From assembly GCA_964199315.1 (NCBI GenBank), contig OZ116707.1:28086001-28150000 (forward strand): a DNA stretch of 64,000 nucleotides, in the 5' to 3' direction. Below are positions 1 to 64,000 of the stretch, one piece after another. Within the stretch, counting starts at the first letter, position 1. Each line of letters opens with the position of its first letter. A program made the translations under genes and the position numbers. Below the pieces are notes generated by a model. It saw only the letters and a program-made list of their open reading frames with translations, had not been told where the DNA came from and ran no database searches. Source of the stretch: Orbicella franksi (lineage: Eukaryota).

Positions 1-1883
1 TTTGAATCGAATCGGTTTTGCCTCATCCATGGTTGTTATGTCGCTAGTTTGATTGTCATTCTTTCTTAGGTACAGCTCGCTACACTTGCATTGGTTAGCT
101 CTTTCCCAAACTAACCGCAACACAGAAAAGGTCAAGCACAGGTTTGCAACTCTTGCTGCTCGAGTAGACAATTCGGGAATCTGTGAAATTTTACAATAAG
201 ATGGTTTTCATTTGTTTTTCTTCTTATCCATGTCTCCGTAAAAAGATATCATGATTGTTTTTTATGTCATGACATAAATTTGCTTATCTGTTTTGCTATT
301 GGTTATTTGGTTATGATGGAGGTCGTGTCAGGTAATTGACTTCCATGAACGTATTTTTTAGCCATGCCTTGCTCCGTTTTGACTCTCTTACTAATAAAAA
401 TTTTAAGAAAGTTTCGAAAAGCTGGATGGCTACAAATGAAAGAAATTAACATTCAGATCTAAGCCTGCCCCCAAGGCTAATCGCAACAGAAAAATGCTGG
501 TTAATGGTTTTCGTTTATGTTCCTTCACGTCACTGTCTTCAGACAGGTTATCCTTATGAAAGCGAAAATGTATTTGTTTCTCATTAAAACAGACTAAAAC
601 TAGTAGGCATTGGATTTTGAACCCAATTTGACACAATGACAAGTAATTACAGCAGTTGAGATGAGAGTAGAGAACGCCCTCTTGCGGTAACATAATGGAA
701 CTAAACGATGCTAAAAATGCTATCTCTTCATTTCTGTGTACTGACCCCAAAAGCCCCTAAATATTTAATATTATCGCTGATCAATTGAAAGCACATCATG
801 AAACGTACCGGACCGACGTTAGATACTGATTGTATGCAATACTCGATACCTTAACAGATATTTTCGCACGAATTAACCTTTTGCACATTGGTTCTAGCGC
901 GACACTGGTGAAAAGAATTGACTTGATAGCATGCCAATGCTTGCCTTCCGCACGCATGACCAGGCAAAAACAGGTGATCGTAATCACTCATGACAAAAAC
1001 TCTATTTATAAAGAACCAAAATTGTCCAACTAGTTTATAAGCGGCAAACATACGATAATTTTAAATTGGGCAAAGCGATCCGCCCTTTGCAATTGGAAAC
1101 TACTAATGTTGTGAGAATTACGCTACTGGTACCCCCAAAATCTATTATAGCTTATATCGCAATCTGTTAATGGGACAAAGAACTGGCAGCTTTTCAAATT
1201 GGACCCTTGTTGGATCTGTTAGCTTGAAAATCGTTTATCTTTGATATATCACGGTTTTTACGTGAGTAATTTCAAGTTATAGATGATCGATTTAAAGCTA
1301 ATTCAAAACAAAATTGCACACGTGAATTTGTTCAATTTCTTTGTTTATAATCCTCCCACAAGTCAAGTCAACCGGCTAACTTTCTGAATGAGTACGTTCT
1401 GGATAAAACATTGCTACGTGCTTGAAAGCAGCTGCCTCGATTTTTTTTTTCGTTTCTTGGAACAGTTATACCACGATACTGATCCTTTTAAAATGCTATC
1501 AAAGCTAGAAAAAAGAGATTTCGTCGGCTAAGAGCTCAAAATGCCCCAAAGGTTTATTTTGCGACTTTGAACAAAATAAAATGGAAACTATGTTTTAATT
1601 GGAAACACAATGTACCTTCAAAACTGAAAGGAAGCAACGTTAAAAAGACCTTAAACAGGGTTAAACGCAGACGCAACTTATTGAGTGAAATCACCTTAAG
1701 TATTCGTCTATAATTTTAAACTGTGATGGCGGTTTTGTTTTACTCGTGTGAGTTTACATGTGTACTTACTGGCCCGGATCAGAATTACTGCAAGTCACCA
1801 GAGCGTTTCGGTGAAGTAGTTCGGGATCACGTACCTCAGAATTCAGTCGCTAAGTTAGAAGTGAAAAGGCAGATGGGCTAGAT

Positions 1884-2621
1884 ATGAACTCCAGCGAGAG
1901 AAAAAGATCGCTGACGAGCGAAGTCGCGGATGAAACTACGAAGAAAAATGGTTTTGAGGAACGACGGCTTCGAAGAAAACTTGAAGACATTGAGCAGCAC
2001 GCTCTCAAACAAAAGAAGAAACGCAACAACGAACAGCTGGAGTATGCTTTGGAACACCTTTCTCTTGAAGATATGGACACGTTTAACAGTCTCACAAGGA
2101 AGATTCTCGAATCCAATTTTCTTCCACCAATTAATCGTAAACCAAGAGGGAGTAACACTGAAGACCAACGTGGGGGAAAAGATGATTTACTGGTAGAAAG
2201 GCTAAGAGGCTCTAAGATGATAAACAAATATCTAAAAAGTCGAAAATCAAGAAAGCTGACTAGAAGTTTGTCCACAGACTCAGGACTAACGCCAGGTCCT
2301 ACGAATGGAAAGAACGAGCCTGGTCCCTATTCTGCCTACTTATTTAAAAGAAGGGTTGTCGAATCAGTTTCTCTTCCTACCCGCCGACCGATAGCCACAG
2401 CAGAAGTTCCCAGACTTGATGAAGCGACGCGTCGAATACATTTTGCTGACAATAAGAATGAGAACATTAAGTCACATTCAAAGCGTGTAGCTCAAAATAA
2501 AGCATTCCCAAGGCCTGTTGGCCCTCAACGGAAAATTCAACACAACTGTCTTAGTGAGGCTATAGAGTACAAACTTAGAATGCGCGAATTGCAACGGAAA
2601 TCGCTTCAAGAAAGCAGCTGA
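1884..2621 (+). CDS. Uncharacterised basic, probably disordered protein (245 aa) with N-terminal CCDC190-like coiled coil
   Basis: ATG-started 245-aa ORF in AT-rich DNA. KKNGFEERRLRRKLEDIE...NNEQL aligns ungapped with the 29889 ORF (13/33 identical). Also contains FLPPI, RSLS and RRIHFAD. The CCDC190 resemblance is recalled, not searched. Confidence 0.72.
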   Translation: MNSSERKRSLTSEVADETTKKNGFEERRLRRKLEDIEQHALKQKKKRNNEQLEYALEHLSLEDMDTFNSLTRKILESNFLPPINRKPRGSNTEDQRGGKDDLLVERLRGSKMINKYLKSRKSRKLTRSLSTDSGLTPGPTNGKNEPGPYSAYLFKRRVVESVSLPTRRPIATAEVPRLDEATRRIHFADNKNENIKSHSKRVAQNKAFPRPVGPQRKIQHNCLSEAIEYKLRMRELQRKSLQESS

Positions 2622-4916
2622 AAGACAACTAAGCGCTATGTTTTTCTACGGCATTTTTTCGCTCACTTAGCAAAAAATATTCAACGAACTGAACTGCTGC
2701 AGGGAAGGATCAATGCAAGAGTGACTGAGCAAAACGTTGTCAGTTCATGTGTAGTGTGTTTCAGTATGCCGGCTTGTTTTAACAATTTGTTATGAATGTA
2801 TTTTCGAAGAAATCATTTCTCCTGGCTCCGTGTGCGTGTATATTCCAAATGCGATCTTGTTACTAACAGTTTGGTTTTCTATAATTCTTTTACTGTGTTG
2901 GAAGTTTTGTTTGGTCGTGAAATTAAACTACTCGAACTAAATGTAATTTAACTTGTATTGGTTTCCATGAACCCTGTTTTTATTTATTTATTTATTTTTT
3001 TGCCAGCAGTTTTTCTCTAGAGGCGTTCATATTTGTCAAACTTTTCTCCACATCAACAATCAGTTCTAATAGGGAGAAGTTCTCTCTTGAATAGGACACA
3101 TAGAGCCACCGAATACGTACCAAAAGTGGCAAATGAAGTTTATTTAAATACCTTGTTCAAGAGCCAGATTCTCTTGAAGAGGAACAATGAATATGCATTA
3201 CAAACATTAACGAGAATTTCGTTGCTGACCAAAAATTATCACGTGTTCTTCCCGTGTTGTTCGTATAGAATCATAAAGTGCACGATATGCTGATTAGCAG
3301 TTGTGCTAGCTTTCATACACATTGAGCTTCGTTCTGTTGTTTTGGTTTTGCTCACTGAGGATCGTTAATTGAATACGAAAACAATAACATCGAATAGCGC
3401 TTCTGCCAGTCGAGCCTGTAATAATAAAGAAACGGCTGTGACATATAATCAAGATGATAGCCGATCATGAAAATTCCAGAAGCGCAGAAAAACTTCGGTT
3501 AACACTTGTTATTGACTAGTTAAACATTTCCCGGGCATTTTGTTTTGAAAGGTAAATTTCAAATCAGAAGAGTGATTGCTTCACTTCCTTGTTGAAGACA
3601 AACGTTAACAGAAGCAATATCGAAACCGCTGAATGTTGAACAATGAACTCATTATCAGACTATTAGTGGTGTTCCTGTGGTTGAACTCTTTCAATATCTT
3701 GCTACTGCTTGAAAGTGATTACAGCTAAGGTTGGTCCGTAGAATGAAGACTGACTTATGGACTCTTTCAACGGTTCGTTATCAAATTTACATTAATATGC
3801 TTCTGTCTTTACTTCAAGAACTGCCGCATGATCACTGAGAACAAAAGCGGTACTTAAACACGTGATGTAAACATGCTACGAAGACAAGCAATATCGGCAA
3901 ATAACCTTTAATGCTTAACCTCTGAATTTGGCCCAAGGGATACTTATGTAAACAAAGTAGAATCACCACAACACTCTCTTTTTTTTTTTATTGGTACGAG
4001 GATACAACAGAAAGAATGTTGTTCCTTCCTATAGCCATTTCCGGCTCTTTGTTTCTTGAACACCTTTATTTTTTTGGTTATGTTATATGCGTACAGCCAC
4101 TTCCACAAACATAGGTCCAGCGTCTTACAAGATTTGTCAGCTGGTTCCTCTTATGTAGTCATACTGATTCACAAGAGTAGATTTAGTTCTGCAACACACC
4201 ACCAACCAAAGAACAGTTTTCACACCACCACATCTTATAAACGCAGTCAGTTCAGCCCATTTCGTATTCTTCGATCCTCAGTTCTTACATTTTCCCAATA
4301 ACATAACGTTTCTGGATAAATACATTGCGTGTATGTCTCAGATTTTGCGTCCTAGAATTAATGGCCCTTTTTCCCTTTCCGGGATGTAGCTTTAGAAGTA
4401 CACTTGCAAATGGCGACTTTAAATAGGCCAGAACGCCGGGATGAGATAACGGCCAAAAGAATGCCTGACTCATAAAAATTCTTGTAGAAGCCAAACCGAG
4501 GAAATTTCTACTTTGACCATGCATCAGATTAAACAAATGTTAGTGAATTTTCACCTAATTGAATCAAGATAATTCAAGCCCTCGGGCAAGTTCAGTGTAT
4601 TTTGGTAAAGTCAAAACAACAATCCAGCATCGTCTGTGAATAAATATAATTTTTCACGTTGTTATTATGAGATGATTGTGGGTCGGCATGTAGATTCGTT
4701 GGTATGCAAGTAAGTATCTTGCTAAGAAGTGGGGCTGTTTACTGTGTCTGATCAATAAACAAGATGCGTCCTTGTTCCCATGCGACTGGTGTACTAAGTT
4801 AGAAATTATTTTGTTTTCGTGTCCCTGCAGAGTGATCAGACAACAAATGTACCGGCAATTACTCTGCAAAAAAGATGTCACGCCGTAAAATCACTGAATC
4901 ACAAAGGAATCGAGAC

Positions 4917-5128
4917 CCCCGGGGGGGGGGGGAGGTACTTTGGGAATGTCTGGGTGGGGATGTGCCGCTGGGACCCTGGAACCCTTAGCCTATACCGGAG
5001 CTAATTCAGCTGAATTTTGCTACCCTATACTAGACTAAACTCCCCAAATCCCCCCATCTATCGACACTGTTGAGGCTGATTTGCGTAAATTTAAACTTGC
5101 TGATTTGATTTTTTTATATTTTTGAGTG

Positions 5129-5166
<38 letters not shown>

Positions 5167-5196
5167 CCAACTAGTCAGTTTTGTCAAAAATTATAC

Positions 5197-5235
<39 letters not shown>

Positions 5236-5321
5236 CCTAGAGTAAACTGCTTGAAAACAATACCCTTGACAGCGGCACATACCTATATAGCCCATATATG
5301 GCGGTACCCCCCTCCCCCGGG
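4917..5321. mobile_element. Non-autonomous DNA transposon (MITE), 405 bp
   Basis: Termini CCCCGGGGG...GGTAC and GTACCCC...CCCCGGG are inverted repeats. Flanking direct repeat AATCGAGA at 4909-4916 and 5322-5329 is an 8-bp target-site duplication (9 bp if the adjacent G is counted). Confidence 0.85.
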
Positions 5322-6130
5322 AATCGAGATAAGCAGATTCTAACACAGAGGCACCCAAGTGTGCCTCACGTGGACGAGACAACCTTTGGCAGGCAGCCAC
5401 ACCGCAGAACATAAGTGGAAGAGTGAATTGTTAATTCCGCACAATTATGATTTTGAGTGCTATTTCTCAGTACTGAAGTTATGTAACCAACTCTTCGATG
5501 ATTTCGTTACACAGTGTTAAAAACAGCGTTCAAGTAAAGATATCCTGTTAGCAAGGGCTGTACATCTGACACTAGAACTTTCACGGTGATGTGGTGTATT
5601 GCATGGTGGTTCAAAAACTACGGTAATATAGATTTCACTGAAGACAACTTATTGAATAAGACCAGAAGTTGGGTTGAAGAGTATGAAGTACTGTCGAAAC
5701 AAAACAGAGAGACTGAAAAGCTAATAAATCTTCAGGAGAATACAATTTAAAAAAAAACATACGTGTTCAGTCAACCTGCACATCATGGCGCTGTCATATG
5801 TGCAGGTTGATTGAAAACCGTGATCTGGTCATGGCATACATTATACATATTCATCCTATAAAAGATTGTTTACACCATGTCGACGATAGATCAATCGTGA
5901 TAAAAAGTGTTACCAGGGGATTTCACAGTTTTTCAGTACGTTGAACAATTAAGCATGCTAAAACCATTTTTTAAAGCCAACAGAAGTTCGATTTTAGTTT
6001 GTTATCAAATTTAGAGCTCTCTTTCTTTCACTCGCATTTTCTTAAAATTGAACTTTGTTCTATTAGCACGACGAGATAATTTATTTAAATTAGATAAACT
6101 GTGGAAGGGTGAAATATTATTTTCCGCGTC

Positions 6131-6757
6131 ATGTTAACCACCGGAGTAAATACCATTCGGGGTCCTAAGCGTTCTCTTCAAAACAATTCTCAATTGTCCG
6201 TGCCGGAAAGGATGAGCGCACAAGATTCACAAGTTAACAGTCAAACTAATGATGGCTCAAGAAACAATAAGCAAAAAGTGACCCTCGCTTCAAGTGAGGG
6301 ATTACGGCTATATTCGGAACTTTTAGAATCGAGATGTGACAATGCAGAGATGTGTGACATCCCTAACCATAGACGTCTTGTAAGGTCACAGTCAGAAAGC
6401 AGTTTTTCTCTTCAAGCTTGGAGAAATGTTTCTTGGACCACGGACCAGGTAACTTTACAAGATTTACATTGCGGCAACAACAGAGGGATGAAGGAATGGA
6501 GATTACCAAGTATACCTCAAAGGGGTAACAATAAAGCCGGCGAAGTCAAGGAATTCACACCGTTAACTTCAACAACGCCTCGAAGAAGAAGTTTATGCGT
6601 TTTACCAGACTTGTCAAAAGAGGGGGCTGAAAAGCGGGTACGGTTTAGAGCCTCAACACCTCTGACGAAACATCAGGTTGAAAAAGTGAACAATACTTTT
6701 GATTCGCTGGAAAGCAAATCACAGAATTTGGTCAATTGGCTCAGAGACCAACAATAA
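6131..6757 (+). CDS. Uncharacterised probably disordered protein (208 aa) with C-terminal K-x3-L-x2-WL-x2-Q helix
   Basis: ATG-started 208-aa ORF ending FDSLESKSQNLVNWLRDQQ. Contains RSQSE, RNVSW, KRVRF, LPSI and LPDL. AATAAA at 7131-7136. Confidence 0.75.
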   Translation: MLTTGVNTIRGPKRSLQNNSQLSVPERMSAQDSQVNSQTNDGSRNNKQKVTLASSEGLRLYSELLESRCDNAEMCDIPNHRRLVRSQSESSFSLQAWRNVSWTTDQVTLQDLHCGNNRGMKEWRLPSIPQRGNNKAGEVKEFTPLTSTTPRRRSLCVLPDLSKEGAEKRVRFRASTPLTKHQVEKVNNTFDSLESKSQNLVNWLRDQQ

Positions 6758-7589
6758 TCGCCTGCAAGTTTTATTTGTGTGTGTGTGTTCCTTGTTGTAC
6801 ACGAGACCTTTTATCAAATACTTTTAATTCGCTGAAAAGTTAATCAAAAAGTAGTCAAATGGTTCAGATAACAACATTAATCACCTTGCAGTTTCATTTG
6901 CGTGAGCGTGTGTTTCCCTGAAGGTAACGATAACTTCTTTATCTCAAGGTAAAGGATGCTATATCTTTCTTCATTAATCTTGTTGTTTCAACATTGTTAA
7001 CGCCCATTTGCTATTGCACTTGGTTTCATTGCGTAGTGTGCCTGTGTTGTTGTTCAGCTAAAAATCGAGTGTTTATAAGCCATATTCCGTTTTTCTTGTT
7101 CTTAGAGCGATGACTTTGATCTGGGTTTTCAATAAAATTATTTACCAAGAAGGTGTTGTTGGATGGGTGATCTATACATGTAGCTAATAGTAAAGCATAC
7201 ACGAACTTCACATAATGTAATTTTCCTTTCTTCTAAACGAACTGTATACAGAGGCGGCAGTTTGCTTCCAAAACACCATCATAAAAGTAAATTGAACTGT
7301 GAAGAAGAATTGATAGCACTAGCTGATGTCGAAAACTAGTTACTGTGATAAATTTGTTATGTTCCACCCAGTTTAACAATCTCAGGCAGTTGGCAACATT
7401 CAGTATTAAATAACAAGCAGAAAAGCTTGCAGCTTGCATCAGGCAGAAGGCAGTAGATGAGAAGGAATACGTCTGCCAGCAGCTGCCAGCAGGCAGAATT
7501 AAAGGGAGGGGGGGGGGGGGGCGAGACATTAGCAGGCAGCTGGTATCAACCAGGAGGCAACAATTAGGATCAAGTGAAAAGCGGGAAAG

Positions 7590-8770
7590 CAGTCATCAGT
7601 AGACAGCAGGTGGCAATAGCAGACAGCAGATATCAGCTACCATTCAGCATCAGATGACACACAGAAGAACAGGAGTATGCAGAAAACGGCAGACCTGAAC
7701 AGGCATTAGTTTGTCAGTAGGAAGCAGGTGGTAATAGCAGACAGCAGATTACAGTCATCATCAGTATCAGGTAACAGGCAGAAGATTAGCAGTATGCAGC
7801 AGGCAGCAGGCAGCAGACATGAGTAGGCATGCATCATTCAGCATCAGGTGACACTCGGAAGAGTAGCAGTATGCCGCAGACGGCAGACCTGAGCAAGCAT
7901 CAGTAGGTCAGCAGTAATCAGAAGGGGGCGATAAAAGACAGCCGATATCAGCCAGCATCCAGCATCAGGTGACACACCGAAGAGTAGCAGTATGCAGCAG
8001 GTAGCAGACCTGAGCAAGCATCAGTCTGTCAGCAGTAGTCAGCAAGTGGTAATAGCAGACAGCAGATATCAGCCAGCATTCAGCATCAGGTGACACACAT
8101 AAGAGTAGCAGTATGCAGCAGGTAGCAGACCTGAGCAAGCATCAGTCTGTCAGCAGTAGTCAGCAAGTGGTGATAGCAGACAGCAGACATCAGCCAGCAT
8201 TCAGCATGAGGTGACACACATACGAGTAGCAGTATGCAGCAGGTAGCAGACCTGAGCAAGCATCAGTCTGTCAGCAGTAGTCAGCAAGTGGTGATAGCAG
8301 ACAGCAGACATCAGCCAGCATTCAGCATGAGGTGACACACATACGAGTAGCAGTATGCAGCAGGTAGCAGACCTGAGCAAGCATCAGTCTGTCAGCAGTA
8401 GTCAGCAAGTGGTAATAGCAGACATCAGACATCAGCCAGCATTCAGCATTAGGTGACACACATAAGAGTAGCAGTATGCAGCGGACGGTAGACCTGAGCA
8501 AGCAATCAGTCTGTCAGCAGTAGTCAGCAAGTGGTAATAGCAGACAGCAGATATCAGCCAGCATTCAGCATTCAGCATCAGGTGACACACAGAAGAGTAG
8601 CAGTATGCAGCAGGCAGCAGATCTGGGCAGGCATCAGTCTGTCACAGCAGTAGTTAGCAGGGGGCAATAACAGACAGCAGATATCAGCCAGCATTCAGCA
8701 TCAGATGACACACAGAATAGTAGCAGTGTGCAGCAGGCATCGGTCTGTCAGCAGTAGTCAGCAGACAGCA
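7590..8770. repeat. 121-bp GCAG-rich minisatellite, about 9-10 units, degenerate at the edges
   Basis: The unit anchor GTAGCAGTATGC recurs at 7863, 7984, 8105, 8226, 8347 and 8468 (exact 121-bp period), then at 8597 and about 8720. The period is not a multiple of 3 and the frames contain stops. Confidence 0.92.
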
Positions 8771-10589
8771 GGTGGCAATAGCAAGGGTAGCATTGAGTAC
8801 TATTAAAATGTATTTCCACCAGGTATCTGTATGTCAGTTATCAGGCAGCAAGCATGATCAGGTAACAGCCAGAAGTGCAAGGGGAACAGGGTAGCAAGCC
8901 CATGCAGCATGCAACATCAGGTGGCAGAAAATGATCAATACACAGCAGTCATCATGCAACATTAGGTAGCAACTAGAGTAACAGACAACAGGCAGGTGGC
9001 AACTAACAGTCGCGTAAGTCTGTCAGTGAAGTAATCAGCAGATGACAGGCAGAGGGAAGTAATCAGTAGGCAGCAGATAGCACATGGGCATACAGTAGGA
9101 ATCAGGTACCAACTAGTGGCATAAAGCTTTAGGTAAAGGCAAAATAGGAGACAGAAGGCATCCGAGAGCAAGCAACAGACAACAAGCAGCAGGCGGAGGT
9201 CAGTAGGTAAGTTCTATAGATTCATATAAGTAGACGGACACAGAGACGCGCAGGCAGGCATGGGGGTAGAAATGAGGGTGGGTAGTATTGTAGTCCAACA
9301 AACATGTAGTCAGGGAGGCAGGTGAGAATCAGTGTGTGCATATATACATGCAGACTCACAACTTTACATACAGGCGGGCAAGTAGGTTGCGTATGCCTGA
9401 GTAACCATAAAAATATCCTTCAGTATCAAGTGTCCAAGATAGCTGTTGATTGATGCATGAATTATGATCTGAAAACTTAAAAGTTTTATAAGCCCAGAAT
9501 GAAAAACCTATTTAATCATCAATCTTCCAGCCACAAAGTTTATAACAGAAGTACGAAGAAAAGAAATCATCCTAGAATGTACTTTTTGTAGATGCCAAAA
9601 TAGCTTTCAGGTTACTCAGCCCATTCATGTGACTTCAGGCACAATTAACCTCTTACAAAAGCGGAATGTTTGATCTAAAGCAAAGCCGCAACAGAGTATC
9701 CACGAAACTCGACCCACGAAACAGTTTAATGTCTTTATTAAATACATATTTCGTTTAGTTTATATTGCTTCTTATCCCACGAATGCATGACTGTCAGATG
9801 ATGTACTTTACTGATACAACATCCAGCACTGTGCAGTGAGCTGGCGCCTCTTTTGTTTATACTAGTGTAGAGGTTTCCAACTGAGAAAACTTGTTATTTA
9901 CTGTTTAACTTAGTTTGAAGTGTACAGGATTGCAAGTGAAGAAGAGAAAGCAGACAGTTTTAGTTCATCATTTTAAGATAACAGTTTTCATACATGAGTT
10001 CTCGTTTTGTGAACGTTTCCGGTTGAACACAACTGGGCTTTACTGCCTCAAGCGATGCAGTACCTTGACGGAACATGAATTTTGTTCTTTCTTATTTCTT
10101 TTAGCTCACTATAGTAATCGATAAATCGAAAATAATACAACAGCTCGCCAATATGGTACTATATCCATGAAAAACGTAAAAAAGGAAAAACTAATCTAAT
10201 ACTTCACCGGATTGCAGACAGGAATAAGGCTTTGTGCAGCCAATTAAAAATAACACTTTCTGTGACGATTCTTTCAGTCAAACAGATGGAATACTATGCT
10301 CAAACGTGTATTAAACGCCATTCTGTCGAAAATTCCAGTCAAAGACAAGAGCTAACAGTTTGGAAATTGAAGTTTCTTCCTGTTTTGCAAAACACTGAAA
10401 ATGTGTAGTTTGCTTCACTAGAGGTATGTTGTTCCTTCCGGAACGTCATTTCCGCTGCTTTTCCGGAGTCCCAAACAGCCTGGTTTATTTCAGGACCTTA
10501 ACATTTTCCGGGACCATGGCTATTTGTTACACTTGCATCTTACTTTTAAGCACCAGTTGTAAAGAAGATTCGCGCTTAGCTGACCTTTT

Positions 10590-13500
10590 GTTAAAGTTGG
10601 TGGATGAAAAAGATTGCATTGCTAAAGGATCGAGTTCTCAAGAGGTTAGTAATTCTTTTTGGGGCTTCACTTACTTTCTTAGGAACAACTAAGCAGAGAA
10701 AAAAAGGGCATTATAGGAAACAAAACGGAAACAAGTTACAATATGTTCTTCGCTGCACTAAAATGTTGCTTCCATCAGCGAACAAGATAACAAAGAGAGT
10801 AGAACACCTTTAGAGAACTAGAGAACGTTTCAAAGTGAAGAAAAATGCACCTTAAAAAAATCTATATAAATTTATCACTTACATAGGAAATAAGAACGGA
10901 AGGTGGAAGGGAAGGACGAAAAGCAACTTCAGGAAGGCTTCGAAATATCGGTTTATAAAGTGCGAAGGTTTTTGAATGCTTGGTATCACTGGAGTCGATT
11001 TGAATAAGGTCACGCAAGGTGGAAATTTCCAAATTGTTCTCAGTAACATGCATGGCAAAACAAGATATGTAAGCTGGTGTGAAATATTCTAACTCAACCT
11101 AATCTTTACAAAGCGTTAACTTAAGTTCAATTCATAAAACGAGCCTCGGCTGGTTTAATTCGTTTTCTGAACACCTTACGGCGAGAATCTAATCGCGTAT
11201 TCTTCCTATCAAAACTTCAGTATTAATTTGGATGCAAAAATATTCACAGTCATGCAGCCAGCTTTGTTATTCTGTCGCAAGCTACGCTAGAAAACATTGC
11301 GTCTACTTCGAGACAGTAGTAAAAGAGCTGTAAAAGGCAACATTGGTGAGTAGTCTGTGCAGACGAGTCGGCTTACGCTATGCCTCAATACGGCTTCGTG
11401 TGGCAAGTTCGCTGATACACTGTTCTTAATTTTGTTCAAATCAAGGCTTAACCCTACAGTAAGCCGGCCATTAAGTAAAACGTTGTTCCGGATTCACAGC
11501 TTAATCTGTTATTTAGGTTACGTATTACAATCTGCCGACATTGTTCATTTTATTGCAATGTGAAATAAGGTTTTACCCGGCATCATAGATTTTGATGGCA
11601 TGCAAAATTATCCTCCATCATTAACATTCAAAGAAGAAAGGAAAGATGTTTGATTTCTTAAATTAAAGCTTTTGTGGGAATCAATAAGTGAATAATACTT
11701 AGCCTTAGTGTTAATGACGCTACACAGTAAGTGATCTAAAGGGTTATTCTGGTGTAGGTCAATACTGAATTTTACTCGGCCAAATCCAGAAATGTTTCAC
11801 TTTCAAATGATAATCGTCAGACGCCGGACACAACTAGACAAACAAAGAATACGATGATGGCAGCAAATTGTAGTAATTAGCCAGAAGCCAACAAATTTTA
11901 TTACCTTGTTTTCATGACAAAGAATGTATATGTTTGTTCACTAAGATAGGTTGTTGTAAACAGTATTTCAATTCTTCACTTACCTAGATAACTGAAGCAC
12001 AGGAATACAAAATGCAAGTATCAAATACTTATCAGTTAACGCACGCTGAAACAGTTCAATGGCTACCGACAAGAAAACTTGTGAAAAGCCTATAAGTAGT
12101 AAATCCATTTAGTTGACAACACAGAGATTCAAAGACCAACTTGCAGTTATGTTGTTTTTAGGAGGTTTACCTCCTCCTTGGCCTTAAAAGGTAGAGGAAT
12201 GAAAAGGTGAACATTACACTACACTGTCCTAAATAAATCATAGCTGCTTTTTCCTCTGGAGCAACAACCGTTTGAAAACTACGGAAGAATAGACACAGCG
12301 ATACCTGTTCGCCTCAAGATGAGTTTTTCCTTTTCGTAACATTTCGGCATTAATAAGCAGGTTCAGAATCTATAATAAATACACGAAAACCCTACAGAGC
12401 GATCAACGAGTAGAACTGTTGAACAACTCAAGTGAACAGCAGGCTGGCACAAAATCACCAAACCACTCAACGAAAAGGTTTCCGTCCCGGCGGAATACAT
12501 CACCTATCTTTTGTTGACTTCCCTTTTCACTAAATTCCTTTTACATATGCTGTGTCACGAGGAGGCGTTGGTGCAAAATTCCCTTTTACTGTGATGAGAT
12601 CAAACAAAAGGACTTAAGAGCAATCACGCGATGCTTTTCGAAGTCACTCCCTTCGTTGTGTTTCCAGACAATTTTCGTGGACAACGAATGTTGGACGACG
12701 ATAGAAACAACAATAGCCGCATATAGAAACAGAGCGAGAGCTTAAAATGCTGCTTTAAGTAAATCAACTTCACGAGAGTTCAGTGACGGATCTTGTGAGT
12801 GCGTTTCGTGGAACGACGGTCGTTTAAAAGAATCATGGCTTACTAGGATTTCTCACCTGTACTTCTTGACAGAAGCAAAGCTTTTCAAAGAAGATCAAGT
12901 AGTCTTAGCGAGGTTCACCTTGATGAACCTTTTTGTGTAGTCTTTTACAAAACATAATGTGAACTAAACCAGTTTTGGCTTCATCAGGGATAAATAATTA
13001 GCAGTGTGTGGCTTCTTGTAATCTGCTTGCGAGGGTGCTACATGGATTTAGTTCCCACTGGATCGAATTCATGTCCTCATTAAATTATTTCACTGTTTTC
13101 CTCTTGTAGCAGCGTACACGTATATTTCTTTTGTTACTATTTTATCGATCAGCATTGAGAGTTGTCTGTATTTAAATTATTTAATATTTCGTATATAGAT
13201 GAGTACTTCAAAAGAGTTGTCCTGCTTCTCCAAATTAAGTTTTATGCCAAAAAAGATTCGTTAAGGCTAACCATAGTTCCAGCTGGCTTTTATGGATTCC
13301 TAATCCTGATGAAAGAACAGTTTATCAGTTTACGAGCTTGAATTTACAGATAGAAAAGAAACGCTCCAGATAAAGTAAGAAAGAAATTTTCCCCAAAAGA
13401 TTACTGGAATATTGACCGGCCATTTTCAGAGATTACAAATTTGCAAGCAGCAACTTTCTATAGTTATTTACATCGAGTCAAAGTAAAGAATAGTGTGCCT

Positions 13501-13620
13501 GGAGGGCCTTCTAACTTTTAGCTTTCCTATCAGTGTTCACAAGAAAAGGAAATCATGTATAAGGTGCAAGGGTTTCTGATAATCATTACCATGATATGAA
13601 ATGCTAGTGTAGCAAAAAAA
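10590..13620. repeat. Old tandem segmental duplication, copy A
   Basis: Collinear shared blocks with 13720-18110: TTCTTAGGAACAA, ATAGGAAACAAAAyGGAAACAAGT, AGCCTCGGCTGGTTTAATTCG, GGATGCAAAAATATTCACAG, CCCGGCGGAATACA, TCGAATTCATGTCCTCATT. About 600 bp near 11650-12260 has no counterpart in copy B. Boundaries are approximate. Confidence 0.85.
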
Positions 13621-13719
13621 GAAAAAAAAAAGCTACCTAGTAGACCCTAGTAGCTTTGAGTTCAATGAACAGACTAAGGGGAACAGTTCTCGTGATTTCT
13701 GGCAGTCACGTCTGGCCAT

Positions 13720-25253: not shown

Positions 25254-27311
25254 CATCATGACGTTTCTTTTTTTTTATTTATGTCTAGCTTTCTCTGAAG
25301 TTAGCGCTTAAAGGAACATTGAGTAGATATCTCCAAAACGTGAAACGTAGTAAGAGTTACTAAAAATTAAGATAGGCACTGAATAAGCTTAATGGCGATA
25401 AAGATACGTTTTGCAGAAGAAACCGTCGGAATTTCAACCAGCAATAGATCAATACAACGGAGAGCATGAGCATTTTTCGTCTCTGCAAATAAATCAGAAA
25501 ATCGTAGCTGAAAGTGCCTTTCCCAATACAAGTCGCTGCATCATTATAAATGTTTTAACATGGATAGTCAGTATTTTAGGAACTCGTGGTAGATAACAGA
25601 GCTAACTGGACCATCAAAATTGACCTTGCTCAATCCGAGCAGTTCAGCCTTTCGCTATTTAATCAGTTTAAAAATAACTTACGTTTTTAGCCAATGGTGC
25701 ATCATGATCACCAAGACCGTTTCTTCTTAATTTATTAACACAATTCAGGAAACATTCTATAAACTTCAAATGCCAAACCATCATATTGTAACACACTAAA
25801 CTCGTCATTCTAAAATGGGAGAAGCCATGTCTCTTATCTGCTTTGCGTTGGTTCCAGGAAATAATTGGTAGACAAGAAACTATAGTCTCTATGTAAAAAT
25901 AATTTTAAGTTCCAGCATTCAAATTTCTGGCCTTAAGAGATGCTGCAAATCGATATGTGTATATTAAGGTAAATTATAATTAAGATTAGTGATAATCAAA
26001 AATTAAATCATAGTTGCCAGTATTATTAACTGGATTCAGTTTTAGCCGGCGCCAGTTATTTACTAAGTGAAACATGGTAAAGATGCCTTATACTTCCGAG
26101 GACGACTTATCATTCGAGAAAAAAGGCTTGTGTAGGTTCGCCACTATTAAATGCCCTGTGGTTTACATGCACTCAGTAAGTTTTATACGACTTATACATT
26201 GTTATGCAATGTTTCGTTTTCCAGTTGTTTTTGTAGTTTTGTAGAAGCAGTTTGACTCGCAAAACCGATCTGTAAATTAGTTTCGTAGAATAATAAAATT
26301 AAGTTAATTCTAAGTATTGTACACATCCATTCTCACGTTTGCACCAGTATGTTACGCAAGAATAAGCTTATAATTAAAGATTAAATGGATATTTTCAGAT
26401 TGAACCAGTCCTACATTTATTAAAGGTTTTGTGTTCATTGCAGGATTTTTAAAACTCAGTCGAAAAGTTACCAGGAGCTGCAGGAATCCGAGGCTCCTAA
26501 ATGCAGTATCGCTTAATATACACCGTTTTTAGTCATAAGGAAGTTAGATACCCTCAAAGTGACATTGTAACATGAAATATCAAACTCATATGTGCATCAA
26601 ATCAATGATTAGTGCTTATGCGCCCTCTGATTGGCCGCTCAAACTCCAGATAACTTCTACCGTATTTACCTTGTATAAATAATAATCTCGAGCACTGTAC
26701 GAACCACGACTAACACATAGTAAAGCGGATCCCTTTCTTTTGATGTTAAAGAAACCAGGGAGACTTCGTCCCAATGGATTAGTATATGCCAATTAAGAAA
26801 AGATGATCGTCGTCTTGAGTATATACTCGTCCAGTGATGCTGGCCTTTGACCGAAGCCTTTGTTGTCTGTCTTTACTGAAATATGCAAAACTACTACAAG
26901 TAATCTTGATGGCACTTCGAATCACGTGAATCAAAAATTGGACACTTTTATTAGAGTTAATGCAATTAATTGGTCAGGGACAGTTGCTAATACTATTGTC
27001 ACGAAAGGCATGGATTAACTCTTTTATCGCTGATATTTTTTTTATGTTTAGACAAATAGTTGCAGAATAAATAGTTATTAGGTTAGAGATCATCAAGGCT
27101 TACCTCAAATGACTCTGATAACTCTTGTCCGCGCTTTGTTTGTTGTTATTGGTGATGCTGCAGTTTTTTTGTCGGGCTCGCAAGCCACAGTTAGCTTCGA
27201 AATTACCAATTCAAAGATGTCGTTATCACCAGAAACTTACGTGGAGTGTCTTTTATAAGGTCGGCTTTGAGTGGTGAGTACGTGATTTTGTGACGTAATG
27301 CTTCACGGTAC

Positions 27312-27319
27312 TGACGTCA
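27312..27319. promoter_or_regulatory. CRE palindrome TGACGTCA
   Basis: Exact match, with a second CRE-like TGACGTAA at 27291-27298. Function untested. Confidence 0.5.
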
Positions 27320-28715
27320 TCGATAGCTACACAATGCATCTGCCGGTAATTGCACAATTCAGCTTTACATGGCTGTAAAGAGTATCTGAAACTCGCTGAG
27401 ATCTGACAAGAATCCCGTTCAATTAGCAATCTTCTTCCGTTTAACTGGAGACACCAATCACACTATTGTCTTCATCAAACGTTAAATACTTTTAGTTTAA
27501 TATTGTCGGCGGTTGTCTTGAGAGTGAGTTCTCTAGATAGGTTTTCAACAATGCACTTCAACTCATAAGCAAAAGGAAATAATGCAGCTAATATTACATA
27601 TCGTTATTTGCATGTTTTCAAACAACTTGAGCCGATATTTTCATCAAAATGTAGAATCATCCAAAGCTGAATCGTTTGTCAGCCCAACACCGCTTTACAG
27701 ACGTACAGTCGGAAAACTTGAACAGCTTATAACTAACAGTATGGTGATGGTTTGATTCCTTTCAGGACTTGAACTGATCTTCTGCTGTCTCACTCTGCAC
27801 TTGCCAATACCTCACCTTGCACCAAATGTTCCTGAATAACTTTGAAAAGAATGTATGACAATCAGGCCACCAGAGAAGGAACTTTTCGAGTGGGTGTTAT
27901 ATCTTTAAGTTAAGGGTAAAACACTCATGCGGTTTTCCTACTTCTCAATATTGTCATGGGAAAGAAACAATAATGACAAATGCTGGAAAACATTTTTTAA
28001 ACAAGTTTGTATATCCGTCTGCGGTTTACCGTGCTGTAACAGAAGATAACTATGTCAAAAGCATCAGATACGAGTTTCAGCGAGAGCCTCGAAAATTCTA
28101 ATTTATTTGTTTTTAATGTCGTTTGGTTTCTTTTTATAGTACTGACGGTCAAACGAGGGTCACCATAACTACGACTTAGTTTTTTATTGTTGACTTCCGT
28201 CGATTGAAATGTCTCGCGCCACACAGCCTCTATACGTGAACCAAATCAATGACTCAGATGAATTTCCTTCAGTGAGGGATAACACCTGAAAGGTCAGCTT
28301 CTTCGTCAATAACATGTCTTTTTTTTTCTATTCGGTTCACTTTCAGAGAACACTGTGATTTCTTTCCTCTACTGATTTTTTATCCATTATACTTTTGAAT
28401 TTACTTTTTCGCAGGCTACTGAGTGTTACTGATTTTAATGGCTAACAAGTGTCGCGGCGTGGATTGATTGCATTATATTCGAATGAAGACTCCAGACGTT
28501 AGCGGCGAGCTTTGCAGAGAAAGGCATGGAAAGCTTCGGAAGGCCTTAAAAAAAGGGAACAAAAAACTCATCATGCCGACCAAGTTTATTCCGAATGTAC
28601 TTTGGAACGGTCGACAACTACTCAAAAACTGAAACGGAAAGAAAAAAAATTATAACTGTTGCGTTTCTTGGACCGTCGAACTTTCACCCCCGATTTCCTT
28701 CACGTAAACTGGGCA

Positions 28716-28723
28716 TGACGTCA
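28716..28723. promoter_or_regulatory. CRE palindrome TGACGTCA
   Basis: Exact match in a CpG-containing patch, followed by a donor-like GTAAGT at 28797. Confidence 0.5.
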
Positions 28724-29749
28724 CTGGAGTGAGCGAACGCGGCAGAGCGTGGAAGATGCTACACTTCGACAAGCTCGTGAAAAATATCACGGACGAGTAA
28801 GTGTAAAGAGGCTAGGCAGTGTCAGTATAAGCTTATCCCAGTTGGAAAGTGCGCTGTTTGAGTCGATTAGAACGTACTGAGCAGGAAGTCAATTGCTCCT
28901 TTGTGCGGAGTAAATTCTAGCATGGTATTGATCTAGTTTCCTGAATAATTGGGGTATCATATATATGGAAATGTCTTAGGATTTATCTGATTAGTGAAAA
29001 ACATTGTTTAAAGCAATGATATCGAGCCACCGAGTGTGCGTTGAGATTTGTGGCTAAATGACAAATTCCTTCTCGTTTACTGCTCCAATGAACTGCACTT
29101 ACTGGTTCATCGTGCATTTACAATAATTAAATTCATTTTAATCCGTTTTATTTCTTTTATTTTGTTTTCCTGTATCTTCTTTGTGACAATCAGGCGGCCA
29201 CTCTTACTTCAACAGCTACAGCCTATGCTTAGTCATTAGATGGTTCATCACATAAGAAAAAAAAGCTCTGACACAAAATGTTAACCGTCAGGTGGTTAGA
29301 AAGATTTATTGCTGTCATTAACTGCGGATAGAATAAATTAACTATTAACAATGGTTGAGCATTCACGTGGGTTTGCACCTTTAGAACTCCAAGGCGTCTG
29401 CCTGAATCACGTTAAACCTTTTAAAGATACCATTTAATACAAACAAAAGCTTCTTTGTTGAAAGCAATAAAATAATCATGATAAAAAAGCAGAAATGTAC
29501 CTACTTACGTACTTCTATTGAAAAAGAAATTCTAAATATATGAACAATACATATGCAAAGTTCCGATCACGGCTTCGCACACACGACAAAGGAAAAAGCT
29601 AAACGGATTTTCGAAAAAACAATGTTAGGATAAAAATGTCACCTCTCGAAATTTGTAAGAAGTGTCAGTTATTTTAGGAAATTATAAGTTGTCATGTCGC
29701 ATGTTTTACGGCCGGATTCGCCGCCAGTAGGTAGCGGTGACGTGCACCC

Positions 29750-29757
29750 TGACGTCA
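29750..29757. promoter_or_regulatory. CRE palindrome TGACGTCA
   Basis: Exact match about 130 bp upstream of the 29889 ATG, with a TGACG half-site at 29738. Confidence 0.55.
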
Positions 29758-29888
29758 TGGCTGTTGTTTTGTTCTCTTTGGGTTAAATCCACTCGGAGCA
29801 CTAAACAGCATGCAAAGGTTGATTTCATTGCACAGTTACAAAATCACAGAGAAAATGTCAGCCGAGTTTATCTAAACAAGACACAGAA

Positions 29889-30452
29889 ATGAACGAAGTG
29901 AAACGGAAAGCGACGTCGAAATACTTCGAGCAAGAAATTTGGAACAATTTGTCGAAGCAAAATTCTTTTGAAGATCGGCGACTGAATTTGAAATACCATA
30001 AACTGGAAAAGGACGAGTCTATTACAGTTAGATCATGGAATCAGGAACAGCTGGTCATGCTGAGGAGGAATAAAAAGCTGCACAGCCTCATGGACATGAA
30101 TTACTCAAGATACCTCACTCTGCCAACGTTAACCCCAGCCCCGCGCTCCCGCTCAACAACTGATTATACTCGAGGAAATACTGGATTAGGGTTGCCATCT
30201 GATGTACGATCACGGCCTCGTTCACATTCAGATCATTCGAAAAGAGACAGGCCATCGACGAAGCAGCCGAAAAGACAAGAGGAGGTCAGTTTTCCAGCCG
30301 TTTCCACCACATTGAATGTACGGAGCTCACATTCTGCTAATTCACAGCGTTCAAGCTTATCAGATAGCGAAATAACAAAACAAAATAGAACGAGTTGGAC
30401 TCGACCATCCACCCAGCTTCATAAGAGAGATAACATCACGCCTCGGCTGTGA
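29889..30452 (+). CDS. Uncharacterised basic, probably disordered protein (187 aa) with N-terminal CCDC190-like coiled coil
   Basis: ATG-started. KQNSFEDRRLNLKYHKLEK...WNQEQL aligns ungapped with the 1884 ORF. Contains LPTLTP, RSRST and RSHSD. Acceptor-like CATTGCACAG ends at 29835. Confidence 0.75.
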   Translation: MNEVKRKATSKYFEQEIWNNLSKQNSFEDRRLNLKYHKLEKDESITVRSWNQEQLVMLRRNKKLHSLMDMNYSRYLTLPTLTPAPRSRSTTDYTRGNTGLGLPSDVRSRPRSHSDHSKRDRPSTKQPKRQEEVSFPAVSTTLNVRSSHSANSQRSSLSDSEITKQNRTSWTRPSTQLHKRDNITPRL

Positions 30453-30975
30453 CTAGTTTCACCAAACTTTAAAATTAGGGATCATTAGTTCACTCGTGGA
30501 AAACATTGCTTCGTCTTAGTAAAGAAATGATAAAAGCTGATAAAACTCACGGATTAATAACATTCCAATCAAGTTGTCGATGCACTCAGCCATTCAATGG
30601 AAAGTGGTTCAACCCGCAAATCAAGTTGAGATGTTGGACCTCGATAAACAAAGCGAGATAGATTCAACTTGTTTATTTAATTTCAACGAGACGAAAAAAT
30701 AACAGATATTTTAAAACACACATTTTGTTACGGCTCCAGTGAAAACTAATAATTATGACAATAATTAATCCTATGTAATCTTCTTAATTTAACAATGAAA
30801 ACACAAACTACAGATATTTTCACGAGACAAACATGAATTAAAGCTACTGTTTTGATGGAAAAACAGCTCGATCGATCGCATTAGAGTTTTTCTTACTTTG
30901 ATAAAAAAATCATTCCCGGTGTGTGAACTGTAAATAGTGTCCCCAATAAGTTTTTTTAAGCTAAATACTATTGAC

Positions 30976-31113
30976 NNNNNNNNNNNNNNNNNNNNNNNNN
31001 NNNNNNNNNNNNNNNNNNNNNNNNNNNNNNNNNNNNNNNNNNNNNNNNNNNNNNNNNNNNNNNNNNNNNNNNNNNNNNNNNNNNNNNNNNNNNNNNNNNN
31101 NNNNNNNNNNNNN
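30976..31113. other. Assembly gap (138 N)
   Basis: Run of N. Confidence 1.
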
Positions 31114-31119
31114 GCAACA

Positions 31120-31231
31120 GAGCACTTTTTCCGCGTTTACATAGCCTCATCTAAACACGAGGAGGGTTGGGAGAATTCTCACAGCCCCGCGAGTGTTTAG
31201 ATGAGGTTATGTAAACACGGAAAAAGTGCTC
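31120..31231. repeat. Long inverted repeat (hairpin), probably part of a MITE-like repeat cut by the gap
   Basis: 39-bp arms at 31120-31158 and 31193-31231 are reverse complements at 37/39 positions. Confidence 0.85.
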
Positions 31232-31506
31232 TACTGCTTTTATAAAATAATTCTCAAAATTAGCGCGAATCTAAAACGTCACAACCGCGTTTACATACTC
31301 TCATTGACCAATGAGAGTGCACGTAGTAGCTCAGTTTTTATAAAACTACAGGTTCATGAACTATTCATTACATAGTTTTGTCTGTTTAAAATTTTCAAAT
31401 CAACAATTCTTGTGCTCGTACTAGGATGGTTATATCAACGGCTCTCGATTACTTTTCAACAGCTCTGTTGGACCACCATTTATTATCTTAGTTTCCCTGA
31501 CAACAG

Positions 31507-31649
31507 CAGGGCGGATCCTGAACTTGAGCTAACGGAGGGAAGGGCGGTTTTGTTTGCTTGCCCTGCCGGCTTTTCTTCCTTCTGCGATTTTTTTTTACCC
31601 AAAATAGGGGGGCCGGGTCCCCTGGGCCCCTACCCTAGGTCCACCACTG
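31507..31649. mobile_element. Short degenerate MITE-like element
   Basis: Starts CAGGGCGGATCC and ends GGTCCACCACTG (imperfect inverted termini), with a GC-rich interior in AT-rich flanks. Confidence 0.5.
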
Positions 31650-32361
31650 AACAGTGCTGTCTCGGGTCAATCTATGACTCACTGAAACAATCGACCAAAA
31701 ATGTTACAATATTGATATTTCAACTCATTGATTATTAAATTACTAAATATCAAACTTACAAGGTCTAAATATCGGTTAAGAGACACATAGACAGACAGTC
31801 AGGCAGATAGACGGACATCCAAGTCCGTCACAATTCGGTCATTCATTCTTAATAAGGCCTGCAGCAATGAGCGGCACCCTCCTCTTCCATTGCCTTTCTC
31901 TCTGGCAACATGTAGACTAACTCATCTTCTCAAAGGAAAGCACCGGCCTAACAAGGCTAATGATGCTTATTGTTACGAAGCACGCACTTACGTTTAATTT
32001 AGCAGATGTCGTTTGCCGTCCATTTCCCATACATTGGCATATAACAGTGGAAGGTTCTCGAAATAATCCATCTTTTAAAGTTGTTTGATTTAGTAGAAAT
32101 GTTAAACTACCGGTAGATATCTTAGACAAAACAATTACAGCGGTACACTCATGCAAAACGCATCACTTATAGTTGGTCATAAAACTTCTTATTTCACCTG
32201 AGATTCCTGACGACTTCTTTTTTAATGCGCTAAAAATTTGCGGGAGCTGACGTGTTTCTCGACAGGAAATAACTCATCACTAAATTCTTAGCAATAAAAC
32301 CTCTGAGGGCAAACAACCTAGAAGTTGAAGCAGCTCAGTTGTTAAAGCAGCTTGATCAAAT

Positions 32362-33363
32362 ATGGCTTCATCTCAAGTACTTGCAGGGTTCCATACTCTG
32401 ACAGACGTGATCGGTCTTCCTGGAGATTTGCTAGTAATAGTAACAATCGTCTTGGAAAGACGATTTCACGCCCTGCGGCACATTCTCCTCGCCAGCCTCG
32501 CAGTGGCCGATTTTTTATGTTAAATTCTTGTAAACGCATTTCGCATTGTCAGCACAGCACAGAAAATATGATTGCACGGTCAAACAATGTGTTATCTTCA
32601 TGCATGCCTTTTGGTTTTTGTACTTCTATCTCAACACGGTTCTTCATCTGGTAGCCGTGTCCTATGATCGATACAACGCCATAGTGAGATCGCCTTTGAC
32701 CTACAATGGCACCATTACCATGTCCGAGGTGGTGATCACGGTTTTCATTTGGATAGCCCCGATACCTTTTACCGTCAACCCCGGCTCCTTGACTGAGGAG
32801 TTTAAGATACTTTTATAACTCAGAAGCATTCGTCTGTGTGCAAACGTGGTCAGCAGAGCAGAGAGAGCCAGCCATTCCATATGCCGTTACAATCTTCTCC
32901 ATTCTTGCACACTTCTTGCTCGTCGTTTTGATGAACTGGTCGGTTTTGAACACGGCGAACCATTTGCAGGCAGACATACCCATGCTGACTCCGGACACCA
33001 GTTACAAGAGAGAGCAAGGAGAATTCGTGAACGTAAGGCATCTATCCGGCGATGTTTGTATGATCATTGGGGGATTCGTGCTGTGCTATCTCCCCATTTG
33101 GATAACTAGCCTTTGCAATGCATTTCTCAAGTCGCAAAAGCTTCCAGCCGTGGTCATTCAAATCACAGGGTGTCTCTTCTTTCTGAGTTCGCTGGCTGTG
33201 CAACCCAGTCATCTATTCCATTCTAAAAAGAGGCTTTCGGACCCTTTCGAGAAGGTGTCAAGAATGTGTTTAGGCGGATTGGAGTTGGTGGAGGTGCTAA
33301 CCACATCAAGCAGACTTCAGTTCGTGGTCGGGTTCAGCCCAGGCAGCATGATTTGCACGAATA
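32362..33363 (+). pseudogene. Intronless class A (rhodopsin-like) GPCR pseudogene
   Basis: TM2 LASLAVAD, TM3 VSYDRY, TM6 GFVLCYLP and TM7 NPVIY are spread over different frames. In-frame TAA at 32521, TGA at 32569, and several frameshifts. The 3' end is approximate. Confidence 0.9.
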
Positions 33364-35875
33364 AGTGTAAGCTTTGGCCGAGTAATCACAGAAGCAGCGC
33401 GCCTGTGAAGGACAAAATCAGCACGAACCTCCCAACGCCAAGATGGACGATATTACAAGAGCATGTTAACTGAACACAAAAATAAACTGGCTACGTTTTT
33501 TTCCGAATTAATCGGATTGGTGTCATTTTTGTCGTCTGAAACTCAAATAGAGCTGTCCTATGGAAAGTAACGTTGCTTATAGCTAGTTGGTTTCTTGTGC
33601 TGCACATATTGCGAAAGCCGTTTCTAAACAGAGGACATAAGGATTTTGCACTCAGATTTTAATTGTTAATCGTTTAAGTTTTCTTAAATTATTGAATTGA
33701 ACGTTATCTATAGCTGCAACAAAACAAAAATGAAGGCATGTTTCAATTCTGTATAATGTAAGGCTTTGAATGACAACATTGTTTTAGGTTTCTGTCTGAC
33801 TTTCGTTTTCTGTAAAACTTGGTTCAGTAAGGTTAAAACATTTCAACATTACACATAGCAATTAGAATCGAATTTCTCTTAAACTAATTTCGCTACAGTT
33901 CTCTGAAGTCTATTTTCAGTCATTGAAGCAGCACTATTTTAAGACCGTGATTTTATTGAGATACCCCTGCATATAGCTCTTACTCTTTTAACAGAACACT
34001 TCAGTTAGGCGGTGAATCTTAAAGTTCAATTAATGAGGGGACTCGAAAAAAAAAACTGAACGTAAACTTTCAAAAGGAAACCCGCTGTACTACGATAAAA
34101 AGCGTAGAAATGTACGAGGATGATTTAATGTCAATGTTCGCATCGAAAAATTGAAAGAAACTGACTGCACCTTGAAGATCTCTCAATTCGAATCCATTTT
34201 TTGTCAACTTTTAAACAAACTGACAACTTCAGCTTTCTGGCGTTAAAAATAATCTTGTAAATCCTGTGTCTTAAATCGTTTCATATGAACGTGATCATTT
34301 ATTACTGTAGAACTTCGCCTTGTCTTGCTCCTAAATCCCAAGTTAAGACTTTAGATGTGACGAGTTCAGAATGAATTTGTCTTTAGATTCTCTTAGCCAG
34401 TCCCCCACCCTGAATTGCTCATATGCGTTTTTATTCCTTCCAATTTAAATGGTCACCGTCACTGAACAAACAATATAATGCTACAAATCAACTCTACGTC
34501 TTGCAATCAATCTGATCTGAACAAGCTGAGAGAATTCTTGCACTCATTAGCTGAGAGAGTATAGAGAATATTAAACGAACAGATGACACAAAAATCGACA
34601 TTTTGAGGGGGCATCATAATCCAAGAATCAAAGAGAGCGCAAAATCGCGTCTACTTGACAGGCATTTAATAACTATTTCTTGTTTTTCATTTTATTTACA
34701 CCCGAAAGCATAATTGACCTCTTATGATAGGCACGAAGAATTTGCTAGCGAATTAGGACGAAATCCTGATGTGGAGTGGCGCGCTCAAATGTTTTTCTGC
34801 TAGCGGCCAACGAATTCCAAGAAAATACCTAATTGGCTTTTTACAACTCAACGGTTTCAGATTCCAGTCACGGCAATTTTTCTAGTTCTTCTAGTGGGGG
34901 TTCCTTTCTTCAACAACGGCTGGTAATCAAGCCTTTTTTTTTTTTTTTTTTCCGAGCGACATCCAGATTGGTCTCTTTTAGAGATTTAATTAAAATTTTG
35001 CAACGAGCATCCCCGACATTTTCATATGAGAAGTCCCTCTCTGGGCACAGTTACAGCTCAAACACATGTGCATCTTTTTTACTCCTTCAGTGTAAAAGAT
35101 TTCTGCACAAAAAGTTATATTCTTCGTGTTTGTTTTCTTTCAGGGGCACGCAGTTCCCCAGGAGCATTTACGTTGACTACCCTAACTCCATTCCTGAAAA
35201 TCTGAAGCGACAACTGTCTCCCACGTCACGCATCGCCGTGCATGATAACTGCACTTTGCCATGCAGCCGGGTTGAGTCAAATTTCGCGAGGAAACTAAGA
35301 GAGCCCCGCGGCAATGGAAATTCCACAAAAAGAAAGATACTCGAAAATAGAAAAACACCGAAGAGAGTAATATTTAAGAATAAAAGAACAAGGATGGCTA
35401 AAGATGGAGAAGATTACACTAAAACGGCCGTTTACAAACGAAGAACTTGAAAATTTAGGCTAAACTTTTCAAGATGCTCAAACCGTGACGAAGCTCCTTT
35501 AAAATGATAATGAATATTATTATGAAAAGTAATAATTATGCAATGCTACTCGAGGAAACTGAAAAAGAGATAAATTCTGTCCGTTAAAAAGGGTCGTGTG
35601 AAAACTCCCGTAGGTACTCTTTCTAAAAATATATAGATATGTTTAAGTGTTGACTCATTGGCTTTGACTGGTATACGGAAGCTCCGGGTGTTGAGCTTCT
35701 GTTTTGGAATAACTTTCCATCGATTTACGTCATTTTCTGACTTTCTGAGAACATAGAAAGATGTTGACCTAATGGTGTCATGTTATTAAATTATGTTATA
35801 ACCAACGAAAAATATTTAATCTTGTAGTGAAAGCCGAGGGCTATCTCTTAAACGCCAAACTACCCTAAGGTCTTA

Positions 35876-36054
35876 CAGTGGAACCTCGATTAAACTAACC
35901 TCTGTATAACGAAGTCCTCGGTATAACGAATGATATTCTTCGCCCCAGTAATAGTAAGATATATGGAAAAGATCCCCGATATAACGAGACCTCCGAGTTA
36001 TGGCGAAAAAATTTTACCAGTCCCTTGGTCCTTCGTTACATCGAGGTTCCACTG
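35876..36054. mobile_element. Tc1/mariner-type MITE, 179 bp
   Basis: TIRs CAGTGGAACCTCGAT and ATCGAGGTTCCACTG, flanked by TA at 35874-35875 and 36055-36056. Confidence 0.92.
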
Positions 36055-36282
36055 TATTAGAACGAAACCTCAAGGGGGATCTCAAAAGTAATTTAAAACC
36101 GAGTCTGCCTTCAATTTATGATATATTTTAAAAATTTTGACAAGATTTTTTGTAAGTGAAAATTGCTGTGATGCCGTTTGGACAAATAGACATGAGCCTC
36201 TGCACGAGCCAGATTTGGGACACGCTCCATGATAAAGATCTGCTCAATTTCTGCGGAAACACACTGTTTCTATCGGCCTATA

Positions 36283-36466
36283 GTATAAATCTACCAGCAT
36301 TCTATCGCGAATACCGTTCTCTGATTGGCTACGCTACTCACTATCTATTCTCTTGTATATAGTGAGTAGCCCAGCAGTGTAGTAGTTAACAAACTGGCGG
36401 CCACTCCTTTGCGTTTTCGAAGTCTCTATTAAGAGGATTTAGATAAAGTTTTGAACGACTAGCAGA
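36283..36466 (+). repeat. Dispersed repeat, copy 1
   Basis: GTATAAATCTA...ATTGGCTACGCTACTCACTATCTATTCT...AGTTTTGAACGACT is shared with 52681-52866. Confidence 0.8.
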
Positions 36467-37159
36467 GGTGCTAGTAAATTTACTAAAAAAGCTGTTACTC
36501 GCTATTGATTTCTATCGCGTGACAGTAGACTCGGGCTGTGCCCTCGTCAACTCAGTCACGCGATTGAAATCTCGGGCTCATAATCAGTCACGCATTAGAA
36601 ATCTCGAGCTCATAACTGTTATCATCAATCAAAAACTTTATTTTACTTCGAATTTCCTGATAGCAAAAACATGCTAATATCTCCGAAGAAAATAAATTCA
36701 CATAGTTAAAACTAAAAAATACACATAATAGATACATTCATCAAAATTTGTTAGCAACTGATTTAGGAAATGGATAAGAATAACCAAATAAAAATGTGTA
36801 ATATATACATGAGAAATTTAACCGGCTACATTTAAGATTAGTATTTATCACAAAATGAACAGCATTCCTCGTCCAAATCTGAAGTTTTCAGTGCAGTTTA
36901 AAAGCAGTAAGAGATGTGGATACACGAACACTATCCGGCAATGAGTTCCATAGTTTGCTAGCATAATAACCGCGAAATGAGTGACGACCATACTTTGTTG
37001 TATTAGACTGTTAAATAGTTTGCCTCAACTCTCCTATCAAAAAGCAAGCAGCTGGTTGTGTTTGAATAGCCTGAGCCAACCCATTTTCCAAAAATATCGA
37101 TAAAACCGACTTTTTTGACGATGTCTGTGGCGTTGAAATGTAGATCCAGCATACATCAT

Positions 37160-37173
37160 GTAACCTTGGTAAC
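37160..37173. promoter_or_regulatory. RFX X-box-like site GTAACCTTGGTAAC
   Basis: Matches GTNRCC-N2-RGYAAC. Donor-like GTAAGC at 37189 and acceptor TGTTTTCACAG ending at 37771 lie ahead of the 37825 ATG. Confidence 0.5.
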
Positions 37174-37824
37174 AGCTTCTCTCAAACAGTAAGCCAAGTT
37201 AGTCATCCGGAACCGCATGATATTTCAACAAGCGTGTGAGTACTCACGTCATGCATTTCTGAATTTTGTCTACATGACCCTACATCAACAGAAATCCAGC
37301 ATTTTACAAGTTCACGTGATAAGCGTACCTGCAACGGATGTCAGTAGAATGATATTAAATTTAAAATATAAGGTTTCACACCTAATGTCAATGACTGCTC
37401 CCAGAACTATATCGTCAACACGTGCATTTCAGGTCCAATGTGACTTTGTCACGTTTATTTCTTAATTTCATTAATGTTTATACCGCGGAAAACAAAGAAA
37501 TTAAAGGACCATTCAGTTGTAGCCGCAACTGAAAGCAATGCAAATGCTTGGCAAAATTTCCTTTGGTTATTATCATAACAGCTTAACAATACTTGTTAAA
37601 CGAATATCTGTGATTCGTGCGGACAACAAAGAGTGTCTAAGTGGATGTCATAACCTGGTGTCAACACCCACAGCTATTGTTTGATAATCACGCACCATGT
37701 CGTGACCTGTACGTGATGGATATAGACTGAAGTCCGCATTTCTGTTTCTCAGTTCATCTCTGTTTTCACAGGAGACACATGATAGTTCTGCAGTGAGTGC
37801 AGACGTCCTGACTCAACAGACACA

Positions 37825-38475
37825 ATGAGGACCCTTAGAGCAGCGACGCCGATTCCTCTGCCTTCACATTACGATGAAGCGGTTTGTCCAGAAATTTTGC
37901 CTTCAAGGAGATCAAGTATGGCTTCCACTACGACTCATCTGCCTACGTTGTGCGAGGGTTCGTTGGACTGTAACATGTTGTCAAGATTTGTGCCACCCGC
38001 ATTTTCACCGTCAGAACTGGGAAAAACAGAGATAATAGCGCTTGTAGGATCGCCTTCTCATCCCAGAAGAGGACAGCTGTTTAAGTCAGCTTCAGAGAGA
38101 AAAACGAGATCTCAACAGAACAATCTCTTTCCAGACTTGAGCAGGAGAGAAATAGCTAAAGAAAACGTTGATCCCGACAAAATGCCGGCGGAATGGGTGA
38201 AAAGACTCCGACGGCCCCAGCAATACGAACTGACAAGAACAGTGTCGAATCCAGTCATTTCTAAAACGAGAAATTCTACGCTGGGTGCTAAGACGTCGAG
38301 CCCTCCAAATTCTAAAAGTTTACCACGACTTAACAGTACCGAACCCTCAAGAACGATCACCGAAAATGAACATTCTGCAGAGCTAAGAAGACACATCCAA
38401 CAAGAAAATATGGACTATGATATCTTATCGACCAAAGCTGTCATCTTAGAACGCTTTCTGAATAGTCAGAAATAA
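37825..38475 (+). CDS. Uncharacterised S/P/R-rich, probably disordered protein (216 aa) with C-terminal K-x3-L-x2-FL-x2-Q helix
   Basis: ATG-started. Ends HIQQENMDYDILSTKAVILERFLNSQK. Contains RRSS, KSASE, RTVSNP, LPTL and LPRL. AATAAA at 38952. Confidence 0.75.
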   Translation: MRTLRAATPIPLPSHYDEAVCPEILPSRRSSMASTTTHLPTLCEGSLDCNMLSRFVPPAFSPSELGKTEIIALVGSPSHPRRGQLFKSASERKTRSQQNNLFPDLSRREIAKENVDPDKMPAEWVKRLRRPQQYELTRTVSNPVISKTRNSTLGAKTSSPPNSKSLPRLNSTEPSRTITENEHSAELRRHIQQENMDYDILSTKAVILERFLNSQK

Positions 38476-40435
38476 GCGCACATTGAATGTGTCTTATGTT
38501 TATATTTTAAAGCATTGGATTGCCATTGCATAACTAATAATGTAGTAACCGTTCAAATGTCAGACTAAGGTCAGATTCAACTTATGCAACATCACAACAT
38601 TGTTATATAACAAATCTCGTGATCGCAAATTAATTTATTTGAGGAGAAAAAGTTCTCACCGCCTTGAGCGCATCAGAAGCGCAATGAGACGAGATAGTGA
38701 AAAGAAAATTATTGATTGCGCCGGTTCGCAAACAAACAAACGCCACGGGAACAAAAAAACTGGTATATTTTCACTCACTTTTGCTAAGTTTTGTAATCAG
38801 AGGGAACTAGTGTCTCTGAAATGACCCAAGTTGGTTGTAATTCTGTTGGCGTTTTGCCTAGAGAGCAAGAGCGCTTTATAAATTGGATTTTATCGGCTGT
38901 ATTATATTATTAATTGCAAATTATTGAAAAAAAAATATCTGTAAATATTTCAATAAACTTTGAAGCCTTTAAAGTGATGTTTGCAGTTGACTATATCTTT
39001 TCATCAGGTTCACCTCTACACCTGTACACTGACGACTAATTTTAAGGGACGAGTTTTCCGCCGAGTACATGTACTTCAGCGAAAGTGCTGACAATTGTTC
39101 TTATTAGCTTCTGTGCAACAGAAAGATTCTTCATACGATTATTTTCAGTCTCCAGTTAGAACTGAGTGTTCGAAGAAAAACTATTATCCATAGCGATTCA
39201 GTTTCTACATTACCGGAAATTTTTTTTCCGATTTCGTGGTGAGCTGGCAGCTGAGTGATTCCTTAACTCATCAACATGAATACACAATACGTAGATTTTG
39301 AAGTGTTGGTCAGGGATCTAATAGTCAGCTGACTTTGATTCCCTACGGCAATTTTCATTCAAATTAAATATTTGGTGAACACTTAATTCAGTGCTCGGTT
39401 AGTATCACAAGGCTAAAATTTGGACGTATCTGAAACTTTGGCCAACTATCATGCACTCTGTCGAAATTTCGAGAAGTCTTTCTGAATGTGACATTGGACT
39501 GACAGGGAAAATAAATCTGATGATTTCAGAATCTCGTTTCTTTCTTTGAACATACATGAATACTTTTTATCTTAGAAAATATGTAGATCAAAATTTCAGT
39601 TATCGAATTTTTTCACAAAAATTTGAGTGACATGCAACATCGCACGTTTTATGCCTTGAGTACGTGCAGGCTTTGATTTCGTGCAAGGCAAAGGTCATCA
39701 AAGACAATGAAGCGACAAATTTCATATCTCTGTTACACACTTCTCACTCTCGTTCTGTTTTCTCAATAAAAGAAGTCTCTGTAAAATCAACAAGAAGTAG
39801 ATTAAAAACCCAGACCAAATATTTCACACATTTAACGGGGCCCTTTCTTTTGAAATCTATTGTTACTGCTCCAGCCAAAGCAAAGAATTCAAGAATTCAC
39901 CTACTGTACCTTTCTTGTAGCAACGAAATTTATTTTATCTTCTCTACCTATAAATTATCTTTCTTCTGTTTAAAATCCTGGGTAATAATGATAGAAGATT
40001 CCCGTGCAAAGTTGAAACAAAGTTTCGAGGAAGTTTTAATGCATTTTCTTTGCGCGGTATGTGGTAACTTGATCTTCCCTTCCCAAAAAAAAAAAATACA
40101 ACTATGACATCCCGATAACGGCAGACACGCAATTTATTGATAACATTAAAACGGCTAGATAATCCTAAAGCTTCCACGACAGAGACAAGTCCACATAACT
40201 TCCTTCCGATCTAAAGCGTTGAATCATCAGCTGACTTGAAGAATATTTTTGAATTCAATTACGGCAGATACGTCTTCCAGACTAAAAAAAACACCAGCCT
40301 GACAAAGGACTAAACTAATATGTTTTGACTTCAGTTTCGAGTGAAATATGACAAAGAAACCTCCAAACCCATCACACGCACACACATGATCAGCCGGTAC
40401 ACGAGGAGCCGGGTTGTTGGTGTGATATATACCAG

Positions 40436-40443
40436 TGACGTCA
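40436..40443. promoter_or_regulatory. CRE palindrome TGACGTCA
   Basis: Exact match, followed by CAG|GTAAGA (donor at 40455). Confidence 0.45.
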
Positions 40444-43400
40444 AAAACGTGCAGGTAAGAAATTCTGCTATGTTCTTGTTTTTAGACACCAAGCTAAACA
40501 TTTTATAACATCAGTGATAACTCTGCTTACAAATTAAATTTCCATGCTGTCTTTCGTACAAAAAAGATGTTCCGTGACATCTCAACTCGCCAATTTTGTC
40601 ACAGAAAAGAGTCATCACTCCGTTTCTGCTGAGGGCAGCAGCCCTGCTGGGAAGTAATTCAAAATTAAGGGACTTTTGTTCCGGTAGTCAAGTCTCATGA
40701 TCTCTGTTGTTTTAAAATGCGTTTCAGCAAGACCAGATCAAAAAACCTGGTTGTAATTCCTGTGTCACCTTTTAAATATAAATTTATCTGTTATTCTCTT
40801 TTTATCGTTCAATTCGGTTCTCTGCAAACTGAGTTCTATTGAGCCATTAGGGGCTCAGTAGGGACCACATCACTACACAAATTCATCAAATATAAATAGT
40901 TATTTTTTCTTTAAAAAAAAACGTTATTATCTCAGCAATACACTCATAATAAGGAGACTAAAACTTCTTACTAAATGAAATGTTTGTTTAGTTCAGTGAA
41001 TGTAAAAAAAGGTGAAAGCAAAAGCGTCAAGTTTGCGTCACATCCCGTGGCTTGATTAGCGCGATTTAATTATCTAAAATACCGAAGTCATTGTAGCTTT
41101 ATTGTTCAGCTGGCGTGTGTGTATTTCGCAATAATTTTGTCTAATCATCGCCTTAGTTGTATAACAAATGCCGTGTTCTTGAGAGCGTGTAATAAATTCA
41201 ATTTTCACGTGTTCAACACCGCGGCCATTTTTGTTTCAGTTGAGTGGTTCCTTTGCACTTTACTAACGGTACCAAGCAGTGGCTACCGGGCAATTCATGT
41301 GTTTATCATGATCTTCACGACTCTTATGATCATCATTTCTATTGTTAAGAGTCAGAGAGTACTTTGAAGCAGCCACTTAAGCATTAAACCATGATTTGAA
41401 AGCCCCATTAAAAGTGGCTGAAACTTCCTCATGCATGACTGTGATCCATGTCACGAGAAATTTAAATTGTTGTCTGTATAAATTTTTGTTATTCTATGCC
41501 TGTAATTTCCATTATAGAAAGACTGAACATCCTCATTTTTCATTTCTTAACAGTTTTTTTCACAGAGAGATCTTTGAATATTTCATTCTACTTTGCCGGA
41601 CTAGAACTTTCAACTGTACGCGTTTCCATAGAGAAAAATTCTTATCCAAAGAACGACCCTTGTTCTGAAACGAAACCGGTCCAAACCAGGCATTAGAAGA
41701 AATCGACAAATTTGATCTTAAACGTTTGCAACACTACAAGCATTCAGTAGTCATATAATTTATTTTAATTTCGCCCGGACGTGCCAACTGCCACGTCCTT
41801 TGCACATTCGAGTGCGTGCTAGCCTTCGCCAATATTTTCTCGAGAACAGTGAATTTGTTTTGTCGTCAAGAAAAAATAAGCATAGAAACAACTCACAGTT
41901 GCAACTCTTTGGTTATTTTTTAATCGTGTAAACTACTTTTAATCCAAACCGTCAGGCCGAGTTGGTGAATCTATGCGTCAGAATTGAAAATATCCTGCCG
42001 TTGCGGTGTACGTATGCAGACAGTCAGGGTTTGGGGCGCAGCCATGTTATAATTTTTACCCTGTTCTCTCCAAATTTCCTTCCACCCGCCCATCCCTTTC
42101 CTCCAGTAACTAGTTACCACCGTAAATACAAACCCAATAAATTCCATGACATAATTATCGGGAGATGTTTCAGGTTATTTAATTAAATTCGTCGAACTTA
42201 ACACATCTTAAACCTCTATTGTTGTATTTCACCAAATTCTCTTGGATCTTACATATACCTTGACTGCCTGAATATAAGCTATTTTCAAATGTGCAGGTCA
42301 AGTGGCTCTGACCACCCTCAGAATAGTGTTATTCTTGTCCTCTGCGAGAGAATGCGCCATCTTAGTATTCGGGTGCTTGTCCCGTCTTCCACCGCTGGCG
42401 GTGAACTGAATTTTGATAACTCCGATCCTGTAATGAACAGTTTTTTTTTTGTCCTGTGACAAGAAAAACTCATAAATTAAAAGAGGAATTGAAGTAGCAG
42501 CCAGACTAATAATTCCCGACAACGCCGGGATTCAGTTGCTTTACTTGATGTGGTAGCTCCAAACTACAGGTGAACACTTGTGCATACTCCCACACCCAGC
42601 TACTAGCACTCCAACAGAAATCATCTCGTGATTAACTGCTGATGGCCAACTGATTGCCTAGACACAACATTTTGATTATTTCAAGTGTTCACGAGGAGCT
42701 GAAGAGCCGTTCGAGTACGTTTCGTGACAGAATTTGAAACCGACCGGAAATTTTTGCGCCCCATGCAACTAATTCATTTTAATTCGTCAGATTCATGGTA
42801 CAATCGTCCCCATCAATAAAGAAGTGATTTCCTGTTGTATACCTAAGTGTAAGAGTGAATTGCCGAACGCTTGTGGTCCTTGACATTTATGTGATAAAGT
42901 CCTACCCACTGAATACTAAAGTATAAAATTCCCGTCTGCGAAACTGATTAATGACTCCCTTCTGTTTGACTGGACACGAATTCACTCAACCATGCTGGAG
43001 CTGAAAGAGTCTGTGCAGACCACAAAGGAATAAGGTAAGATCGAGAATGTAAACGAACGTAAGGGAAACCACTGAAATATTAACGCTGATAGCACCCGGG
43101 GAGTGAATGTGGATGTAAAATTCCCCTTCCTTTCAGTTTTAAAGCAATCAAACGTGACTCACATTTTCTACCCATGTCTTGTCCAAGGCGATTATCAACC
43201 TAAGGTAGACAATAGTAGAGGTATTTATCACAGCTGTTATCACCAAGGGCCTTTCTTAAGCTTCCCACAACACTCTTTTATTTAGTTAATATTCAGTTAC
43301 TGAGTTGTACTGCTACCTGTAGAGCATTCCTTAAACATGGTTCAAAAAATTATTTGCTCCACTCCTTCTTTAACTTTGTTAATGTAATAATGGCAGTGGA

Positions 43401-46400
43401 AGACGGTTACGTCGGCTGCCGGCTCCTCGTGCAGTTTAAGAGAGTGTCAACCCTTAGATGCGTCACGTTCAGCAAAACCTATTCATTACCACTTTTTACC
43501 GGATGTTTAACTGGAATTTTTTGTTACATCTCCTTCATCTGATAAGTTAAGTGGAATTCCTAAGAACGTTTACATTCAGTGCTCAGTGATTAAACTTCTG
43601 AGCTTATTAGGTATCTCACTCGCTGAAAAGGGAATGTATTATGTTTTAAAAACATTTACGTTTTGTGTTGCCCGGTTAAGAAAGAAAATGTTTTTTCAGC
43701 TTTTTGTGCTCATAATACACACAATAAAAATTAGGCATTTCACCATAAATTTAAAACAAGTAGCAAGCTTATGAATGGCAACAGCTAAACCGAGAAAACG
43801 GAAATTACCTACCAGAAATGAATGCCTTAAACATCGATCTTTAGGGCAACTGAATCCTTTCCAAAAAATACTGGGTCATGTCTACCTGAGTCAAAGTTAT
43901 CTACCATTGAAAAATATGTGATCTAGTGAATACGAGAGCGTATTAATCAACAAGTTAGTCCGGCCTAGATTCATCGTCAAACGTTTCCGCTGGTATTCGT
44001 TGGGTTTGAGCTATCCGGTATTAAATGTGCTTAAGGTACACAGCTTTGGAAATCAAACAGGGTTCAACTCAACAAACTTATTTCCGACCTTTTCGGAGAA
44101 TATTGTTATTTCACATCGCTTGATAGGTCCTGCGCGCGCTTTTAGATTTGTTTTACTTGTTTAGTGTGTTGCTTGTTTATCTTGCCTTATCAATGTTGTT
44201 CTTTGTTGTTGAGGCGGTCTTGAAGTTTTTTTTAAATACACCTAAGGTATTTAACTGACAACCTTAAGAGCATCGCAAAAAATTAGGATCATTTACAATG
44301 GCAGTCCTCAAAAAATATTTCAACAATTATCGTTTTGAAAATCCTTCAAATTCTATTAGCCGGGGCGAGTGTTCTTCACGAGATCCAAAGTCCACTTTAC
44401 AGCTAGACAATCCAAACCACAATATGCAAGACTGAACAACAAGTTGTCTGGGCAAGTGCCGCAATCAGGTAAATATCTTTTGGGAAAAAGAGCTGCTGAT
44501 AGATTCAGCTAATATTCATATGGAAGTCACTTTGGCTTTGAATATAATAATAATTGCTATCATGTAAAGAATGCAAAAGAACCGGCGATTGAGTCCTATG
44601 TAACTTGAGCATTGCGAATCAAAACGTTCTTCGAAACTATTTGTATGGGTTAAGACAACTGATCATTATATTCAGTTCAACAGCCTCCTTTGAAGTTTTA
44701 ATCTAATATGAACAACACAACTTTCTACATTTCTATCTAGTTGTTTGATAATTTACTTAAGTGCAAACTTAAGTCCATTTACTGGAATCTATAATTCTCT
44801 CACTGTGCGCTGAATGATCTAATGGCCGACCCGGCTTTTAGTCGTGCAGCAGTGCACGCTTTAGCTTACGGTAATTAACGTCATTTACAAATTTAGCTTT
44901 GTCATTTAATTCTCTTAATCTGAACAAAGAGGTTTGTCGTGGTTAAACTGATCATGCTGGTATATACAGCTGTTTTGGTGAAACACTTAAGATTGTTCAT
45001 GCCTTACGATATGTGACAGCTTCTGATCACAATGGCAGTATATGCGCTGTACACGACTAAAAACATGCTTAAAGACATAAAAAACATATAACCACGTAAA
45101 TAATATTTTTCTAAGATCGGATTTAATATTGAAGTCCTTTTCTACTCGCTCTTCCGAACGGCCTTTTTGTTTTAATGATCCCTATAGGTCTCGCCATTTA
45201 CTCTAAATCCTTATCAAACATATGCATGTGGTTGAACTCGTTCGTCTAGCCATGTTGCCAGTCGAAGAAGTGGGTGGATGGCAGACTGTTGATCAAACGT
45301 CAGTGAGAAAATGTAGATTGCATTCAAAACATTAATCACCAGCTGGCTGGTGATTGAAAAACTTTCAAAGTAATCCTTTCCACAACTCTTTTGTTCTAAG
45401 GAGTTTTTGTCTGAGGAAAATTACAAATATGCCCTGAAATACGACAGGTCAGGGAAGAAACTGTCAAGTAACTAGACCACATTGTGTTAATGATCCACTG
45501 TTTTAGAAATTTTTATAATAGAAGGGGGTTGATCTAATTCAATCGCAATGACTTATAAAGTTCTCTGATTTTAGATTCATAGCTTGGAGTTAACGCAGCG
45601 TCGATTTCTGCATGTCTTTTTTTGTCTCGCGTCGATCGCAGGCCGTGATTTATTTGAAGTTTTCCAACTTAAATGTTTAACGAAGTTAAACGAAAAATTC
45701 AGGATTAACATGCATCTGCATTAAAAGCAGTGTTATTCAAAAGGCTTAACAGGCGTTATTCAATTATTATTATCAGATAAGTCAGGAAAGGAACAAAAAA
45801 AAACCTCTGGAAAAAAAAAATTCACTGAACAGATTCAAAACAAACATTCGTTAGCAACCTTGACATTACAAGTTCAAGGTTACAGACTGAAAGAAAAGAA
45901 AAAATCAAAAAGTGGTTCAGTGCCAGACTAATCGAACAAAAGATTGGAAAGTAGCCTAGCAACAGATCAGTTAGTGAATGACAGGCAACCAACATAAAAA
46001 TTCTTTTTTTCCGTAAAAACGTGTCTCTAGTGGAAATTACTTTGAGAGGCACGTGTTACCTTCGAGGAGCCTTGAGTAATTGAGTGATTATTACACTCAT
46101 CTTTCGATCATTTGAGAGCCCTGACATTCCCTCCATTTAATTTCTGTGTATTTTTCAATTGTAATTACAGTTCTGGCGAATTTATGGTGTTTTATTGAAA
46201 GGAGGTTTGTACGTGAAGGAGTTTGCATGCCCTGTCGGCTACATCAAACTTCTTTATATCAAACGTGATATAATCCGCTTGGTTAAATGCTATAGCAGAT
46301 CATTTGCTAATTGTTCTTTTTTTAGCTAACTCGTCACATTAATGCTTGTCAAAGGATCTAATTAAAATATTTCAACCTGACTGGAAAAGAAAGAAAAAAA

Positions 46401-48707
46401 AAAAAAAACACGCCCTGATCACGTTCACTACAATAGAGTGTATAAAGGTTCAGTTGCCAGGAGAAACGTCTCTCTTGTCCTCTGTGGGGTTCTTTGTCTT
46501 CACTAGTTTTTTGTTTTGACTTTGGAAGCTAGTTGAAATATCCAAAATGCTGAGACATGAGCAGTTTTAAAATGCATGATCCACTCTTGAGGAGTCAAGT
46601 GACCATACTTGTAATAAATGTTTCACGGTGTCTCACAGTGCTTCGGTCCATAGTCGGTCTTCAGAACTTTTCGCAAAAGCGTGAGTGGCAGGCCTAAAAT
46701 AGGGTGGTAGTAATGGATAGGGACAGAGCGGGAATCGGTGAATTGGAGGCTAGAGAAGGAAGTACAGTGCCTTTTTGCCTCCGTCCCTTCAACGTGCTTT
46801 GTGTTCAAATTCCCCTAATTCTGCTTTTCTAAGTAGACTGGTGTATTTATCTATTAAATATTAGCACATACTTTGGTTACACGCCGATTATTTGCATTCC
46901 GCATGTGAATGTCATGTAATTTTATTTAAAATAACAAAAAGCCAGCCCACTTGAATGTGTCCTTGGTGGGGGTAGACGTGATGACTGGCACGAAAAGCTG
47001 GCTTTCCATTCCGCGTCGATTAACTGTGTTATTTTCCCTTTAGTTGTGTATTTTTCTATTATGGATATGCCTTGCGTTTAGTTATTTCCTTGTCATACGA
47101 AGATCTACAAAACTGGTATCACAGAAGCCACGAAGTAACTTGACCTTCAGGTTTCTCCCGAAAAAGACAAAGTCACGCTCTCTCGAAAAACGCAAATAGA
47201 TCAGTGATAACCGTGTTTTAAGAATTTTTGCTGATCGTGTTATGTTACATTTTGGCTCTAAAGAAGGTGGTATCATTCTCTTATCTTTTTCTACTTTTAT
47301 TTGTTTTAAAAGCAAAGAAATCAGTGCGGCTATAATCAGTTATAATCCTGTCTTTTCTGTGCACCGTTCGAGTAACCTCTCTGTTAATGTTCTGTTAAAT
47401 GCTTTGAGCAAAGCCGTCGTAAAAATTTTAATCTCCTGCGCCTGCATGTTGCTCAGCGGTTCTCTCCTTTCTCAGCTTCCGCGGAGCAGAGAGATCTTGA
47501 GAGGCACTATGCAGCAGTATTGCGTGGTGATTTACTTCAGTCTGATGCTTCACACATTTTAGCCAAGTCTGGCCATCATTCATGTATTTATTAGAATACC
47601 AGCACTTTGCAAGAAGGAGTAATACTGAATCTGGCCTCCATTTCCTCATCATCCCACCGCCGTAAAATCGTTTCACGTCGCCTAATGCGAAATTGCACTT
47701 TAAGTCGACTTAAAATATTTACTGCACTACAGACCAGACTTTGTTCTGATAATGTAAATGTCAAGCTTATCTTTTTCTCCTGATAAGGAATGCGGAAGGA
47801 ATCGAATCTCGAGGAAGCTGTAATATATATCTCCACGAACTAAAAGATATATTTTTTTTGCTCTGGCACAAGTTTTACTTATCAATGATGTTTTGAAAAA
47901 TCCCTGTGCAATTTGTGTTCTCTGTATCTTACAAACTGAAGCAGCATGCTTGGCGTGCTTGAAGCACTGATACAATATAACGTATCATTCATTCTGTAAA
48001 AAGCTTTTAAAACAGATCCATTGCAGTCTAATACTATTAATGTCGAATATGTCTTTCTTCCTTGTTGAGCAACACGGAAGGAATCAAATTTCAAACTTCT
48101 GCCATGAGAGCCCCATGACAACAAATGTCGTGGTAAACGTCTCCATGAACTGAAGCATTTTACTTATTCATTGCGGCTGACATTCACCCACAAGTTATAC
48201 TGATGAAAGGGTAACTATTCTTACCCTAACTGACAGAGACTTAACTTCTTAGTCGCCGATCACAGTCGACGGGTAAATATAGAGCTAGTCTCGCCGCTTG
48301 TTCCTACTCTCTTCAAAGATTTGATTTCCTCTTAAACAGGTATGGTTGTCAGAGTAGTCAGGTAGCTGAAAGCCTAACTTTCGATAATTTAAGTCCACTG
48401 GCTAGATCCTCAGCATGGAAGTCCACATCCAAGTCCCTAGCCAACTGATTCGAGTCTCGTCTTTACTTTAATGTACGCTTCAGTTCTGTATTTTGGAAAC
48501 AAAGCAAACAAAGTTGTTTTCAGATAAAAGTATGACAAAGATGAGAATGTTCTAGCATTCAAAAACAACTACAACTGTTAAAAATAATATTTTAGTTAAT
48601 TCTCTGAGTTAGCCCCTACTGAAAAATGAATTTTCTTGTATCCCTGAAGTTGTTGTCGAAAACATCCAAATCAGATCGATGCCTTGTAACTGAATATTTA
48701 TAAATCC

Positions 48708-48715
48708 TGACGTCA
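48708..48715. promoter_or_regulatory. CRE palindrome TGACGTCA
   Basis: Exact match. No associated gene identified. Confidence 0.4.
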
Positions 48716-48799
48716 TCGCATCGCATCGTCATCGATTTCGCACCAAAACGCAAGCATAATCAAACATTTTGTTGTCCCTCAAGCTATTTAGCTTACGTA

Positions 48800-49278
48800 A
48801 CCAAGGTACCCACCGTCACTTTTTATGGGAGGGGGCAAGGGTTGGCTGGCGGGAAGTGCTATCATAGATAGTCCCTTCAATCTGTAATAATCCCTTCTTT
48901 ATACGAAATTTTAACACTGCCTCCTCGTAATCCAAAACTTTTGAGATTAACCCGCCCCCCTCCAAAACAAAAATACTTAAGTAAAATTTAATTCGTCATG
49001 AATAGGGACAGGCTGTATTTCCAACCAAATAGTTGGTGGGTCTGCGTTGATACCGTATTTTGTACAGAGCCAATAAGGAAGGGGGGACTTCCTTACCCGG
49101 AAAAATTATAATTTTCAGAAACTCAGAAATGATATTTAGGTATTCTGGTAGAATTTTTAAATATTTCTGGAACCACCCTCCACCCCTTTTAAGACATTTT
49201 ATTGGCATCCTCTCACCCTAAATCACACCACCCCCCCCCCACCCCCCGGAGTTCTCACAAAAAAGGACGGTTCCCTAG
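48800..49278. mobile_element. Degenerate non-autonomous element with G/C-run subtermini
   Basis: G-runs near the left end. C-runs and CACAAAAAAGGACGGTTCCCT at the right end. The left TIR is poorly preserved and no TSD was found. Confidence 0.35.
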
Positions 49279-52200
49279 CTAATTAAAGAAACACTACTGC
49301 CATGTCATTTCAGTTTGCCTAAGTCGTGTAATTTTAATTCTGGAAGTTTTAATCGCATACCCTTCTGCAGATCACAAGCACCTCAGCGGTATTGGTTTAA
49401 CTTTGTAGAACAGGAGTTTTGGACCAGTCAGAAAGAACACATATTTAGGAATGCTGGGTATGTGTGCATGCAGCGAATTGTTTAATTTATTTTATAATCT
49501 TAATTTTTTAGTTCAATTAAATAGCTAATAATGTAGATCGAAATCTGTTTTGTTGAACAGCTCTAATTACTGAACAAAGTCTTGAAGAAAGTTAAACATT
49601 CCACATCTGATGCAAAGCAAGTGGCTGGGTATTTTTACATGTAGTTTCAACTAATTTGCGCTCAGAATATAAAACAAATTTCCCATTTACATGTACGCCT
49701 GTCGAGTACTGTTTCGTCGAGAGTTTTTCAAGTTTTTCGTTTTAAGTCGATCACGACCCTGCCTCCTGATTTCTCAGTGAAAGTCTGATAATAAGAAAAT
49801 AGCTGTTTCCTGTTACCCAGGTTCAGAGCCTTCCTTCCTGACTTCCAAAGTTCGGACTTGAAAGCCCAAAATCAAGGAAGTTGCTTTCGGTGAAATACTG
49901 ATCCATCCATTGTATTCTGAAATGTTCAAGTCTTATGACTTCCCACAAGACTGAAATAAGCTGCCAGGTCAAGGAAATGAATTAAATATTGAGATGGTGA
50001 GCGGCGAATGAATTGCTGCTTCGAAGAACTTATGAATCAATTTGTTTTTTTGATAGCATTCATCTTGTAAAGAAAAATTGAAAGATAAGCGTTCCTTTGC
50101 GATTGTTAACAACACGTTGTTTTTTGTAAGGACGGGTAATTTCTGGACCCAGGGCCGGTCGTTCGTGTTGTTTTGTTTTTGTTGACCATTTTAGCCTGAA
50201 ACGTTCATAACGTGCATTTAAACAAGTATTTCCTTCCAATCGATAAAGTTTTAGGCAGTTTATAGGCCACCATGCAGCTGAAGATCTCCGACCTGTGCAA
50301 TAAATTAATTAAAACGATCGCGACGTTATTGTTCATGAGTTAAATATGTCCCTAGCATGCGGTTATTGGAAGGTGTTTGTCAAAACAAACTTCATCTAGC
50401 TATTGTGACTCTCAGCCTGGGGTGTGTTCTTAGTACGTTCTTTAAGAGGCCCTGCGCCTAAGAAACGACCAATGATTTCCGGCTAAAAAATAAAATCGGC
50501 CGATTTTTATCTCCCAAGTAGAGGTTACCAAATACTATTTAAAAATGAATTTCTTTTGTTTCAGTTTCACTTTAAACCAAAAATATCGAGCTGCAAACTT
50601 TTTCCGTCTGATAGCAGCAAAATCAGGCCGAAAATAAGCCCCCGCAAAAAACTGTTCAGAAATTACTATCACAACGCAAAATTATGAGAAAACTACACAG
50701 TGTTGAAGAAAAAGGCCATTTAATGCAATATCATTCGATAAACATCAAAAAACTGCCGAAGCGATTAAAAAATAAAGTTTCAAATATTGCATACTAAATT
50801 AGATGGAGCGTTGGAGCTGATTTAAAATAATTATTTCTCAAAAGTTCAACGCTTTTGAAAGTAATCACAGTGATGAATCAAACATTGGAGGGATATACAT
50901 CACGTTTCTGGAAAAACATTTTTCGGCCAAAGTATATTGACCTTGTACAAAGCGTTCAAAGTTACCGTGTTTACCATTATCCTGCTACTTCGGCGAAACC
51001 GTGACTTCTCTTTTGCCAATACGGCCGTGGATAGCGTGTTAAATTAAGCTTTGACCAAGCTTACAATGATTACTACCTTCCCATGTTATTTCAGTTCTTT
51101 TTTTTTCTTGAAAGCTTTGAATTTTGTGGTAAAAATCAATGTTGCTATATTATGCTCTTCTTGTTACTGATCCTCTTCCAAACGCAGCAAAAATCTGTAC
51201 CTGTTAACTGATATACATGGTTTGAAAAATCCCAATGTGAAGCGAGTACGATAACCTCCTTTCGATGATTTTTTGTTAAGGGGGGAGCTTTTACACCTTC
51301 CCTCTGTTATTCGTTTCTTGCCAGTTTTTTTATTAGAAGGCCAATTGACAAAGGGATTACTAATCGTATATTTTTCAAGGTTTAGGATCGTATTTTCCCA
51401 TTATGAATTTGACTTGGCAAGGCCGCCTAAACAGCACTTGTAGTATTGTTTGCATTAAAGGCTCAGCAATCTACAATTTAAATCACTCCGCAGTATTTCG
51501 GAAATGCTTGTTGGCAAAATTGTAAGCTGATAAATACCAATGTCATAACTGCTATTTGTTATACTAATAATTTGAAAGTTAAAAAAGCTAAAAGCAACAG
51601 TTCGCTGCCAAGATATGCAAAGATTAACGATAAATGGGGCCTTGGCTCCTCATGAGATGGGCTCGGAAAATCACTTTTTATTAGTGCTAAGCGAAATTTT
51701 CAAGGTGACACAAGCAATTCGGAAACAGGTTTAAAACACATTGTTAAGTATCCTAGCAACCGATAGAATCGGATATTTCTGCCCTAACCCACACAACCAA
51801 TACACCTAAAACTCGTTTTATCAGATTCACAACTTTACACTTTGAGCCAGCAAGGGCCCTGACATTCCCGCAAAATTTGTTCCAAGAATCGTTCAGGAGA
51901 GCTTGGTGAATAGAATACTGTCACAGTAGCACTTTTTATTTTGAACTTGACTCACGCGTTACAGGGCTTATACCGGTGATCACCAAACTGTGATGTTTAT
52001 GAACAACAGAGGAAAATATTTCGGCTGATCAATTTTTTAAAACGATCTTTCCACCCATATTTATGGCATTAATTGTTGCGTCAATAGCCAAAATAGTGGT
52101 CAAATTAACGAATTGAAAGGTTTTGGATCAGTGACCGAGAGAAGGAAATGAAAATTGCAGCGATCACGTTCACATTATTGGACGCCCACTGATCCGTAAA

Positions 52201-52680
52201 AACAGTTTGTTCGCATCCGATTCTCGTCTTGCTGTCTTTTCCTCTGAGTTTGTTTACTTTAAAGTTAGCTATTCTCCAGCAACAAGGATGAAAAGAAGCC
52301 CACAAATATATATAAAAAAGTAAACTGACATTTGAGACGTGACCACAGTATCGCAAGGTTAAGTGGCCGTGAATCGCGGGTGTGTCGGTGGGTGAGTCTT
52401 GGCCGAATGAACATTAAGTTTTGTACCTTGATTACTGAGCAAGTACTATCAAGTACTACTGCATTCAGCAAACACTTTCAAGAGTAATCCAAGTGCATCA
52501 CATTTTCCTTTCGTACGCCTATTTTTTTGATGGACCAGCGGTAATGTCGGTGAGTTAAACAAAGTCTCTTGTTGTTGTTAGGTTGCTTGCTCTGACATTA
52601 TTGCTTCAAGTTCCAACACATATGCGTTTTACCGAGTGTTTCACGAAACACAGACAGATATCTGTTACAATTAGCTATTA

Positions 52681-52866
52681 GTATAAATCTACGGCATTCT
52701 ATCATGAAAGCCGTTTTCTTATTGGCTACGCTACTCACTATCTATTCTGTTCTAGATAGTGAGTAGCTTAGAGGTGTGTGGTTGTTGACAAGATGAAGGC
52801 CGATTCTTCGCGTTTTCGCAGTATATGTGTAGATGATTTAGATCAAGTTTTGAACGACTGGCAGAT
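52681..52866 (+). repeat. Dispersed repeat, copy 2
   Basis: Shared blocks with 36283-36466. Confidence 0.8.
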
Positions 52867-55007
52867 GTAATTTATAATAGAGTAATCAGATTATTCGTTC
52901 TCGATTACGATGCGTGGAAGTTGGCTTCGTCAATTATCACGCGATAGCAATGCCGAGCTCAAAGATAATCTAACTGTTAAATATAGCTATCAGGTCATTA
53001 CAGCTGTTGGATGATTTTGATATCTGACAAGATTATTTTTTAGTCTCATTTTCCGGATTTATTTTATCGTGAAAATGGATAGCAGTTTTATTTGCAACTG
53101 TTACATGTAGCGACCGGCTCCTCGGCAAAGACTCGCCGAACTTAATGATTAAGCGTTTTAGTTTTTCTTTCTCTTCACTGCCGAGCAAAAAGCAACGCTT
53201 TTGTGCGCAAGAGAAGTTTCTCGAGCTCAGTATCCACCCACCCGCCCCCCTTCCTTCCTCCCACATGCCTCGTTCCTTGTCCACCCTGACTCACACTCGT
53301 GTTTCACTGTTTCAATCAGTAAAGCTTTGAATCGGATGTTAAACTTCATGTAAGAGTCTCAAGTGTCCATTCTCCTTTGGGGCGGAATGCGGAAAGGGTC
53401 GTACACCTCTGTCATAAAAACGGAAGTTTGTGGTTTCTGGAACCTCCACGAAGTCAGCAAATATTTGTCCTGTTCTTCGGCTAGACAGCAAAGTCTCAAA
53501 GGTCTGTTTACTGGTGTCTGACTCAAAATATCTGGGCTTTCTGTTAAAAGATGGGAGATTCCTAATTGAACTTTGCTGGTGAGTGGACTAATGAACATCA
53601 TGGGTGCGTCACTTAAGATTACTGTAGAGAATTGCACCATGAAGCGGATGACGAGAATCACATGCTAGATTTTGAAATGTCGTCTTAGTTGCTAGTACAA
53701 AGGACCATAGGCAAACTCTTGGCTAAGGACCGACTGAAAAGGGGGCTACAACTAAACAAAAAAGTTTCACGAGTTCCGAGGTACAATCCTACATGACGTT
53801 GTAATTCGCTTGTGCCACGTTGTCCGCCTCGGACTAAAGGGGGGAAAATGCATGGCGGCTTTACGGCGAGAACTCAATGTATTTTGAGCAAATTAAGGAG
53901 GCTCGAAATTGAAATACCGTCGAAAGCTAATCTTTGAATTTAGATAGCCTATACCACAATATTCAAATATGGACATGGCTTTTTTTTACCATTGGCAATG
54001 ATTGTGGTAAACCTTGGTTTTTAAGTGAGGCTGACTTAGTTGAAATCCAGTCATTCACTGTTTTCGTACGTCAATGTATGGTGGTTTGACAACTACAGTC
54101 ACTACGGGACTAAGTTTTAAAGTTTTATGAGTAACCTGCGAGACCGAGATTTCCTTCTCTTTCTTCTCGGTTAGAGACAAGAAGGAACTACTGCTTGCAA
54201 CCGCTCTATCGTTTGATCAACCGCCGTCCAGCGACCAGGGACGAATAAGTAAAAAATGCTGGTTTTTGAGAAGTTTTTACCGGTTTATAACTTACGCATG
54301 ACAGATAGTATTCAAAACGCTGTATGTTTGCAAGGCTGCTGACAATATCTGCTGCCCTGTGATTGACTGCAAAATGACAATTGGCAACAGTACGTCACGA
54401 ACTCATCAAATTCACCTAACTTTCGCTGTTTGCACAGTTCCAGAAACTATTGCTGCACATTACTTCACCTCACCAAGCAATTCACCGCCAAAGGAGCATG
54501 ATGTGAGGGTTGACAGACAGGTTATATAGCTTAGGTTTTTAATTATTCCAAAACCGTTAGTTTGTTTATCTGCAGGAAGCTTGCAGTTTGGAAAGCACGC
54601 GTCGGACAGCGTAGTCTTGAATGAAGCCAATTTTGGTTTAATTCGTCCTTTTCTTTGATGCTCAGTACTTCGTAGAAATTTCCAAAATTTCTAATAATAA
54701 GCGGTGGAACAGTTTGAATTGAGGTAACTCGTCGAACATAACTAAAAATTTGATTGCACGTAATCGTTTCTTACGCAGAGCACGACACATGCGACATGCG
54801 GACGTAGTTCGCGCATTCACGATAGGAAATCGAGCGGTTGCGAGCAGGGGTTCCCTCTCGTCTCTCACTGAGCAGAAACATAAGGCATCTCTGCCTCTCA
54901 GGGTATTTTGTGAGTAAAACGATAGTAACTGATAGCACAGGATTTTATGAGGTTCAACAATTAAGAGAAGATGAATATCGTCTAATTGATTTAAGATAAC
55001 TATAGTA

Positions 55008-56060
55008 TAGTGGAACCCCGTTAATACGACCATGGGTCATGGAAAATTGGTCGCATTAATGGGGTGGTCGTATTAACGAGGTAGGGTCACATTATGATGC
55101 AGCACGCTTTAAACATGTACTGTACATGAATATCATTAATTCCGCTATATATCAACCATTTTACAATTATTCTTCAACCTTACAACAGCAATTCATTGTA
55201 ACTGAACAAAACCAAGTACATGTAATGCGAGAAAACAATGACGTCTTAAAGTTCCTCAACAGGATATGGCCTCTTATGAAATGTCTGTTAATGTTAGAGC
55301 CGTTATTTGTCAGATTGTGTTTGTCCTCATTCAGGAGGGGGGTGAATAGGTTTTCGGATCGACGGATTTGGCCTTAGAAAGCGCTTGGATTGTGGATTTT
55401 TGCGGCAAGTCGAGCGGATTCGCGGATTTTGAAACACAGTGGATCGTGGACCAGTAGTGAATTTTGGCGCGAATTTCGGATTCTGCCGGTCTTGATGTTC
55501 GGATCTTGGGTCCAAAACGAAATTTGGATCATAGATCTTTCTTCAACCTTGGTCGGTATGTTAATGAGTTCATCCAAGTCATTTCTTTTTGCCAACGAAG
55601 CTCATTGATACTGTTACTAGAATTGTACTGTGTTATTGTCATCAAGCATGTTGCCTTCTTTTAGGCTATTCAGTTGTGCAAAATTAACAATGGCATTCAC
55701 TTTTACCAGTTTGCCTTTGCACTCTTACACTTCTGTTTCCGGATGTGGTCGTGGTTTCGGATTTGAACAAAAATATCGGCGGATCGACGGATTTGGTGAA
55801 AAAAAGGCACGGATCGGTGGATTTGCATACCCCTATTCACCCCCCTCATTCAGCTTCCTCACCAGTCAATTTAACCGGTCGTATTAATGGGGTAATTTTA
55901 TAAAGAAAAATAAAGACTGAGCACTCCAAAAGGTGGTCGTTGGTCGTAATAACGGGGTGGTCGGATTAACGGGGTTTTCATATAGGAGAATGAGTGGGCT
56001 TTTGCCCGGGTCACTACAGGGGATGGTGCCAACGGGTGGTCGTATGGCAGGATTCCACTG
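55008..56060. mobile_element. Tc1/mariner-type non-autonomous element carrying a nested insertion
   Basis: Ends (T)AGTGGAACCCC and GGATTCCACTG, flanked by TA at 55006-55007 and 56061-56062. Subterminal GGTCGT repeats at both ends. Confidence 0.8.
55335..55847. mobile_element. MITE nested in the mariner-type element
   Basis: Perfect 16-bp TIRs GAGGGGGGTGAATAGG and CCTATTCACCCCCCTC. Flanking direct repeat ATTCAG at 55329-55334 and 55848-55853. Internal CGGATT repeats. Confidence 0.9.
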
Positions 56061-56586
56061 TACCTCCTTTCAAATGAAAGATCTCCAATTGTGGTAAATA
56101 CTTTGTACGATAGTAGGAGCTGGTTGCGATTTTGAAATAATTGATTTTGAAGGACTGTTCAAGGCATGCTGGATCAATATCAAAGAAACTAGGATATTTC
56201 TTAAAAGCGCTTGTAGATTTTTTTTCAAAGCCGAATAGCTATTACCCTCCCAGCAGACGCTCTTAGGGCTCGTCACGCCAAAAGATCAATGCACATGCTA
56301 CAATGCTGTTATTATGTCATTGCGTCAGGATGTTCACACCGCAAACATGACAACATAACGTTCTTCGAATGTCGTTATGTCGCGACATAGGGGGAACGTT
56401 ATGTCGTTAAGTTAGCGGTATGAGCATCTTGATATAGCGACATAATAGCAACGTAACGACATAAGAAAAATCATCAACGTAACAATGTAACAAAGAACCA
56501 ATCAGAGCGGCGCAAGCATTGTTGAACCAAGCCTACCAGTCAAGTCTGATCAGGAATGTTAATTTCGATCACCTGAAAGAGTATTG

Positions 56587-56727
56587 ATGTCGTGATGTCC
56601 TTATGTCGTGATATCGTTATGTCGTGATGTCTTTATGTCGTGATGTCATTATGTCGTGATGTCATTATGTCGTCATTATGTCGTGATGTCATCATGTCGT
56701 TATGTCGTTATATGTCGTGATGTCGTG
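56587..56727. repeat. Degenerate ATGTCGTG/ATGTCRTT 8-mer microsatellite
   Basis: Tandem ATGTCGTG, ATGTCATT and ATGTCGTT units. Related TTATGTCG and CGACATAA words occur in both orientations at 56340-56465. Confidence 0.9.
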
Positions 56728-56816
56728 TGACATTCAGTAAAACCAGACACCAGGAACAAAGACGCTTTTCCCGCCACAAAAACTTTTAATGTCACGCTAA
56801 CCCTCCACGATGTGAT

Positions 56817-58399
56817 CACGTGCTGTCATTTTCCACACGCACGTGAACGTAATTACTGATCCCCGGGCACTGGATACGCCAGAAATAGTAAGCGGAATGC
56901 ATTTTACGAATGCGTTTTTTCGGGTTCGAGATATCCCGCTGGGCAACATTCAAATGTACCCATTACAACGTGTCGACCAGATAAAACCTTTTAAAATCAA
57001 CAACTCCAGCTACTTAATTGAGAACATGTCTTGTTTCGCCATAACATATCTCTACCATGTTACCCTTTCTTGCCTAAGTTAGTCGTAGACTAGACGTACT
57101 TAACCTTCACTTGTTCAGAGCAGGCGGCTTCTGTGATATTATTGCATAATCTAATACTCGACAAAATCGTTAACAGGCGCGTGAGGACTGTTACCATGCC
57201 TACAAAGTAACATCACGTGTGCCTTCACGTTGTCCTATGAAAACGTGGAATGTAGACATTCGGAAACCGGGAACGTCACCATTACAAATGTGATAATTGC
57301 TCGTGAATGCAAATTACCAACCACGTTGTCTAGGTGAAAAATCTGCCCTACAATTTTAATTAGAAAGAGACAGACGTCTTTGGGTCATGTACAATGCATT
57401 TTGCCTCATTATTAAAAAAAATAAAAAATAAAACAGGACAGGTGCGACCTACTTGTTTCCTGTGGGGCAATTTTTCTGAACATTACTTAAAACCTAGATA
57501 TTTGCATTGGGTAAGATTGATTTTGCGGTTTAGCAAATTTGCAATATAATCATTGTGATCTGAAGAGACCGTCTTTCTTACCTAATGGGAATAAACTTTT
57601 ATGACTTTCAGCCAGCTGTGCACAGCTAAATCGCAATAGAATATTATCGCTGTTGAATGACGTTGTAATAAAGAAAGTAATCACTGCAATTGAAAACACA
57701 TTATTTAGGTTTATCTGCATATTGTTCTGATGTAGTTGATTGCTGTAATGATCACCAGAAACCAGCTGTCTATACCATTTGATGAATATTTAGCAGATAA
57801 ATATCTACCTAGCCATGTCTGTCCTCAATACCAGAGTTTCTTGATTACCGTTGTCTACCTTCGGTACCGGTATTCTTTCTCTTCAAACTGCAGAAACGTT
57901 TCGTGGGATATGCATTTATTTTTACTGTTTATTTTATTTATTTTGAAAGATAACGAGAAACTGAAAATATTGCGTAATGAAAACCTGCAAACTCCTATGG
58001 AACATGAAAAGACCTCTAAGCATCGGGCTACCATTGTATTGTTACATAATCGGACCGGCGAGAACGGTTGTTAGCCGCACGTGAGGACAAGACTATAATG
58101 TCTGACCCTGGAGTCTGACATTTACAGTCTGAACCATGACTGCAGGGCTGCTGCCAAGTGTTTTCACGTGCGAATTCACCATTTTCTCTTGCAACGTAGT
58201 GGCTGAATATCATTTTCATTAAAGAGAGGTCTTTGTGGTTTCAATTTGAAGACTTTAAAGTCATTAACTTAATTCATGCTTAACAAAGAAATGTTTCAAA
58301 TGGCTTTAAACGGTCGTTCCGTTTCGCGTTGTTTAATGTTATATAACTTAAAACCAGCCGTACATTAACGTGACATACAAGACATGCACACAGCACGTG
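56817..58399. promoter_or_regulatory. Cluster of six canonical E-boxes (CACGTG)
   Basis: CACGTG at 56817, 56840, 57214, 58078, 58165 and 58394. Confidence 0.5.
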
Positions 58400-59603
58400 A
58401 AGCGAAATCGAGAAGCGATTGGATAACTTAAAATATGGAGTAATTTTAAGTGGCAGATGTACAGAATATCAGTTTAACTGAGTTTACTTAAACCACCTGG
58501 ATAAGAATACAGTCACGGCATCACGCCAAATTGCAAACGTTTGCACCTCGAGAAAGGCAGCTTTCTACACCTTCTTAGCCCGTCATTTAGTACTTAAAGT
58601 TGTTCTTAAGTCTTAAGGTAAGTTCAACTATATTCTGGAAACTTGATTGGAATGTTTGCTCTATTTATCCAAGATCGAGTTAATTATTTTGTATTTCCTT
58701 CGTTGGGCATTGCTTCTACCTCATCTTCATTGCTTTTTGTTCACTTACTACTTTGTTAAGAGCTGTCCATGATTTCTACCTCCTAAAATCGATCGTACTG
58801 TTATCCGCGAACTCTAAGCTAGTTTCACTGCTCCGCTACCACGCGATGAATCATGTCACAGCTCGAGTTTTGGCCGCCATGTGGCAAACGGTGGCAGTCT
58901 GCGGTGACTGCAGCCTGAAGACGCCGTTATATTTCGTGGGACATCATTCAGATCCCATTCAGCTCTGTATAAAATGCGCGCGGCTTAAATTAAAGCAGAT
59001 CTTTGTCTTAATTGGTTAAACAAATATGCTCTTCTACCAACAAACCGTCATAAAACTGGCTTCGTGGCATGCACTCCAAATAAAAACTGTATTTGTAGGG
59101 TAATGCTTTGTTGTCTCACTTTAATTGAATTGTGTAAACCTATGTGTAATAAAATTGCCGACCGGTGAGTGAACAAAGGGCCAATACAAGAGTTTGTTTG
59201 CTATGCAGGAGTTGTTTGACTCTCATTGCTAATTAGGCCGCCAGTTGGAAATCACGCGAGCACGATCGCAGATTTAATATCAAAGAATGTTTCTTACATT
59301 CAAACGTGAAGAACCTAAATTCCCGTATAGCCCTTGAAAACGACAGGAAGTTGACAAGAAGCAGTGCGGCCTTGGTTTGATGCATTTAATATAATAGGCT
59401 TAAGTTAAGGTGAAGGTATGCAAACCGGAACAGAATTAGATGACAGGTCATTTATTTAGTTGGGGTAATTTACAGGGGTAGTAATCGATACTAGGTACAT
59501 TCCTAAAGGTTCTTGCCGTGTTGATTTTTGGCGGCCTTTGACAGCAAATTCTATTTTACCTCTTCTGACATCAGGTGACGTACCTTGTCGCTCACAGAAC
59601 AAT

Positions 59604-60446
59604 ATGAAGGAAATACTAATGATGAAGAAGACACACAATAGCCTGCTTCCACTACGTGGAAAAATATCGCCTCCCACGATTTTGAATTGCCTAAACCATT
59701 CTACGGAGCAGAAAAATTACAAAAGCCATGAGACCACAAAACCTGTGGGTGGAAGAGAGCGTTTATTTTCCGCGTCCACGATGAGCGCTTCTAGCTCTAA
59801 ACATGGTTCAACTTTCTCTGAAAGAGACTTCACTCCACCGTTTACTCCACCGGCAAACGGTGATCGCGCGTTCCTATTTAGAAGGCCTTCCGAACATTTT
59901 CTTGAAGTCCTAGAAGAAAATAAACAAAGACCAACTGTACCTAAAGTACGATCTTCCTCTTGTTTGCCTCCATTGGGGAAAACGACTCAAGGAGACGACT
60001 CGCAGAAAAAGAATTTAAGAGGAACTAAAATTGCCTTCAGTGGTTACCTAAACGGAGAGGATGTCGTCTCTCGCCAAGTTGAATCTAATGGTGGGCGACT
60101 GCTGGCTTCTGAGCAAAGGAGCGATCCGACAGTAACAAACCTCGCTAACAAGAAGATTCTGCGAAAAAGTCACTCTCTACCTTTAATCAAGCCATACACT
60201 GCTTTTACCGCAGGAATAGACTGTGTTAACGTTTCTGTCTCGGGAAGTCACACACCAACCGATATCTTGAACGATGAACAAAAACTTAACACCTGTGACC
60301 GTATGGACAATGCGCCTATCGAGGAATATTCAGAAGAACTGTGCGATGAAGGCGACCCACTTGAAGATGATGAGGAGGAAACGTTAGAGAAGTTTAGTAT
60401 GATATGTCACTGGCTAAAAGAATGCGAAAAAGCCAAGGTCGTGTAG
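59604..60446 (+). CDS. Uncharacterised S/P/K-rich, probably disordered protein (280 aa) with acidic stretch and C-terminal K-x3-I-x2-WL helix
   Basis: The ORF track starts at a TTG (59538). The first in-frame ATG is at 59604, just after acceptor GTCGCTCACAG ending at 59597. Ends EEETLEKFSMICHWLKECEKAKVV. Contains RRPSE, RSSSCLPPL, TKIAF and RKSHSLPLI. Confidence 0.8.
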   Translation: MKEILMMKKTHNSLLPLRGKISPPTILNCLNHSTEQKNYKSHETTKPVGGRERLFSASTMSASSSKHGSTFSERDFTPPFTPPANGDRAFLFRRPSEHFLEVLEENKQRPTVPKVRSSSCLPPLGKTTQGDDSQKKNLRGTKIAFSGYLNGEDVVSRQVESNGGRLLASEQRSDPTVTNLANKKILRKSHSLPLIKPYTAFTAGIDCVNVSVSGSHTPTDILNDEQKLNTCDRMDNAPIEEYSEELCDEGDPLEDDEEETLEKFSMICHWLKECEKAKVV

Positions 60447-63414
60447 CAGCAGGATTTCAGTAAGCCGTTTAGGAAATGCATCTGTAAATATCGACTTTTA
60501 TGGACCTTGCCCCGGACTTAGCATGCGTGCGTATATGTATTGAAAGATATCAGCGCTTGATTTGTCTTTTCATATAATTTTACCATACCTAAGGAGCCGG
60601 CGTCCCTGGGATAAATGGGCGCTATCATGAGTCATGATAGCAACATGAGAGTCACCATGCAAACAAAAATTCCTTGTGGGCATTACTAAAAGGAATAATT
60701 TCATGTAAAATGTTAATTTTATGTTTCCTTTAGCTTTAAGAGTAGTATCGCTTACGCGGTTGTGTTTGCAAAATTTTCAGAGTGATTGGTGATATATAAT
60801 TGGTGTGTTATGTAAAAATGTTAAGCTTTCTGCGTTACATTTTTGGGTCTCTGTAAGAAATAACTGAAGTAGGTGGCTAACGTAAACCTGATGAAATTTT
60901 ACATATTTTGAAAACAGTTTGACCGGAGTACTGCTGGTTCTCCTTTCCTACCCGGTTAAACGGGAGAGCTCCTTCAGGATTAAACTCCAGCTTAAGTTAA
61001 TCGTCTTATATGGCATCATATGAAATTTAAACACACCATCAAGGAAAAACTAACATCGAGCCGGATAATTTAATCAAAGTTTTTCTATATTAATTCATTG
61101 GGAAGTCTTTCAAAGTGTGTTGTAAGTTTGACCCGGGGTGTCTTTAACATACCACTAAATCAGGTACTAGTCATAAAATCCCCGGCCGGTACGGGGTTTA
61201 AATTCAAGAAAAGTTCATTGGAAGATTTTTTGTGAGATGTATATTGCTAGTTAATGTAGTGTTAAATTGATATAATTTTGCTACAAATTTTAAAATCGTT
61301 TTATTTCTCTATCACAATAGCTTTTGCTTTTTTTTATTGTAGTACTATCCTAATTTATATTCCGTGTTATTATACTATAATTAGACAAGGAAAATAAGGC
61401 GACCTGCAGGCTAGTGTGAAGGCGGCCGACCAAGATTGTTATTTACGTCCTGTCCACTAGTATAGTGGCTGTATTTGTCTAAGACATAGCTGGATTTCTG
61501 CTTATTTTACGATACTGGGTGGTCTTTTTGGTATATCTACATTTTACAGTAGAGACGATAAGACTTTTTATCGCGACCGAGGGTGTGTCAAGGTCATTTA
61601 TCTTCTGTGGACTTTGTACATAAATGAGTGGTGTGTGAAGATAATTTATTCATCTATTGTTCAGTACGCGAGAACGGGTTAATGAAATAAAACTCGATTT
61701 CATTCAAAGCCTTTACTTTGCTTATTCAGTGTTTACTGGTGGTAAACTGAGCCTTCCTTGCTCAATTAGGAGTGCGTGGGTGACAGCAATAAAGAGGATC
61801 ATCAGCTGGGGAATATTTCCTGATATACTGCCAGAAATAACTTTCAAAACGTTTCGTTAACCCTAAGGATAATTTATCTTCGAGCTTGGTGAAGGTTACG
61901 AAGCCAAGCAGAAGGGTAAACATAGCAGTCTGTGTGCAAAGATTAGGTAATGCACGCGCGCTGGGGGTCACATTTTTCATGGCTTGATCAAATTAAGATT
62001 GGCTTGATCAAATTAAGGTTCGAGGTCTTTCGCTGCCCCGTCCAGTACGTAACTCTCGATCTGTCTACATATCGTTAGTTCCGCGCTGTTTTGTGTTCTT
62101 GTCGGCTAAACTCTGTTCTTTTTCAGTCCTTCAGTAAGGAGCCGGTGCGATCGCTAGCAGGGAAACGTTTTGGGTGACCTCGGGTGGGTGACCGAAATAT
62201 TGGCAACCATATAAGTTGCAATAGACATGCATTACATCTAGAACGACTAACAGCTTTAGGCTACAGTAAAATTGAAATTCCCTGTAAATCACCCTAGACT
62301 TAATCAGGAATAACTAACTCAGTGAACAAATGAAATGAAAAAGCATCTTTCACTAACTAGTGCACGTTAGATTTCAGCCATCGTATAAAGAAACTTTATC
62401 ACTCGGAAACTGATAGAAGGTATTAGCATGGTACTTTAAGCGTTCAACACCAGCGTCAATTGTTTTGAGTGTTATAGGATTAAAACAAAGGTATTGTGTC
62501 TATTGTAGCCACTGAATGGAAAGAAAATGTCAGCAATCACGAAAGGAAGCAGGACGAAGAGCAACAGAACACTTCCATAAAACTGTCGGCAGGCTGTTTA
62601 TCATTGGAAGACACAACAGTTCAAAGTTGTTTCGAATTCAGTACGATGGTGTGTTGTTAGCTACACTAGGAAACTGCTTTCAACAGTTACCGTCATACTT
62701 GTCTAAGTGATCTTGCCGGGCTTAAATAAAAGAATATATATTCTTGAAATCCTCTGCTTAAGTCCTCTCTCTCAGCATGAGAAGGAACATATTTTCAAGG
62801 GATGTTAACCGGTGAGAGAAACATGTACATGTTTTAAAACAGAAATCGTCATTGTAGTTTGAAATGACACACAAGAACGATCCCTTTGATTAATTAAAGA
62901 ATTTAAAGCATTCAGATTCTCTTTACTCTCCAAACACTTGGAGAAGAATGCTGGCAGTTCAGTAGCACTTATGAAGTATGTACATACTGGATCAGAAGGT
63001 CTCAAGTTAAGGGCAACGCTTTAATCAGAGAATAACTGGGGGGAATGAAGCTTAAAGGCTTGGAGACTAAAGAAACAACAGATCGATAACATTTGATTCC
63101 CACTGCTTGTATAGGTGTACTTAAATGACTGTTTACAAACATTTTCTAAAATATTTGTACTTCTGAAAGTATTTCGTTAAAAAAGAATCATATTCGAGTA
63201 TTCTTTTGTAAATCTGGGCGCTATGTGTCAGACGAGTACTGTGCCGACAGCCCCCAATCCGATTATTTCTTTTGAGGGCTCGGCTGACTGGTTGGAGAGA
63301 GTTGCCTTGAAAAGAACATTTGCAAGGACCTGTGTCCAAATCTTCAGACTCCTAAACAGAGCCACACACTGAAGGCTACAACAGTGGGATAGGGGGCTGG
63401 GGAAAGGGTAGCCG

Positions 63415-63428
63415 GTAACCATGGAAAC
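63415..63428. promoter_or_regulatory. RFX X-box-like site GTAACCATGGAAAC
   Basis: Close match to the GTTGCCATGGCAAC palindrome. No target gene identified inside the window. Confidence 0.45.
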
Positions 63429-64000
63429 ACATTTAGTTATCGGGGTGAAAAGGGGTATAGAGAAACTACTTTTCAGCAATTGACTGTAGATTCAGGACAC
63501 TTCAAGAAAGCAAGGTTAATAACTGAATAGCGATTAAAAGGATTCATAACCTTCGGGATTTTTGTTATTTAGTACACTTGGGAGAACGAAGAATGAATCA
63601 GTTGGAACATGAACTACCGGCGAGTTCTCCAAAATATTTTTGAGCAACTAAAGCTGTCAGTTTACATCTTTAGGTTTAGAGGAATCTCACCAATACTCAC
63701 AAAATGCAATAATTGCATGTCACTGGTAGTAAACGAAAGCTCTTGGAAATACAGTTTCATTGGAAAAAATATACCGGCATACAATTTATACTACTAGAAA
63801 TGTTTCTCTACGCTACTCTTTCCCTTATCCTTGTGCTCATAAAATAAGTATGCTTCAATGCACTTTGTAAGCCTCTAAGATCTTAGTGCCACGTGAGTCA
63901 CAAAAAATGGCTTGGAATTTTGTCGGATTTCTTCGCTTGCTGCGCATACGTGTTCACAGACTTCGCACGGTGAAGAACGAGGAGGAAATCAGGGTTTCTT

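Follow-up and report, generated by a model that had tools for sequence, protein, structure and literature searches.

Small, intrinsically disordered regulators of phosphatases or kinases, exemplified by the PPP1R1/DARPP-32, Inhibitor-2, and ARPP/ENSA class, are a natural point of comparison for the coral locus described here. Class IIa HDACs and CRTCs provide a second one, with CaMK/PKD/SIK-type phosphorylation and 14-3-3 sites of the form LRKTxSxP. Cnidarian genomes also harbor taxonomically restricted gene clusters, for example, those encoding secreted small cysteine-rich proteins (SCRiPs) or skeletal matrix proteins. Orthologues from the locus itself are already present in public coral data, including XP_067054494.1 (Acropora muricata), LOC141875711 (A. 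palmata), P5673_007470 (A. cervicornis), XP_068681779.1 (Montipora foliosa), pdam_00015126 (Pocillopora damicornis), OS493_027233 (Desmophyllum pertusum), and ACROYT_G017503 (Oculina patagonica). These entries represent the same genes, 40-64% identical over their full length and with the same conserved islands. They are named 'uncharacterized' or 'hypothetical protein', as the sequence-only reading of this DNA had anticipated for annotation pipelines. No record groups them as a family or a cluster, and a literature search on their identifiers returned no mention in the searchable library.

The window analyzed is a stretch of 64,000 nucleotides from Orbicella franksi (GCA_964199315.1 OZ116707.1:28086001-28150000), a stony coral (Scleractinia) outside the Acroporidae, and all coordinates refer to it. 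Six ATG-started ORFs of 174-280 aa, proposed earlier as a hidden cluster, were verified at the following positions:

1884-2621, + strand: o1884, CDS of 245 aa, assigned to family A; invariant LPPI at aa 80 (2121-2132)
6131-6757, + strand: o6131, CDS of 208 aa, assigned to family B; invariant LPSI at aa 125 (6503-6514)
19291-19815, - strand: o19291, CDS of 174 aa, assigned to family B as its bridging member; invariant LPKL at aa 90 (19537-19548)
29889-30452, + strand: o29889, CDS of 187 aa, assigned to family A; invariant LPTL at aa 78 (30120-30131)
37825-38475, + strand: o37825, CDS of 216 aa, assigned to family B; invariant LPTL at aa 39 (37939-37950)
59604-60446, + strand: o59604, CDS of 280 aa, unplaced; invariant LPPL (59964-59975)

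A seventh gene, g7, lies just left of the window in related species and is a fourth member of family B.

The encoded proteins resemble the PPP1R1/DARPP-32, Inhibitor-2, and ARPP/ENSA class in length (170-280 aa), predicted disorder, RRxS-type sites, and the small number of short conserved motifs. Unlike that class, with which Pfam and PDB searches reveal no homology, they do not conserve RVxF; their defining features are instead an amphipathic helix at the C-terminus and the invariant LPx[LI]. Predicted sites similar to those of class IIa HDACs and CRTCs occur in the o59604 island L-R-[KR]-x-x-S-L-P-x-I and in three RxxSLP sites of g7, a resemblance of motifs without homology. As in other cnidarian restricted clusters, the genes are lineage-limited, expanded by local duplication, and devoid of Pfam domains. 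In contrast to SCRiPs and skeletal matrix proteins, their products show charged, non-hydrophobic N-termini, no Cys pattern, a basic rather than acidic composition, and predicted disorder. A secreted protein of either type was rejected on the basis of the charged or polar N-termini (MNSSERKR, MQRKELKL, MNEVKRKA, MKEILMMKK; no signal peptide by inspection) and a net charge between +6 and +21 in all of the proteins but o59604 (-2).

All six ORFs correspond to genuine genes, conserved but unannotated, that evolve under purifying selection and encode largely disordered proteins. The window contains eight ATG-ORFs of 174 aa or longer, where first-order Markov simulations predict 0.03. Disorder-promoting residues account for 66-72% of each protein, and the polar, basic composition agrees with the earlier description of K/R/S/P-rich products, with o59604 (-2) set apart by its charge. 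AlphaFold2 (AF2) models of o37825 and o59604 likewise support the proposed disorder, since both are disordered except for C-terminal helices. No similarity among the six is detected by blastn at the DNA level, also as described before. Each ORF has between 13 and 59 orthologues across stony corals, with lowest identities of 36-50%, except for o6131 (at least 74%). Start, stop, and length are kept among the orthologues of all six, each reading frame is uninterrupted across 13-59 species or assemblies, and indels are in-frame only. The dN/dS values range from 0.17 to 0.57 and are each significantly below 1, in line with the selection that the sequence-only reading had required of genuine genes. 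RefSeq models of orthologues exist in Acropora and Montipora. Neither the six proteins nor 69 orthologues gave any Pfam match above threshold, a PDB profile search returned no match, and no named homologue of the cluster proteins was found. Transposable-element (TE) domains were likewise absent from the six proteins in Pfam, and the window holds no further copies. The cluster genes occur as one copy per genome in conserved order.

Family A comprises o1884 and o29889, which, judging from their alignments, are paralogues sharing an N-terminal module of ~70-80 aa. The module spans aa 1-83 of o1884 (1884-2132) and aa 1-81 of o29889; from Met1 onward both contain K.N.FE[ED]RRL ... N.EQL ... LPx[LI], the last element near residue 80. 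Similarity is significant by blastp (E = 6e-7) and hhalign (P = 3e-5 and 4e-4), the alignments begin at Met1 in both proteins, and matches are reciprocal across dozens of orthologues. The N-terminal likeness suggested earlier for this pair is thereby substantiated. Conservation is deep in both genes, with 45 orthologues for o1884 (lowest identity 44%; dN/dS 0.33, p = 3e-5) and 59 for o29889 (45%; 0.17, p = 6e-9).

Family B is delimited by a C-terminal helix module that points to common descent of o6131, o19291, o37825, and g7. All four carry a module of ~33 aa, H[IV]x[QK]E..[FY]....[ST]K...L..[WF]L..Q, which ends within ~10 residues of the stop. It covers approximately aa 176-208 of o6131 (6656-6754) and aa 137-170 of o19291 (19306-19407); in o37825, the helices fall within aa 182-214 (38368-38466). 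The AF2 model of o37825 (mean pLDDT 52.8) contains substantial helices only at 182-197 and 200-214, besides a four-residue helix at 123-126. Comparison of the last 40 aa by hhalign yields P values of 1e-7 to 2e-6 within the family, including o19291 versus o37825 (1e-7), o6131 versus o19291 (5e-7), and o6131 versus g7 (1e-6); the best of 21 reversed control comparisons reached 0.006. Full-length profiles give P = 4.5e-5 and 3.8e-4. In leave-one-out HMM searches, o19291 (E = 1e-5) and o6131 (E = 0.024) were each the top non-training ORF among 689. Direct comparison of o6131 with o37825 is not significant (hhalign P 0.07-0.3), and their link is transitive, via o19291 and g7. An intermediate sequence, P0087, connects the three B members of the window by blastp. 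Orthologues number 18 for o6131 (all at least 74% identical; dN/dS 0.57, p = 0.043), 13 for o19291 (lowest identity 50%; 0.40, p = 0.003), and 35 for o37825 (lowest identity 40%; 0.49, p = 0.02), the last including Acropora RefSeq 'uncharacterized protein' entries.

Membership of o59604 in family B is not established by these sequence comparisons, and the gene stays unplaced. It has 33 orthologues (lowest identity 36%), plus more distant relatives, and a dN/dS of 0.22 (p = 3e-9). Its invariant islands are LLPLR.KIS, RRPSEHFLEVL, LPPL, LRKxxSLPLI (60177-60188), and the C-terminal helix EKFSMICHWLKECEKAK at aa 256-279 (60369-60440). In the AF2 model, the protein is disordered apart from this helix and a three-residue helical turn at 95-97. 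The layout, a long disordered region followed by a terminal Φxx[WF]L helix, is like that of family B, but the only feature common to both C-termini is the invariant Φxx[WF]L, placed 14 residues before the end of o59604. Profile comparison with family B gives hhalign P values of 0.0055-0.09, which do not improve on the best reversed control, and the family B-module HMM search neither found nor ranked o59604. Hence, of the four proteins for which a shared C-terminal helix had been claimed, o6131, o19291, and o37825 are backed by profile similarity (P 1e-7 to 5e-7), but o59604 only at the motif level. The L-R-[KR]-x-x-S-L-P-x-I island is kept even in the most distant relatives, with L186, S191, L192, and P193 invariant; as a motif match only, LRKxxSLP fits the 14-3-3 mode I/II pattern R-x-x(-x)-S-x-P.

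Short motifs linking all six proteins had also been proposed, and LPx[LI] emerges as the robust one. It is present in every protein and invariant in every orthologue, and an unbiased scan identified [LIVM]Px[LIVM] as the only 3-4-residue class pattern common to the invariant positions of the six families (p = 0.007 against shuffles, for a short motif built on L and P, both frequent residues of disordered proteins). [RK]SxS does not hold as a shared link; it occurs at least once per shuffled protein with a probability of 0.33-0.53 and is poorly kept in three families. Basophilic-kinase-type Ser sites (for example, RRxS, RxRSxS, or LRKxxSLP) are kept in every family.

The entire CDS of each cluster gene lies within one exon. 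For two of the six genes, o19291 and o59604, transcript contigs are spliced so that one coding exon follows a non-coding first exon:

18413-19843, - strand: exon 2 of the o19291 mRNA, comprising 28 nt of leader, the complete CDS, and at least 878 nt of 3' UTR (L011, L012)
23790-25253, + strand: RBM24/38-like gene, with the RRM exon starting within ORF 23790-24029 and the last exon in ORF 24351-25253
27104-27219, - strand: first, non-coding exon of the o19291 mRNA, without a defined 5' end (L011 bases 1-116, L012 bases 1-30)
52480-52549, + strand: 3' end of an upstream non-coding exon of o59604 (L022 junction)
59575-59603, + strand: 5' leader of the o59604 coding exon, where L022 and L016 start or switch exactly

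The o19291 contigs, a JGI transcript contig (L011) and a Logan RNA-seq contig ending in Illumina adapter (L012), align in two blocks and resume after exon 1 at 19845/19843. The donor reads GAG/GTAAGC, the acceptor reads CAAAAAG/CC, and an in-frame stop precedes the ATG in the mRNA. The leader intron (19844-27103) encloses the RBM24/38 gene on the opposite strand. Its RRM sequence reads ...FVGGIPYH...KGYGFV, the RRM exon is 82% identical in a related species, and Pfam RRM_1 matches the orthologous ORF in L006. This gene is context only, outside the cluster families. For o59604, the junction derives from a contig of a congener, ~92% identical, and not from the window species. It joins donor TCG/GTGAGT at 52550 to the acceptor AG at 59573-59574, which is defined by the transcript-type contigs L022 and L016. 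In the spliced model, an upstream ATG at 52544 opens a 12-codon uORF whose ATGA end spans the main start codon; donor and upstream ATG are both conserved in the related species (L008). The leader-exon structure had been proposed earlier from acceptors at 29835, 37771, and 59597. AG dinucleotides are present at all three, but o59604 uses 59573-59574, and the AG at 37771 is GG in the related species. The structure itself stands for o59604 and, in addition, for o19291.

Microsynteny bears out the suggested cluster. Order, strand, and spacing are identical in a related species ~85% identical at the protein level, and in a species ~45% identical o29889, o37825, and o59604 are collinear, with o1884 and g7 nearby. 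We consider it likely, with a probability of roughly 0.7, that the locus is an ancient cluster of small genes, kept in conserved synteny and coding for disordered, mostly basic, non-secreted proteins, which expanded by local duplication and whose products may serve in docking or as adaptors. Local duplication would have given rise to family A (o1884, o29889) and family B (o6131, o19291, o37825, g7), after which linkers between the conserved islands drifted and the invariant islands stayed. The products would be modular docking or adaptor proteins, in which the terminal helix may anchor the protein to a partner or a paralogue, and LPx[LI] may bind a common partner. Phosphorylation could regulate them, possibly with 14-3-3 binding at RxxSxP. 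The adaptor or regulator function is an inference. The idea of an old tandem family or functional cluster is retained as an old syntenic cluster of diverged paralogues with drifted linkers, but is not supported as one family: the six resolve into A, B, and the unplaced o59604, and no A-B profile link is detected (hhalign P of at least 0.1).

That a single ancestral gene or divergent gene-pair unit gave rise to all seven genes (families A and B with g7, and o59604), which would make the cluster one very old tandem family with LPx[LI] as its last shared relic, is a possible but rather unlikely alternative. It would account for the invariance of LPx[LI] in six families (p = 0.007) and for its distance to the C-terminus, which is 84, 85, and 89 residues in o6131, o19291, and o59604, respectively. 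In four families, 9-14 residues separate the invariant Φxx[WF]L from the C-terminus, and an arrangement of B(-) diverging from A(+), followed by B(+), occurs twice (g7, o1884, o6131 and o19291, o29889, o37825). On the other hand, A and B lack profile similarity and the o59604 link is marginal. Moreover, o6131 is nearer to o19291 and g7 than to o37825, although duplication of a three-gene unit predicts otherwise. The orthologues of o6131 are all at least 74% identical, and none was found beside the o1884 orthologue in the distant (~45%) species, which suggests a younger origin of o6131. More speculative still is the proposal that all cluster genes, g7 and o59604 included, are diverged copies of one ancestral divergent gene pair and keep LPx[LI] because they compete for, or deliver cargo to, one common partner. 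If true, the cluster would constitute a phospho-regulated adaptor system specific to Scleractinia and arranged around RBM24/38; lying in an intron of one member, RBM24/38 might share that member's regulation.

That the six genes are unrelated, lineage-specific neighbors, alike through disordered-protein composition, is improbable. Such a scenario is compatible with the lack of DNA similarity, with mostly non-significant pairwise profile comparisons among the six, and with [RK]SxS and RVxF occurring at chance level. Yet the A-A and B-B matches are significant, position-anchored, and beyond all reversed controls, P0087 joins the three B members of the window, and one invariant motif is shared (p = 0.007). 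For the A pair and the B set, coincidental proximity is largely refuted; o59604 may be such a neighbor.

A family of PP1 regulators or inhibitors docking via RVxF, in the manner of Inhibitor-1/DARPP-32, is very improbable. RVxF-like strings do occur in o1884 (RRIHF), o6131 (KRVRF), and o59604 (KIAF), within small, disordered, basic proteins bearing RRxS-type sites. However, the motif is absent from the o19291, o29889, and o37825 families, and its retention among orthologues of the remaining three is just 18/36, 10/14, and 19/33, respectively (50-71%). Its loose form arises at least once per shuffled protein with a probability of 0.25-0.38, and no Pfam match to any PP1-regulator family was obtained. 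PP1 subunits of the RVxF type were rejected on the motif's absence from three families and on the Pfam result. The earlier claim of RVxF in three proteins describes strings not conserved beyond chance, and the PP1 reading is weakened because RVxF is not conserved.

Spurious ORFs or TE relics, which the lack of known domains and the ORF-based gene callers behind public assemblies could suggest, are refuted almost beyond doubt by the ORF excess (8 versus 0.03), dN/dS below 1, and spliced mRNAs, besides reading frames left intact by indels across 13-59 species or assemblies, single-copy genes in conserved synteny, and the absence of TE domains.

One assembly feature falls within the cluster:

30976-31113, no strand: intergenic N gap of the assembly, lying 524 nt past the o29889 stop

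The flanks of the gap are collinear with the related species and with a 99.6%-identical JGI contig (L010) that represents the same species or a very close relative, and the gap itself lies outside every ORF.

The window carries a scleractinian-restricted, syntenically conserved cluster of genes, each with a single coding exon, that encode disordered proteins. The cluster comprises two lineage-specific protein families that had not been described, and one apparent singleton. A sequence-only reading had singled out six ATG-started ORFs, named here by window coordinate, as a hidden set of motif-sharing genes apart from RBM24/38, and an ORF listing of the window reproduces all six exactly. They are given here together with the RBM24/38-like gene:

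1884-2621, plus strand, o1884, ATG-started ORF of 245 aa
6131-6757, plus strand, o6131, ATG-started ORF of 208 aa
19291-19815, minus strand, o19291, ATG-started ORF of 174 aa
29889-30452, plus strand, o29889, ATG-started ORF of 187 aa
37825-38475, plus strand, o37825, ATG-started ORF of 216 aa
59604-60446, plus strand, o59604, ATG-started ORF of 280 aa
23790-25253, plus strand, RBM24/38-like gene, with the RRM exon within 23790-24029 and the last exon at 24351-25253

At a window GC content of 38-40%, eight ATG-ORFs of at least 174 aa are observed, against 0.03 expected from 100 first-order Markov simulations. The six proteins are all polar, with 66-72% disorder-promoting residues, and five are strongly basic. 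Nucleotide comparison finds no DNA similarity among the ORFs, as had been stated. None of the six proteins contains a Pfam domain (0/6), and neither Pfam searches with the orthologue alignments nor PDB profile searches returned a match. Purifying selection, named beforehand as a check, is seen in all six when they are compared with a related species whose proteins are about 85% identical. The Nei-Gojobori dN/dS values are 0.33 for o1884, 0.57 for o6131, 0.40 for o19291, 0.17 for o29889, 0.49 for o37825, and 0.22 for o59604, each significantly below 1 (Fisher p 0.043 to 3e-9); in the same comparison, the value for the last, disordered exon of RBM24/38 is 0.45. These alignments contain zero stops, and their indels are exclusively in-frame.

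Orthologues were recovered in three database searches, two of which used mixed alignments of several ORFs at once as queries. They number 45 for o1884 (lowest identity 44%), 59 for o29889 (45%), 35 for o37825 (40%), 33 for o59604 (36%), 13 for o19291 (50%), and 18 for o6131, the last all at least 74% identical. Start, stop, and length agree among them. Named sources are Pocillopora, Oculina, Desmophyllum, Acropora, and Montipora, with identities of only 40-46% in the latter two, which places the window within Scleractinia but outside Acroporidae. As anticipated for annotation pipelines, orthologue names, where given, read "uncharacterized" or "hypothetical protein", and a literature search for the orthologue identifiers found no paper mentioning any. 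A profile search with the o59604 family retrieved only 10 clusters, none of them named, among the 1.84 billion representatives of the full library. ESM Atlas look-alikes (TEX33, MACIR, INKA1, and BRCT clusters) all scored at or below 0.85 and were treated as noise.

When the six orthologue alignments are compared profile against profile, three signals beat all 30 reversed-profile controls (best control P = 0.0065), and hhalign confirms them. The o1884 and o29889 profiles align over 70 columns from Met1 in both (P = 3e-5) and define family A. A C-terminal helix module defines family B: o19291 matches o37825 over 38 columns reaching both C-termini (P = 4.5e-5), and o6131 matches o19291 over 28 C-terminal columns (P = 3.8e-4). 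Cutting the profiles to their last 40 residues sharpens the signals to P = 1.3e-7 for o19291-o37825 and to P = 5e-7 for o6131-o19291 (21 reversed controls, best 0.0064). Duplication of a three-gene unit receives no support from the o6131/o37825 pair in these truncated profiles. In leave-one-out searches of 689 window ORFs with an HMM of the 33-aa B module, the omitted o19291 (E = 1e-5) and the omitted o6131 (E = 0.024) each ranked as the top non-training ORF. The most divergent o19291 orthologue, P0087, has blastp matches to all three B members. The HMM found no further family B member among the 689 ORFs; a 40-codon ORF at 4450-4569 (plus strand) matched weakly in one leave-one-out run (E = 0.003), with an unconvincing translation, and is probably a chance hit.

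Gene order is preserved as well. The related species keeps order, strands, and near-equal spacing for all six orthologues together with the RBM24/38 exons on a single 698-kb contig (ENA ERZ25878340), as the proposed microsynteny check had called for. Measured from the o1884 orthologue, the genes lie at 0, 4.4, 16.2, 21.8, 27.1, 36.6, and 57.6 kb, compared with 0, 4.2, 17.4, 22.5, 28.0, 35.9, and 57.7 kb in the window. In a distant species only about 45-50% identical (ERZ26692694, 1.76-Mb contig), the orthologues of o29889, o37825, and o59604 follow one another collinearly on a single strand, starting at about 1,104.7, 1,112.3, and 1,142.5 kb, and the o1884 orthologue is inverted, about 50 kb from this group. 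Conservation of the cluster reaches back at least to the divergence of the window lineage from Acroporidae. Both species also carry a further gene, g7, on the strand opposite to the o1884 orthologue and about 1.8-2.4 kb upstream of it; the equivalent position of g7 lies just beyond the left edge of the window (left of base 1):

contig L005 7187-8161 and contig L001 6772-7575, minus strand, g7, 324 or 267 aa, divergent to the o1884 orthologue

The g7 protein, whose C-terminus reads RLFEWLK[ED]QTD, contains the family B module, with profile matches to o19291 (P = 2e-6) and o6131 (P = 1e-6), and it also bears three RxxSLP sites and a conserved LPQV.

Taken together, the profile, HMM, blastp, and g7 evidence places o1884 and o29889 in family A, and o6131, o19291, o37825, and g7 in family B. 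The six had been read as an old tandem family or functional cluster. An old cluster with two paralogue families stands, but profile comparison detects no link between A and B, and o59604 is provisionally a singleton. Its sole feature in common with family B is an invariant C-terminal helix signature, Φxx[WF]L, 14 residues from the end (9-13 in B members), and its comparisons with family B profiles give P = 0.0055-0.09. The initial observation was largely right and its interpretation partly right. A few invariant islands suffice to recognise such "hidden" orphan genes as diverged paralogues. As annotation the result is solid, its interest moderate: coral genomics gains new protein families, two or three in number, whose modules and motifs are defined and which could enter Pfam-type resources.

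One short motif unites all six proteins. LPx[LI], claimed for the whole set, is present in 6/6 and kept in every orthologue (36/36, 55/55, 14/14, 13/13, 34/34, and, at each of two sites in the last family, 33/33); conservation at this level is reached by just 0.5-5% of the 4-mer positions in the alignments. To guard against post-hoc bias, an unbiased scan covered all 3-4-residue class patterns in seven shapes at class-invariant columns only. Exactly one pattern, [LIVM]-P-x-[LIVM], is common to all six families, and permuting residue identities among invariant positions produced a pattern shared by six families in 0.7% of shuffles. Two other proposed links fail. [RK]SxS would turn up by chance with P = 0.33-0.53 in each protein, and three families conserve it poorly. 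RVxF does not occur in three families, and in the other three the share of orthologues that retain it is only about half to 71%, which leaves the hint of PP1 inhibitors unsupported. SxIP, PxIxIT, LxVP, CtBP PxDLS, and class II SH3 ligands were dropped, as each suits only one or two families.

Further invariant islands are family-specific: ERLRGSKM...RKLTRSLS and KIQH.CLSEAIEYKLKMRE in o1884; RPRSHS and TSWTRPSTQLH in o29889; and LLPLR.KIS, RRPSEHFLEVL, and LRKxxSLPxI in o59604, all three present even in its most distant relatives. Many of them look like basophilic-kinase sites, and LRKxxSLP resembles a putative 14-3-3 site. A PP2A-B56 LxxIxE reading of FLEVLEE was dropped after inspection by eye, since position 6 varies among orthologues. 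AlphaFold2 models of two proteins, built on the orthologue alignments, bear out the predicted disorder, with long disordered chains and a C-terminal helix. In o37825 (mean pLDDT 52.8), substantial helices occur only at 182-197 and 200-214, besides a 4-residue helix at 123-126; o59604 (mean 50.0) has one helix at 256-279 (pLDDT about 80) and a 3-residue helical turn at 95-97. The proteins could be adaptors or docking proteins of modular build, in which the terminal helix and LPx[LI] would serve as binding elements and the RRxS and RxxSLP sites might allow phospho-regulation. LPx[LI], the terminal Φxx[WF]L helix, RRPSEHFLEVL, and LRKxxSLP supply testable short motifs.

Transcripts amend the ORF-based gene models with 5' non-coding exons, a uORF, and the nesting of RBM24/38 in an intron. 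A non-coding first exon followed by one coding exon, as proposed, holds for o19291 and o59604 through spliced contigs. For o19291 there are two independent contigs derived from RNA (JGI Ga0099807_1065433 and Logan SRR6255878, the latter terminating in Illumina adapter). Both join window position 27104 (minus strand, donor GAG/GTAAGC) to 19843 (acceptor CAAAAAG/CC), so that the acceptor exon starts 28 nt upstream of the ATG (19815). The leader has an in-frame stop, and 878 nt or more of 3' UTR follow the CDS. RBM24/38 lies wholly inside the 7.26-kb leader intron (19844-27103, minus strand), on the opposite strand. The o59604 junction comes from a JGI contig of a congener (about 92% identical), in which the counterpart of 52549 (donor TCG/GTGAGT, kept in the related species) is spliced to 59575, 29 nt before the ATG; a second contig starts exactly at this exon boundary. 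The acceptor expected upstream of this ATG exists, but the AG used is 59574 (acceptor 59573-59574), not 59597. The AG at 37771, suggested as the o37825 acceptor, is not conserved. Contigs L003 and L004 (Logan) and most of L013-L021 and L023 (JGI) are collinear with the genome and carry no splicing information.

The spliced o59604 leader contains a 12-codon uORF (MSVTYLVAHRTI, then stop) across the exon junction, window 52544-52549 joined to 59575-59607, whose stop codon and the main start codon overlap in the sequence ATGA. The related species (L008) keeps both the uATG and the donor, and a congener transcript (L022) has the uORF unbroken. Two other coral assemblies each hold three paralogous o37825 copies on one contig (P0077/P0078/P0079 on 2.2 Mb; P0090/P0092/P0095 on 72.8 kb), which indicates lineage-specific tandem expansion of this family B member.

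An assembly gap lies downstream of o29889:

30976-31113, N gap, 524 nt past the o29889 stop, in no ORF

Its flanks have the same order and orientation in the related species and in a 99.6%-identical JGI contig from the same or a very closely related species. Directly to its right, 31114-31240 is an inverted repeat with about 45 nt per arm, a MITE-like hairpin. In an ORF at 32838-33473 (plus strand), the match to the rhodopsin-type GPCR domain 7tm_1 is confined to that domain's C-terminal half (E = 6e-6, under the gathering score), and the ORF may be a fragment or pseudogene; the surrounding 3 kb or so (31.5-34.5 kb) has no counterpart there in the related species. About 1 kb 3' of o6131, a 121-bp unit is repeated in tandem at 7835-8737 (7.4 copies, 91% matches); GC content there is locally higher, and AT skew is strong. 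At 14866-17071, a 953-bp unit occurs in three or more tandem copies that are 98-100% identical across the 300 nt reported. At 58710/58711, every spanning contig (L013, L019, and L020, 97.6-99.2% identical to the window) has about 125 extra bases missing from the window, an indel or collapsed repeat, and these also occur in the other-species contigs L015 and L023, where measurable.

Follow-up and report, generated by a model that had tools for sequence, protein, structure and literature searches.

Short helical segments carrying a few hydrophobic residues serve as binding motifs in disordered proteins, such as the LxxLL nuclear-receptor box and the hydrophobic-x-x-hydrophobic-hydrophobic pattern of acidic activation domains, and the F-x3-W-x2-L motif of p53 binds MDM2. 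The C-terminal tails described here, encoded by three coral genes (B1, B2 and B3), resemble these motifs: each is a short helix-prone segment of a disordered protein, has L-x-x-[WF]-L as a hydrophobic patch of three residues with acidic residues before it, and is more conserved than its surroundings. However, they differ from them in the core itself (L-x-x-[WF]-L), in being fixed at the free C-terminus and in the length of the conserved part (~28 residues). The core is also flanked by two invariant residues, a Lys four positions before it and a Gln three positions after it. The LxxLL box was rejected as an assignment, since the core is L-x-x-[WF]-L and not L-x-x-L-L in every member. Stony corals hold many lineage-restricted genes without known function, and several coral proteins in RefSeq and GenBank carry the same tail in the same place as B1-B3 with no name, domain or function attached (XP_058946454.2 from Pocillopora verrucosa, XP_068725373.1 from Montipora capricornis, KAL9986405.1 from Oculina patagonica, and KAJ7383567.1 and KAJ7383565.1 from Desmophyllum pertusum).

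The window analysed is a stretch of 64,000 nucleotides from the genome of Orbicella franksi (contig OZ116707.1, positions 28,086,001 to 28,150,000, forward strand). An initial annotation had proposed that four open reading frames (ORFs) in it, B1-B4, share an ungapped C-terminal helix that docks all four proteins on a common partner. When the ORFs were read directly, their four ends were exactly as quoted there. The features concerned are as follows.

6131..6757, + strand: B1 coding sequence, 208-residue protein (ORF translation; orthologues P0001-P0023)
6671..6754, + strand: B1 tail, residues 181-208, signature helix of the family (profile match E 9.6e-16 in its own genome)
19291..19815, - strand: B2 coding sequence, 174-residue protein (ORF; orthologues P0026-P0038; spliced transcript contigs L031 and L032)
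19294..19386, - strand: B2 tail, residues 144-174, signature helix plus four additional residues (profile match E 8.7e-15)
27104..27219, - strand: B2 5' non-coding exon (positions 1-116 of transcript contig L031 match 27219-27104)
37825..38475, + strand: B3 coding sequence, 216-residue protein (ORF; orthologues P0039-P0073)
38392..38472, + strand: B3 tail, residues 190-216, signature helix (profile match E 1.3e-18)
59604..60446, + strand: B4, 280-residue ORF from the first ATG (orthologues L013-L023)
60363..60443, + strand: B4 tail, acidic stretch leading into EKFSMICHWL..CEKA (an orthologue with 30% identity conserves it)

The tails of B1, B2 and B3 match the pattern [HQ][IV][EQ]-x5-[FY][DE]-x3-[ST]K-x3-L-x2-[WF]L-x2-Q without a gap, as had been stated; the absence of gaps holds for the three genes of this window but is not universal, because some B2 orthologues lack one residue in the N-terminal half of the tail. 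Similarity was measured as the best ungapped BLOSUM62 score over the last 40 residues and compared with composition-preserving shuffles and with 1500 pairs of other ORF ends from the window. The scores were 60 for B1-B2 (z 10.1), 49 for B2-B3 (z 6.6) and 35 for B1-B3 (z 3.8), each of them matched or exceeded by 0.07% of the 1500 background pairs. Profile-profile comparisons gave E 2.8e-5 for B2-B3 and E 1e-4 for B1-B2 (E 2.9e-5 with wider alignments), and the B1-B3 comparison was weak by itself (E 0.18), so that B2 acts as the bridge linking B1 and B3. Outside the tail, no homology among the three was detectable by profile comparison, wider alignments included.

The tail is thus the sole part that can be aligned across the three subfamilies, and it is also the conservation peak inside each of them. 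In every orthologue group the best-conserved 12-mer is K-x3-L-x2-[WF]L-x2-Q, namely K196-Q207 in B1 (mean pairwise identity 0.86 vs 0.50 in the remainder), K158-Q169 in B2 (0.95) and K204-Q215 in B3 (0.94 vs 0.48 in the remainder). Synonymous differences occur at a similar frequency inside and outside the tail (for example, six synonymous and three non-synonymous codon differences between the B3 tail and that of a 90% orthologue), and this lack of depletion implies that the constraint acts on the protein.

Transcript evidence places all three tails in mature mRNAs, both spliced and unspliced. The B1 mRNA has a single exon, extending from ~6065-6109 to 7150-7504: positions 6123-7147 are covered by polyA RNA contigs without a joint, and transcript contigs from an orthologue with 92% identity align colinearly with 6065/6103/6109-7150/7504. 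Met28 of B1 corresponds to the start used by more distant orthologues. We also considered whether the upstream ORF (1884-2621) and B1 form one fused gene, as modelled in Desmophyllum (KAJ7383565.1), but the transcript contigs do not back this model for the present genome. No joint was found in four RNA runs, four orthologue transcript contigs from four samples begin at 6065-6109, and the upstream ORF is a separate 245-residue protein in RefSeq of Orbicella faveolata. The coding sequence of B2 lies entirely inside the last exon (19843 down to ~18415), to which the 5' non-coding exon is joined by a ~7.3 kb GT..AG intron (donor gtaagc, acceptor ...caaaaag); the remainder of L031 matches 19845-18419. 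The B3 mRNA is apparently unspliced, from ~37330-37415 to ~41498, and orthologue contigs taken from public sequencing data follow the window colinearly, two of them stopping at 41498.

A 37-position tail profile (alignment A5) was built from the tails of B1-B3 and their orthologues; independent support for the relationship comes from the pairwise and profile-profile comparisons above. In the O. franksi genome (497 Mb) the profile found five places at E<1e-13, with the next best not below E 0.26, and these were B1, B2, B3, a copy on another contig and, 20 kb upstream of the window, a truncated one. Against 1.84 billion proteins it gave 21 matches at E<=1e-3, 20 of which are true family members (60-243 residues long, matching at their extreme C-terminus), indicating that unrelated C-termini are not matched at a background rate. 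The members that bear a species name come from Montipora capricornis, M. foliosa, Pocillopora verrucosa, Desmophyllum pertusum and Oculina patagonica, which span the stony coral (Scleractinia) suborders Refertina and Vacatina, and their sole annotation is "uncharacterized" or "hypothetical". Judged from these few name-bearing sequences, the family appears so far to be limited to stony corals; sea anemones or other relatives may also have it. B1, B2 and B3 all match the tail profile and are small proteins with a single coding exon (within ~160-250 residues), disordered except for the tail as far as the B3 model shows.

The initial annotation could not match the helix to a named domain, and this was borne out: Pfam had no match for B1-B4 (E<=1) or for the B4 orthologues, and nothing significant was found among the sequences of solved structures with the B1-B3 or the B4 tail profile. 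A literature search with the tail peptides found no paper, and a protein language-model atlas gave scores of only 0.76-0.82, inside the range of shuffled proteins (matches including MACIR, INKA and BRCT). The same annotation had listed three outcomes that would speak against a shared tail, namely profile hits to unrelated C-termini, loss of K, L, W/F and L in orthologues, and transcripts that skip these ends. None was found for B1-B3, because these residues are held in the alignments of all three groups, the profile is specific and the tails are borne by mRNAs. We conclude that the evidence supports the tail of B1-B3 as a real, selectively maintained, helix-prone C-terminal module.

The fourth gene does not stand with the other three. 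B4 is single-copy in the genome, and its 60250-60650 region is wholly present in polyA RNA runs. In its AlphaFold2 model, helices are predicted at residues 96-105 and 257-276 (pLDDT 70-75 for the latter), the rest being modelled as disordered. Whether all four genes come from one ancestor, with the B4 tail being a diverged form of the docking helix, deserves consideration, since B4 belongs to the cluster and shares the strand of B3, its predicted build is alike (a single long ORF whose disordered product ends in a helix), and its tail is strongly conserved in itself (15 invariant columns in alignment A6). In addition, L-x-[RK]-x-x-S-x-P-x-I in the body is kept in both B3 (L136, S141 and P143 invariant, I145 nearly so) and B4 (L186, R187, S191, L192, P193 and I195 invariant), this site is the best B3/B4 match found by hhalign, and the best profile alignment of the B4 tail, although weak, falls in the register noticed initially, K-x3-[IL]-x2-WL. 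However, the ungapped scores of B4 against the B1-B3 tails (19-27, z 0.2-1.2) are those of the background, being matched or exceeded by 3-33% of background pairs; hhalign against the B1-B3 tail profiles aligned no more than 11-13 columns, at E 0.4, 0.055 and 0.08; the tail profile misses B4 in its own genome even at E<=10; and whole-length B4 profiles are unrelated to the others. The opening half of the signature (H-[IV]-[EQ]..[FY][DE]) is also missing from the B4 tail, where Cys replaces the invariant Gln, and the four-position motif, which was picked after B4 had been seen, fits ~0.2% of random ORF ends by a rough residue-frequency estimate. MAFFT placed an internal segment of B4 (RQVES...) against the tail, an alignment that was rejected because the segment is not conserved in the distant B4 orthologue. 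Common ancestry of all four genes is therefore doubtful in our view. B4 is not detectably related to the others, and our reading is that it forms a family of its own or is a very distant relative, with the same general build and its own conserved C-terminal helix. Thus, the claim that four genes share the tail is reduced to three.

Chance, composition or a nucleotide-level element (a regulatory or RNA signal) might produce the likeness of the three remaining tails, these being short and as rich in E, Q, K and S as the remaining protein. However, the z values of 3.8-10 were obtained against shuffles that preserve composition, the profile is highly specific in both the genome and the 1.84 billion proteins, and synonymous differences are not reduced, so this extremely improbable reading is already contradicted. 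It is also conceivable that the tail, instead of docking on another protein, lets family members associate into homo- or hetero-oligomers through a short coiled coil or a helical hairpin bundle. The existence of several paralogues in one genome, the two successive helices in the AlphaFold2 model of B3 (residues 182-197 and 200-214, pLDDT 61-73, the remaining protein modelled as disordered) and a partial, roughly heptad (a/d) arrangement of hydrophobic residues over three heptads would agree with this. In one paralogue or another, however, several a/d positions hold polar or charged residues (E, S, R, D), the element has only ~28 residues and the hydrophobic moment is not higher than in shuffles. 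We regard self-association as quite unlikely. The same hydrophobic moment bears on the suggestion of the initial annotation that the spacing is that of an amphipathic helix, which we do not retain: the hydrophobic face consists of the short L-x-x-[WF]-L patch and one upstream F/Y and does not extend along a full amphipathic helix.

We favor the explanation, at a probability of about 0.6, that B1-B3 are tandem paralogues within a single small gene family and that their tail, a putative binding helix, was inherited and has since been maintained by protein-level selection. Gene duplication would have produced B1, B2, B3 and the two further copies in the same genome, each gene of the family encoding a protein of ~170-220 residues in one coding exon, with the signature H-[IV]-[EQ]..[FY][DE]...[ST]K...L..[WF]L..Q in the last ~30 residues, predicted to be helical in B3. 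Inheritance by duplication and maintenance by selection are suggested by the tail being the only part alignable between subfamilies and the most conserved part within each. A module that docks unrelated proteins, as initially proposed, does not fit, since B1-B3 appear to be tandem paralogues and the shared tail would then have been inherited, not recruited by different proteins. A role as a short binding helix is plausible from its sequence: the contact surface may be formed by the L-x-x-[WF]-L patch and the upstream aromatic residue, and specificity may come from the invariant Lys and Gln together with the free C-terminal position. Conserved basic/serine sites in the disordered body, such as L-x-R-x-x-S-x-P-x-I in B3, resemble kinase/14-3-3 sites and could regulate the protein. 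By matching to the consensus motifs, the 14-3-3 mode-1 and basophilic-kinase patterns (R-S-x-S-x-P and L-x-R-x-x-S) are conserved in B3 and B4 and indistinct in B1 and B2. A broader scheme, in which the tail is the docking helix of coral-specific phospho-regulated adaptors sharing one partner, B4 is a remote fifth type and the upstream neighbors (1884-2621 and 29889-30452) belong to the same functional unit, is very unlikely.

Several known motifs were compared with the tail and rejected. GoLoco (PF02188) resembles the B1 tail in its F-D-x-L...Q...DQ look, similar length, aromatic/acidic start and Gln-containing end, but there was no Pfam match at E<=1, the spacing is off by two residues and the arginine of [DE]-Q-R is missing: the tails end in DQQ, EQK or SQK, and the Gln is never followed by Arg. 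A K-R-V-R-F segment ahead of the B1 tail fits the PP1-binding RVxF motif but is not retained in the other paralogue groups. The PIP box, APIM, MIM1 of CHMP proteins, calmodulin 1-8-14, FFAT, leucine-rich nuclear export signal and AKAP RII-binding helix did not fit when compared by eye with their consensus patterns.

Families of disordered, uncharacterised proteins that end in a conserved helix are common, and this one is real, lineage-restricted and previously unannotated. One function-less coral family has now been defined by its members, signature tail, gene structures, expression and presence in both suborders, and the tail peptide of ~28 residues offers a handle for seeking its partner. 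For the window itself, the number of genes sharing the tail is corrected from four to three, and the sharing is ascribed to duplication instead of module exchange.

The window contains an assembly gap at 30976-31113, between ORF 29889-30452 and receptor fragments at 32534-33470; B2 is 11 kb and B3 6.7 kb away from it, and none of the B1-B4 ORFs touches or spans it. Conserved genes precede two members of the family, 1884-2621 upstream of B1 and 29889-30452 upstream of B3, and the order of the latter pair is also kept on contigs from two other corals.

Long ORFs are scarce in the window (C10:28086001-28150000, on contig C10 of the 497-Mb assembly), whose G+C content is 36-45% in 2-kb steps and mostly 37-41%. 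Four genes in it, here called B1 to B4, had been described in the initial annotation as sharing a C-terminal helix of about 30 residues. The quoted ends of all four ORFs agree exactly with the window sequence, and the last ~30 residues of B1, B2 and B3 (the tail) fit, without any gap, the pattern claimed for them, [HQ][IV][EQ]-x5-[FY][DE]-x3-[ST]K-x3-L-x2-[WF]L-x2-Q.

6131-6757, + strand: ORF B1
19291-19815, - strand: ORF B2
30976-31113: assembly gap between an ORF at 29889-30452 and receptor fragments, untouched by any ORF of the finding
37825-38475, + strand: ORF B3
59604-60446, + strand: ORF B4

The resemblance among the B1, B2 and B3 tails is real and beyond chance. Scored pairwise over their last 40 residues by the highest ungapped BLOSUM62 segment and set against shuffles, B1-B2 reached 60 (z 10.1), B2-B3 49 (z 6.6) and B1-B3 35 (z 3.8), each score being matched by only 0.07% of 1500 other ORF-end pairs from the window. 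Orthologues were also gathered and aligned for each gene, and in profile-profile comparisons of the three groups the tails alone align, in an identical register. B2-B3 reaches an E value of 2.8e-5 over 41 columns and B1-B2 1e-4 (2.9e-5 with wider alignments), and B1-B3 gives 0.18, so that B2 is the intermediate joining B1 to B3. We place the probability that the three tails are homologous at about 0.9, and tandem duplication in a family restricted to corals accounts for their sharing.

A profile of 37 positions, built from 21 tails, was searched against a six-frame translation of the 497-Mb genome and detected five loci at E<1e-13; beyond these, none was found below E 0.26. Besides B3, B1 and B2, the loci comprise the following copies outside the window.

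C10:28065840-28065944, - strand: 5'-truncated B1-like copy (locus L006), 20 kb upstream of the window
C1:44380445-44380552, - strand: B1-like full ORF of 199 aa (locus L004), on contig C1

Short forms resembling the truncated copy are present in other corals (proteins P0018, P0078 and P0080), and the 199-aa ORF has orthologues of its own (P0024 and P0025). Searching single representatives of the 50%-identity clusters into which ~15 billion proteins fall gave 21 matches at E<=1e-3, 20 of which are clearly B1-, B2- or B3-like proteins (60-243 aa) aligned at the extreme C-terminus, the sole exception being a repetitive sequence; the background-rate matches to unrelated C-termini that had been considered beforehand were not seen. 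Matches carrying names come from Montipora capricornis, M. foliosa, Pocillopora verrucosa, Desmophyllum pertusum and Oculina patagonica, and are annotated only as uncharacterized or hypothetical. Since the family occurs in both Refertina (Montipora) and Vacatina (Pocillopora and Desmophyllum), it is older than the divergence of the two main lineages of stony corals. None of the named matches falls outside Scleractinia, a range that is a lower bound as only a minority of the matches carry names.

Transcripts that splice out the tails, another concern raised initially, were not observed, and the transcript contigs of B1, B2 and B3 contain them. For B1, polyA RNA contigs from four runs span 6123-7147 and are not joined to anything upstream, and four contigs from four samples of a 92% orthologue are colinear with the window (starts 6065-6109, ends 7150-7504), implying a single-exon mRNA. 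The B2 contig joins 27219-27104 to 19843 and continues to ~18419, across an intron with donor gtaagc and a pyrimidine-rich acceptor ending in ag; its coding sequence, including the tail, lies entirely within the last exon. For B3, public sequencing runs yield orthologue contigs that are colinear with the window between ~37330-37415 and 41498.

B1-B3 form a duplicated family whose tail is inherited and under protein-level constraint. The most conserved 12-mer in each orthologue group is exactly K-x3-L-x2-[WF]L-x2-Q, with mean pairwise identities of 0.86 (B1), 0.95 (B2) and 0.94 (B3) versus 0.50, 0.72 and 0.48 for the rest of the protein. In 35 tails drawn from all subfamilies, the Gln and one Leu never vary, and conservation of the Lys and of the last Leu is at least 90%. 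Over the 35 tail codons, B3 and a 90% orthologue differ synonymously at 6 and non-synonymously at 3 (20 and 16 for the other 180 codons); these counts indicate that constraint acts on the protein, not on DNA or RNA. The tail is helix-prone and forms the free terminus of a disordered protein: AlphaFold2 with the orthologue alignment predicts B3 to be disordered except for helices 182-197 and 200-214 (pLDDT 61-73). The amphipathic helix initially proposed is borne out only in part, the B3 tail being predicted helical but the tail hydrophobic moment no higher than that of shuffles. The B1-B3 tails are polar overall with a negative net charge. Their contact surface is likely a small L-x-x-[WF]-L patch plus an upstream F/Y, which makes a membrane-binding role unlikely.

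B4 departs from the tail initially described as common to four genes, its scores and E values lying at background. Its ungapped scores against the B1, B2 and B3 tails (19-27, z 0.2-1.2) are ordinary among 1500 background pairs, it is absent from the genome scan with the tail profile even at E<=10, and whole-length profiles reveal no relation to the B1-B3 families. It does align with the B1-B3 tail profiles in the register first suggested, but only at E values of 0.4, 0.055 and 0.08 across 11-13 columns. That B4 is remote kin of the B1-B3 family, as its position in the cluster, its same build and an L-x-[RK]-x-x-S-x-P-x-I site in common with B3 might suggest, seems doubtful. A distant orthologue, only 28-30% identical, retains C-terminal E-K-F-S-M-I-C-H-W-L-x-x-C-E-K-A, so B4 has a conserved terminal helix of its own. 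B4 is present in one copy in the genome, its RNA continues past the stop codon into the 3' flank, and AlphaFold2 predicts disorder apart from helices 96-105 and 257-276. Residues 93-105 contain an invariant R-x-P-S-E-H-F-L-E-V-L (R-R in B4, R-S in the distant orthologue), at whose serine the predicted helix begins. This arrangement, a helix directly after a serine at a basic site, recalls the CREB KID region, and the likeness is a resemblance only.

The B1-B3 tail would act as a binding helix, and the chances that it binds protein are about even. Because the tail is well conserved between paralogues, one kind of site may well serve as the docking point for the entire family; a single common partner, as originally envisaged, is a more tentative proposal. 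Conserved basic-residue/serine motifs in the protein bodies suggest possible phospho-regulation: all four proteins carry R-x-x-S-E, B3 and B4 also L-x-R-x-x-S-x-P-x-I, and we take these to agree with the consensus patterns for basophilic kinases and for 14-3-3 mode-1 sites. In keeping with the initial failure to name a domain, Pfam has no match for B1-B4, nor did Pfam families, solved structures or the literature match the proteins or tails. As a short helical hydrophobic motif in a disordered protein, the tail is like the LxxLL box, acidic activation-domain motifs and the p53 motif; its identification as an LxxLL box or a GoLoco motif was rejected. B1-B3 are best classed as a family that is new and lineage-restricted and whose general kind is known.

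Several further features lie around these genes.

1884-2621, + strand: ORF with a separate transcript (~1829-3097)
4750-5330 (approximate): RNA contig depth in thousands in all four runs
7835-8737: 7.4 tandem copies of a 121-bp unit (91% matches), directly downstream of the B1 transcript
24321-25250, + strand: exon for the end of an RBM38/RBM24/SUP-12-type RRM (E 8.6e-11 to PDB 2cqd)
29889-30452, + strand: ORF weakly similar to 1884-2621 (31% identity over 111 aa, pairwise E 4e-6)
32534-32815 and 32793-33470, + strand: rhodopsin-type receptor pieces in different frames, overlapping by 23 bases

Each of the two similar ORFs is followed within a few kb by a tail-family gene (B1 after 1884-2621, B3 after 29889-30452). 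ORF 29889-30452 and B3 keep the same order on contigs of two other corals (protein identities 92/90% and 41/44%), and a Desmophyllum gene model fuses the counterparts of ORF 1884-2621 and B1. ORF 1884-2621 matches O. faveolata LOC110044040 (in a 90%-identity cluster with XP_020605221.1) and has a conserved R-R-[IV]-H-F resembling a PP1-binding motif. This cluster, together with the coral labels on the RNA runs in which the genes occur, places the window in a stony coral close to Orbicella. The RNA at ~4750-5330 consists of many contigs just 90-95% identical, with loose ends on both sides, and looks like a highly expressed dispersed repeat that is not part of B1. The rise in G+C and in AT skew at 8-10 kb is explained by the tandem repeat. 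The RRM exon sits inside the 7.3-kb B2 intron, on the strand opposite to B2. Receptor piece 32793-33470 has a sub-threshold match to Pfam 7tm_1 (positions 149-254), and the stretch is frame-split in a related coral too; 32534-33470 probably represents a receptor gene that is decaying or carries an unusual intron.
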